Of a stretch of 64,000 nt of DNA, positions 1-64,000 are shown piece after piece; the first letter of the stretch is position 1, and every line of letters starts with the position of its first letter. The DNA is taken from positions 62,372,001-62,436,000 of the forward strand of contig NC_091997.1 of assembly GCF_044704955.1 (NCBI RefSeq). Reading direction: 5' to 3'. The translations under genes were made by a program, and so were the position numbers. This stretch comes from Pristiophorus japonicus (taxonomy: Eukaryota). Below the pieces are notes generated by a model, which saw nothing but the letters and a program-made list of their open reading frames with translations, had not been told where the DNA came from and did not search any database.

Positions 1-199
1 GATTGTCTCAAGGTCCTCCCTTCCCACATTCCCGTGACCAGCAATTTTTGGCATGGTTTTTGTGTCTTCCACTGTGAAGACCGAAGCAAAATAACTGTTC
101 TTGTGTGTGAGAGTGAGTGTCAGTGTGTGTGTCTGTTAGTGTGTGTGAGAGTGAGTGTTTGTGTGTCAGGTTGTGAGCCGAATGATCTCCTTTGAAAAA

Positions 200-306
200 A
201 TACTGCATTTCTATAGCATCTTTCATTACCTCAGGACCTCGCAAAGCGCTTTACAGCCAATGAAGTACTTTTGAAGTGTAGTCACTGTTGTAATGTAGGA
301 AACGGA
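200..306 (-). mobile_element. 3' fragment of Deu-domain SINE (family A)
   Basis: Reverse complement of the tail seen at 9620-9715 and 28680-28760. Confidence 0.8.
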
Positions 307-542
307 ACATGTGCAATGTGCAGAACAAGGGGTAAATTTTCTGAATTTATTTCAGTGATTTGTTCTTTTCTGAAAGATTTTTGAGGATTCTGTAGTTTGG
401 TATAACCAGGATGATCTACTCCTCTGCAATTTATTTCCATGGTAGAATTGTTCAAAATAGGCAGTCGGGTTAACTGAATGCTGCAGTCGCTTGGACATCA
501 CAACGCAAATTCATCATCTGCTCATACATGAATGTCTCCCCA

Positions 543-650
543 AGTTCTGACAAAAGATTAAAACATTAACTCTGTTTTTCTCTCCACAGATGTTGCCTGA
601 CCTGCTGAGTATTTCCAGCATTTTCTGTTTTTATTTCAGATTTCTAGCGC
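543..650 (+). repeat. Short interspersed repeat fragment (cacagatgttgcctgacctgctgagtatttccagcattttctg), possibly a Penelope-like terminus
   Basis: Related reverse copy near 10530-10590; family assignment is from memory only. Confidence 0.45.
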
Positions 651-870
651 ACCCACAGTACTTTACTTTTGTTCCTCTGTAGACTGATCTTGTGCCAAAC
701 TTCACTACTCGGTCTGGTTCAAGTTGGCAGCATGTTGGCCCATAGCTCGAGACAGTTTCTTATCTGTGTCCTCACCATGTACAGCTAATTCTTTCCCTTG
801 CTGTCCCGCCAACTATTCTTTGAAGCATTTGATTGAAAGCATTTAGCTAAGTCTTTATTCCACTCATCTG

Positions 871-1390
871 TGTTGGGGGAAAATATCCCGCCTGACTTTG
901 AATGTTGCCTATTTTATATTGTGTCCTTTTTGTTGCTCAAACGGCAATTTTGCTGGTCATGTGACTAGGAGTTGCCTGCGACGGTTCTTGAGATAAATAC
1001 CAAATGACACACTCGACAATGGCGGTACTGTTAATGTTCATTTAATACAGAAGAAGTACAAGACTCACCACTTATACTTTATAGTTACCCAATAGGTCCA
1101 CGGATGATCAGTCCGTCCTAACACTGTTCCGTCGAGGGTCTCTTCCTCGGTGCCTACTTCTGCCGAGTGTTGCTCCTAGGTTCTCGCTTTGGACTGTCTG
1201 AACCTGTCTGTCTTTATACCCTCCTTTTCATGCCTAACTAGTCGAGTTGGTGCCAATAAGTCTGAGGTGATCAGGGTCTTTCCTGCTGAAATTGACAGTG
1301 CATACTCGGTCTTTATGTTGGGGGAAATTGGCTTCGCTTTGGCTGCCCAGATCAGTGACCTAATGGCCAGTACTTCCACACTTTTCCACA
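871..1390 (-). mobile_element. Possible solo LTR
   Basis: TG...CA termini with short imperfect inverted repeats, TATA-like gggtataaag and a downstream ATTAAA on -, flanks tctg/gctg. Confidence 0.4.
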
Positions 1391-1443
1391 GCTGAAATTA
1401 AGCTCATCCCTCCCTAATCCTTTCAGCATTTTAAATTCCACCT

Positions 1444-2026
1444 ATCATAGAATCATAGAAATTTACAGCACGGAAGGAGGCCATTTCGGCCCATCATGTC
1501 CACGCCGGCCGACCAAGAGCTACCCAGCCTAATCCCACTTTCCAGCTCTTGGTCCGCAGCCCTGTAGGTTACGGCACTTCAGATGCACATCCAAGTACTT
1601 TTTAAATGTGGTGAGGGTTTCTGCCTCCACCACCCTTTCAGGCCGTGAGTTCCAGACCCCCACCCCCCATCCCCCCGTGAAGAAATTACCCTTCAAAACC
1701 CTTCTAAACCTTTTACCAATTACTTTAAATCTATACCCCCTGCTACCCTGGTTGTTGATCCCTCTGCTAAGGGAAATAGATCCTTCCTATCCACTCTATC
1801 TAAGCCCCTCATAATTGTATGCACCTCAATAAGGTCTCTCCTCAGCCTCCTCTGTTCCAAAGAAAACAACCCCAGCCTTTTCGATCTTTCCTCATAGCTA
1901 AAATTCTCCAGTCCAGGAGACATCCTCATAAATCTCCTCTGTACCCTCCCTAGTGCAATCACAATTTTCCTGTAATGTGGTGACCAGAACTGCATGCAGT
2001 ACTCCAGCTGTGGCCTAACCAGTGTT
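1444..2026 (-). mobile_element. CR1 LINE 3' fragment
   Basis: LVRPQLEYCMQFWSPHYRK...RRLRRDLIEV peptide and (ttctatga)n tail on -. Confidence 0.92.
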
Positions 2027-2824
2027 AGTGGCCTAACACCTGCTTTTATTCTGTCTGGTGCATTGATTTCTCTGCTTCCTTTTGAGTACTGTGATATTTT
2101 TTTCCTCCCTCTTTGCCCCCTGCCTGTAGATGCCCCCGGAGATAGGCAGTCTTCCCTGCCAGTATTACTATCTAACTGGTCACTGTTGGTACAAGAGCAT
2201 AGGCTGACGGTCTCCGATCTCACTCAGCCCGGGGAGGGCTGGGCTGGGCTGGTCTTGAAGAGTTGGGACCATGTATTCTGCCTCTATGAAGCAAAGCACA
2301 TTAGTGTAAAATCTGGGTGTGCACCAGTGTTTAAATTATATTAATCATTCTCTACATAGGGTTGTATTTATTTTTGACCGAGAGAGTTGCAGAGGAGTTG
2401 CAGCACTGGTGCTACCAACTCTGCAATGTACTTCTCTTCAATATGCTTGCCTCTAATTTGCTCATTTATGCTAGGGATTAGATTTAGTATGGATCATGCT
2501 ACCCGTTCAATCAGACCGTCCTACTGCATGTCACACTGTGCCCTGAAGCAAGGGGTTAGCACGATGTGGTGTCAGTGATGAGCATTAAATGATTCATGTC
2601 GCTGTTGGAGAGCAGAAAGAGTAATTGGCTGATTTATATAGTTTAATCATTCATAAGAAAGGAGAGACTTGAAATTGGTGATCCCGGTATGTCTTAATTA
2701 GGAACAAATACAAATTCTCAGCTGAATTCTAATGGGCAGGGAGCAGGGTAGGGGGTTGGAATGTTGAGCAAAGAAGAGGAGTTGGGGGATGAGTGCCACG
2801 AGGGGGGGAGCGAGGGGGTTAGTA

Positions 2825-4115
2825 TAGCCGTGTCAACCGTGAGAGTCAATGGAGCATCCTCCTCCATTTCGGATGCCCCCAAAAGTTCATCAACATCCTT
2901 CGCCTGCTTGACGACATGTAGGCAACGAATGATCCTTACCAACGAATCCATTACAGATCCAATTCACGTCCGGACCGGGGTCACACAGGGCTGCATCATC
3001 GCTCCAACCCTTTCTCAATCTTCCTCGCCGCCATGCTCCACCTCACAATCAACAAGCTCCCCGCTGGAGCAGAACTAAACTACAGAACCAGTGGGAAGCT
3101 GTTTAACCTTCGCCGCCTCTAGGCCAGGTCCAAGATCACCCCAACCTCTGTCGTTGAGCTGCAGTATGTGGACGATGCCTGCGTCTGTGCACATTCAGAG
3201 GCTCAACTCCAAGATATAGTCAATGTATTCACTGAAGCATATGAAAGCACGGGCCTTACGCTTAACATCCTTAAGACAAAGGTCCTCCACCAGCCTGTCC
3301 TCGCCGCACAGCACTGCCCCCCAGTCATCAAGATCCACGGCTCGGCCCTCAACAACGTGGACCATTTCCCATACCTCGGGAACCTCATCAACAAAGGCAG
3401 ACATTGATGCGGAGATTCAACATCGCCTCCAGTGCGCCAGTGCAGCCTTCGGCCGTCTGAGGAAAAGAGTGTTTGAAGACCAGGCCCTCAAATCTATCAT
3501 CAAACTCATGGTCTACAGGGCTGTAGTAATAACCGCCTTCCTGTATGGATCTGAGGCATGGACGATGTATAGAAGGCACCTCAAGTCGCTGGAGGTATAT
3601 CACCAACGATGTCTCCGCAAAATCCTGCAAATCCCCTGGGAGGACAGATGCACCAACATCCAGGCTAACATCCCCAGTATTGAAGCACTGACCACACTCG
3701 ATCAGCTTCGCTGGGCAGGCCACATAGTTCACATGCCAGATACGAGACTCCATAAGCAAATGCTTTATGCGGAACTCCTTCTTGGTTATCGAGCCAAAGG
3801 TGGGCAGCGGAAACGTTACAAGGACACCCTCAAAGCCTCCCTGGTAAAGTGTGACATCATCACTGACACCTGGGAGACCCTGGCCGAAGACCGCCCGAGG
3901 TGGAGAAAGTGCATCCGGGAGGGTGTTGAGCTCTTCGAGTCTCAACGCAAAGAGCGTGAAGAGGCCAAGCGCAGGAAGCGGAAGGAGCGCGCGGCAAACC
4001 AGCCCCACCCACCCCTTCCCTCGACGAATGTTTGTCCCACCTGTAACAGGGTCTGTGGCTCTCGTATTGCACTGTTCAGCCATCAAAGAACTCACTTTGG
4101 GAGTGGAAGCAAGTC
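2825..4115 (+). mobile_element. RTE-clade LINE, 5'-truncated and decayed (RT C-half + C2H2-like finger)
   Basis: GVTQGCIIAP, QYVDD, LYGSEAWT, LRWAGHIVHM, CPTCNRVC...HQRTH; frameshifts. Confidence 0.92.
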
Positions 4116-4224
4116 TCAGTGGGCAGGTTATCAGCCCAACACCAGCTTTTAAACTCATAATCTACATTCGCTGCAATGCAGGGCTGAAAGGTTTGTGACC
4201 GTGAGAGTTACGATGGACTCAACC

Positions 4225-4515
4225 ATTCCAACATTCCCCTGGCCGGCCTCCCATCTTCCACCCTCCATAAACTTCAGCTCATCCAAAACTCTGCTGTTTG
4301 TATCAGAACTCACACCAAGGCCCCTTCACCCATCACCCCTGTGCTTGCTGACCTACATCAGCAACGCCTCGATTTTAAAATTCTCATCCTTGTGTTCATA
4401 ACCCTCCATTTCCTTGCCCTCTCCCTTTCCTCGCCCCCTCCCTATCTCTGTAACCTCCTCAAGCCTCACCACCCTCTGAGATCTCTGTGCTCCTCCAATT
4501 CTGCCCTCCTGTTCA
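4225..4515 (+). mobile_element. L2 LINE 3' fragment
   Basis: Similar to 13190-13460 of the long L2 copy (LADLH..., FKILILVF). Confidence 0.85.
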
Positions 4516-5473
4516 CTCCCCCTCCCAATAATGTACCAGTATGTTAGTTTGAATACATTACGTTTGATTTCAAGTCAGTTTATGGACTCAAGAAAGTTGC
4601 CATTGATACAGATCTGGAATTTAATGAATCTGATTGGTTTGAACTGAACTCGCTGCCTGTGCCACTATAGTTAACAAGCTAAAACAGGATTATATTTAAA
4701 TTCTCCGCTTGAAATCTCTACCCATATTGCTGCTTGCTCTAACTGTTTTGTTGAGTAAGTGCCCAGGGGCAGATTCGGCCAAAGCCGATAATGAAATTGG
4801 AATTTATTAGTCTTCTGCACAGCTAATACTTTCTCTAATCTCATGGTGCTTGGTTTGGCTGCCTGTCAGGACCTGTGTACTGTGATACTGCAAACAACTG
4901 TACCTCTTACTCTGAATATCAATAAGGAGATCGAGGGATGGTGAGAGGGTACAAGATGATTAGAGACATACAAGGGCCATTTTACCCCTGGCTTTTCCAC
5001 ATTTAATCAGGGAACAGACTAATGACGATACAACAATGAGATCAGCCGATGGTTTAGAGTCTTTTCAATGCCCGTTTAATGAGTTCAATTTTGAGGATTT
5101 CAGGGCAGTTTCACACAACTCTCAGCTGGGACCCGGAGCCTAGGAGCTGAGGCTGCGTACCCCGGAGGCTAGACTGTTTGAACAGCAGTGTCATTCAAAC
5201 ACCGTTCCTCCCTCTGAATCTCAGCGTGTGAGTTGGTAAAAGGTTCAAAACAATCATCCACCATTCAGTGAAACCGAGCAGGTGCACCATGGGCAGTGGT
5301 TCCATAACTACCCCACTGAGAACCTTGTCACATTCGCAGCTTACTCCAAGCCACTCCTTCCTCTTCATAACTCCCATTCATTCCCTGCTCCTGAACAATG
5401 TTTAGTCTGAATGATGACGTAACTCTCTATAATCCCTGTTTGCAAACCAATTGATTCCAGTGGGAAGATTAGG

Positions 5474-5870
5474 GTAATGAGCACCCCGGGTGTGTATATG
5501 AGCACTGTCTGTACCCTTACACAATGTACCCCAGGTGTGTATATGAGTGCTGTCTGTACCCTTACACAATGTACCCCGGGTTTGTATATGAGCACTGTCT
5601 GTACCCTCGGACAGTGTACCCCGGGTGTGTATATGAGTGCTGTCTGTACCCTCACACAATGTACCCCAGTTTGTATATGAGTGCTGTCTGTACCCTCACA
5701 CAATGTACCCTGGTGTGTATATGAGCGCTGTCTCTACCTTCATACAGTGCGCCCCGGGTGTGTATATGAGCGCTGTCTCTACCTTCAGACAGTGCATCCC
5801 AGGTGTGTATATGAGCGCTGTCTGTACCCTCACACAATGTACCCTGGTGTGTATATGAGTGCTGTCTGCA
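5474..5870. repeat. Minisatellite, ~45-bp unit (gtgtgtatatgagcactgtctgtaccctcacacaatgtacccc-like)
   Basis: About 9 tandem copies; 15-aa periodicity in the ORF track. Confidence 0.95.
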
Positions 5871-6007
5871 CCACTCCTAATGTTGGCTGTCAGGAGCTGC
5901 GAATCAGACAAGCTGAGCTGGTAACTGAGTTCACGAGTGTCTAAATGATTGCTGGTGTGTATTTCTTGTCCCTGTTTTCAGTCGTACAGTGAGGCAGGAT
6001 GTGTGAA

Positions 6008-6755
6008 TCATCATCATAGGCAGTCCCTTGGAATCAAGGAAGACTTGCTTCCACTCTAAAAGTGAGTTCTCAGGTGGCTGTACAGTCCAATGCAGGAATT
6101 ACAGTCTCTGTCACAGGTGGGACAGACAGTGGTTGAAGGAAAGGGTGGGTGGGGAGTATGGTTTGCCACGCGCTCCTTCCGCTGTCTGCGCTTGATTTCT
6201 GCATGCTCTCAGTGATGAGACTTGAGGTGTTCAGTGCCCTCCCGGATGCTCTCCCTCCATTTTGGGCCGTCGTGGGCCAGGGACTCCCAGGTGCCAGTGG
6301 GGATGTTGTTCTTTATCAAGGAGGCTTTGAGGGTGTCCTTGAAATGTTTCCTCTGCCCACCTGGAGCTTGCTTGCTGTGTAGGAGTTCCGAGTAGAGCGC
6401 TTGCTTTGGGAGTCTCCTGTCGGGCATGCGAACAATGTGGCCCACCAACGGAGCTGGTCGAGTGTGGTCAGTGTTTCGATGCTGGGGATGTTGGCCTGAG
6501 CGAGAACACTGACATTGGTGCGTCTGTCCTCCCAGTTGATTTGCAGAATCTTGTGGGGGCAATGCTGGTGGTACTTCTCCAACGCTTTGAGATGGCTGCT
6601 GTATATGGTCCACGTCTCTGAGCCATACAAGAGGGTGGGTATCACTACAGCCCTGTAGACCATAAGCTTGGTGCCAGATTTGAGGTCCTGGTCTTCAAAC
6701 ACTCTCTTCCTCAGGCGACCGAAGGCTGTGTTGGTGCACTGGAGGCAGTGTTGGA
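6008..6755 (-). mobile_element. RTE LINE 3' fragment
   Basis: AFGRLRKRVFEDQDLK, LYGSETWT; (atg)n tail on -. Confidence 0.92.
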
Positions 6756-7452
6756 CAGTACAGGCCCGTGTACAGCAGCAAGGACCATAAAACAGCTGGC
6801 ATACCAGAGAATTAAGCAAATCATTGCCCTGATATCATGGCATGTCAGTCCCAGTTCATCAAGCTGTAGGTTCCCTCCCAATTGCTGTTTCTCAATCAGT
6901 CGATACCTGGTGTTAATTCTCACAAGTAAAGCTGCTCCTTATAACGTGGCTCCGATTGGGGCACCGAGCGGCAGGATGTGAGTCTGGTCAGGAAACTCTC
7001 GCTGTTTGGAACTTGAAACAGGACAAGAAACACATTCCCACAGCTCTTTGTTTCCTCTGTAATAAGAATTGTTGTCATCGCCTTGTGTTCCCACGTACGC
7101 CTGGTAAATATTTAGTGTGTGTTATCCATAAGATGGTGTGTCACCACTCACTCACACCTATTCTTCAGCCTGGGAACCCTTTCATCTCACAACGGCCACT
7201 CATTCTGCCAACTTCCCTCTTGCTCTTCTGAATCTTCAAATGCACCATCCCGCTCCCACCCCCGCCCCTACCCCTACCCTCGCTCCCACCCCTACCCCAT
7301 CCCCAACCCACTCCCATCCTTACCCACCCCTGCCCCTACTCCCCCCCCCCACTCCCCAGTCTCCCCTCTTTCCCCTCACTTACCCCCATTCCCACAATTC
7401 CTCCCCGACTCCCCCTCCTTCCCCCTCCCCCTTACTCCCCCCCCCAATTCCC

Positions 7453-8172
7453 CATCCCTCCTGTACCCGTACTCCCCGTCCCTCCTGTACCCGTACTCCC
7501 CGTCCCTCCTGTACCCGTACTCCCCGTCCCTCCTGTACCCGTACTCCCCGTCCCTCCTGTACCCGTACTCCCCGTCCCTCCTGTACCCGTACTCCCCGTC
7601 CCTCCTGCACCCGTACTCCCCGTCCCTCCTGTACCCGTATTCCCCGTCCCTCCTGTACCCATACTCCCCGTCCCTCCTGTACCCGTACTCCCCGTCCCTC
7701 CTGCACCCGTACTCCCCGTCCCTCCTGTACCCAGACACCCCGTCCCTCCTGTACCCGTACTCCCCGTCCCTCCTGTACCCGTACTCCCCGTCCCTCCTCC
7801 GCCCTTACTCCCCGTCCCTCCTGTACCCGTACTCCCCGTCCCTCCTGTACCCGTACTCCCCGTCCCTCCTGTACCCGTACTCCCCGTCCCTCCTGTACCC
7901 GTACTCCCCGTCCCTCCTCCACCCGTACTCCCCGTCCCTCCTGTACCCAGACTCCCCGTCCCTCCTATACCCGTACTCCCCGTCCCTCCTCCGCCCGTAC
8001 TCCCCGTCCCTCCTCCGCCCGTACTCCCCGTCCCTCCTGTACCCATACTCCCCGTCCCTCCTCCGCCCGTACTCCCCGTCCCTCCTGTACCCATACTCCC
8101 CGTCCCTCCTCCGCCCGTACTCCCCGTCCCTCCTGTACCCATACTCCCCGTCCCTCCTGTACCCGTACTCTC
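7453..8172. repeat. Minisatellite, 24-bp unit (ctgtacccgtactccccgtccctc), preceded by a C-rich tract from ~7245
   Basis: About 30 copies. Confidence 0.97.
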
Positions 8173-8999
8173 CACCTGCTCCTCAAAGAAAACGAGTGCA
8201 ACAAATGTTCACTACAGAAAATAGTTTTCATTTAGTTTTTAAAATAGGCTGGTGTTTGATGTCTTTGTATTTTTAAAGCAGTGACAGGTTTGTGATATTT
8301 AACTGTCAAAACCAGGACATTTTTTAAAAAGAAATTCATTATTTTCATAATAATTGCACTAAAAGAGTGACATTTGCAAGATGACTCACCCAATCACACG
8401 CAACGTTACTTAATCAACCCGAGTGTGACTGATTAGCAACAAAGTGTTATGAAATATCTGAGGAATCTTCCTCAAGGGTGGCATAAAGTGGGATTATCAA
8501 AGCTTACAGTGATGTTGGGGGCTGTTGCAACCTTGCTGTATAATCAACTGGATATCATATTGCACAGAGCTAGCTGTGCAGAGTGTGGGGATCAACAGTG
8601 TGCTCAGCAAGGACTTGGACTGTGAGCTGGAGTGTCGTGTGGAGGGGTCTGAAACATTCCAGCTCCATACCTTGTATATGGTCTGAGATGCTCTATATTT
8701 GGATCTGTACGAGATCCCGTCCTTTAATTCTCACGATCTTGCTCGCTACGGCCATACACTCTTAATACCTCTGTGATCAGCCCACTCCTCACCACTCGCA
8801 GTACCTCGCCCAACTAGCTGTTAGAACATGGCTGAACAAACTGCGCACAATTGTCTGAATTCCCTCCTCCCTCTATTCGAACACTAGCTCCAGGGAGTAA
8901 TGAGTGATCTCATTCAATACCTCCCGAGTGTATCAGTGGCAGTGTCCTGCTGTCTGGAGTCACGTCCTATCCAGATAGATGGGCTCAATGGCCTTCCTC

Positions 9000-9720
9000 C
9001 CAGTGTAGTACTGAGGGAGTGCTGCACTGTCGGAGGGGCAATACTGAGGGAGTCATCATCAAAGGCAGTCCCCCGAAATGAGGAGAGCTAGGTCTTGGTG
9101 CCGTACTGTCGGAGGGGCAGTACTGAGGGAGTGCCGCACTGTCGGAGGGGCAGTGCTGAGGGAGTGCCACACTGTCGGAGGGGCAGTACTGAGGAAGCGT
9201 TGCACTGTCGGAGGGGAAGTACTGAGGGAGTGCCGCACTGTCGGAGGGACAGTACTGAGGGAGAGCTGCACTATCAGAGGGGCAGTACTGAGGGAGAGCT
9301 GCACTGTCAGAGGGGCAGTGCTGAGGGAGTGCCACACTGTCGGAGGGGCAGTACTGAGGAAGCGTTGCACTGTCGGAGGGACAGTACTGAGGGAGAGCTG
9401 CACTGTCAGAGGGGCAGTGCTGAGGGAGAGCTGCACTGTCAGAGGCGCCGTCTGCCCCCTCAGGTGGATGTAAAAGATCCCATGGCGCTATTTCGAAGAA
9501 GAGCAGGGCCGTTCTCCCTGATGTCCTGCCCAATATTTATCCCTCAACCAACATCACTAAAATAGATTATCTGGTCATTATCACATTGCTGTTTGGGAGA
9601 CCTTGCTGTGCTATATTACAACAGTGACCACACTCCAAAAGTACTTCATTGGCTGCAAAGCACTTTGGGATGTCCAGAGGTTGTGAAAGGCACTATAGAA
9701 ATGCAAGTAATTCTTTCTAC
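9000..9720 (+). mobile_element. Deu-domain SINE (family A) with internal ~30-33-bp tandem expansion at 9001-9443
   Basis: Body caggtggatgtaaaagatcccatggc...tgtcctgcccaatattt and tail match 28308-28768. Confidence 0.9.
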
Positions 9721-10609
9721 TGTGCCTGCCTTGTATAATAATTCTTTCAACCATGCGCTCAAAATAAATGAATCATTCATATCTCTGCAAGCCTTGTTGA
9801 AAATGTTACAATATCTGCACTTCAAGTAACTTTATATCAGAAGCAGGCAAGAGCTGGCAGCAGCTTCACGCTTGCCTTTATCTGAGGTGGGGGAGTTATA
9901 GCTGTTTCTGATTGGATCAGCTCATTGCCGATTGCTTTTAATTGATCACTTTGTTGGTGGACACGAGTTTGCGTTCCATCAGTTTGGGGAAAGGAGCCCT
10001 TTACTGCCCACATGCTGCGTGAGCATTGCGGGATTATCCGTAGGCCCACGGAAAGTGTTGGGATCACACACACTGCAAGCGACTGGCGATTCCCTATTGG
10101 TGCAGATAGCCTGAGGTTGTCTGCATTAATGGACCTTTTACCTCACTTACATTTCCTCATGTTGTGTTATTCCCGGATCTGGGCTGGGCTTGTGACCTGG
10201 TTTCCCAGGGGTGGAAGAGCTCAGCAGAGGGAACCTTGCACTTCCCCCAATGACCTTCATGCAGCCCAAGCTTTCCGCTTTCAATTACTGGAGAATGTGA
10301 TTTACAAACTGCTTCAGGCTCATTTTGTACATTGCGCAGATGATGCAAATCAAGATTGCTTATTGAGGCAGATTAAAGAGCTGGCTGGTGTTCTGTTAGT
10401 CCATTGGAAATATCGTCCTGCCTTTCGAATGTGTCGTCGTAGGACCTGAATCCCTTACCGTGAGTGAGGGATACGTACAGTACATTACGTTGTCAGATAT
10501 TTTGCTTCAAATACATTTCTCTTTCCAATTTTAAAACAGAAATTGCTGGCAATACATAGCAGGTCAGCAGGAGAAAAGTCGTGTTAATGCTTAGTCTGTC
10601 ACTGCCAAG

Positions 10610-13600
10610 GTCCGAGGTTCCTATGTGCCTCTCTTGGCAACCTACGAAGGGCCCATCGAGGCACTCCTCGCTGCCTGCTTACACCCCAATTGTCCCATCC
10701 TACCCTCTCGCCAACCTTCCCACTCAGCGCACCCACTGGGGGCTAATCTTGCCAATCTCCTCCCAATCCAACTCGCCCCCCCAGAGCTGACCCTGTGGAC
10801 GCTGGCAGTGGGTCAGCCGTCACCGACCCTCTGCACGTCCGTTCGCTTGCGAACAAGGCCCTTACCATTCCTGAGCTTCTCGTGGATGATGGCATCGACA
10901 TCGTGGCCCTGACGGAAACCTAGTTGGGGGACGATGACACCTTACCCTTAAACGAAGCCTCCTCGCCTGGCTATACCTTCCATCACTTACCCCGCTCAGA
11001 TCGCCGTGGTGGTGGTGTGGCTCTTATCACCAAATCACACCTTGGTCTGTCCCCCTACTCTTCCGACACTTTCTCTTCCTTTGAGCATCTCACCCTATTC
11101 CACCCCTCTCACCTCTCATTTACAACTCTCATTCTCTACCGCCCACCCAAGTAGCATAACAATGTTGTTGCCGCTATTTCTTCACTAGTTTCCTCCTTCT
11201 GCTTCTGCACCGAACAACTTCTCATCCTCTGTGATTTCAACCTCCATCTCAACTCACCATGCTCTCTCTCCTCTGAGGTCACTAGCCTCCTATCCTCCCT
11301 TAACCTCGCCCTCCATGTAAACTCCCCAATCCATATTCACGGCCACCCCCTCGACCTTGCCATCTCTCATGGCCTCGCTACTCCCATCGTGTCAATCACA
11401 GCTAAGGCCATCTCTGACCACTTCCTCGTATCGTTCTCCACCACATCCCCCTTCCACCCCACCCCCCCAAACCCTACCTCCTCCTGTATCGGCCCCTGGG
11501 AAAAAGCTCTCTCCCCATTCTCTTACAACTGAACTTATCAACTCCCAAGTGTCCAGCCTGTGGCCCTCCATTCACCATGACATTTCTATAGCTACCGACC
11601 TGCTCAGTCACACCCTCACCACCACCTTTGATGCCTAGTCCCTTTTAAAACAATTACTCTCACCCTGGCCGTACCCCTGTACAGCACTGATCTTCGCTCC
11701 CTTAAGTCCAAGGGACATAGACTTGAAAGGATATGGCGGAGAACTGGTTTGGCCATTCACCGCCAGATCTACTGGGCCACATAAAGTACTATCGGGTCCT
11801 GCTCTTGTCTGCCAAAATCGCTCACTATTCCAGAATCATTCTGGAATAAAGATAACCCCCAGCTTCTATTCTCCACTGCTAACCATCTTTTTAAACCCCT
11901 CTCCCCAGTCTCCACCCTCACCACCGACAATAAGTGTGAGGAGCTCATGGACTTCTTTGTCTTCAAGATTGAGACCATCCATTCGGCCACCTCTGCCTCT
12001 TCCCTTCTTTCCCCTAGACCACCGGGCCAAACTTCCTCGAAGGTTCCCCCCCGCATTAGCCCTGACCTCACTTCTTTCTCCAGTTTCTCTCCGATTTCCC
12101 CTCATGACCTTTCCGAGCTCATCCTGTCCATGAGACCCACTTCCTGCTCCCTTGACCCTATTCCCACCAAACTGCTGACCACCCAACTTCCTTGTCTGAC
12201 TCCCATGTTAGCCGACATTGTTAATAGTTCGCTCTCCTCAGGTACTGTCACCATGTCCCTCAAATCTGCCGTCATCACCCCTCTCAAAAAACCAACCCTC
12301 GACCCCTCCGTCCTTGAAAACTACCGCCCCATCTCCAATTTCTCGTTCCTCTCCAAAGTCCTTGAACGTGTTGTTGCCTCCCATATCTTTCCCACAATTC
12401 CATGTTTGAATCCCTCCAATCCGGTTTCCGAGCTGCCACAGTAACAAAATGGCCCTCTTCAAAGTCACAAATGACATCCTTTGTGACTGTAACAAAGGCA
12501 AACTATCCCTCTTCGTCCTTCTTGACTTGTCTGTAGCCTTTGACACGGTTGACCACTCTATCCTTCTCCAACGCCTCTCCATCATCGTCCAGCTGGGTGG
12601 GACTGCACTCGCCTGGTTCCATTCTTATCTGTCTAATCGTAGCCTGCAATGGCTTCTCTTCCTGCCCCCACATCATTACCTCTGGTATCCCCCAAGGATC
12701 TATTCTTGGCCCTTCCTATTTCTCATCTACATGTTGCCCCTTGGTGACATCATCTGGAAACACACGGAGTCAGTTTCCACATGTACGCTGATGACACCCA
12801 GCTCTACCTCACCACCACTTCTCTCGACCCCTCCTCGGTCTCTAAATTGTCAGACTGCTTGTCCGACATCCAGTTCTGGATGAGCAGAAGTTTTCACCAA
12901 TTGAATATTGAGCAGACTGAAGCAATTGTTTTCAGTCCCTGCCACAAACTCGGTTCCCTAGCCACTGACTCCATCCCTCTCCCCAACTTCTGAGACTGAA
13001 CCACAGTGTTTGCAACCTTGGTGTCATATTTGACTCTGAAATGAGCTCTCGACCACATATCCGCAGCATAACTAAAACCGCCTATTTCCACCTCTGTAAC
13101 ATCGCCCGTCTCTGCCCCTGCCTCAGCTTATCCGCTGCTGAAGCCTTCATCCATGCCTTTGTTACCTCTAGACTTGACTATTCCAACGCACTCCTGGCTG
13201 GCCTCCCACATTCTACTCTACGTAAACTTGAGGTGATCCAAAACTCGGCTGCCCCGTGTCCTAACTTGCACCAAGTCCCGCTCACCCATCACTCCTGTGC
13301 TCGCTGACCTACATTGGCTTCTGGTTAAGCAGTGCCTTAATTTCAAAATTCTCATCCTTATTTTTAAATTCCCTCTATGGCCTGGCCTCTCCCTATCTCT
13401 GTAATCTCCCCCAGCCCCATTGCCCCCTGAGATGTTTGTGCTCTTCTAATTCTGCCCTCCTGAGCATCCCTGATTATAATCACTCCACCATCGGTGGCTT
13501 AAGCTGCCTGGGTCCCAAGCTCTGGAACTCCCTCCCTAAACCTCTCCGCCTCTCTATCTGTCCTTCATCCTTCAAGACACTCCTTAAAACCTACCTCTTT

Positions 13601-13775
13601 GACCAAGCTTTTGGTCACCTGCGCTAATTTCTACTTATGCGGCTCGGTGTCAAATTTTTATCACATAATACTCCTGTGAAGCGCCTTGGGACATTACACT
13701 ATGTTAAGGCTCGAGGGGCTGAATGGCCTACTCCTGCTCCTATTTCTTATGTTCTTATATAAATACAAGTTGTTA
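10610..13775 (+). mobile_element. L2 LINE, near-complete decayed ORF2 (AP endonuclease + RT)
   Basis: ALTET, GGGVAL, YRPP, DFN, SDH motifs; NYRPISN, LDLSVAFDTVDH, PQGSILGP, YADDTQLY, SRLDYSNALL; many stops and frameshifts. Confidence 0.93.
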
Positions 13776-14094
13776 TTTTCCATCACTGCCAGGGTCTGAC
13801 CAGATGGCTGCGTATCTCCAGCATGCCGGTGTTTATCTCTGCTCACTAGCTAGTTTGAACTTAAAAGGATTAACAACAAATTCCATTGACATTTGTGGCT
13901 GGGCTACTGGTTAATCAAGAGATTTCGTTCATGTAACACCAAATAGCCTCCTCTGTCCACACAGAAATCTCATGGGCACCTTGACGCAGCTTTGGTCAAT
14001 ATCTGGCCAATCACAGGTGCACTTGTGGGTGTAACCATGTTGGTGATTGAATTCCAGATTTTAGCACTGGCATTGAAGAAATCCCACAGTTAGA

Positions 14095-14875
14095 TCAATG
14101 AACTGGTCAGGTGGGCAGAACAGAATTCATTCCGGAGAAGTGTAAGGTAATGCTAACAAGGCAAGGGGATACACAATAAATGGTAGGACACTGAAGTGTA
14201 GAGGAACAGACCTTGGAGTGCATGTCCACAGATCCCTGAAGGTCGCAGGCCAGGTAGATAAGGTGGTTAAGGAGGCATATGGAATACTTGCCTTTATTAG
14301 CTGAGGTATAGAATACAAGAGCAGGGAGGTTATGCTTGAACTGTATAAAACACTGGTTAGGCCACAGCTAGAATCCTGCATGCAGTTCTGGTCGCCACAT
14401 TACAGGAACGATGTGATTGCAGTAGAGAGGGTACAGAGGAAATTTACAAGGATGTTGCCTGGACTGGAGAGTTTTAGCTCTGAGGAGAGATTGGATAGGC
14501 TGGGGTTGGTTCTTTTTGGAACAGAGGAGGCTGAGGGGAGATCTTATTGAGGTGTATAAAATTATACGGGCCTATTTCCCTTAGCAGAGGGGTCAAGAAC
14601 CAGGGGGCATAGATTTAAAGTAATTGGGAGGAGGTTTAGAGGGGATTTATTTTTACAGAGGGTGGTGGGGGCCTGGAATTCACTGCACTGAAATGGTGGA
14701 GGCAGGAATCCTCACTGCATTTAAAGGACTTGGATGTGCATTTGAAGTGCCATATCCTACAAGGCTATGGACCAATAGCTGGAAAGTGGGATTAGGCTGG
14801 ATAGCTCTTTGTCAGCCAGCACGGATACGATGGGCTGAATGGTCTCCTTCCGTGCTGTAAATTTCTATGATTCTA
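14095..14875 (+). mobile_element. CR1 LINE 3' fragment
   Basis: LELYKTLVRPQLESCMQFWSPHY; ttctatgattcta tail. Confidence 0.92.
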
Positions 14876-15404
14876 AAGTGCATGCTGAAAGGAGATAACA
14901 TATTGTTTGGACAAGAGGAGAAATAGTGTGTCCTGTTGTATTAAATTTGTTTTTAATTCACTTCCTGTGGAATTCCCTGGATTATTTAAAGCTGACAGTG
15001 GTTGGAGATTGCCAGCCAGGAAATGGCAGTGCAGAACAAGCAAGCACTGCGAATACTACACTGCATCTTTGCCACTGTGCACCTTCTCTCAAAAAAGAAC
15101 GAAAGTAAATGTTCCCTGTTCCCACTACCAGGTGGAAGTAATGTGGACCATTCACCCGGGTTTGAGCCTGTAATCGTGCAGTTCCCCAATGGCTCGGAGT
15201 TTATCCAGCGAGTTCCTGGGCTTTGGTGTTTGCTGCGTTAGGATGCATTTAAGGAGCGTGTCACTAGGATTCTAGCTTGGTTGCAGTGGCAGGGAGTGGG
15301 GACCCCCTAGGATTGGGCATTGCATGAAGCAAAACTCGCACAGTGCGACATAGGTTTAACCAGTGCATGGGTCCCCTTTGCTGGAGCGGCGCTCTCTGTA
15401 TGGT

Positions 15405-16773
15405 AAACATCTGTGGTTGGTAAAATGTTGGAGTCCATTATTAAAGAAGTAGTAGCAGGACATTTGGAAAAGCAAAATTTGGTCAGCATGGGTTTATGAA
15501 GGGGAAGTCATGTTTGACAAGTTTGCTGGAGTTCTTTGAGGATGTAACGAACAGGGTGGATAAAGGGGAACCAGTGGATGTGGTGTATTTGGACTTCCAG
15601 AAGGCATTTGACAAGGTGCCACATAAAAGGTTACTGCACAAGATAAAAGTTCACAGGGTTGGGGGTAATATATTAGCATGGATAGAGGATTGGCTAACGA
15701 ACAGAAAACAGAGTCGGGATAAATGGTTCATTCTCTGGTTGGCGACCAGTAACTAGTGGGGTGCCGCAGGGATCAGTGCTGGGACCCCAACTATTTACAA
15801 TCTATATTAACGACTTGGAAGAAGGAACTGAGTGTAACGTAGTCAAGTTTGCTGACGATACAAAGATTGGAGAAAGGGTAATGTGTGAGGAGGACACAAA
15901 GGGGCTGCAGGAGGACATAGACAGGCTAAGTGAGTGGGCAAGAATTTGGCAGATGGAGTATAATGTTGGAAAATTGAAGTCATGCACTTTGGCAGAAAAA
16001 ATTCAAAGAGCAAGTTATTATTTAAATGGTGATTGATTGCAAAGTGCTGCAGTACAGTGGGACCTGGGGGTACTTGTGCATGAAACACAAAAGGATAGTA
16101 TGCAGGTACAGCAAGTGATCAGGAAGGCCAATGGTATCTTGGCCTTTATTGCAAAGGGGATGTAGTATAAAAGCAGGGAAGTCTTGTTACAGCTGTACAG
16201 GGTATTGGTGAGGCCACACCTGGAGTACTGCGTGCAGTTTTAGTTTCCATATTTACGAAAGGATATACTTGCTTTGGAGGCAGTTCAGAGAAGGTTCACT
16301 CGGTTGATTCCGGGGATGAGGGGGTTGACTTATGAGGAAAGATTGAGTAGGTTGGGCCTCTACTCATTGGAATTCAGAAGAATGAGAGGTGATCTTATAA
16401 AAACGTATAAGATTATGAGGGGGCTTGACAAGGTGGATGCAGAGAGGATGTCTCCACTGATGGGGGAGACTAGAACTAGAGGGCATAATCTTAGGATATG
16501 GGGCCGCCCATTTAAAACAGAAAGGAGGGGAAATTTCTTCTCTCAGAGGGTTGTGGATCTGTGGAATTCACTGCCTCCGAGAGCTGTGGAATAAATTTAA
16601 GCCAGAAATAGACAGTTTCTTAAACGATAAGGGAATAAAGGGTTATGGGGAACGGGCAGGGAAGTAGAGCTGAGTCCATAATCAGATCAACCATGTCTTA
16701 CTGAATGACGGAGCAGGCTCAAGGGGCCGTATGGCCTACTCCTGCTCCTATTTCTTATGTTCTTACGTTCTTA
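15405..16773 (+). mobile_element. CR1 LINE, RT through 3' tail
   Basis: KSCLTSLLEFFE, YLDFQKAFDKVPH, PQGSVLGP, FADDTK; (ttcttatg)n tail. Confidence 0.95.
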
Positions 16774-17089
16774 TAAGTACACAGCTCTCTCCTGTCTGGA
16801 TTGGAGCCAGTCAGTATAAACACACGCCGCTTGGATGGAGCCTGTACTGTAATTGCTGGTCTCGAGTGTCAGTGCACCTTGGATGGTTCAGCTCAAGCAT
16901 TGCTGGCCAAAAGCTCTGGCTGCAAGCTCGTACTCGGGACCTTTGTCTTCACATTGTGAAGGTCTTGCTGTGCAGGTTCTGTGCGTTGTCCCCATTGCAC
17001 AGAAAAGTTCTGCAGAATGTGGCAGACAACCACAATGTGGGAAACGCTATAGCAGCGAAAGTGTTTGATCAGTCCGATGGTGCTCTCGA

Positions 17090-17306
17090 TGGTGGGTCGG
17101 GGGTCCGGGGGTCCGGCAAGTTGGGGTCGGGGGAGTCTGGTGAGTCGGGGAAAGGTGGGTCAGGGTAAGGCGGGTCGGAGGTCCTGCGGGTCGGGGGTCC
17201 AGGGGGTCGGGAGATCCGACGGGTCGGCGGTCTGGAGAGTCGAGGGGTCTGGCGGATTGGGGTTCCGGGGGGTTGGGGGGACAGGGGTCCGGCGGGTCGG
17301 GGGTCT
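17090..17306. repeat. G-rich low-complexity repeat (ggggtc/gggtcg)
   Basis: Degenerate short tandem units. Confidence 0.7.
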
Positions 17307-17889
17307 AGTGTGTCTCCATTCAGGAGGCAAGCGTGGATTTAAGCGAGGTGTTATGCACTGAGGGTAAAGAGATCAGCCCTTGTCCCAAAGCAGCCAGCCT
17401 CTTGCTGTGCTGGGTCAAAGAGTGAGGGGATGAGTGACTGGCACATTTATGTAGGCACCATGAACGCTGCTAGGAAACCAGGCACATACTTACATGATGC
17501 GCTGGTGATGGTCACTCAGCAGCTGGACAGCCATTGCCAAGACAAATGTTGATAAAATGCAGCCAGTGAATTGAAGTCAGGTTCCACTGATCTGAGTGCT
17601 GGCCGGTGAGTGCCCCTTTAAATAACGCTTCCAAATGGCCTTTCCAATTTGTGCCACCTTCTGGTGGGCAACAGGTCCGCCCTTCTGAAAGCTCCCCTCC
17701 AAACGGTGACTGGGAGTGCAGAGAGCGGTAAGGACATCAGAGACAGAGCGGTAAGTACAGCGGAGAGTGAGTAATAAGTACAGAGCTGCGATTTTTGGAG
17801 TGTCGTGATTTTTGAAGGCCGTTAAAATCGACCCCATGGAGTCTGAATGTGGAGCTCAGCTCAGTGAAAGATTCGACGCCAGTCTTTTT

Positions 17890-18290
17890 GCCCAAAGCAA
17901 GCGCTCTACTCGGAACTCCTTCACGGCAAACAAGCCAAAGGTGGGCAGAGGAAACGCTAGAAGGACACGCTCAAAGCCTCCCTGATAAAGTGCAACATCC
18001 CCACCGACACCTGGGAGTCCCTGGCCAGAGACCGCCCTAAGTGGAGGAAGAGCATCCGGGAGGGCGCTGAGCACCTCGAGTCTCATTGCCGAGAGCATGC
18101 AGAAACCAGGTGCAGGCAGCGGAAGGAGCGTGCGGCAAACCTGTCCCACCCACCCCTTCCCTCAACCACTGTCTGTCCCACCTGTGACAGGGACTGTGGT
18201 TCTCGTATTGGGCTGTTCAACCACCTAAGGACTCATGTTTAAAGTGGAAGCAAGCCTTGATTCTGAGGGACTGCCTATGATGATGATGAA
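17890..18290 (+). mobile_element. RTE LINE 3' fragment
   Basis: Matches 3755-4115 and 60534-60912; ends gggactgcctatgatgatgatg. Confidence 0.92.
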
Positions 18291-19339
18291 CCAGTTGAAC
18301 AGCTAGATAAGGGCTGTAAAACTGTCTCTAAACTAAAAGCAACAAATTCTAAAAAGCTGCGAAGAGCTCAGAGGGCTAGGGTTTAAATGAATGGTAGGTA
18401 TTCCATGCAATGACACTACTGAGATCTTCAAACAATTTGAGAATTATATCACACAAAAGTAAGAATTCTTCACCTTCACAATGGAGATATCTGGGAGATA
18501 TCGTATGGGAAATCCAAACCATTCCTGGTACAAAGCTTCTTTAAATGCTGCTCTTTTCTTTAATATGTGAGAATCGTCTGTAAGAGTGAAGTATCTAATA
18601 TTGAATACTGGGATGTCCATGTCTCTGGGGTAGAGCAGCACAAGGTTGGCCAGCTGTGTGTGCCTCAGTTAAGTGGCTATTCATCATGTATGAGTCGACA
18701 CACTGAGTGTCAGTTGTTAATGGACCATGGAGACTCTCTCAAATTACTTTCGCAGTGAGCAAGAAAGTTATATCCCAGGCATTGAATCTATGGATCCCCC
18801 TGCTCCCAGACACCGGCTTGTACTGAAGGATGACACCACGCCCAACACTGCTCGTCCGAGACAGCCCCAGGTGGGGGTTATACCAGTCACGGCCTGCTAC
18901 TTTGTGGGTCAGGGGTGAATTTGTGTACGGCTTTCTCCCACGCACCTGCCCACTGACGCTCCGGTGATGGAAGAAGCATGAAACCCCCAGAAAAACATCA
19001 TCTTTCGAGCCCGTCTGACCTGCTGAGAGGGGGCTGCTATTCCGACCGCTGCTCCATTGGTTATTGGGCCCTGGCTGTCAGGAATGTGCAACCCAGCTCG
19101 CTTTTCACCCTGTTTCCCAGCTCGACACTTTCTTTGTTTTTCTCTCCAGCTTTCTGCCCTAGATTTCCCCTTCCCCCTCCCCTCCCTTCCCCCTCCCCTC
19201 CCCTCCCTTCCCCCTCCCCTCCCCTCCCTTCCCCCTCCCCTCCCCTCCCTTCCCTCTGGCTCCTCACTCAGCTCAGTTCCATGGTCACTGCTGCCCTCCG
19301 GGCCTCATCCAAGTGCCGATCGATTATCCGTGAACCTTA

Positions 19340-19550
19340 ACAGTGAGTGTCGGCAAGCTATTCAACTGCAGGGGCATCTCAGCTAGCCTGATTCTGTCCT
19401 CATCCAATATTGCGGCAGTGGTTGCTGCAGAGCGAACCTTGACTGATGCGTTTCCCTCCCCACCCCAGAGGTACTGAGGCTAGTTCTGGCTCCTTGAGTA
19501 CCAGGGACTGAAGCCAGGACAGTCGTGGACTGAGCTCTCACTCAATGCGC
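19340..19550 (-). mobile_element. Decayed SINE-like repeat (family B)
   Basis: gtgagtgtcggcaagctattc and ctgtcctca segments shared with 62660-62770, 23940-24010 and 28985-29000. Confidence 0.6.
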
Positions 19551-19769
19551 TCCCTGAGCCAGCGAGGCCGGCGGCTCCAAAGTTAAAAATGTTCTAACAT
19601 GCTCTGTGTGGATATAAGAGACTTTGGGGAGCTTTACAAATTAGAACTTTCCACAACAGGAATTTGGGTTCGGAGATCAGTGCACCACACATGGCTTCCT
19701 GTTAGCCCTGGGATCCTTAGAATTTACATCACAGAAGGAGGCCAATCAGTCCATCGTACCTGTACCAAA

Positions 19770-19885
19770 GAAAAAAAGGATTGCGTTTCTATAGCGCCTT
19801 TCATGGCCCCAGGACATCCCAAAATGCCTTACAGCCAATTAAATACTTTTGAAGTGCAGCCATTCTTGTCATGTAGGGAATGCTA
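19770..19885 (-). mobile_element. Deu-domain SINE 3' fragment
   Basis: Same tail as 200-306. Confidence 0.75.
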
Positions 19886-20258
19886 GCCATCCACTTAGCT
19901 CCATTCCCACCTTTCCCCAATTACATAGATTACCTGCTGCCCATGCTGTATCCTGGTGAGATTGGAACTGTGTATGTGTGTGGTGTTCCCTGGATGTGAT
20001 TCCCATTCCCGGCGGTTTGGATTGTGTGTGTCAGAGCTCCTCTATTTAAATGGCATCAGCTCACTCCTTGATTTATCTCATCGTCCTCTGCTCTTTCCAG
20101 CCTTGCCGCTGGCTTTCACTGTGGGCTTTGCTTCTTCATCTAAGCTTTACACAATCCCAATGCCCACTTACTCCTCCTCAGTAACAGCCCAGTGCAGACA
20201 GATTACATGAGCAGCCCTGTGCACTTCAGACCAATGGAAGAAATTGGCAGCACAGTCA

Positions 20259-20897
20259 GGGAGGGCACTGTCCCAAGGTGCTGTGTTGGGGAGGGGAGTG
20301 ACACAGGGTGCTGTGTTGGGGAGGGGAGTGACATAGGGTGCTGTGTTGGGGAGGGCAATGCCCCAAGGTGCTGTGTTGGGGAGGGGAGTGACACAGCGTG
20401 CTGTGTTGGGGAGGGGAGTGACACAGGGTGCTGTGTTGGGGAGGGGAGTGACACAGGGTGCTGTGTTGGGGAGGGGAGTGACACAGGGTGCTGTGTTGGG
20501 GAGGGGAGTAACACAGGGTGCTGTGTTGGGGAGGGCACTGTCCCAAGGTGCTGTGTTGGGGAGGGCACTGTCCCAAGGTGCTGTGTTGGGGAGGGCACTG
20601 TCCCAAGGTGCTGTGTTGGGGAGGGGAGTGACACAGGGTGCTGTGTTGGGAGGGGAGTGACACAGGGTGCTGTGTTGGGGAGGGGAGTGACACAGGGTGC
20701 TGTGTTGGGGAGGGGAGTGACACAGGGTGCTGTGTTGGGAGGGGAGTGACACAGGGTGCTGTGTTGGGAGGGGAGTGACACAGGGTGCTGTGTTGGGGAG
20801 TGACGCACTGACACAGGGTGCTGTGTTGGGGAAGGGAGTGACACAGGGTGCTGTGTTGGGAGGGGAGTGACACACTGATACAGGGTGCTGTGTTGGG
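20259..20897. repeat. Minisatellite, 30-bp unit (ctgtgttggggaggggagtgacacagggtg)
   Basis: About 21 copies, two unit variants. Confidence 0.97.
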
Positions 20898-21596
20898 CAT
20901 ACCTGAGCTCTCAGATCACTGGAGATCCGCGGGTGAAGCTGATGATGTTCACCTTTGAACCAAACCTCTTTCTATTGCAGGAATGGTAGAGACCAGGCTG
21001 ATGGTATTGTAAAGAAAAACAAAGAGCAACATCATTGTTTGAATGAATTGACAGCATTGAGTGGCTGAGCTGGGACCTGTTAACCTTGTCGGGTCAAGTT
21101 ACTGAGAGCTGAAAGGCAGGCTACAGGGGGATTCGTTCTCCAGTGACATTGATCATGGCTGTGATCAAAGGGCAGGCTAGCTGTGTGAGTAAATATAATT
21201 GACCATCAACCTGTGTGTGTGTGCGCCCTGCTGGGGCTGGCTGGGAAATGTCCAGGATCTGTCAGAGCAGTGATCCAGGAGTAGAGTGTCCATTACTCCA
21301 CTCAAAGTACATAAAGACACATCACGCGTTTAAGTGTTTTGGCAGAATCTGCATTCTGATACTTAGTTAAAATGAAGGCCATTCAGCTTCAGCATAAAGT
21401 ACTAATCAGCGAGCTGCTGTCTGACAAATGGGTGTCTGGGTTTTCATATTCTCAGTGCTCCAGCAAACAACGTTAGTGTTTCCCATCGTTTGGGCTGGTG
21501 ATTACAGACAGTAACCTGTTTGATCCATTGTGCAAAATGAAGTAAAGAGCAGCTAAAATTGTCTGTCCTAGCAGCTTCAGTGTATAAAGTACCAGT

Positions 21597-23832
21597 GTGG
21601 TGAGATGCTGAGCGCTACGGACCGGGGGTATACCGCCTGGTGAGGTACTGAGCCCCACGGACCGGGGATATACTGTCTGGTGAGGTACTGAGCGCTACAG
21701 ACCAGGGGTATACTGTCTGGTGAGGTACTGAGCGCTACGGCCTGGGGGTATACTGTCTGGTGAGGTACTGAGCCCCACGGACCGGGGGTATACTGTCTGG
21801 TGAGGTACTGAGCGCTGCAGACCAGGGGTATACTGTCTGGTGAGGTACTGAGCCCCACGGACCGGGGGTATACTGTCTGGTGAGGTACTGAGCGCTACGG
21901 ACCGGAGGTATACCGCCTGGTGAGGTACTGAGCCCCACGGACCGGGGGTATACTGTCTGGTGAGGTACTGAGCGCTACAGACCAAGGGTATACTGTCTGG
22001 TGAGGTACTGAGCCCCACGGACCGGGGGTATACTGTCTGGTGAGGTACTGAGCGCTACGGACCGGGGGTATACTGCCTGGTGAGATACTGAGCGCTACGG
22101 ACCGGGAGTATACCGCATGGTGAGATACTGAGCGCTACGGACCGGGGGTATACTGCCTGGTGAGATACTGAGTGCTACGGACCGGGGGTATACTGTCTGG
22201 TGAGGTACTGAGCGCTACGGACCGGGGGTATACTGTCTGGTGAGGTACTGAGCCCCACGGACTGGGGGTATACTGCCTGGAGAGGTACTGAGCCCCACGG
22301 ACCGGGGGTATACTGCCTGGAGAGGTACTGAGCGCTACGGACCGGGAATATACCGCCTGGTGAGATACTGAGCCCCACGGACCGGGGATATACTGTCTGG
22401 TGAGGTACTGAGCGCTACGGACCGGGGGTATACCGCCTGGTGAGATACTGAGCCCCATGGACCGGGGGTATACTGCCTGGAGAGGTACTGAGCGCTACGG
22501 ACTGGGGTTATACTGTCTGGTGAGGTACTGAACGCTACGGACCGGGGGTATACCGCCTGGTGAGATACTGAGCCCCACGGACCGGGGGTATACCGCCTGG
22601 TGAGATATTGAGCCCCACGGACCGGGGGTATACTGTCTGGTGAGGTACTGGGCCTACGGACCGGGGGTATACCGCCTGGTGAGGTACTGGGCCTACGGAC
22701 CGGAGGTATACCGCCTGGTGAGGTACTGAGCCTACGGACCGGGCGTATACTGCCTGGTGAGGTACTGGGCCTACGGACCGGGGGTATACCGCCTGGTGAG
22801 GTACTGAGCCTACGGACCGGGGGTATACCGCCTGGTGAGGTACTGAGCCTACGGACCGGGGGTATACCGCCTGGTGAGGTACTGAGCCCTACGGACCGGG
22901 GGTATACCACCTGGTGAGGTACTGAGCCTACGGACCGGGCGTATACTGTCTGGTGAGGTACTGAGCCTACGGACCGGGGGTATACCGCCTGGTGAGGTAC
23001 TGAGCCTACGGACCGGGGGTATACCGCCTGGTGAGGTACTGAGCCCCATGGACCGGGGGTATACTGCCTGGAGAGGTACTGAGCGCTACGGACTGGGGTT
23101 ATACTGTCTGGTGAGGTACTGAACGCTACGGACCGGGGGTATACCGCCTGGTGAGATACTGAGCCCCACGGACCGGGGGTATACCGCCTGGTGAGATATT
23201 GAGCCCCACGGACCGGGGGTATACTGTCTGGTGAGGTACTGGGCCTACGGACCGGGGGTATACCGCCTGGTGAGGTACTGGGCCTACGGACCGGAGGTAT
23301 ACCGCCTGGTGAGGTACTGAGCCTACGGACCGGGCGTATACTGCCTGGTGAGGTACTGGGCCTACGGACCGGGGGTATACCGCCTGGTGAGGTACTGGGC
23401 CTACGGACCGGGGGTATACCGCCTGGTGAGGTACTGGGCCTACGGACCGGAGGTATACCGCCTGGTGAGGTACTGAGCCTACGGACCGGGCGTATACTGC
23501 CTGGTGAGGTACTGGGCCTACGGACCGGGGGTATACCGCCTGGTGAGGTACTGAGCCTACGGACCGGGGGTATACCGCCTGGTGAGGTACTGAGCCTACG
23601 GACCGGGGGTATACCGCCTGGTGAGGTACTGAGCCCTACGGACCGGGGGTATACCGCCTGGTGAGGTACTGAGCCCTACGGACCGGGGGTATACCACCTG
23701 GTGAGGTACTGAGCCTACGGACCGGGCGTATACTGTCTGGTGAGGTACTGAGCGCTATGGACCGGGGGTATACTGTCTGGTGAGGTACTGAGCGCTACAG
23801 ACCGGGGGTATACCGCCTGGTGAGGTACTGAG
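21597..23832. repeat. Minisatellite, 39-40-bp unit (tgaggtactgagcgctacggaccgggggtatactgtctgg)
   Basis: More than 50 copies; runs directly into a family-B SINE body. Confidence 0.97.
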
Positions 23833-24080
23833 TCTGCTGATCTCGGCTTGTCCTGAGCCTCCCTGAGCTAGGGAGCCTGGGCTCCCGCTCCTGATCCCTG
23901 CCCAGCCGGGGCGGGTATCCCTGTTAGAGATTAGATGAGAGTAAGAGTTGGACTTAGCCGTGTTGCGCTCCTCCCATGGTTGAATAGTCTGCTATCACTC
24001 ACTGTCCAGACTCACAGTTAGAGTGTGGCTGTTGGGGTAAGGTACTGAGGCACCTATGCCATGGTCTCAGGAGAAGCTAT
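23833..24080 (+). mobile_element. SINE-like family B body
   Basis: gctcctgatc, gaatagtctgc..cactcactgtccagactcaca segments match the reverse complement of 62640-62770. Confidence 0.65.
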
Positions 24081-24440
24081 ACTGAGGTAAGGCAGGATTT
24101 AAAAAAATCTGAGTGTTTGGATAATCTTGTGACATCATGTGCCAGTGCTCATTAAGAATATGTGAGAGTGAGTCACTGCTATCGCCCTCTGTACAAACCT
24201 GGCCCTCTCCGGAGTGATGGAGCAGGTGTGCTGCCAGGCTCTATGTTTTACTGCTGTTGTGACAAAGTGTCTTGTGAATCAGTCATTGGCGTCAGGTCCA
24301 GGAGCTGCTTTCGCTGTGCGATGTGTATCAGACCCTTCTGCTGTTCTGGGGGAGAGGCAGGTATTGCAGCACGATCTGTCGTCGAACGTCACACTGCACT
24401 CTGGGATAGCTGCCGATAACTCTTGTTTTCTTGTCTGCAG

Positions 24441-24497
24441 GTGCTCCTGTCGGGGCTAATTGGTGTTGTTTCCTGGAAAAGACCCATCTCCCTCGTG
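24441..24497 (+). CDS. ENTREP2: ENTREP2/FAM189A1 internal coding exon (VLLSGLIGVVSWKRPISLV)
   Basis: 57 bp, phase 0, pyrimidine tract + cag acceptor, gtaagt donor; peptide nearly identical to the recalled human FAM189A1 transmembrane segment VLLSGLIGVVSWKRPLSLV. Confidence 0.93.
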
Positions 24498-24966
24498 GTA
24501 AGTGATGACATCAATGATGTACACCAGGGCAAGTCAGGGTGCATCCGATTGTATCCGTGCCGTTATGGGAGAGAGAGCGGGCGCATTGATGTCACTTGAG
24601 TGATGCCATCAGCATTAGGAAATGGCTTTGTTAATAATACTAGTGCGAGCGGCTCAAGGAAAGTTAAAGCTTCATTCTTTAATCAGTTACCTGGGGCTTA
24701 TACCAAACGGGAGAGTGAGATCAGCACAGTCACATATCACAGCTCTCCGCAATTACTTGTGGGAATTTTAAAAATCAGCAATACCCAGTCTCCTTTCCAT
24801 GATTCATGTTTCTATTTCCAGATTATACACAGCGTTTGTGGTTGTTGATTTGTGCTCAGAGACTGAGCTATGTGTGTGCCCGAGGCTTTACAGAAACATG
24901 GTCCCTTACATAGCCTGCTGCTCACCACACAGTTACAGGCACAGCTTCAAGTGTCCTGTCTTTACT

Positions 24967-25225
24967 ATTCATTTTCGGGATGTGGGCGTCGCTGGCAAGG
25001 CCGGCATTTATTGCCCATCCCTAGTTGCCCTTGAGAAGGTGGTGGTGAGCCGCCTTCTTGAACCGCTGCAGTCCGTGTGGTGAAGGTGCTCCCACAGTGC
25101 TGTTAGGGAGGGAGTTCCGGATTGTGACCCAGCGACGATGAAGGAACGGCGATATATTTCTGAGTTATAGGATGGTGTGTGACTCGGAAGTGTACTGGTG
25201 TTCGCATGTGCCTGCTGCCCTTGTA
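24967..25225 (-). mobile_element. 3' end of a non-LTR retrotransposon (CR1/L2 group)
   Basis: On -: remnants of WNSLP and RFKKAAHHHLLKGN coding end, then a gggcaataaatgc...cccacatccc tail. Confidence 0.65.
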
Positions 25226-25534
25226 TTAACACCTTATATTAATGTAACAGCGTTTCATAATATTGAATTAATGCCAAAGGATTGGGACTGTGATGGTCGT
25301 TAGCTGCTCTATGGCCTCTCTGTATTTATTTTTCCTCCACCTGTGTTAAGTAGCAATATGTATACAGTGACTAACAGAATGAGGAACGTGTAGCCATGGA
25401 ATAGGAGCTACATAGATTTACACCTTCCTGTGTGTTGGTGAATAAATGAGTAAAGGTTTGTCAAATACATCACAGGTCAACAGCTTCAGAAAGGGAAAAG
25501 ACAAGTTGTTGATCCGGTATCGATTGTTAGCGAT

Positions 25535-26152
25535 CTAGAGGGATAGAATTGAAAAGTAGGGAAGTTATGCTAAACCTGTATCGAACCTTGGTTAGACCAC
25601 ACTTGGAGTATTGTATGCAGTACTGGTTGCCGTATTATTAAAAAGGATATAGAGGCACTGGAGAGGTGGCAGAGAAGATTTACAAGGATGATACCAGAAA
25701 TGCGAGGGTATACATATCAGGAAAGGATGAACAGGCCGGGTCTCTTTTCTCTTGAAAAAAGAAGGCTGAGGGGTGACCTAATAGAGGGCTTTAAAATGAT
25801 GAAAGGTTTTGATGGAGTGGATACAGAGAGAATGTTTCCACTTGTGGGCAAGAGCATAACTAGAGGCCATCAATATCAGACAGTCACCAAGAAATCCAAT
25901 GGAGAATTCAGGAGAAACTTCTTTACCCAGAGAGGGGTGAGAATGTGGAACTCGCTGCCACAGGGAGGGGTTGAGGCGAATAGTATCGATGTATTTAAGG
26001 GGAGGCTGGACAAGCGTATGGGGGAGAAGGGAATAGAGTGTTATGCTGATAGGGTTAGATGGGGAAAGACGGGAGGGGGCTCGAGTGGAGCATAAACACC
26101 GGCGTGGCCTGGTTGGGACTAATGGCCTGTTTCTGTGCCGTATATCCTATGT
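25535..26152 (+). mobile_element. CR1 LINE 3' fragment
   Basis: LFSLEKRRLRGDLIE, NFFTQRGVRMWNSLP. Confidence 0.92.
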
Positions 26153-26959
26153 TCGTCAAAGAGTTTTAACTTAAATTATTAACCCAGCTTTTTATTTCCA
26201 GCATTGGTTGCTTCTGTTTCTTGTTAAATTTCACATATCCATGAACAAGTGTGTAAAAACGTAACATAATTATTCTCTTATTTAACTACTATCTTATTTC
26301 ATCATTGAAACACCTCTGGATGTTTCACACAGTGATTACTTCGGCTGCAGCCATTGGCAACAAAAGCCAAGAGCTGTTTGGTATTCCATAAACTTGTGGA
26401 GTTACTATAGAGGCACCTATTACAGGCGGTGAATCTGATTTAAGCCACGCGCTTTGTCTGATGCCATCAGTAATATCCGTGTTGCTTTGTATGGACGTGA
26501 GAAGCTGGACTAAATGTGATTTTTTTATATTGCATGCTGCAAGGATGAGTGTCTCTTCTGACACTTGGTGATTGGCCAGAAATAGACAGCAGGTGACCAG
26601 CGATGGAGAGAGGGTCAGGTTAATGTTCTCAGAATGAAATCTGTTGTGTCTCTTATTTTCGCCTTGATGCTGGGCACAGGGAATTCTCTGTTCCCGGTGT
26701 CCAGGGCTGTCACGGGCTACTGGGGATTTCAAAATGAAAGACCCATTGTCCCTAATACAGAGAGAGCAATGGCACGAGGCAAGGTGGGAGATTTCAAAAA
26801 CACAGACACCTCTGTTTACAGCAATGGATCAGCTTCTTCTTTAAGTGATAGTAATTGTACGCATTGCTACAGATTTAATGCAGGGTGTAGGAATAAACAG
26901 TCATTAAATAAATTAATTAATCAAAAACACATATATTCAGCAAACAGGACCAGGCAGAA

Positions 26960-27735
26960 ACCAGTACCCATCCCCCGTATGACCAGTACCCATCCCCCGT
27001 GTGACCCGTGCCCCCTGCCCGTGTGACCAGTACCCATCCCCCGTGTGACCTCTGCCCCCTCCGTGTGACCAGTACCCATCCCCCGTGTGACCAGTGGCCC
27101 CCCCATGTGACCAGTGGCCCCCCCATGTGACCAGTGGCCCCCCCATGTGACCAGTGGCCCCCCGTGTGACCTCTGCCCCCGTGTGACCTCTGCCCCCGTG
27201 TGACCTCTGCCCCCGTGTGACCTCTGCCCCCGTGTGACCTCTGCCCCCGTGTGACCTCTGCCCCCGTGTGACCTCTGCCCCCGTGTGACCTCTGCCCCCG
27301 TGTGACCTCTGCCCCCCGTGTGACCTCTGCCCCCCGTGTGACCTCTGCCCCCCGTGTGACCTCTGCCCCCCGTGTGACCTCTGCCCCCCGTGTGACCTCT
27401 GCCCCCCGTGTGACCTCTGCCCCCCGTGTGACCTCTGCCCCCGTGTGACCTCTGCCCCCCGTGTGACCTCTGCCCCCCGTGTGACCTCTGCCCCGTGTGA
27501 CCTCTGCCCCCGTGTGACCTCTGCCCCCCCTGTGACCTCTGCCCCCCCTGTGACCAGTGGCCCCCCCCCTGTGACCAGTGCCCCCCCCCTGTGACCAGTG
27601 GCCCCCCCGTGTGACCAGTGGCCCCCCCCGTGTGACCAGTGCCCCCCCCCCCGTGTGACCAGTGCCCCCCCCCCCTTGTGACCAGTGCCCCCCCCCCGTG
27701 TGACCTCTGCCCCCCCCCCCTGTGTGACCAGTGGC
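26960..27735. repeat. Minisatellite, 17-18-bp core (gtgtgacctctgccccc)
   Basis: About 40 copies with variable C-runs. Confidence 0.96.
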
Positions 27736-27934
27736 AAGCCAGAGCTGAACCTGACTATTAAAGGATTTACATTTTGAAATGTAGGCACCACAGCCTATAG
27801 ACTTTGCAGTGATTTTTCATGTGTTTTTCTTGTATTTTTGCCAAGTCTGTATTTTTTAGTTACTCTTCCCGTTTCTGCTCCTCTCCTCTCCTGAAGGAGC
27901 TGGTGCCTAATCTTCTTTTAGATGCCTAAAAGTA

Positions 27935-28926
27935 TTTTGTACAGTTTTGGTCTCCTTACCTAAGGAAGGATATACCTGCCATAGAGGGAGTGCAACAAAG
28001 GTTCACCAGATTGATTCCTGGGATGGAGGGATTGCCCTATGAGGAGAGATTGAGTAGACTAGGCCGATATTCTCTAGAGTTTAGAAGAATGAGAGGTGAT
28101 CTCATTGAAACATACAAAATTCTTCCAGGGCTTGATGGGGTAGATGCAGGGAGGATGTTTCCCCTGGCCAGTGAGCCAGGGGTCACTGTCTCAGAATAAG
28201 GGATCCAGCATTTAGGACTGAGATGAGGAGAAACTTCTTCACTCGGAGGGTTGTGAATCTTTGGAATTCTCTGCCCCAGAGAGCTGTGGAGGCTCAGTCT
28301 TTGAGTAGTGTCAGCTACGGCTCAGTGGGCAGCACTCGCCTCTGAGTCAGAAGGTTATGGGTTCAAGTCCCACTCCAGAAACTTGAGCACAAAAATCTAG
28401 GCTGACACTCCCAGTGCGGTGCTGAGGGCGCACTGCACTGTCGGAGGTGCTGTCTTTCGGATGAGACGTTAAACCGAGGCCCCGTCTGCTCTCTCAGGTG
28501 GACATAAAAGATCCCACGGCACTATTTCGAAGAAGAGCAGGGGAGTTCTCCCCAGTGTCCTGGCCAATATTTATCCCTCAATCAACATAACACAAAAAGA
28601 TTATCTGATCATTATCACATTGCTGTTTGTGGGAGCTTGCTGTGCATAAATTGGCTGCCACATTTACCACATTACACTCCAAAAGTACTTCATTGTCTGT
28701 AAAGTGCGATGAGACATTCGGTGGTGGTGAACGGTGCTATAGAAATGCAAGTCTTTCTTTTCTTTTCAATATTCGAGACAGAGATTGATAGCTATTTGGA
28801 TATTACGGGAATCAAGGAATATGGGGATAGTGCAGGAAAGTGGAGTTGAGGTAGAAGATCAGCCATGATTTTATTGGAGCAGGCGCGAGGGGCCGAATTG
28901 CCTACTCCTGCTCCTATTCTGTTCTT
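27935..28926 (+). mobile_element. CR1 LINE 3' fragment interrupted by a SINE
   Basis: RFTRLIPGM..YEERLSRLG; CR1 sequence breaks at ~28307 and resumes at ~28769. Confidence 0.9.
28308..28768 (+). mobile_element. Full-length tRNA-derived Deu-domain SINE (family A, SacSINE1-like)
   Basis: Pol III A-box-like ggctcagtggg, B-box ggttcaagtcc, Deu-like core gtcggaggtgctgtctttcggatgagacgttaaaccgagg, L2-like tail gctatagaaatgcaagt(cttt)n. Confidence 0.88.
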
Positions 28927-29033
28927 AAACAGTAAGTGTCAACAGTTCATGGGGTGGTACACGGCTTTGTCACAATCCACCCTGAGCCTGTCCTCACTGC
29001 ATGTCCACAGCTTCTAGTTACGTTCACTGGACA

Positions 29034-30099
29034 GTGATCGGGAGCAGGGATTGTGGGCAGTGATCGGGAGCAGGGATCGGGAGCAGGGATTGTGGGCGGT
29101 GATCGGGAGCAGGGATCGGGAGCAGGGATTGCGGGCGGTGATCGGGAGCAGGGATTGTGGGCGGTGATCGGAAGCAGGGATCGGGAGCAGGGATTGCGGG
29201 CGGTGATCGGGAGCAGGGATTGTGGGCGGTGATCGGGAGCAGGGATCGGGAGCAGGGATTGTGGGCGGTGATCGGGAGCAGGGATTGTGGGCGGTGATCG
29301 GGAGCAGGGATCGGGAGCAGGGATTGTGGGCGGTGATCGGGAGCAGGGATTGTGGGCGGTGATCGGGAGCAGGGATCGGGAGCAGGGATTGTGGCCGGTG
29401 ATCGGGAGCAGGGATTGTGGGCGGTGATCGGGAGCAGGGATTGCGGGCGGTGATCGGGAGCAGGGATTGCGGGCGGTGATCGGGAGCAGGGATCGGGAGC
29501 AGGGATTGTGGGCGGTGATCGGGAGCAGGGATTGCGGGCGGTGATCGGGAGCAGGGATTGTGGGCGGTGATCGGGAGCAGGGATTGTGGGCGGTGATCGG
29601 GAGCAGGGATTGTGGGCGGTGATCGGGAGCAGGGATCGGGAGCAGGGATTGCGGGCGGTGATCGGGAGCAGGGATTGTGGGCGGTGATCGGGAGCAGGGA
29701 TTGTGGGCGATGATCGGGAGCAGGGATTGTGGCCGGTGATCGGGAGCAGGGATCGGGAGCAGGGATTGCGGGCGGTGATCGGGAGCAGGGATTGCGGGCG
29801 GTGATCGGGAGCAGGGATTGTGGGCGGTGATCGGGAGCAGGGATTGTGGCCGGTGATCGGGAGCAGGGATCGGGAGCAGGGATTGCGGGCGGTGATCGGG
29901 AGCAGGGATTGTGGCCGGTGATCGGGAGCAGGGATCGGGAGCAGGGATTGCGGGCGGTGATCGGGAGCAGGGATCGGGAGCAGGGATTGTGGGCGGTGAT
30001 CGGGAGCAGGGATTGTGGGCGGTGATCGGGAGCAGGGATTGTGGGCGGTGATCGGGAGCAGGGATCGGGAGCAGGGATTGTGGGCGATGATCGGGAGCA
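29034..30099. repeat. Minisatellite of 13-bp subunits (gatcgggagcagg / gattgtgggcggt)
   Basis: 26- and 39-bp higher-order units; continuous with a family-B fragment at 28975-29050. Confidence 0.96.
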
Positions 30100-30734
30100 A
30101 TCTTCGCCCTTTGCCCGAGGTGCAGTGCAGGCAGGACTCTGGCCACCATCAGTTAACAGCACGGGCCCACAGTGTCAGTGAGGATTGCCGTGCTCCACTA
30201 TCTTCACTGTGACTTTCTGCCAAAGCAGAATCTGATTAACCGGTGTGAATGTGCCAGGATTGAGCCACACTGTGTGCTAATGCCAGCCTGTGTGGCAGAG
30301 AGAGTTGTACACTGGAGCTCGGTACCGCTGGCTGAGGGGGAATCAGCAGCTGTTGGTTCTCCGAGAATCACTTGGAGTTATCGGCAGCCTGACTTAATTG
30401 CAGTGAAATTCTCCACTCACCTCTTAACCTTTGTGTGTCACTCATAATAAAATACATCATCAGAATATGTCGGGAGGGCAGCTAATTATGGTGATGGAGG
30501 AACTCATCAGTCAGCTGGGACTTGTGTGGTCACATAATAATCGGTTGTGTCTCGACCGTGGATCTAATGAACAGCAGCGTCTGACCAAGTGTTGGAGACT
30601 GTCTTACTGAAGCGTTTTCAGGGTGGAAAGGTTAATGAGTTGCAGCAGAAAAACACTCTCGTTAGCATATAGTCGCAGACAGCATGTGTTTAGACAGCGG
30701 GTAATTTTATCTAATCCCAGATTTACTCAGCATC

Positions 30735-33038
30735 TTATCTATCCAAACCTCGTAAAGTGCTTCAGACAGTGAATTGCTCAGAAGTTCAGTGACGATTGCG
30801 ATGTAAACAGAAACTGTAGCAATTCTGTGCATGGTGTGAACCCACAATAGCAGTAAAATGAATGCCCAGCGAATCTGTTTTTTGCTGGTGTGGGTTAAGG
30901 GAAGAATGTTGGCCAGGACACTGGTGGGGTGCCCTGCTCCTCATCAATTAATGTCCTGGAACCATTAATATCCACCTGAAGGGCGGCAGGTTAACATCTC
31001 GCTGAGAAACGGCACCTTCCAAAGTGCAGCACTCCCTCAGCACTGCACTGTATCACTCCCTCAGCACTGCACTGTATCACTCCCTCAGCACTGCACCACA
31101 GCACTCCCTCAGCACTGCACTGTATCACTCCCTCAGCACTGCACTGTATCACTCCCTCAGCACTGCACCACAGCACTCCCTCAGCACTGCACTGTATCAC
31201 TCCCTCAGCGCTGCACTGTATCACTCCCTCAGCACTGCACCACAGCACTCCCTCAGCACTGCACTGTATCACTCCCTCAGCGCTGCACTGTATCACTCCC
31301 TCAGCACTGCACTGTATCACTCCCTCAGCACTGCACTGTATCACTCCCTCAGCACTGCACTGTATCACTCCCTCAGCGCTGCACTGTATCACTCCCTCAG
31401 CACTGCACTGCAGCACTCCCTCAGCACTGCACCACAGCACTCCCTCAGCACTGCACTGTATCACTCCCTCAGCGCTGCACTGTATCACTCCCTCAGCACT
31501 GCACCACAGCACTCCCTCAGCACTGCACTGTATCACTCCCTCAGCGCTGCACTGTATCACTCCCTCAGCACTGCACCACAGCACTCCCTCAGCACTGCAC
31601 TGTATCACTCCCTCAGCACTGCACTGTATCACTCCCTCAGCACTGCACCACAGCACTCCCTCAGTGCTGCACTGTATCACTCCCTCAGCACTGCACTGCA
31701 GCACTCCCTCAGCACTGCACCACAGCACTCCCTCAGCACTGCACTGCATCACTCCCTCAGCGCTGCACTGCATCACTCCCTCAGCACTGCACTGTATCAC
31801 TCCCTCAGCACTGTACTGCAGCACTCCCTCAGCACTGCACCACAGCACTCCCTCAGCACTGCACCACAGCACTCCCTCAGCGCTGCACTGTATCACTCCC
31901 TCAGCACTGTATCACTCCCTCAGCACTGCACTGTATCACTCCCTCAGCACTGCACTGTATCACTCCCTCAGCACTGCACTGTGTCACTCCCTCAGCACTG
32001 CACCACAGCACTCCCTCAGCACTGCATCAGCACTGCATCACTCCCTCAGCACTGCACTGTATCACTCCCTCGGCACTGCACTGCATCACTCCCTCAGCAC
32101 TGCACCACAGCACTCCCTCAGCACTGCATTACTCCCTCAGCACTGCACTGCAGCACTCCCTCAGCACCGCACTGTATCACTCCCTCAGCACTGCAGCACT
32201 CCCTCAGCACTGCAGCACTCCCTCAGCACTGCATTACTCCTTCATCACTGCACTGCATCATTCCCTCAGCACTGCAGCACTCCATCAGCACTGCATTACT
32301 CCCTCGTCACTGCACTGCATCACTCCCTCAGCACAGGACTGCATCACTCCCTCAGCACTGCATCACTCCCTCAGCACTGCATCACTCCCTCAGCACTGCA
32401 CTGTATCACTCCCTCAGCACTGCACTGTATCACTCCCTCAGCACTGCAGCACTCCCTCAGCACTGCAGCACTCCCTCAGCACTGCATTACTCCCTCATCA
32501 CTGCACTGCATCACTCCCTCAGCACTGCAGCACTCCCTCAGCACTGCACTGCATCACTCCCTCAGCACTGCACTGCATCACTCCCTCAGCACTGTATCAC
32601 TCCCTCAGCACTGCACTGTATCACTCCCTCAGCACAGGACTGCATCACTCCCTCAGCACTGCATCACTCCCTCAGCACTGTATCACTCCCTCAGCACTGC
32701 ACTGTATCACTCCCTCAGCACTGCACTGTATCACTCCCTCAGCACTGCAGCACTCCCTCAGCACTGCAGCACTCCCTCAGCACTGCAGCACTCCCTCAGC
32801 ACTGCATTACTCCCTCATCACTGCACTGCATCACTCCCTCAGCACTGCAGCACTCCCTCAGCACTGCACTGCATCACTCCCTCAGCACTGCACCACAGCA
32901 CTCCCTCAGCACTGCAGCACTCCCTCAGCACTGCACTGCAGCACTCCCTCAGCACTGCACTGTATCACTCCCTCAGCACAGGACTGCATCACTCCCTCAG
33001 CACTGCATCACTCCCTCAGCACTGCATCACTCCCTCAG
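30735..33038 (-). mobile_element. Decayed Deu-domain SINE whose hairpin segment is expanded to a 2-kb array (31024-33038, 24- and 19-bp units)
   Basis: ttggccaggacact...ccctgctc...tccacctga...ggcacc leads into (actccctcagcactgcactgtatc)n. Confidence 0.85.
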
Positions 33039-33560
33039 TTGAGATTGTCTGTTGATCCTGCAGTGGGACGCCCAGAATGATTGTTGTGGTGAATGAATGT
33101 TCTATGGAAATGATTAGCGTCAGAGAAAAGGAGCAGGATGTTTCCATGAGTCGAGAAGACAAAGTACAAACTGCACAGCCTTCAGCAAGGCCTGAGAACA
33201 GACAATAGTCCCCCCCCCCCTCCCACAGGATGCTGGATGTATGGACCAAACTTCTAGAGAAGGATCTTGATTCAGGGTGGATCGGCACCATTAAAAAGGG
33301 TCGGGTTTGATACCCGCTGACGATTGAGCATTGTACAGCTATTTAACAACGCTGCTTGGTTTTATGAGGGGAGGAAGTTAATGTTCCTTCGGGGTGGGAT
33401 TCAGCTGGGATTGTAGGCGGGAAGCCTACGATGGATGATCGGGATGGAGAGGGACTGGCTGGCCGTTCTCGCTGCACATTCTATGTTTTTATTTAGTTTG
33501 GTTTGAGCTCCGGTGGGGAAGTTGCCTGATGGGCCTGGCTGGGGTTTATGACTCACTGCG

Positions 33561-33960
33561 TCATCTTCATCATAGGCAGTCCCTCGAGTCGAGGATGACT
33601 TGCTTCCACGTCAAAAAGTTCACAAGTGTTTCACTGAAGGACCTAAAATTCCAGATCCTGAACTACATCCAGAAGGGTGGAAGATGCCTGTGCGTGGATT
33701 TTTTTAACGTGTGGTGACCGTTGCACACCAGCCACCACACGGGCTTGACGGAGCTAGGTCTTGGTCCAGTGGCAAGGGTTAACCAAGATGACTGGACACC
33801 AGCTCTGCTGCACGGACCTAGTGCCCACACATATCGCAGTGTGGGCTGGGCCGTGCTGCCCCTGGGCCCTCGCCTCTCCTGGGCCCCGATCATGTCGCTG
33901 TACAATCTCTCGCCGCTCCTGCTGTACCTGCCCACGCGCCAATCACCGACCTGGACCTTG
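33561..33960 (-). mobile_element. Non-coding element carrying an RTE 3' tail (candidate non-autonomous RTE derivative)
   Basis: catcataggcagtccctcgagtcgaggatgacttgcttccac equals the RTE tail; adjacent sequence is not RTE ORF; right boundary uncertain. Confidence 0.6.
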
Positions 33961-34240
33961 ATGACGTCCCTTTTCACTGCCGTTGTTCCCCTGCTCCAGC
34001 ACGCGCTGCTCCCTGGAGTGGTATGCTGCCATGCTGCTCCCCGGCCTGCTCCGATGGTGCTCACAAGCCGGGGGCCACAGAGCCTGCTGAGCTGGGCCAC
34101 CACTCTGCTCCTTCAGATCACTGTGTAGGACAGGACTCAACTCACAGCCTCCCACTGTGTGTAACCACACTGTAACAGGGCTCAGTAACCCTTATACAAG
34201 CTGTATACAATCCCAGGCCCAAGGCATTGCAACATGTGCC

Positions 34241-34686
34241 ACTGAGTGACCTGTCGGTGCCGGTGAGTGACCTGTCGGTGCCGGTGAGTGACCTGTCGGT
34301 GCCGGTGAGTGACCTGTCGGTGCCGGTGAGTGACCTGTCGGTGCCGGTGAGTGGCCTGTCGGTGCCGGTGAGTGGCCTGTCGGTGCCGGTGAGTGACCTG
34401 TCGGTGCCGGTGAGTGACCTGTCGGTGCCGGTGAGTGACCTGTCGGTGCCGGTGAGTGACCTGCCGGTGCCGGTGAGTGACCTGCCGGTGCCGGTGAGTG
34501 ACCTGTCGGTGCCGGTGAGTGACCTGTCGGTGCCGGAGAGTGACCTGCCGGTGCCGGAGAGTGACCTGCCGGTGCCGGTGAGTGACCTGCCGGTGCCGGT
34601 GAGTGACCTGTCGGTGCCGGTGAGTGACCTGTCGGTGCCGGTGAGTGACCAGACGGTGCCGGTGAGTGACCTGTCGGTGCCGGTGA
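34241..34686. repeat. Minisatellite, 21-bp unit (gtgagtgacctgtcggtgccg)
   Basis: About 21 copies. Confidence 0.97.
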
Positions 34687-34795
34687 ATGTGGACTACTGC
34701 AGAGTTCTGGGGTCCACAGTTCTCAAAGAATCTGGGTCAAGTTGCAGCTGCTGCCTCCCAATCGGTGTGAATTTCTTGGGGTGCAAACAGTTTAA

Positions 34796-35011
<216 letters not shown>

Positions 35012-35120
35012 TAGCACCGGGTGATGGGCATCGGGTGAACTTTGGTAACTCGCCAAGATGGTCATTTTTTATTTCGAAACTCAATACAGATTATGACGGG
35101 AGTGGAATTGGAGGGAGCTC

Positions 35121-35297
35121 GAACAGAAGAAATAGGAGCAGGAGTCGGCCATTCGGCCCCTCGATCCTGCTCCGCCATTCAATAAGATCATGGCTGATCT
35201 TCGACCTCAACTCCAGTTGCTGGCACTATCCCCATATCCCTCGATTCCCTTAATATCTGAAAATCTAATCGACCTCTGTCTTGAATATACTCACTGA
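35121..35297 (-). mobile_element. CR1 3' tail fragment
   Basis: agaaataggagcaggagtcggccattc...atcatggctgatc, reverse of the tail at 16670-16770. Confidence 0.88.
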
Positions 35298-35387
35298 CTG
35301 AGCTTCAGAATGCGTTGGACAAAGTATGTAACTGGGCAGGACAATGGCAGAAAAGGGCTGTGCAATGTGTAACTCCATGTCTTGTAG

Positions 35388-35561
<174 letters not shown>

Positions 35562-35570
35562 TGAATCCGC

Positions 35571-37910
35571 CACTGGACACTGGGCCTGACACCGTACACT
35601 GGGCCTGACACCGTACACTGGGTCTGACACCGTACACTGGGTCTGACACCGTACACTGGGTCTGACACCGTACACTGGGCCTGACACCGTACACTGGGCC
35701 TGACACCGTACACTGGGCCTGACACCGGACACTGGGCCTGACACCGGACACTGGGCCTGACACCGGACACTGGGCCTGACACCGGACACTGGGCCTGACA
35801 CCGGACACTGGGCCTGACACCGGACACTGGGCCTGACACCGGACACTGGGCCTGACACCGGACACTGGGCCTGACACCGGACACTGGGCCTGACACCGGA
35901 CACTGGGCCTGACACTGACACTGGACACTGGGCCCGACACCGTACACTGGGCCCGACACCGTACACCGGGCCCGACACCGTACACCGGGCCCGACACCGG
36001 ACACCGGGCCCGACACCGGACACCGGGCCCGGCACTGGACACCGGGCCCTGCACTGCACACCGGGCCCGTCACTGGACACCGGGCCCGTCACTGGACTCC
36101 GGGCCCGACACTGGACACCGGGCCCGACACTGGACACCGGGCCCTGCACTGGACACCGGGCCCGTCACTGGACACCGGGCCCGACACTGGACTCCGGGCC
36201 CTGCACTGGACTCCGGGCCCTGCACTGGACTCCGGGCCCTGCACTGGACTCCGGGCCCTGCACTGGACTCCGGGCCCTGCACTGGACTCCGGGCCCTGCA
36301 CTGGACTCCGGGCCCTGCACTGGACTCCGGGCCCTGCACTGGACTCCGGGCCCTGCACTGGACTCCGGGCCCTGCACTGGACTCCGGGCCCTGCACTGGA
36401 CTCCGGGCCCTGCACTGGACTCCGGGCCCTGCACTGGACTCCGGGCCCTGCACTGGACTCCGGGCCCTGCACCGGACTCCGGGCCCTGCACCGGACTCCG
36501 GGCCCTGCACCGGACTCCGGGCCCTGCACCGGACTCCGGGCCCTGCACCGGACTCCGGGCCCTGCACCGGACTCCGGGCCCTGCACCGGACTCCGGGCCC
36601 GTCACCGGACACCGGGCCCGTCACCGGACACCGGGCCCGACACCGGACTCCGGGCCCGGCACCGGACTCCGGGCCCGGCACCGGACTCCGGGCCCTGCAC
36701 CGGACTCCGGGCCCTGCACCGGACTCCGGGCCCTGCACCGGACTCCGGGCCCTGCACCGGACTCCGGGCCCTGCACCGGACTCCGGGCCCTGCACCGGAC
36801 TCCGGGCCCTGCACCGGACTCCGGGCCCTGCACCGGACTCCGGGCCCTGCACCGGACTCCGGGCCCTGCACCGGACTCCGGGCCCTGCACCGGACTCCGG
36901 GCCCTGCACCGGACTCCGGGCCCTGCACCGGACTCCGGGCCCTGCACCGGACTCCGGGCCCTGCACCGGACTCCGGGCCCTGCACCGGACTCCGGGCCCT
37001 GCACCGGACTCCGGGCCCTGCACCGGACTCCGGGCCCTGCACCGGACTCCGGGCCCTGCACCGGACTCCGGGCCCTGCACCGGACTCCGGGCCCTGCACC
37101 GGACTCCGGGCCCTGCACCGGACTCCGGGCCCTGCACCGGACTCCGGGCCCTGCACCGGACTCCGGGCCCTGCACCGGACTCCGGGCCCTGCACCGGACT
37201 CCGGGCCCTGCACCGGACTCCGGGCCCTGCACCGGACTCCGGGCCCTGCACCGGACTCCGGGCCCTGCACCGGACTCCGGGCCCTGCACCGGACTCCGGG
37301 CCCGGCACCGGACTCCGGGCCCGGCACCGGACACTGGACACCGGGCCCGGCACCGGACACTGGACACTGGACACTGGACACCGGACACTGGACACTGGAC
37401 ACCGGACACCGGACACTGGACACTGGACACCGGACACCGGACACTGGACACTGGACACTGGACACTGGACACTGGACACTGGACACTGGGCACTGGACAC
37501 TGGACACTGGACACTGGACACTGGACACCGGGCCCGACACTGGACACTGGACACCGGGCCCGGCACTGGACACTGGACACTGGACACTGGACACCGGGCC
37601 TGGCACTGGACTCCTGGTCTGACACTGGACACTGGACTCCGGGTCTGACACTGGACACTGGACTCCGGGTCTGACACTGGACACTGGACACTGGACTCCG
37701 GGTCTGACACTGGACACTGGACTCCGGGTCTGACACTGGACACTGGACTCCGGGTCTGACACTGGACACTCGACTCCGGGCCCGACACTGGACTCCGGGT
37801 CTGACACTGGACACTCGACTCCGGGCCCGACACTGGGCCCGACACTGGACTCCGGGCCCGACACTGGACTCCGGGCCTGACACTGGACACCAGGCCCGAC
37901 ACTGGACACC
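35571..37910. repeat. Compound GC-rich minisatellite (19-bp cctgcaccggactccgggc variants, 7-bp cactgga)
   Basis: About 2.3 kb, filling most of an ENTREP2 intron. Confidence 0.97.
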
Positions 37911-38094
37911 AGTCGAAGTGGGATCACACAGTAATGTTTGGAGACCGCACGATGTGTCATTCGAACATTACCCAGAGTCTCAGTTAGACATTGGACTTTT
38001 ATTAAGAACTGGGTGAGCAGTGCTGATTATTTAGGGCCAGTGGGCCATTAAATATGTTTAGTCTGCGCAGTGCTTGCTGTTTGTGCAGAGCTGA

Positions 38095-38262
<168 letters not shown>

Positions 38263-38844
38263 TAATGAGCCTGTGTGTATCGCCCTGTCTGCATACTATC
38301 CCTGCAGGAGCTGGCTCTTTACTGCCTTGCTGCGATCCATTGTATATTAAGTGAGTTTGCACAGGGTCCTCGGTCCACTCCTGCACACCGAACCAACCTC
38401 CTGCAGCTCAAATCCCTTTGCCAGTTCAGAATGCCCAGCGCAGCCTCCAGCAAAAAAAGGGAGGCAGGGCATGTTTTTTCAGTGAAGGTTTTGAGTAGTT
38501 TTGAGCCGGGGGGGGGGGGGGGGGCGCGGGGGTGGGGGAGAGGTGAGGAGTTACATAGTTTTTTGGCCGAATGAGTTAGAGTACGAGACAGTACGATGAC
38601 TCCTGATTTGATGCAATCCATCCATAGAACTCGATCTTACAATACCACAAACTCTCACTGTCTCATCAGCTGAATCGGATGTGATGGGTAGAAGTGGCCT
38701 GAAGGAAGGAGAGCCCTTTAATTCAGTCAGCTGCGAATCACAGCAAGACACTGTCCCTTTTGTGAAGTGTGTAAGTGACCCAGTTTTCTGAGCAGGCCCC
38801 AGTCCTGGTCCAAACTCTTTTACATTGTTATTAAAAGTCTCAGC

Positions 38845-39800
38845 CTTAGCTCATGGGTAACTCTCTCACCCCTAAATCAGAAGGTTGTAGGTTTAAGTCC
38901 CACTCCAGAGCCTTGCATGACACTCCAGTGCAGTACTGAGAGAGCGCCGCACTGTCGGAGGGGCAGTACTGAGGGAGTGCCGCACTGTCGGAGGGGCAGT
39001 GCTGAGGGAGTGCCGCACTGTCAGAGGGGCAGTACTGAGGGAGCGCCGCACTGTCGGAGGGGCAGTACTGAGGGAGTGCCGCACTGTCGGAGGGGCAGTA
39101 CTGAGGGTGCGTCGCACTGTCGGTGGGGCAGTACTGAGGGAGCGCCGCACTGTCGGAGGGGAAGTACTGAGGGATTCCCGCACTGTCGGAGGGGGAGTAC
39201 TGAGGGAGTGCCGCTCTATCGGAGGGGCAGTACTGAGGGAGCGCCGCACTGTCGGAGGGGAAGTACTGAGGGATTCCCGCACTGTCGGAGGGGCAGTACT
39301 GAGGGAGTGCCGCACTATCGGAGGGGCAGTACTGAGGGAGTGCCACACTGTCGGAGGGGCAGTACTGAGGGAGCGCCGCACTGTCGGAGGGGCAGTACTG
39401 AGGGAGCGCCGCACTGTCGGAGGGGCAGTACTGAGGAAGCGCCGCACTGTCGGAGGGGCAGTACTGAGGGAGTGCTGCACTGTCGGAGGGGCAGTACTGA
39501 GGGAGTGCTGCACTGTCGGAGGGGCAGTACTGAGGGAGTGCTGCACTGTCGGAGGGGCAGTACTGAGGGAGTGCTGCACTGGCGGAGCTGTCGTCTTTTG
39601 GATGAGGCCCTGTTTTCCCTCTCGGATGGATGTAAAACATCCCATAGTGCTATTCGAAGAAGAGCAGGGGAGTTATCCATGACCAAAATTTCTCCTTCAA
39701 CCAGCACCAGATCTTGTAATACCAATTCTGGCCACAGCCCGTGACTGTCCTCCGAAACCGATCCATTGGGTGTGAAGTGCTTTGAAAGGCGTTATTTAAT
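38845..39800 (+). mobile_element. Deu-domain SINE with internal ~33-bp tandem expansion (38927-39590)
   Basis: Head cagaaggttgtaggtttaagtcccactccag, array, then gtcttttggatgag...ttcgaagaagagcagggg. Confidence 0.9.
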
Positions 39801-39829
39801 AATTTATTTATTTTATTTAAACTGTCATG

Positions 39830-40029
39830 NNNNNNNNNNNNNNNNNNNNNNNNNNNNNNNNNNNNNNNNNNNNNNNNNNNNNNNNNNNNNNNNNNNNNNN
39901 NNNNNNNNNNNNNNNNNNNNNNNNNNNNNNNNNNNNNNNNNNNNNNNNNNNNNNNNNNNNNNNNNNNNNNNNNNNNNNNNNNNNNNNNNNNNNNNNNNNN
40001 NNNNNNNNNNNNNNNNNNNNNNNNNNNNN
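39830..40029. other. Assembly gap, 200 N
   Basis: Run of N with a round length, likely a placeholder size. Confidence 0.99.
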
Positions 40030-40060
40030 TCTCTCACATTCAGCACTGGACACTCAATTC

Positions 40061-40066
40061 TTTATT
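40061..40066 (-). terminator. Candidate APBA2 polyadenylation signal AATAAA
   Basis: tttatt on +, about 450 assembled bp after the stop (across a gap), followed on - by a TG-rich stretch. Confidence 0.55.
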
Positions 40067-40218
40067 GCACACCAATATCACGTGGTTGTGACTTTGTCAC
40101 TAACTTTGGAAAGAAATTGGTTCAAACTTTTGTAAAATGCAAAATATTTTGTTATTTTCCAGCACAGGTCGAGATCCGTTTTACTGCCTCAATGAAATGG
40201 CGCAGAGTCCAGTGGGGA

Positions 40219-40367
40219 NNNNNNNNNNNNNNNNNNNNNNNNNNNNNNNNNNNNNNNNNNNNNNNNNNNNNNNNNNNNNNNNNNNNNNNNNNNNNNNNNN
40301 NNNNNNNNNNNNNNNNNNNNNNNNNNNNNNNNNNNNNNNNNNNNNNNNNNNNNNNNNNNNNNNNNNN
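40219..40367. other. Assembly gap, 149 N, in the APBA2 3' UTR
   Basis: Run of N next to a CA microsatellite. Confidence 0.99.
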
Positions 40368-40509
40368 GCAGGCACACACACACACGCGATATGGGTGGCA
40401 CTGTCCCTCTGTCTTCATCCCACCGATTACCTCTTCCCACCACACAATCTTCAGCTGATCTGGTGGAGGCTCCTGCCCATGGTCCAGATGGGCCAGTTCC
40501 CTCCCACAG

Positions 40510-40581
40510 TTAGATGTATAACGGTGTTTCTTGTCCAGTCAGGAGTCGGAACATGGCTGCTGGCATCGTCTTCATGTGGAT
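40510..40581 (-). CDS. APBA2: APBA2 last coding exon (IHMKTMPAAMFRLLTGQETPLYI*)
   Basis: tag acceptor, 23 codons + TAA; C-terminus matches recalled APBA2/Mint2. Confidence 0.97.
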   Translation of the reverse strand: MHMKTMPAAMFRLLTGQETPLYI

Positions 40582-40868
40582 CTAAGATTATTAAGAATTC
40601 AGTAATTAAAAATTACAACTTAAATATACCTATTTATTGCTGGGAGTGGGGGGGTGGGGAGGGGGGCTGGAGGCTGACGCAGGCTTTAAAAAGTGAATGG
40701 ATCTCCTGTGGATTTGCTGTTTGGCGACGGGATTGTTTGATCGTGTAGTTCCGAATCTTTATAAAACGAAACAGTACAAAGTTAAATAAGTAAACCTTCT
40801 GGAGTTAAAGCTGATCTCATAGATCTGGACGTTGTATCAGAGAGGCTCTTCCCATCAATGGGTCTTAC

Positions 40869-41009
40869 CTCACCCACAGAGTTCGACAGCGCCTGAACGA
40901 TCTTTTCATGGGCAGTTGCCACGACACTCTGCCCGTTGATCTCGATGATACGGTGACCCACTCGGACTCCACCACGCTCCGCAATCCCACCTCGCATCAG
41001 GCTGCAGAT
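40869..41009 (-). CDS. APBA2: APBA2 exon, PDZ2 ([14 protein letters not shown]...LSNSVGE)
   Basis: 141 bp, AG/GT boundaries, phase 0, Mint PDZ2 sequence. Confidence 0.97.
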
Positions 41010-41632
41010 CTGGAATAACAAACAGCCGTCACTGCCAATCCCTGGCTGTCCTCACACCTCCATCAAACGCCGCACAGACAGGACACATTAGAAACACTCA
41101 GACCGACGCTCCCCAGTTGCCTTGTGTTGAGGGAGATTGGCACGGCACTGAATCATTGATCACCATCTCAGCTCCAGATGTGATTATTGCAGACGGAATT
41201 CTCTCAGTATCCCAGCACCAGAAGTTTAACGCAATTAAATAATAGGAATAATAGCAAATTTGGAATTTAACCAGACAGATCCCGCTGTCAGTGAGCAGTG
41301 GCCACATCTGTCTTCTCCACAATTCCTACAGATCCCGGCTGCTCTTTTGTGTCACTTTCAGTATAATGAAATAGTTTAATGGAACTGAAAATGGGATTCT
41401 ACACAGCAAATAGAGCCTGTGACTCGTACATCCCACTCTGAATGCCAACTCAAACTGCTGCAACTGAACAGAAAAAGCAATTACAGGATGGCAGGCTCAA
41501 TGGGATTTTTTGTGGCAGATTCACAGATACTGTGAACCACACATTCCTCTCACGATGCTTGTCTGCTCTGCAATTTGCCCCAGTAGTCACCCAGGTCATC
41601 AGTACAATTTTAACAGAGCAGTGTGAAAGCTA

Positions 41633-41925
41633 GGGTAGCAGAGAAAAGCTCCCTCTACACTGTCCCATCAAACACTCCCAGGGCAGGTACAGCACGGGGT
41701 TAGATACAGAGTAAAGCTCCCTCTACACTGTCCCATCAAACACTCCCAGGGCTGGTACAGCACGGGTTAGATACAGAGTAAAGCTCCCTCTACACTGTCC
41801 CATCAAACACTCCCAGGGCTGGTACAGCACGGATTAGATACAGAGTAAAGCTCCCTCTACACTGTCCCATCAAACACTCCCAGGGCTGGTACAGCACGGG
41901 TTAGATACAGAGTAAAGCTCCCTCC
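41633..41925. repeat. Minisatellite, 67-bp unit (gggttagatacagagtaaagctccctctacactgtcccatcaaacactcccagggctggtacagcac)
   Basis: About 4 copies; same unit as 63162-64000. Confidence 0.96.
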
Positions 41926-42570
41926 ACATCAGAACTCAAGCAGTACACACAATGCTGCATATTTTGGATGCTGCTCTGTTTTTAGAGGGACTGCTCACAC
42001 CAACGGAGTTTGTACTTTTAAAATGTGTCTCAGGATCAAGTAAACCTGGAGCAATATTGAGCTTGAACAGGCAGCAGGAAGAGAGAGCAGAGGGGCAGAG
42101 ACGGGAACAAAGAGGCGTCTGGGGCCAGGACATTGGGACTCATTTAGGAAACAGCTGGATGCTGTGATAAGGAGGCAGTCGGGTTGTTATTGTGAAGCGA
42201 TGAGATGAAATGGGCTAACAGACATGAGCTTGCTGTTTTAGAATGTTGTACTCCTGCAATATTCTTTACGTCAGTTATCTGTTTGCACTCCATTGGGACC
42301 ACTGACTAGATAATTTCACTGAATGCCTGCAAGTTTCAGTTTAAACTTCAAAGAACAGAGGTGAAAGGTTGACTATGTAATAGGTCAAAGTGCAATGCGA
42401 TAAACACCCAGCCGAGCAGACTGGTTAGTGTTTGGTCGCAGGTTGTTTATCTGTCGCTGGGTTTTATAGATCGTTTTTCTCCTTTCAAACATTAAATTCA
42501 TTGGTTGGAATCCAATGCATGGAATCTGATATTGTAAACCCAGTCCGCCCATACACCTGCTGTAGCCTCT

Positions 42571-42589
42571 CACTGCCACCTGCTGGTCA
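42571..42589 (-). promoter_or_regulatory. Candidate CTCF motif TGACCAGCAGGTGGCAGTG
   Basis: Close match to the CTCF core consensus CC(A)SYAGRKGGCRS; motif only, binding unproven. Confidence 0.5.
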
Positions 42590-42629
42590 TTCTGTACAAT
42601 ACACTCAGCCAAAATAACCTCACCACAAA

Positions 42630-42972
42630 TACAGCACAGAAACAGGCCATTTCAGCCACCAGCCCATGCTGCTGCTCCACTCAAGCCTTCTCCCATTCTT
42701 CCTCATCTAACTCAATCACATTACCATCTATTCCCTTCTCCCTCGTGTGTGTATCTAGTTTCCCCTTAAATGCATCTATGCCATTGGCCTTAACCACCCC
42801 ACCTGTGGCAGCGAATTCCACGTGCTCACCACTCTCTGGGTAAATATCCCCATTTGATTTCTTGGTATTGAGACCAATTCTGGGCCCAGAAGGATGTCAG
42901 AGGCTTGGAGAGGGTGGAGAGATTTACTGGAATGGTCCCAGAGATGAGGAACTTCAGTTAAATGGAGAGACT
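42630..42972 (-). mobile_element. Old CR1 3' fragment (-) joined to a short CR1 piece in + orientation (~42871-42972)
   Basis: Similar to the reverse of 25885-26140; + piece aaggatgtc..ttggagagggt..atggtcccagagatgagg. Confidence 0.7.
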
Positions 42973-43316
42973 ATTACAGAGAGATATTAGTGCATGCGTG
43001 ACTTTCCTTGCACAGCATTTTAATGGACAGCATCCACATTTAAATAAGTGAACAATATCTCCATGAAAGTACCGGCTAAGTGACTAACAAACGAGAAACT
43101 AGCCAACAATTCTCGTACACCAATACCGGATATTAATACACGCACTGTCCCTGCAGGGCTGCTCACAACAGCTTATGAAGAGCCAGGGAGATCACATGAT
43201 GGTGCAGGTAGAGAGAGAAATTTTATTTCCTTAAAGATAGATGAACAGAGCCCTGTGAAGGAATGCATCATCAGCCTCCGCGAACAAGAAGAATCTGCAG
43301 CAGTGATGTCTGGAGC

Positions 43317-43334
43317 TGCCAGCAGAGGGCGGTG
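43317..43334 (+). promoter_or_regulatory. Candidate CTCF motif TGCCAGCAGAGGGCGGTG
   Basis: Close match to the CTCF core; motif only. Confidence 0.5.
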
Positions 43335-43537
43335 CCGCCCCGTGAGTCAAGGCTCCTCTCACTCAGTCTGAGGTGCTAATTGGCAGAGTACAGAGAAGGT
43401 TACGCAGGCCCCATTAACCCAGGTAAGAGTCTGGGACAATTCAATCACTCACATCTCGAGATTCGATAGAACAGCGAGAGTGCAAATCTGTTAACAGCAT
43501 GAAATGAGAACCGCAGGAGTTCAAAACATTTAAACAA

Positions 43538-43952
43538 GTGTTAGCCGTGGCTCAATTCTTGGCGCACTCGCCTCAGAGTAAAAAGGTCGTGAGTTCAAGT
43601 CCCACGCTAGAGATTTGAGCACAATCCAGGCTGACACTCCCAGTGCAGTACTGAGGGAGCGCCGCACTGTCGGAGGGGCAGTACTGAGGGAGTGCCGCAC
43701 TGTCGGAGGGGCAGTATTGAGAGAGGAGCCGCACTGTCGGAGGGGCAGTACTGAGGGAGCGCCGCACTGTCGGAGGGGCAGTACTGAGGGAGCGCCGCAC
43801 TGTCGGAGGGGCAGTACTGAGGGAGCGCCGCACTGTCGGAGGGGCAGTACTGAGGGAGCACCGCACTGTCGGAAGGGCAGTACTGAGGGAGCGCCGCACT
43901 GTCGGAGGGGCAGTACTGAGGGAGCGCCGCATTGTCGGAGGGGTGGTACTGA
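43538..43952 (+). mobile_element. Deu-domain SINE 5' half ending in a ~33-bp tandem array
   Basis: Head gtgttagccgtggctcaa...gagttcaagtcccac...ggctgacactcccagtgcagtactgagg, then about 9 units. Confidence 0.9.
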
Positions 43953-44012
43953 GTGAGTGTTTATATTGGCGGCCCAGTATTTACAGATCATGGCCGGGCT
44001 CCCTGTACTCAC

Positions 44013-44132
44013 AATGCCGTTCTGTACACTGAAGCCCAGCTGGTACTTGAGGTCGGGCCGTTTGATGAGCACGGTGGTGACAGGCGGGCAGCTCACAATG
44101 TTCAGCTTAACCTGAACCTGATTCTTCAAACC
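44013..44132 (-). CDS. APBA2: APBA2 exon, PDZ1-PDZ2 junction ([20 protein letters not shown]...FSVQNGI)
   Basis: 120 bp, cag acceptor, gtgagt donor. Confidence 0.97.
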
Positions 44133-44686
44133 CTGGAAAACAAGAAACATTGTTAAATCACCAGGAGTGGAGGGTCTGAAACATCGACCTCAGGGACTCC
44201 CAGGATCAATCCCAAATCTCATCTGGGGCTAAACTACAAGGGTTAGAGGTCATCTCGTCCCTGGGCTGAGCAACTGATCACTGTGGGTGTGAGGGAGTCT
44301 CTGGGTTTGTATGTTTGTGCACACGAGACTGAGCGAGCGACAGAGCGAGCGCGAGTGACTGTGAGTGTGAGTGAGTGAGTGAGTGACTGAGAGTGATGTG
44401 TGAACACGTGAGTAATGGGCATGGGTGAGCTTCTCAATGGGCCCCAACAGACAGCACCCTCAGAACAGGTGGACGGTCACTTGAGGGAGGGAAGGGAGTT
44501 CAGGACAGCTTGACCGTCTCAGACCACGGTTGGGGGGGGGGGGTGTCAATCAGGGACACGTGACTCACGATCAAATTGCACCAATTATCCTGCCTCCTCT
44601 CCACTGACCGGATTTAAGCCGAGCACTCGGAGCACAGGGTACAGTATAACTATCATCCCTTGTACACGTCAGGCAGTAGGTGGTAC

Positions 44687-44899
44687 CTTAATTATTCCTT
44701 GGCAGGTGGCGAGTGGAAGGCCGACCAAGCTGGTGCCGTTGATGGACATGATCTGGTCTCCGATACTCAGCTTCCCCGAGCGAGCGGCCGGGCCGCCATT
44801 CATCATGTTTGCCAGGATAACGGTGGGGAGGATTGACCCCCACCCCGACTCCACAATCACAACCCCGAAGATCTCCCCCTTCAGCTTCTCCACGTGTAG
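44687..44899 (-). CDS. APBA2: APBA2 exon, PDZ1 ([33 protein letters not shown]...CQGIIK)
   Basis: 213 bp, AG/GT boundaries, Mint PDZ1 signature [11 protein letters not shown]. Confidence 0.97.
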
Positions 44900-45027
44900 C
44901 TGTGGAAACAGTGAGGGAAGGGAAGCCCAACAGGTACTGGGTATCAGTCATTCACAACCTCATTATAGTTAACAGCTACTCAGTGTCTTCATCCTCTTTA
45001 ACAACAACCTCGAGGCAAATGGGAGAA

Positions 45028-45275
45028 GGCGCAGGGTCAGGGGTCGGGTGCAGGGTCAGGGGGCGGGCGCGGGGTCGGTCGGGGGGCGGGCGCAGGGTCG
45101 GTGCAGGTCGGAGGTCGGCGCAGGGTGGGTGCAGGGTCGGGGGTCGGCGCAGGTCGGAGGTCGGCGCAGGGTCGGGGGGCGGCGCAGGGTCGGGTGCAGG
45201 GTCAGGGGGCGGGGTTGGTCGGGGGGCGGGCGCAGGTCGGAGGTCGGCGCAGGGTCGGAGGTCGGCGCAGGGTGT
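45028..45275. repeat. G-rich low-complexity repeat (ggcgcagggtc)
   Basis: Degenerate tandem units. Confidence 0.8.
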
Positions 45276-45414
45276 GGCTATTTTAAACGGCTGGCCGAGT
45301 TATGGAGTGATTTGAAACTAAGGACAAAGTGTGTCAGGGTTGTGTGTCGGAGTGAGCAGCTCGGGGCCGCGAGGACACCGCAGGAATGGGAGGCGGCTTG
45401 GATTTTGTCGATGT

Positions 45415-45560
45415 CGAGCTGAAGGAGGTTTTGAAATCAAGGCAGTCAGAATCTGAGACGGGGCGGGGGAGACGCTGACTCTGTGAATACAGACAATGTC
45501 ACCAAGGGGTAACATGTCGACAGTACATGGTAGCAGCCTGAGGATTTGGCCCGAGGCTGG
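45415..45560 (-). mobile_element. Highly decayed L2 RT fragment
   Basis: MLPLGDIV motif, as at 12730-12755. Confidence 0.55.
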
Positions 45561-46239
45561 AGAGATGGACGGGGTGAGGGGGGAGGTGGGGAGCTGAGGG
45601 GGAGAGGGATTCCTCCAGTACTCAACTCAACACTGCTCCAATACCTACTTTACTCTCTTTATTGGGACTAACCAGAAGCCACCCCTGCTGGTGGGCTGGT
45701 GGTGAACACACTGGGAGGGATAGGAGCAGGACGGTGAGTGTGTGTGGCTGTGCTGACTGGACGATGGGGATTAACTGAGGGTCAAAGTGGCTAAAAAGGT
45801 CATGGAAGGTGAGGAGAGCCTCAAAGCACCCTGGAGTGAAAGGGCGGGTTCAAGGGCAGCAAGAAAAGAGAGGGTTCAGGGTGGGTTTGAAAGGAGGGGA
45901 GGGGGGCCGACAGTGGAGACCATCGCAAGGCGAGAGAGAAATATTGATGTCAGTGAGCATGGGCCAAGGGATGGGCTGTGACTCAGAGCAGGGCCCAAAG
46001 GGGCCATTTCACTCGGAACAGGCCCCAGAAAGGTTGGTACCACACTGGGGTCAGGGCAGCTCCTCTGGGACTCTGCTAACACACACTGTCGAGTGGAGGA
46101 AGTTTGACCCTAATGGGGGTCGTGTAATGGGGGGGAGGGAGGGGGGCGCGTGTGATTGGGACGGCGCACAATGGGGTGGGGGTGGGGGGGGGGCGTGCAA
46201 TGGGGGCAGACGTGCTCCACGCGGGACAGGCCAACACAC

Positions 46240-46419
46240 CTCCTTGCAGTTGGCGGAGTTAGAGAAGTGGATGAGGTCATCGTTGTACATCTCCTGCGTG
46301 TTGATGATGTCACTGTACTCCTTTTGGCTGAGGTCCTCGGGGTTAATCCCATTGGCTCGCAGGAACTCTTGGTAGGCCACACTAAACGCCTGTCCAATGG
46401 ACTGAGCTATCAGTTGTGC
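46240..46419 (-). CDS. APBA2: APBA2 exon, PTB C-terminal helix and linker ([24 protein letters not shown]...NCKE)
   Basis: 180 bp, AG/GT boundaries, phase 0. Confidence 0.97.
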
Positions 46420-47028
46420 CTGCAAAGATACAAGACATGTCACTAAACACAACATTTCCACAATAATGTCGCAGTTCACAGCCTGAGAGCGGATGTGGTA
46501 CATTCCTGAGGCCCACAGACTGGATCAATCCCTCGCCCTCATTCACTCAGCCACTCACTCAACAATCAGTGGCCCTAAATGTAATCAAATATTTAATAAT
46601 AGCCAGCAGTGTGGAGGTCCCCGGGATTTACACGTGCGCTGTGGAATTGACCCACTGTACAAGGACCAGGCTGTCTCCCAGAGAGCTGATCGGCTGCAGC
46701 AGCTGCACGCAGTGTTCCACATGGCCCGTTCTGGATTTGCAGAATCAACCAGAATTCCACATCCCATCACTGACCGTGAGTGTGGGCGCAAGGCCAGGTG
46801 ACCGGCACCGACCGTGACCTGCACCAACCGTGACCGGCACCGACCGTGAGCGACACCGGCACTAACCGTGAGCGACACCGGCACTGACCGTGAGCGGCAC
46901 TGACCATCAGCGTGAGGCCAGATACACCACGATGGAATGCCTTGCTGACATGCCACATTCTCATTGCCTGTGGGGCTGTAACCGAGCAGGAGGCAGAGGG
47001 AAATGGGAACAGCTCTCCTCATACTCAC

Positions 47029-47214
47029 ATCCTCAGACTCGAAGACGTGGCACACCATCTTGTACTGCTTCTTGCCCTCCTGCGTCCCGGGTGTGGTCTC
47101 GATACAATCCTGGGAGGCAGCCCGAGGCACGCGCCGCCGAGCCATCAGAACAACAATATTCCCGATATCAGCAATGTAGGAGATTGTGCGCAGGGCATGG
47201 TCCATCATCGGCTC
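47029..47214 (-). CDS. APBA2: APBA2 exon, PTB ([18 protein letters not shown]...CHVFESED)
   Basis: 186 bp; segment [19 protein letters not shown] favours APBA2 over APBA1/3. Confidence 0.97.
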
Positions 47215-47481
47215 CTGGAACAAGACATACACTGGGATTAGTAGCTGCTGACAGTTCCCACACACCACAGCCCTTAACCAATGGGCTTAGAGAAATATCA
47301 GAGCCTCTTATAACAGCATAAGAAATAGGAGCAGGAGTCGGCCATTATCCTGAGACTTTGCCCCCTGGTTCTAGGCTCTCCGTTACCCTGGACCCGCAGC
47401 TCCCTCTGCCCGAGGAGCACAGGTCAGTCCAGGAACTGATGGTCATTTCTTCTACTATTCTGTAGGTTGACAGTAAACAAT

Positions 47482-48295
47482 GTGTCAGCCTGGCTCAGTC
47501 AGGAGCACTCTCACCTGAGACTGGAGCACGAAATCCAGGCTGACAACTCAGTGCAGCACTGAGGGAGCGCCGCACTGTCGGAGGGGCAGTACTGAGGGAG
47601 AGCCGCACTGTCGGAGGGGCAGTACTGAGGGAGAGCCGCACTGTCGGAGGGGCAGCACTGAGGGAGCGCCGCACTGTCGGAGGGGCAGTACTGAGGGAGA
47701 GCCGCACTGTCGGAGGGGCAGTACTGAGGGAGAGCCGCACTGTCGGAGGGGCAGCACTGAGGGAGCGCCGCACTGTCGGAGGGGCAGTACTGAGGGAGAG
47801 CCGCACTGTCGGAGGGGCAGTACTGAGGGAGAGCCGCACTGTCGGAGGGGCAGTACTGAGGGAGCGCCGCACTGTCGGAGGGGCAGTACTGAGGGAGAGC
47901 CGCACTGTCGGAGGGGCAGTACTGAGGGCGAGCCGCACTGTCGGAGGGGCAGCACTGAGGGAGTGCCGCACTGTCGGAGGGGCAGGACTGAGGGAGTGCC
48001 GCACTGTCGAAGGGGCAGCACTGAGGGAGTGCCGCACTGTCGGAGGGGCAGTACTGAGGGAGAGCCGCACTGTCGGAGGGGCAGCACTGAGGGAGTGCCG
48101 CACTGTCGGAGGGGCAGCACTGAGGGAGAGCCGCACTGTCGGAGGGGCAGCAGAGGGAGTGCCGCACTGTCGGAGGGGCAGCACTGAGGGAGCGCCGCAC
48201 TGTCCGAGGGGCAGTACTGAGGGAGAGCCGCACTGTCGGAGGGGCAGTACTGAGGGAGAGCCGCACTGTCGGAGGGGAAGAACTGAGGGAACGCC
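47482..48295 (+). mobile_element. Deu-domain SINE 5' part with ~33-bp tandem array (47550-48290)
   Basis: gtgtcagcctggctcagt...aatccaggctgaca head, then more than 20 units. Confidence 0.9.
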
Positions 48296-48309
48296 ATACT
48301 GCGAGTTAC

Positions 48310-48396
48310 CTGCGAGTCTGCGTTTAGAACTTTAATCCTCTGTGTGGAGATGAAGAGATCGACTTCCGTCATTGGCTGAGAATCTCCCTCCGAGCC
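48310..48396 (-). CDS. APBA2: APBA2 exon, PTB ([29 protein letters not shown])
   Basis: 87 bp, cag acceptor, gtaact donor. Confidence 0.96.
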
Positions 48397-48635
48397 CTGT
48401 AAGAGAAGAGAAAAGTTCACAAGTTGATTGCTTCAGCCCGTGCTGAATCCAGACCTGGGCTGATAATGATTCAGCCGCCCGTTATACATCTCTCCGGATT
48501 TTAGTGTCCATTGAAGTCAATGTACAATGCAACACGTAATTAAACTGAGCTGCTCCCGTGTCCCGTTAAAACAATACACACGGATCGCAGGAAGGATTGC
48601 GACACAGGGACAGACACTGCAGGCTGGCTACTCAC

Positions 48636-48671
48636 CCCTTTCTTCTTGGTTTTTGTTGTTTTCTGCAACCT
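48636..48671 (-). CDS. APBA2: APBA2 36-nt small exon (RLQKTTKTKKKG)
   Basis: T-rich tract + cag acceptor, gtgagt donor, phase 0 on both sides; corresponds in position to the recalled human RMQKAAKIKKKA insert in the PTB domain. Confidence 0.88.
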
Positions 48672-48764
48672 CTGAACGTCAAAAAAATATTAAAAAGACA
48701 AAGTTAGATATTGAGAGATGGTGCACCAAATACTGACATAGTGTGTACCTGGTTACAGTGTGTG

Positions 48765-50090
48765 GGGGGGGGGGGGTAGAGGGAGGGAGCGGGGGAGAGA
48801 GGGAAGGAGGGAGCGGGGGACAGAGGGAAGGAGGGAACGGGGGAGAGAGGGAAGGAGGGAACGGGGGAGAGAGGGAAGGAGGGAGCGGGGGAGAGAGGGA
48901 AGGAGGGAGCGGGGGAGAGAGGGAAGGAGGGAGCGGGGGAGAGAGGGAAGGAGGGAACGGGGGAGAGAAGGAAGGAGGGAACGGGGGAGAGAAGGAAGGA
49001 GGGAACGGGGGAGAGAAGGAAGGAGGGAACGGGGGAGAGAAGGAAGGAGGGAACGGGGGCGAGAAGGAAGAAGGGAACGGGGGCGAGAAGGAAGGAGGGA
49101 AAGGGGGAGAGATGGAAGGAAGGAGCAGGGGAGAGAGGGATGGAGGGAACGGGGGAGAGAGGGAGCGGGGCGGGGGGGGAGAGAGGGAGCGGGGCGGGGG
49201 GGGGGAGAGGGAGCGGGGCGGGGGGGGGGAGAGGGAGCGGGGCGGGGGGGGGGGGAGAGGGAGCGGGGCGGGGGGGGGGAAGAGGGAGCGGGGGGGGGGG
49301 AGGGAGAGGGAGCGGGGGGGGGGGGGGGGGAGAGAGAAAAGCAGGGGAGAGAGGGAAGGAGGGCGTGGGAGAGAGGGAAGGAGGGAGCGGGGGGGGAAGA
49401 GAGGGAAGGAGGGAGCGGAGAGGGAAGGAGGGAGCGGGGGGGGAAGAGAGGGAAGGAGGGAGCGGGGGGGGAAGAGAGGGAAGGAGGGAGCGGGGAGGGA
49501 AGGAGGGAGCGGAGAGAGGGAAGGAGGGAGCGGGGGGAGGGAGGGAACGGGGGGGTGGGAGGGAGCGGGGGCGAGGGAGGGGGGGAGGGAGGGAGCAGAG
49601 GAGGGGGAATGGGGAGAATGGGGGGGAGGGAGGGTGGAAGGGGGGAGGGGGAAGGGGGGAGGGGAGGGGGGAAGCGGGGGAGGGGAGGGTGGAAGGGGGG
49701 AGGGGAGGGTGGAAGGGGGGAGGGGAGGGTGGAAGGGGGGAGGGGAGGGTGGAAGGGGGGAGGGGAGGGTGGAAGGGGGGGAGTGAGGGAGGGGGGGGGA
49801 GGGGAGGGTGGAAGGGGGGAGGGGAGGGTGGAAGGGGGGAGGGAGGGGGGGGGAGGGGAGGGTGGAAGGGGGGAGGGAGGGGGGGGGGAGGGGAGGGTGG
49901 AAGGGGAGGGTGGAAGGGGGGAGGGAGGGGGGGGGGAGGGGAGGGTGGAAGGGGGGAGGGAGGGGGGGGAGGGGAGGGTGGAAGGGGGGAGGGAGGGTGG
50001 AAGGGGGGAGGGGAGGGGGGAAGGGGGGAGGGGAGGGGGGAAGCGGGGGAGGGGAGGGTGGAAGGGGGGTTGGATGGAGCGGGAGAGGGA
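48765..50090. repeat. 1.3-kb polypurine/G-rich compound repeat (24-bp and 20-bp units)
   Basis: Almost entirely G/A on +. Confidence 0.95.
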
Positions 50091-50306
50091 TTTACAACAG
50101 CCCAGAGTGCTCGGAAATCTCACACTCAGGTCTCCAGCCACTGCTGCTGTCTGCACTGTGGTTGTGTGTGGATCTCGGGTTAGGACAGGATCAGGATTAG
50201 TGGTGAGGCCCTCCAAGGTCAAATATCCTACTCTCAGTGTTCACACATCAGGAATGGCCACTTTAACAACAGCGCCTGTGGAAGCAGCACCTGTGAGGGC
50301 AGAGAT

Positions 50307-50504
50307 TGTCATGTAGGTATGCTTGGGGTTACTAGCCACCAGGTGGCGCGACTGACGGAGGTCATTGGTCTGCACGCACGTGTGTACAGCCCAGGTATAA
50401 AAGGCAATATAATGTAATCGCTTTGGGCCCTAATAAAGCAGGGCCAGGTTTGTGCCTGTGTTAGTTTACAGTATTCAGTCTATCCAGTTATTACATACAT
50501 AACA
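50307..50504 (+). repeat. Gypsy 5' LTR
   Basis: tgtcatgt...acataaca termini, TATAAAA and AATAAA inside. Confidence 0.95.
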
Positions 50505-53500
50505 TTTGGTGACGAGGTAACTTAAGAACCTTCACATGCAAAAATGAGCACAATTGGAATTCTGGAGAGATTCGTGGAGGGAGAGGACGGGGCAGATTTT
50601 GTACCTCGCCTGAACCAAGTACGTCGTGGCCAACAAAATGGAGGAACCCACTGACGCAGTTAGGCGCAGGGCGGTCGTCCTCATGGTTTGCGGTTCGAAA
50701 ATCTATGGACTCAAAGAATCTTCTCTCGCCTGCAAGTCCAACGGACAAGGACTACGAGGAATTGTGTGCTCTGGTTCGTGACCATCTCAAACCAGAAGAA
50801 GGCATCATCATCTCACGATATTGATTCTACAAGCACGTTCGTTCTGAGGGCCAGGATCTGTCGGAATTCGTTGCCGACCCAAGACGTCTAGCTGGATCAA
50901 AAACGCGTTGAGAGACATGCTGCGGGACTTCTTTGTAATCGGCATCGACCACGAGGTGATCCTGTGTAAGTTACTGGCGGCAGAGACGCTGGATTTGAGC
51001 AAGGCCATCACGATTGCCCAGGCATGCATGACAACGGACAAAAACTTAAAGCAGATATGATCAAAAAATCAGAGCTCGGCAAGTACTGTAAACGAGATTG
51101 TATCGTCGTTTGCGAGAGCTGCATATGGTAGGACCTACTCAACTGATTATGCGAAACCTGTGCCTGCTCAAAGTCCGCCAACAGGCATGAATCCGATATC
51201 ACCGTGTTGTGGGGACAATCATCGGCCTCATCAGTGTCAGTTTAAACAGTATATTTATAAAGGCTGTTCGAGACTGGGGCATCTCCAGCGCATGTGTCCG
51301 CAACTGAGCAAGTGTGCTGTGACACACCACGTGGAGGATGATGACCAGTGTGGCGCGGATCCGGATATGCAATCCGAGACACCACAGGAGGAAGTGTATG
51401 GACTGTATTCGTTCCTAACAAAGAGCCAACCGATACTGATTCATGTGAAACTTAACTGTGTGCCGATACCGATGGAATTGGACACGGGTGCGAGTCAATC
51501 AAGAATGAGCCAGAGGACATTCGGCAGGCTGTGGACACGAAGCTGAGTCCAGTCAATGCCAAGTTGCATACGTACACTAAAGAACTCATAACGGTGATTG
51601 GCAATGCAGTAGTCAAGGTGTCGTAGGATGGTGCGGTTCATGATTTACCGTTATGGATTGTTCCAGGCAATGGTCCAATGTTGTTCGGCAGGAATTGGCT
51701 AGAAAAAAATCAAATGGAATTGGAACGTTGTCGTTGGAGGATGATACTCCATGTGCTCAAGTGTTGAGCAAGTTCCCCTCACTGTTTGAACCAGGCATCG
51801 TCAATTTCACGGGAGCCAAGGTGCAGATCCACGTGGACTCAGATGCAAGACCCATCCATCATAGAGCTCGGGCAGTTCTGTACATGATGAGGGAGAAGGT
51901 CAAAATTGAACTGGAGGGATCATATCACCGGTCGAATTTAACGAATGGGCCAGCCCCATTGTTCCTGTGTTGAATGATGGCACTGTCAGGATTTGTGGAG
52001 ATTACAAGGTTACGATCAGCGAGTTTCGAAACAGGATCAATACCAGTTACCGAAGGCTGATGACCTGTTTGCAACGCTAGCCGGGGGAAAGTTGTTCACT
52101 AAACTTGATCTGACGTCGGCCTACATGACACAGGAGCTGGTCGAGACGTCGAAGAAACTTACGTGTATCAACACTCAAAGGACTGTTTACAACAGGTGCC
52201 CTTTTGGAATTTGCTTGGCTGCAGCCATATTTCAGAGGAACGTGGAGAGTCTACTGAAGTCTGTCCCTAGAACCGTCGTGTTCCAAGATGACATCCTGGT
52301 CACGGGTCGTAACACTGCCGAACATCTGAACAACCTGGAAGAGGTTCTACATCATCTGGACAAAGTGGGACTCAGACTGAAACGTTCGAAGTGCGTCTTC
52401 ATGGCACCGGAAGTCGAATTCCTGGGGAGAAAAATTGCTGCTGATGGCATCAGGCCTACGGACTCAAAAACCAAGGCCATCAAAAATACACCCAAGCCTC
52501 GGAATGTGATGGAGCTGCGTTCGTTCCTTAGTCCACTCAACTACTTTGGTAATTTCCTATCTAGACTGAGCACTTTATTAGAGTCACTGCACATACTGCT
52601 AAGAAAAGGTGACAACTGGATTTGGGGTGCGTCTCAAGATAGAGCTTTTGAGAAAGCTACTAATCTGCTTTGCTCTAACAAGCTGCTGATATATTATGAT
52701 CCGTGTCAGCGTCTAGTATTGGCCTGTGATGCTTCGTCATATGGGGTTGGTTGCGTGCTCCAACAAGCTAATGAGTCGGGTAAACTACAACCTGTTGCGT
52801 ATGCTTCTAAAAGTTTGTCAAAGGCGGAAAGAGCCCACAGCATGGTAGAAAAAGAGGCATTAGCCTGTGTGTATGGGGTTAAAAAGATGCATCAGTACCT
52901 GTTTGGTCTTCGGTTTGAACTGGAAAACGATTACAAGCCACTCATTTCATTGTTTTCGGAAAACAAAGGTATCATTACCAATGCATCGTTTCGCATCCAG
53001 AGGTGGGCGCTGACATTATCTGCCTATGATTATGTCATTCGCCACAGACCTGGCACTGAGAATTGTGCCGATGCACTGAGTCATCTGCCGTTGCCCACAC
53101 CGGACCTACTGTTAAGTTATGGATGCTTTTGAAAGTGAAGGAACCCCTGTCACTGCTCAACAAGTTAAGACCTGGACCAGCCAGGACCCAATATTATCGG
53201 TTGTAAAACATTGTGTCCTTAGTGGGGATTGGTCTGCCATACCCAAGAAAATGGGTGATGAGACCAAACCTTACAACCGTCGCAAAAACGAACTATCCAT
53301 TCAGTCAGATTGTTTACTGTGGGGTAATCGTGTTGTTATGCCTAAGAAAGGCAGAGAGAAATTTGTACATGATCTACATAGCACTCATTCTGGTATTGTC
53401 ATGATGAAAGCCATTGCCAGGTCTCATGTATGGTAGCCTGAAATTGACTCTGCTCTGGAATCATGTGTGCATCAGTGCAACACTTGCATGCAGCTAAACA

Positions 53501-53795
53501 AAATACCAGCGGAATCGCCGCTGAGTCTGTGGTCATGGCATCCAAACCATGGTCAAGGATTCACATCGACTTTGCAGGTCCCTTCCTGTGTAAGATGTTT
53601 TTTTGTTGTGGTGGATACATATTCCGAGTGGATAGAGTGTATAATCATGTCATCCAGTACATCCACAGCTACCATTGAGAACCTTTGTGTCACGATTGCT
53701 ACTCATGGTCTGCCCGACGTCATTGTAAACAACAACTGATCTTGCTTCACTAGTCTGGAGTTTCAAGAGTTCATGAAACTCAATGGCATCAAACA

Positions 53796-56700
53796 ATGAC
53801 AATTCGGAAAGATAGACAAGAAGGGAAAGGAGGTGGGGTAGCTCTGTTAATAAAGGATGATATCAGGGCAGTTGTGAGAGACGATATTGGCTCTAATTAA
53901 CAAAATGTTGAATCATTGTGGGTGGAGATTAGAGATAGTAAGGGGAAAAAGTCACTGGTGGGCGCAGTTTATAGGCCCCCAAATAATAACTTCACGGTGG
54001 GGCGGGCAATAATCAAGGGAATAATGGAGGCATGTGAAAAAGGAACGGCAGTAATCATGGGGGATTTTAACCTACATATCGATTGGTCAAATCAAATCGC
54101 ACGGGGTAGCCTGGAGGAGGAATTCATAGAATGCATACGGATTGTTTCTTAGAACAGTATCTTACAGAACCTACAAGGGAGCAAGCTATCTTAGATCTGG
54201 TCCTGTGTAATGAGACAGGAATAATAAACAATCTCCTGGTAAAAGATCCTCTCGGAATGAGTGATCACAGTATGGTTGAATTTGTAATACAGATTGAGGG
54301 TGAGGAAGTAGTGTCTCAAACGAGCGTACTATGCTTAAACAAAGGGGACTACAGTGGGATGAGGGCAGAGTTGGCTAAAATAGACTGGAAACACAGACTA
54401 AACGGAGGCACAATTGAGGAACAGTGGAGGACTTTTAAGGAGCTCTTTCATAGTGCTCAATAAAAATATATTCCAGTGAAAAAGAAGGGCGGTAAGAGAA
54501 GGGATAACCAGCCGTGGATAACCAAGGAAATAAAGGAGAGTATCAAATTAAAAACCAATGCGTATAAGGTGGCCAAGGTTAGTGGGAAACTAGAAGATTG
54601 GGAAAATTTTAAACGACAGCAAAGAATGACTAAGAAAGCAATAAAGAAAGGAAAGATAGATTACGAAAGTAAACTTGCGCAAAACATAAAAAGATAGTAA
54701 AAGCTTTTACCGATATATAAAACGGAAAAGAGTGACTAAAGTAAATGTTGGTCCCTTAGAAGATGAGAAGGGGGATTTAATAATGGGAAATGTGGAAATG
54801 GCTGAGACTTTAAACAATTATTTTGCTTCAGTCTTCACAGTGGAAGACACAAAAACCATGCCAAAAATTGCTGGTCACAGGAATGTGGGAAGGGAGGACC
54901 TTGAGATAATCACTATCACTAGGGGGGTAGTGCTGGACAGGCTAATGGGACTCAAAGTAGACAAGTCCCCTGGTCCTGATGAAATGCATCCCAGGGTATT
55001 AAAAGAGATGGCAGAAGTTATAGCAGATGCATTCGTTATAATCTACCAAAATTCTCTGGACTCTGGGGAGGTACCAGCAGATTGGAAAGCAACTAATGTA
55101 ACACCTCTGTTTAAAAAAGGGGGCAGACAAAAGGCAGGTAACTATAGGCCGGTTAGTTTAACATCTGTAGTGGGGAAAATGCTTGAAGTTATCATTAAGG
55201 AAGAAATAGCGGGACATCTAGATAGGAATAGTGCAATCAAGCAGACGCAACATGGATTCATGAATGGGAAATCATGTTTAACTAATTTACTGGAATTCTT
55301 TGAGGATATAACGAGCATGGTGGATAGAGGTGTACCGATGGATGTGGTGTATTTAGATTTCCAAAAGGCATTCGATAAGGTGCCACACAAAAGGTTACTG
55401 CAGAAGATAAAGGTACGCGGAGTCAGAGGAAATGTATTAGCATGGATCGAGAATTGGCTGGCTAACAGAAAGCAGAGAGTTGGGATAAATGGGTCCTTTT
55501 CGGGTTGGAAATCGGTGGTTAGTGGTGTGCCACAGGGATCGGTGCTGGGACCACAACTGTTTACAATATACATAGATGACTTGGAAGAGGGGGCAGAGTG
55601 TAGTGTAACAAAATTTGCAGATGACACAAAGATTAGTGGGAAAGCGGGTTGTGTAGAGGACACAGAGAGGCTGCAAAGAGATTTAGATAGGTTAAGCGAA
55701 TGGGCTAAGGTTTGGCAGATGGGATACAATGTCGGAAAATGTGAGGTCATCCACCTTGGAAAAAAAAAAACAGTAAAAGGGAATATTATTTGAATGGGGA
55801 GAAATTACGACATACTGCGGTGCAGAGGGACCTAGGGGTCCTTGTGTATGAAACTCTTTTTGAGTTTATCTGTGAAACAAAAAACATTAAACCGTGCCAC
55901 CCGCCCTGGATGACACAGCAGACATTTACAAGGCCCTTTTTTTTTTCCTTTTTTGTGGGTTTTTTTTTGTGTTTTTCTTTTTTTTGGGGTTTTTTTTTGG
56001 GCGCTAAAATCACATTTTTCCAAGTGCCCCCTCTAAAAGGGGAAGGGGACACTAAAAGCACCGGCAATTAAAACAAATTAAACTTTAAAACGTAAAATCA
56101 AATAAAAATTTGGTTGCCGGGCGTGATGATGCACTCCAGTCCCTCCGGTGCCCACCTCTCGCGGAAGGCCGCGAGCGTACCGGTGGACACCGCGTGCTCC
56201 ATCTCCAAGGACACCCTGGACCGGATGTAAGAGCGGAAGAGAGGCAGGCAGTCAGGTTGAACGACCCCCTCGACCGCCCGCTGCCTGGACCGGCTGATGG
56301 CACCCTTGGCCGTGCCCAGGAGCAGTCCTACGAGGAGGCCTTCGGACCTACCCGCTCCCCTCCGCACAGGGTGCCCAAAGATCAGGAGAGTGGGACTGAA
56401 GTGCAGCCAGAATTTCAGGAGCAGCCCCTTCAAATAATGGAACAGGGGCTGCAACCTCGTGCATTCAATAAAAACATGGAACACGGACTCTTCCAGACCG
56501 CAGAAATTGCAGGCGGCCTGGGAGTCCGTGAACCGGCTTAAAAATTTGTTGCACGGCACTGCTCCGTGCACCACCCTCCAGGCCAAGTCCCCGATGAATA
56601 GTGGGAGGACCCCTGCGTAGAGTGCCCTCCATCGGGGACCCCCGCCTCCTCCGGACGGCAGGATGGTACGCCATGGCGTGTCCGGACGGCAGGCGAGGAT

Positions 56701-58548
56701 GGCAAAGTTGAGAGTGTGCAGGAGCAGCCTGTACAGGAAACCCCTCCGCGCGGAACTGAAAGGCACGGAGGGGATTTCCCCGAGGCGGCTCAAGTTGTGA
56801 GGCGCCGGCCCCCGAGGGAGGTTCCGGGGTTTGGCGCCAATGAGGAATCCCGTCCGGACGGGGGTCAGTTCGGACGGGATCTCCCCACGTGCTTGAGCCT
56901 CCTCGATGCACCTAACGGAGTCGGGGCCCAGAGCTCTTTTTAGCGACTCGATGGCATCGGCCGCGTGGCGGACGTTGGCAGAATTTAGGCGCCGCGCCAG
57001 CGTGTCTGGCGCCATCCAGCCCGCTCCTCCGCCATCGAGCAGGTCCCTGACCCTTGTCACCTCACCAGCCACAGCCCTCTCGTCCGACCGCCACAAAAAA
57101 CCTCGGTCGTGGAGGTACGGATTCCCGAGCAGCGGCTCCTGCAGGACGGCCGCCACTCCAGCCGGTGGAGAGCTGCGCTTGGTGGAGACTTTGTTCCAGA
57201 CCCTGATGAGTTCCTTGTAAAAGACAGACAGCTCCCGGAGGGCGGTCCTGACGCCCCCCACACTCACAAACAGGAGCTGCGTGTCGTAGTTGAGGCCGTG
57301 CTGCTGCCGGAAGAAATACGTCGCCAGAGCACGCCACCTAGGAGGGAGCTCGATGTAAAGGTATCTCTGCAGGGTCTGAAGACGGAAAGTCGCGAGCTGG
57401 GTGCTGACGCACACCAACGACTGACTGCCCTCCCCAAGTGGGAGCCTCAAGATCGCCGCAGAGACCCAGTGCTTCCTGTTGTTCCAGAAGAAGTCCACCA
57501 GCTTCTTCTGTATCTTGGCGACAAACGCAGGGGGAGGGGTCAAAGTGACCAGCCGGTACCACAACATGGCGGCCACCAGCTGGTTTATGACTAGCGCTCG
57601 ACCCCTGTAGGACAGCACTCGGACCAGTCCTGTCCAGCGCCCTAGGCGAGCGGCGACCTTGGCCTCCAGCTCCTGCCAGTTCGCCGGCCAGGCTCCCTCG
57701 TCGGGGCTAAGGTAGACTCCCAGATCCAGGCAAAAGGCCTGAGCTCCTCCGGCAGGGAGTCCACCCGCCACTGACCCACTAGGAGTCCGGAACATTTTTC
57801 CCAGTTGATTCTGGCGGAGGATGCGGCCGAGTAAATCTCCTGGCACTCACGCACCAAAAAGTTAGTTTGCAGGTGCAGCAGGTAATCAGGAAGGCGAATG
57901 AAATGTTGGCCTTCATTGCGAGAGGGATGGAGTACAAAAGCAGGGAGGTCCTGCTGCAACTGTACAGGGTATTGGTGAGGCCGCACCTGGAGTACTGCGT
58001 GCAGTTTTGGTCACCTTACTTAAGGAAGGATATACTAGCTTTGGAGGGGGTACAGAGACGATTCACTAGGCTGATTCCGGAGATGAGGGGGTTACCTTAT
58101 GATGATAGATTGAGTAGACTGGGTCTTTACTCGTTGGAGTTCAGAAGGATGAGTGGTGATCTTATAGAAACATTTAAAATAATGAAAGGGATAGACAAGA
58201 TAGAGGCAGAGAGGTTGTTTCCGCTGAAAGGGAAGACTAGAACTAGGGGGCACAGCCTCAAAATACGGGGGAGCCAATTTAAAACCGAGTTGAGAAGTAA
58301 TTTCTTCTCCCAGAGGGTTGTGAATCTGTGGAACTCTCTGCCCAAGGAAGCAGTTGAGGCTAGCTCATTGAAAGTATTCAAATCACAGATAGATAGATTT
58401 TTAACCAATAAGGGAATTAAGGGTTATGGGGAGCGGGCGGGTAAGTGGAGCTGAGTCCACGGCCAGATCAGCCATGATCTTGTTGAATGGCGGAGCAGGC
58501 TCGAGGGGCTAGATGGCCTACTCCTGTTCCTAATTCTTATGTTCTTAT
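53796..58548 (+). mobile_element. CR1 LINE (most of ORF2: endonuclease + RT) inserted in the Gypsy integrase and split by a Tx1 element
   Basis: GGGVAL, YRPP, GDFN, SDH; RT ORF 54732-55793; C-terminus 57867-58454; (ttcttatg)n tail; integrase NGIKH|VRSAPFKP rejoins across it. Confidence 0.95.
55855..57854 (-). mobile_element. Tx1/L1-clade LINE, 5'-truncated ORF2 C-terminal part
   Basis: ORF 56098-57846 with LSYRGRALVINQL, CNFCGLEESVFHVFIEC zinc knuckle, upstream RINWEKCS; A-rich 3' UTR. Confidence 0.9.
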
Positions 58549-59256
58549 GTGAGGTCAGCACCATTCAAACCCGCATCTAATGGTCAAGCAGAGCGTGCTG
58601 TCCAAACCATCAAGCAGAGTACGAACGTGTAACTCAAGGTTCACTGCAGACTCGCTTGTCATGCATATTGCTGAGTTACAGGACAAGACCCCACATGCTT
58701 ACCGGGGACCCCCTGCTGAACTATTGATGGAGAGGTCTCAAGACCAAGCTCTCTCTTGTCCACCCTGACTTGAATGATCGTGTTGAATACAGACGTCAAA
58801 GTCAGCAGTGGTATTATGATCACGCTGCTGTGTCACGTGACATTTCTGTTAATGATCCTGTGTATGTACTAAATTATGGTCAAGGTCCCAAGTGGATCGC
58901 CGGTACTGTTACAGCCAAGGAGGGTAACAGAGTGTTTATCGACAAGCTCAAAAATGGGCAGATAAAGCTGCGACACACGGATGAACCGGAACAGTCTAAG
59001 GAAGACACAATCAGTGACCAACCAACCTACCCTCAGTCATCAGAGGACTCCGCTGTCATCAATGAATCTGGACTTTCAATCCCTGACGTGGTCATTGCCA
59101 CTCCCATCAGATCGGCTACCCAGCCCCCAGTCATAACAGACTCAGAACACTCGCTCAAGGCTGGAGTTGAACTGAGACGATCAACTCGGGAGCAGAAAGC
59201 CCCAGTCCATCTCAATTTGTAAAAAGACTGTTACCAATATCTTAAAAGGGGGATAT

Positions 59257-59461
59257 TGTCATGTATGTATGCTTGGGGTTACTAGCCACCAGGTGGTGCC
59301 ACTGTCGGAGGTCATTGGGCTGTACGCACGTGTGTGTGGCCCAGGTATAAAAGGCCAGCCATCATGTAATGTAATCAATTTGGGCCTTAATAAAGCAGAG
59401 CCAGGTTCGTACTTGTGTTAGTTTACAGTATTCAGTCTATCGAGTTATTACATACATAACA
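59257..59461 (+). repeat. Gypsy 3' LTR
   Basis: Direct repeat of 50307-50504, roughly 90% identical by eye plus a 7-bp indel. Confidence 0.95.
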
Positions 59462-59693
59462 GGGATAGTGGGATCACAGGGTGTATTTACAGCAGCGCCT
59501 GTGACTTTGAGACAACGAATGCAAACTCTGAAATGACGGCATGTGAATATCAACGATGGATGGAGTGTTTGCGCACAGTCCCTTTGCTATTTTAACAAGT
59601 CAGCGTGTTTCCAAAGTAATATTCACACAGGCCATAACTCCACCTGCAGATAGCTGGAGGTGGATCTGGAGGAGGCGGAGTTAAACGAGGTAC

Positions 59694-59839
59694 CTTGATG
59701 CGACCCACAGCCTCCTGGGCTTGCATCATGCGGATGTTTTTGGAGGGGTTTCGCTCAGACAGCAGCTGCGTGGAGCCCAGGTAATTGGCGGCAAAAATTA
59801 TCCCGTCGATCAGATCCTCGGGCTCACAGGGACCTGGAA
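59694..59839 (-). CDS. APBA2: APBA2 exon, PTB start ([49 protein letters not shown])
   Basis: 146 bp, aag acceptor (phase 1), gtacct donor; translated by hand, absent from the ORF track. Confidence 0.96.
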
Positions 59840-60270
59840 CTTAACCACAAACAGCACGGGATCAAAATCCAATAAACATCCCAAGTCCACTTCTAGTATC
59901 AGGGCAGCCAGCAATTCATTCACAGGCAGACAGCAAGCCGAGAGAAAATATTAAACATTATTAGCAGAATAAACAGAGCTAAGAGGCAGCAGTAGGGAGA
60001 GTAGCAGAGTATCAATTACTGGCCCGTGTGCGTTGTCAGGATTCTGAGGCTGGTCAGTATGAGCTGTGCCCTCTGGTATAGCGATGTTCTGGTACTGATA
60101 CTGATTATATCCCAGAACATCTCTCACTTCACTCAGGACGAGTGTCTGAGGGTGGGATACATCAGCCAGAGGGTTGGGAAAACATCAGATTTAATCTCGT
60201 CACGCACCAGACGCAAAACATTTAATAATGCAGATCAGTTGCTGATGTTCAATTGTATATTATTGATATA

Positions 60271-60912
60271 GAGTACAGCACTTGCTTTGGGAGTCTCGTG
60301 TCTGGCATGCGGACAATGTGGCCTGCCCAGCGGAGCTGATCGAGTGTGGTCAGTGCTTCAATGCTGGGGATGTTGGCCTGGTTGAGGACGCTAATGTTGG
60401 TGCATCTGTCCTCCCAGGGGATTTGCAGAATCTTGCGGAGATATCGTTGGTGGTATTTCTCCAGCGACTTGAGGTGTCTACTGTACATGGTCCATGTCTC
60501 TGAGCCATACAGGAGGGCGGGTATTACCCTGTAAACTCCTTCACGGCAAATGAGCCAAAGGTGGGCAGAGGAAACGTTACAGGGACATCCTCAAAGTCTC
60601 CCTGATAAAGTGCAACATCCCCACTAACACCTGGGAGTCCCTGGCCCAAGACCGCCCTAAGTGGAGGAAGTGTATCCGGGAGGGCGCTGAGCACCTCGAG
60701 CCTCATCGCCGAGAGCATGCAGAAAACAAGCGCAGGCAGCGGAAGGAGCGTGCGGCTAACCTGTCCCAACCACCCCTTCCCTCAACGACTATCTGTCCTA
60801 CCTGTGACAGGGACTGTGGCTCTCGTATTGGACTGTTCAGTCACCTAAGGACTCATTTTAAGAGTGGAAGCAAGTCTTCCTCGATTCCGAGGGACTGCCT
60901 ATGATGATGATG
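60271..60912. mobile_element. RTE LINE copy with an inverted 5' segment (60271-60533 on -, 60534-60912 on +)
   Basis: The two pieces are adjacent in intact copies; (atg)n tail; attgata on both flanks. Confidence 0.9.
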
Positions 60913-61038
60913 ATTGATAGAATAACTTTTACTAAACCATTTTTCCTGCACGGACTGACCCTTTACAAAAAGGATTCTCGCTCAACCAGCCCCGTTTGAC
61001 TAATAATTCCCATCAGGCAGTATTCCAGCAGCACTCAC

Positions 61039-61078
61039 CATCCACAAAGTTGGGAAAGGCTGACGGTTTCTTGGTTTG
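61039..61078 (-). CDS. APBA2: APBA2 40-nt exon (QTKKPSAFPNFVD + G)
   Basis: tttctcttgcag acceptor, gtgagt donor; terminal G completes GTT (Val) with the next exon; resembles human TKKVASFPSFVA. Confidence 0.88.
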
Positions 61079-61311
61079 CTGCAAGAGAAAGCAGATGTTA
61101 GCAGCTGTCCTATCCCCTCAGCGTCACACAAACTAAACTGCGGTAAATCGCATCTCGTGGAACAATAGCTCTGACTGGATATTCCCAGCACAGCTTTACT
61201 TCCAATTTACTGCCCCTGAAATTGCCGAGAGACTCACTACGGCCAATTCCAGATAACCCACCATCTGGTCAGTCAGATAGAGGGATGCTCCCCCTACAGT
61301 GCAGTTACAGC

Positions 61312-62636
61312 ACACACACTGACTCTCACTGGGGTACAGTCCCACACACACTGACTCTCACTGGGGTACGGGTCCCACACACACTGACTCTCACTGGTCT
61401 ACAGTCCCACACACACTGACTCTCACTGGGGTATGGGTCCCACACACACTGACTCTCACTGGGCTACAGTCCCACACACACTGACTCTCACTGGGCTACA
61501 GTCCCACACACACTGACTCTCACTGGGCTACAGTCCCACACACACTGACTCTCACTGGGCTACAGTCCCACACACACTGACTCTCACTGGGGTACGGGTC
61601 CCACACACACTGACTCTCACTGGGGTACAGTCCCACACACACTGACTCTCACTGGGGTACGGGTCCCACACACACTGACTCTCATTGGGCTACAGTCCCA
61701 CACACACTGACTCTCACTGGGGTACAGTCCCACACACACCGACTCTCACTGGGGTATGGGTCCCACACACACTGACTCTCACTGGGGTACGGGTCCCACA
61801 CACACTGACTCTCACTGGGGTACGGGTCCCACACACACTGACTCTCACTGGGGTACAGTCCCACACACACTGACTCTCACTGGGCTACAGTCCCACACAC
61901 ACTGACTCTCACTGGGGTACGGATCCCACACACACTGACTCTCACTGGGGTACGGGTCCTACACACACTGACTCTCACTGGGGTACGGGTCCCACACACA
62001 CTGATTCTCACTGGGGTACGGGTCCCATACACACTGACTCTCACTGGGGTACAGTCCCACACAAGCACTGACTCTCACTGGGGTACGGGTCCCACACACA
62101 CTGACTCTCACTGGGGTACGGGTCCCACACACACTGACTCTCACTGGGGTACCGGTCCCACACACACTGACTCTCACTGGGGTACAGTCCCACACACACT
62201 GACTCTCACTGGGTTACGGGTCCCACACACACTGACTCTCACTGGGTTACGGGTCCCACACACACTGACTCTCACTGGGGTACGGGTCCCACACACACTG
62301 ACTCTCACTGGGGTACAGTCCCACACACACTGACTCTCACTGGGGTACGGGTCCCACACACACTGACTCTCACTGGGGTAGGGGTCCCACACACAATGAC
62401 TCTCACTGGGGTACGGGTCCCACACACACTGACTCTCACTGGGGTACAGTCGCACACACACTGACTCTCACTGGGGTACGGGTCCCACACACACTGACTC
62501 TCACTGGGGTACAGTCCCACACACACTAACTCTCACTGGGGTACGGATCCCACACACACTGACTCTCACTGGGGTACGGGTCCCACACACACTGACTCTC
62601 ACTGGCGTACAGTCCCACACACACTGACTCTCACTG
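61312..62636. repeat. Minisatellite, 32-bp unit (gactctcactggggtacgggtcccacacacact)
   Basis: About 41 copies; abuts a family-B SINE. Confidence 0.97.
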
Positions 62637-62639
62637 TGC

Positions 62640-62915
62640 CCATGGCCATTCTGATGTGTGAGCGAAGATGGTGAGTGTTGGCAGGATATTCTATACTTGG
62701 AAGCATTTCAACCAAGCCTGGCATTTCAGGAGTCGCTGGATAGCGATCAGGAGCAGGAATCCTGGCTGATCTTACCCTTTCTTACCCAGTGTGCTGGAAC
62801 CAATTCTGGCACCCCAACCAGCGCTCCTCCCCAACACATTCCAGCTGTTTCTGCACAGACTGAGCCCTTCCCAATCCGCTGGCTCTGTGACACCGGATGG
62901 TGCTCTGAGCCATCG
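62640..62915 (-). mobile_element. SINE-like family B copy
   Basis: tggccattctgatgtgtgagc, gtgagtgttggcagg, gcgatcaggagcaggaatcctggctgat; shared with 50240-50262, 19340-19370 and 23880-23900. Confidence 0.65.
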
Positions 62916-62962
62916 GCATTGCATTAACAACTAAAGATCACAACAAAAGGAGCCGAACTCAC

Positions 62963-63043
62963 CTCGGCAACATAGTTATTGTTGAGCGGGCCATTGAGGT
63001 CGGAGCGCTGCTGTTTCCGTGGCTGCTCCGTGTCGGGAGCGAC
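62963..63043 (-). CDS. APBA2: APBA2 exon (VAPDTEQPRKQQRSDLNGPLNNNYVAE)
   Basis: 81 bp, cag acceptor, gtgagt donor; matches recalled human EQPRKQQRSDLNGPVDNNN. Confidence 0.92.
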
Positions 63044-63161
63044 CTGTCAACATACCAAAGAAACGCCTCTTTACAGCCAGTACTTCCGTACATTCATCTC
63101 TCCTCTCTATCTCACCTTCCATCCAGCCATCTATGTGACCATACATTTATATATCTGGATA

Positions 63162-64000
63162 TTTAGATACAGAGTAAAGCTCCCTCTGCACTGCCCCATC
63201 AAACACTCCCAGGGCAGGTACAGGGGGTTAGATACAGAGTAAAGCTCCCTCTACACTGTCCCATCAAACACTCCCAGGGCAGGTACAGGGGGTTAGATAC
63301 AGAGTAAAGCTCCCTCAACACTGTCCCATCAAACACTCCCAGGGCAGGTACAGGGGGTTAGATACAGAGTAAAGCTCCCTCTACACTGTCCCATCAAACA
63401 CTCCCAGGGCAGGTACTGGGGGTTAGATACAGAGTAAAGCTCCCTCTACACTGTCCCATCAAACACTCCCAGGGCAGGTACAGCACGGGGTTAGATACAG
63501 AGTAAAGCTCCCTCTACACTGTCCCATCAAACACTCCCAGGGCAGGTACAGCACGGGGTTAGATACAGAGTAAAGCTCCCTCTACACTGTCCCATCAAAC
63601 ACTCCCAGGGCAGGTACAGCACGGGGTTAGATACAGAGTAAAGCTCCCTCTACACTGCCCCATCAAACACTCCCAGGGCAGGTACAGCACGGAGTTAGAT
63701 ACAGAGTAAAGCTCCCTCTACACTGTCCCATCAAACACTCCCAGGGCAGGTACACCACGGGGTTAGATACAGAGTAAAGCTCCCTCTACACTGTCCCATC
63801 AAACACTCCCAGGGCAGGTACAGCACGGGGTTAGATACAGAGTAAAGCTCCCTCTACACTGTCCCATCAAACACTCCCAGGGCAGGTACAGCACGGAGTT
63901 AGATACAGAGTAAAGCTCCCTCTACACTGCCCCATCAAACACTCCCAGGGCAGGTACAGCACGGAGTTAGATACAGAGTAAAGCTCCCTCTACACTGTCC
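63162..64000. repeat. Minisatellite, ~65-69-bp unit, same family as 41633-41925, runs off the window end
   Basis: About 12 copies. Confidence 0.97.

What the first reader, a model, noticed from the sequence alone, without database searches (positions are those of the whole stretch)
9001..48295. One hairpin segment of the Deu-domain SINE has expanded into tandem arrays at five separate loci
Seen: the unexpanded SINE at 28308-28768 holds one copy of cagtgcggtgctgagggcgcactgcactgtcggagg. The same segment is amplified inside SINE copies at 9001-9443, 38927-39590, 43645-43950 and 47550-48290 (~33-bp unit), and at 31024-33038 (24/19-bp units, opposite strand). The first unit, cagtgcagta-ctgagggag-tgctgcactg, is a ~10-bp-stem hairpin. 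Different unit lengths, diagnostic variants and flank decay argue for repeated local expansion after insertion. Inference: the SINE distributes a structure-prone seed for minisatellites, which could contribute to intron and genome expansion. Repeat-seeded minisatellites are known in general (e.g. rodent LTR-derived arrays); I do not know whether this case is described.
Basis: partly seen in the sequence, partly recalled or inferred. Interest (0 to 1): 0.7.

Follow-up and report, generated by a model that had tools for sequence, protein, structure and literature searches.

The report
Shark SINE invaded by shared minisatellite
A common jumping DNA element, likely from a shark, carries the same 33-base piece repeated in tandem at an estimated tens of thousands of places, mostly near chromosome ends; the repeats share a tell-tale letter and look much younger than the elements that hold them, so they likely arose once and likely spread between old copies by recombination instead of being re-invented in each copy.

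Summary
Observation confirmed; interpretation only partly. Four window arrays repeat one 33-bp segment of a 468-bp tRNA-headed SINE (likely SacSINE1-type, shark). They are not independent hairpin slippage. The junction base is G in 178,865 of 185,257 exact genome-wide matches, while the SINE has T at both parent sites, and seven other organisms share the G. Internal units have lost the hairpin. Only the 24/19-bp array is a private origin (23 of 23 hits at this locus). Arrays are zoned: on one chromosome arm 0 of 20, 2 of 20 and 11 of 15 copies are expanded, moving outward. Host flanks are as old as unexpanded copies (6.6% each), but internal units are 2.2% from the global unit. Two-unit copies are rare. 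Best reading (about 0.5): one founder array, spread into resident SINEs by ectopic recombination in chromosome-end-type domains. A composite subfamily is not excluded (AU p = 0.13). The family is roughly 0.3% of the genome. It works like squamate SINE-derived satellites. This scan noted the same family earlier on other DNA of this genome.

The parts
28308..28768 (+). Full, unexpanded tRNA-headed SINE (likely SacSINE1/Deu type)
   Evidence: 85-88% identical full-length matches genome-wide, 40 scored of 5,379 candidates; A- and B-box-like motifs in the consensus
28412..28447 (+). Single copy of the source segment: hairpin (consensus 107-135) and the 33-bp unit (consensus 110-142)
   Evidence: (z -3.2 DNA, -3.1 RNA)
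9001..9097 (+). First unit and start of the second, then a foreign ~45-bp piece; SINE head absent
9098..9445 (+). 33-bp array, about 10 units, G junctions
9446..9716 (+). 3' SINE body of the same copy
30861..31029 (-). Last source segment and old 3' SINE body (76% to consensus) behind the 24/19-bp array
31030..33038 (-). 24/19-bp array from the same segment in another register; independent, private origin
   Evidence: its junction word occurs 23 times in the genome, all here
38837..38928 (+). Decayed SINE head
38929..39588 (+). 33-bp array, 20 units: T at entry, G at all 19 junctions, T at exit
39589..39690 (+). Partial 3' SINE body
43538..43643 (+). SINE head
   Evidence: consensus 1-110, 87%
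43644..43957 (+). 33-bp array, about 9 units, no 3' body; intronic in a minus-strand PTB-PDZ-PDZ gene
47482..47551 (+). SINE head with internal deletion
47552..48290 (+). 33-bp array, 22 units, no 3' body

Best explanation
The four 33-bp arrays belong to a genome-wide minisatellite family that sits at one fixed site inside an old SINE; it likely arose once, long ago, and likely spreads and is homogenised by recombination between SINE copies in chromosome-end-type domains. Shown: fixed register; a shared junction G absent from the SINE; strong zoning; old hosts with young internal units; rare two-unit copies; the same family in seven other organisms. Inferred steps: (1) a founding duplication used the short near-repeat that lies 33 bp apart across the hairpin and gained the junction G; (2) a break in or near a resident SINE is repaired from an array-bearing copy (DNA, or cDNA of its transcript), which pastes in several units while the host keeps its own entry, exit and flanks; (3) arrays then change length locally by unequal exchange; (4) this happens mainly where recombination is presumed high. 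The 24/19-bp array is a separate, local birth that did not spread. No function is implied.
For: Single origin (about 0.9): junction G in 178,865 vs 6,392 A/C/T matches and 22,184 vs 251 T for the other allele class. Single-unit copies have T at the entry in 94% of 35 unbiased copies and at the exit in 36 of 43; arrays keep T at the exit in 26 of 32. No other base reaches 5% at the junction in contigs of 8 of 8 organisms laid. Transfer between loci: flanks of 56 array copies and 49 single-unit copies are both 6.6% from consensus, whereas in 50 arrays internal units are 2.2% off against 6.7% for their own flanks, and 47 of 50 array consensuses equal the global unit at 22 sites against 26% of 43 single units. 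Neutral local evolution since insertion predicts about 6%. First and last units are older, 4.5% and 5.3%. Arrays occur with both alleles at all 19 polymorphic flank sites. No reservoir of short arrays where the SINE is common: 0 of 20 proximal copies expanded and no two-unit copy among 55 on the C2 transect; a natural two-unit query found one other full-length two-unit copy among 40 scored of 768 candidates. Loss of head and loss of tail are symmetric, 16 vs 15 of 82, unlike retro-truncation. The base after the junction is T in 92% and 95% of laid depth in organisms E and F, 2-10% in the other six; here that form has 4,160 matches, and in the arrays I sampled it is mixed into G arrays.
Against: The flank tree is star-like and does not reject one clade of array-bearing copies (AU p = 0.132), and the array label is clustered (19 changes vs 27.2 shuffled, 1 of 500 as low). 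Arrays are enriched for one set of flank alleles (6 of 19 sites at uncorrected p < 0.03), which a composite subfamily would also give. Arrays of the same region are no more alike than distant ones (p = 0.53, 72 arrays), so there is no sign of neighbour-biased exchange. Selection for pure units inside each array could keep units young without any transfer. The unit scan (at most 7 mismatches, exact 33-bp spacing) biases unit divergence downward. The T-form's bias to array edges is weak and post hoc (10 of 12 arrays, p = 0.02; per unit p = 0.57). Recombination rate was not measured, and the window lies inside C21 (62.4 of 95.3 Mb), not at an end. No orthologous locus was compared.
Confidence: 0.5

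Rival explanations
1. Composite subfamily: a master SINE already carrying two or more units with the G junction retrotransposed (SVA-like). Arrays then grew locally only in chromosome-end-type domains, and preference for pure units kept them near the founder sequence.
For: Explains T entry, G junctions and T exit. Array label is clustered on the tree and one clade is not rejected. Flank allele enrichment. Lineage-specific junction forms could be lineage-specific masters.
Against: No fixed flank character at 19 sites; 0 of 200 bootstrap trees hold the arrays as one clade. Short arrays are missing where the SINE is common, so near-complete collapse or purging must be added, and collapse should stall at two units. 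No 5'-truncation bias. Needs strong non-neutral unit turnover to give 47 of 50 unchanged consensuses.
Confidence: 0.33
2. One reading: the hairpin makes each SINE copy slip independently at the same near-repeat; the junction G arises again and again and is favoured, for example because it creates a G-run that promotes expansion.
For: Hairpin is real in single units. The 24/19-bp array is an independent birth from the same segment. One 5-unit array has host-type units and mixed T/G junctions (L015). G at the exit site occurs in 5 of 43 single-unit copies. A relaxed G-quadruplex motif appears in the arrays and not in the consensus.
Against: T junctions are about 1%, and those inspected mostly sit inside G arrays: 28 of 30 loci are G-majority or nearly so and none is a pure T array. 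Exit stays T in 26 of 32 arrays. Later units carry the non-host allele at base 7. The hairpin is lost in internal units. The G is shared by eight organisms.
Confidence: 0.07
3. Arrays move as free DNA (circles or copied tracts) or inside segmental duplications among chromosome-end domains, with no special role for SINE homology.
For: 12 of 82 arrays have no adjacent SINE flank; L038 and L052 are one array in two duplicated segments; a 67/68-bp minisatellite family occurs at 13 sampled places with unrelated flanks.
Against: 70 of 82 arrays adjoin SINE sequence in register on at least one side and 39 on both; outer flanks of different array loci are unrelated apart from the one pair.
Confidence: 0.1

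Closest known systems
SINE-derived satellites (sSat1-3) of squamates, especially snake sSat3 (Vassetzky et al. 2023, PMC10702118; main text parts 1-4 of 5 read; supplements not opened)
   Same: Tandem units from one part of a tRNA-SINE; thousands of loci; one dominant variant shared across a clade; units more alike than SINE copies; subtelomeric enrichment.
   Different: Different SINE and animal group; unit 33 bp against about 70-290 nt; arrays here often keep both SINE ends (39 of 82), a minor variant there; the paper does not test host age against unit age or transfer into resident SINEs in the parts read.
Mouse (GGCAGA)n VNTR family from SINE B1, Ms6-hm/Hm-2 from MaLR LTRs, Alu-derived minisatellites (seen only as table rows and references in review PMC9659126, passages)
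   Same: Retroelement-internal sequence amplified as minisatellites at many loci.
   Different: Simple 4-6-base units or varied Alu parts; the originals were not read, so their mechanism is recalled only (independent local expansion).
Non-allelic gene conversion among Alu copies (review PMC6598467, passages)
   Same: Old SINE copies take sequence from other copies; mosaics of diagnostic sites.
   Different: Described for substitutions and subfamily replacement at scattered loci, not for pasting a tandem array into tens of thousands of hosts.
SacSINE1 of cartilaginous fishes (Luchetti et al. 2017, PMC5499810, parts 1-2 of 6 read; Nishihara et al. 2016, PMC4824008, passages)
   Same: About 460-bp tRNA-headed SINE; my assignment rests on length, promoter boxes and recall.
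   Different: No internal tandem array is mentioned in the parts read; I had no reference sequence to align.
SVA composite retroposons of hominids (recalled, no call)
   Same: GC-rich VNTR inside a non-autonomous retroposon.
   Different: In SVA the VNTR travels with a young, diagnosable family; here hosts are old, not diagnosable, and unexpanded copies dominate outside the distal zone.

Membership tests
SacSINE1 / DeuSINE | tRNA-derived head with A and B boxes | tested here: met
   A-box-like motif at consensus 11 and B-box-like at 55 (motif definitions recalled). ARAGORN and Rfam gave no hit on the window copy.
SacSINE1 / DeuSINE | Central Deu domain homologous to other DeuSINEs | not testable with these tools
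   No reference sequence held; supplement of PMC5499810 unreadable. If coordinates match that paper's Table 1 (Deu homology from 124-134), the unit at 110-142 only straddles the domain's 5' edge.
SacSINE1 / DeuSINE | 3' tail shared with an L2 LINE | not tested
   Consensus ends in a short TCTT-type repeat; partner LINE not searched.
SacSINE1 / DeuSINE | Full length about 460 bp, cartilaginous-fish host | tested here: inconclusive
   Consensus 468 bp against up to 463 bp in whale shark; organisms are unnamed, shark is inferred.
SINE-derived satellites (sSat) | Tandem unit is a part of a SINE, at least four middle units, many loci | tested here: met
   85 of 218 sampled loci have 4 or more units (sample partly aimed at arrays); all map to consensus 107-156.
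SINE-derived satellites (sSat) | Terminal unit runs on into the SINE | tested here: met
   70 of 82 arrays on at least one side.
SINE-derived satellites (sSat) | Enrichment near chromosome ends | tested here: met
   15 of 18 array-exit hits vs 7 of 78 single-unit hits within 9 Mb of an end on C1-C4; interstitial clusters also exist, the window among them.
SINE-derived satellites (sSat) | Unit of about 70-290 nt from Squam1-3 | tested here: not met
   Unit is 33 bp. Works like an sSat; not a member of sSat1-3.
SVA-like composite subfamily | Array-bearing copies form one diagnosable clade | tested here: inconclusive
   No fixed site among 19; 19 changes on a star-like tree of 81 copies; AU p = 0.132.
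SVA-like composite subfamily | Array present wherever the element inserts | tested here: not met
   0 of 20 proximal copies on the C2 arm carry more than one unit; two-unit copies rare.
SVA-like composite subfamily | Excess of 5'-truncated copies starting in the array | tested here: not met
   16 without head vs 15 without body, of 82.
SVA-like composite subfamily | Target-site duplications and full-length transcripts | not tested
   Not examined; hosts are old.

The most novel reading that the evidence does not exclude
A selfish minisatellite that homes into resident SINE copies by homologous recombination, without a nuclease of its own. It has converted most copies in chromosome-end-type domains, is kept uniform across tens of thousands of unlinked loci, and lets new unit variants sweep a whole genome lineage by lineage: molecular drive among dispersed loci, with its boundary marking the recombination zone.
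Probability: 0.35. Interest if true: 0.75.

Novelty: new variant of a known kind. Interest (0 to 1): 0.5.

Why it matters
SINE-derived tandem repeats are known, so the basic phenomenon is not new. Sharks are reported to have more simple tandem repeats on short chromosomes (bioRxiv 10.1101/2022.10.17.512540, passages); this names one source family, which I did not find in print in the held library (searches; subscription journals and most supplements not covered). If transfer between loci is right, it gives an unusually clean test of concerted evolution among dispersed repeats: dated hosts, a diagnostic junction, lineage-specific variants and a sharp chromosomal boundary, all checkable in public shark assemblies. 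It does not explain shark genome size (about 17 Mb of 5.92 Gb).

Tried and rejected
Assembly support: contigs of the likely source organism (run X1) gave no cover of the unique flank at 43440-43529 and no piece spanning flank and array; no raw long reads were offered, so single array lengths are unverified. Runs X1-X4 hold 81% of the words of 38300-40000 but may be the assembly's own sample. Shares of 0.20-0.28 in other organisms were used only where laid (7 runs). Orthologous loci in other species: none recovered. Regional sharing of unit variants: none. GC-biased substitution in array flanks: none (W>S 0.042 vs 0.044); CpG retention 0.56 vs 0.50, p = 0.07. A 34-bp ancestral junction that could give both junction forms by one deletion: 0 matches in the fetched loci; dropped. 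Hairpin as the driver of expansion: rejected. G-quadruplex as driver: only a relaxed long-loop motif; untested. Rfam and ARAGORN: nothing. The 2006 DeuSINE paper could not be fetched under the id I recalled. PRDM9/minisatellite search gave only listings, none read. Similarity-picked single-unit copies were left out of allele, age and tree comparisons because they are biased toward the query; rows with under 250 filled columns or no 3' flank were left out of the tree. My checkpoint note miscounted the transect (21 and 14); the right counts are 20 and 18, and the Fisher value used 21.
Full report
1. Observation. The window is G000:C21:62,372,001-62,436,000 of a 5.92-Gb genome. The element at 28308-28768 is a dispersed repeat with many 85-88% identical full-length copies (40 scored of 5,379 candidates). 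Thirty of them give a 468-bp consensus with A- and B-box-like motifs. I call it SacSINE1-type and the animal a shark by inference from length, structure and recall; I had no reference to align. TRF confirms four 33-bp arrays and one 24/19-bp array at the stated places. The 33-bp unit is consensus 110-142; the hairpin is 107-135. All five array-bearing copies are incomplete.

2. Scale. One exact 29-base junction word occurs 178,865 times, the reversed control 0 times. Calibrated on 22 unbiased arrays (105 hits in 308 units), that is roughly 0.5 million units, 17 Mb, 0.3% of the genome, at up to about 37,000 loci; a rough figure, since some arrays run 10-25 kb. In the first sample (window neighbourhood plus 72 loci) every array of several units that aligned well to the SINE mapped to 107-156; only two 1.9-copy duplications mapped elsewhere.

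3. One origin, not many. The SINE has a short near-repeat 33 bp apart with T at both sites, so slippage would leave T at the junction. Single-unit copies have T at the entry in 94% of 35 and at the exit in 36 of 43. Arrays keep T at the entry (80% of 55) and exit (26 of 32) but have G at 92% of 1,213 internal junctions. Genome-wide the split is 178,865 G to 6,392 others, and 22,184 G to 251 T for the other allele class. Of 30 T-junction loci inspected none was a pure T array. At unit base 7, 71% of single units have G and 89% of internal units A; in 15 of 17 arrays that start with G, at least half of the later units have A. The contrast case is the 24/19-bp array: its junction word has 23 genome-wide hits, all at this locus. 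So the segment can seed an array locally, but such a birth stayed private.

4. Hairpin. It is real in the single unit (consensus z -3.4 DNA, -4.1 RNA). Mean DNA energy falls from -8.5 kcal/mol (99 single units) to -5.4 (55 first units) and -4.0 (1,131 internal units); two array units fold no better than shuffles (z +1.0). The tRNA-like arm at 50-87 is as stable (-10.6) and gave no array. The hairpin may have helped the founding event (inference); it does not maintain the arrays.

5. Zoning. On 60 ten-kb stretches along the right arm of C2, expanded copies were 0 of 20 at 346-365.5 Mb, 2 of 20 at 365.8-369.3 Mb and 11 of 15 beyond (zone limits drawn after seeing the data, and copies within a stretch are not independent). 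Independent exact-match listings agree: on C1-C4, 15 of 18 array exits but 7 of 78 single-unit copies lie within 9 Mb of an end; within the terminal 30 Mb the medians are 6.7 and 13.7 Mb, p = 2e-7. The SINE itself is scarce in interiors: 5 fragments and no source segment in 180 kb. The window is an interstitial domain of the distal type: 9 33-bp arrays and 6 single units in 464 kb, minisatellites up to 39% of 40-kb blocks. Higher recombination near shark chromosome ends is inferred in the literature, not measured (PMC13100897, passages).

6. Old hosts, young units. Non-CpG flank divergence is 6.6% for 56 array copies and 6.6% for 49 unbiased single-unit copies (p = 0.63). In 50 arrays internal units are 2.2% from the global unit against 6.7% for their flanks, with no correlation (rho -0.08); 47 of 50 array consensuses match the global unit at all 22 scored sites, against 26% of 43 single units; first and last units are 4.5% and 5.3%. 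Under neutral local evolution every unit lineage should be about as far from the founder as the host is. Either units are refreshed from other loci, or pure units are strongly favoured inside each array.

7. Clade test. Arrays carry both alleles at all 19 polymorphic flank sites but are enriched for one set (6 sites at uncorrected p < 0.03). A tree of 81 copies (43 arrays, 38 single; CpG and unit columns removed; similarity-picked copies left out) is star-like: 19 changes against 27.2 shuffled, 0 of 200 bootstrap trees with one clade, but the AU test does not reject it (p = 0.132). This test is inconclusive. Against a travelling composite: no two-unit copy among 55 transect copies; a natural two-unit query found one other full-length two-unit copy among 40 scored of 768 candidates; head loss and tail loss are equal (16 and 15 of 82). 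Against neighbour-biased exchange: same-region arrays are no more alike than distant ones (p = 0.53).

8. Other organisms. Contigs of seven other coded organisms from six studies carry the same tandem register, and no base other than G reaches 5% at the junction. The next base is T in 92% (E) and 95% (F) of laid depth and 2-10% in the other six, this genome's organism included. These are summed contig depths, not copy numbers. Here the T form has 4,160 matches, about five times the background G-to-T rate, in 12-16 of 100 arrays, mixed with G units. The family is therefore old and its junction form is uniform within lineages, as expected from homogenisation across loci, or from lineage-specific masters.

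9. Mechanism. I favour one founder array spread by ectopic recombination into resident SINEs in distal-type domains, with local length change afterwards (0.5; the single-origin part about 0.9). The composite subfamily with local growth and selection for pure units is the main rival (0.33). Movement without SINE homology (0.1) and independent hairpin slippage (0.07) fit worse. Steps shown: register, junction, zoning, age gap, rarity of short arrays. Steps inferred: the founding event, the transfer, the link to recombination.

10. Known systems and novelty. The closest system is the squamate SINE-derived satellites (PMC10702118): same logic and end enrichment, longer units, other SINEs. Conversion among SINE copies is known for Alu (PMC6598467), and B1-, MaLR- and Alu-derived minisatellites are listed in PMC9659126. 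I found no paper on this shark family in the held library; unread supplements, Repbase notes and subscription papers may describe it. Two earlier notes of this scan cover the same family in this genome: both favour a shared origin, as here; one favours a doubled parent element, which my zoning, two-unit and age tests weigh against without excluding. Verdict: real, a new variant of a known kind, interest 0.5.

Noticed in passing
window 40860-47238, minus strand: Exons of a PTB-PDZ-PDZ adaptor gene (Pfam PID and PDZ); APBA/X11-like by recall. The 43644 array lies between its PDZ exons.
   Followed up: partly
window 41639-41928 and 63163-64000: A second dispersed minisatellite family (67/68-bp unit) at 13 places in my sample with unrelated flanks and no shared host element seen.
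   Followed up: partly
window 61311-62636: A third family, another 33-bp unit, clustering with 7 further arrays in the 464-kb neighbourhood.
   Followed up: no
window 9053-9097; L116:5661: A foreign piece starting with CAT repeats interrupts the first array; a similar piece ends an array in L116 and lies at window ~33570.
   Followed up: no
L038 and L052 (C1:0.27 and 0.93 Mb): The same array-bearing SINE in two inverted duplicated segments.
   Followed up: no
G000:C3:125.56-125.59 Mb; C3:6.66-6.69 Mb; C1:6.46-6.47 Mb: Very long arrays of the same unit (10-25 kb) with higher-order patterns of unit variants.
   Followed up: no
G000:C3:229-248 Mb; C1:220-228 Mb; C21:33-34 and 62-70 Mb: Interstitial clusters of the SINE and its arrays that look like chromosome-end domains; possibly old fusion sites or assembly joins.
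   Followed up: no
L303 (C11:151.79 Mb): An old two-unit copy whose second unit has the junction form dominant in organisms E and F.
   Followed up: partly
window 204000-264000 of the joined neighbourhood, i.e. the window itself: About 30% of the window is tandem repeats of many unrelated units (67 TRF rows), against 0-9% in 17 of 18 chromosome-interior samples.
   Followed up: partly
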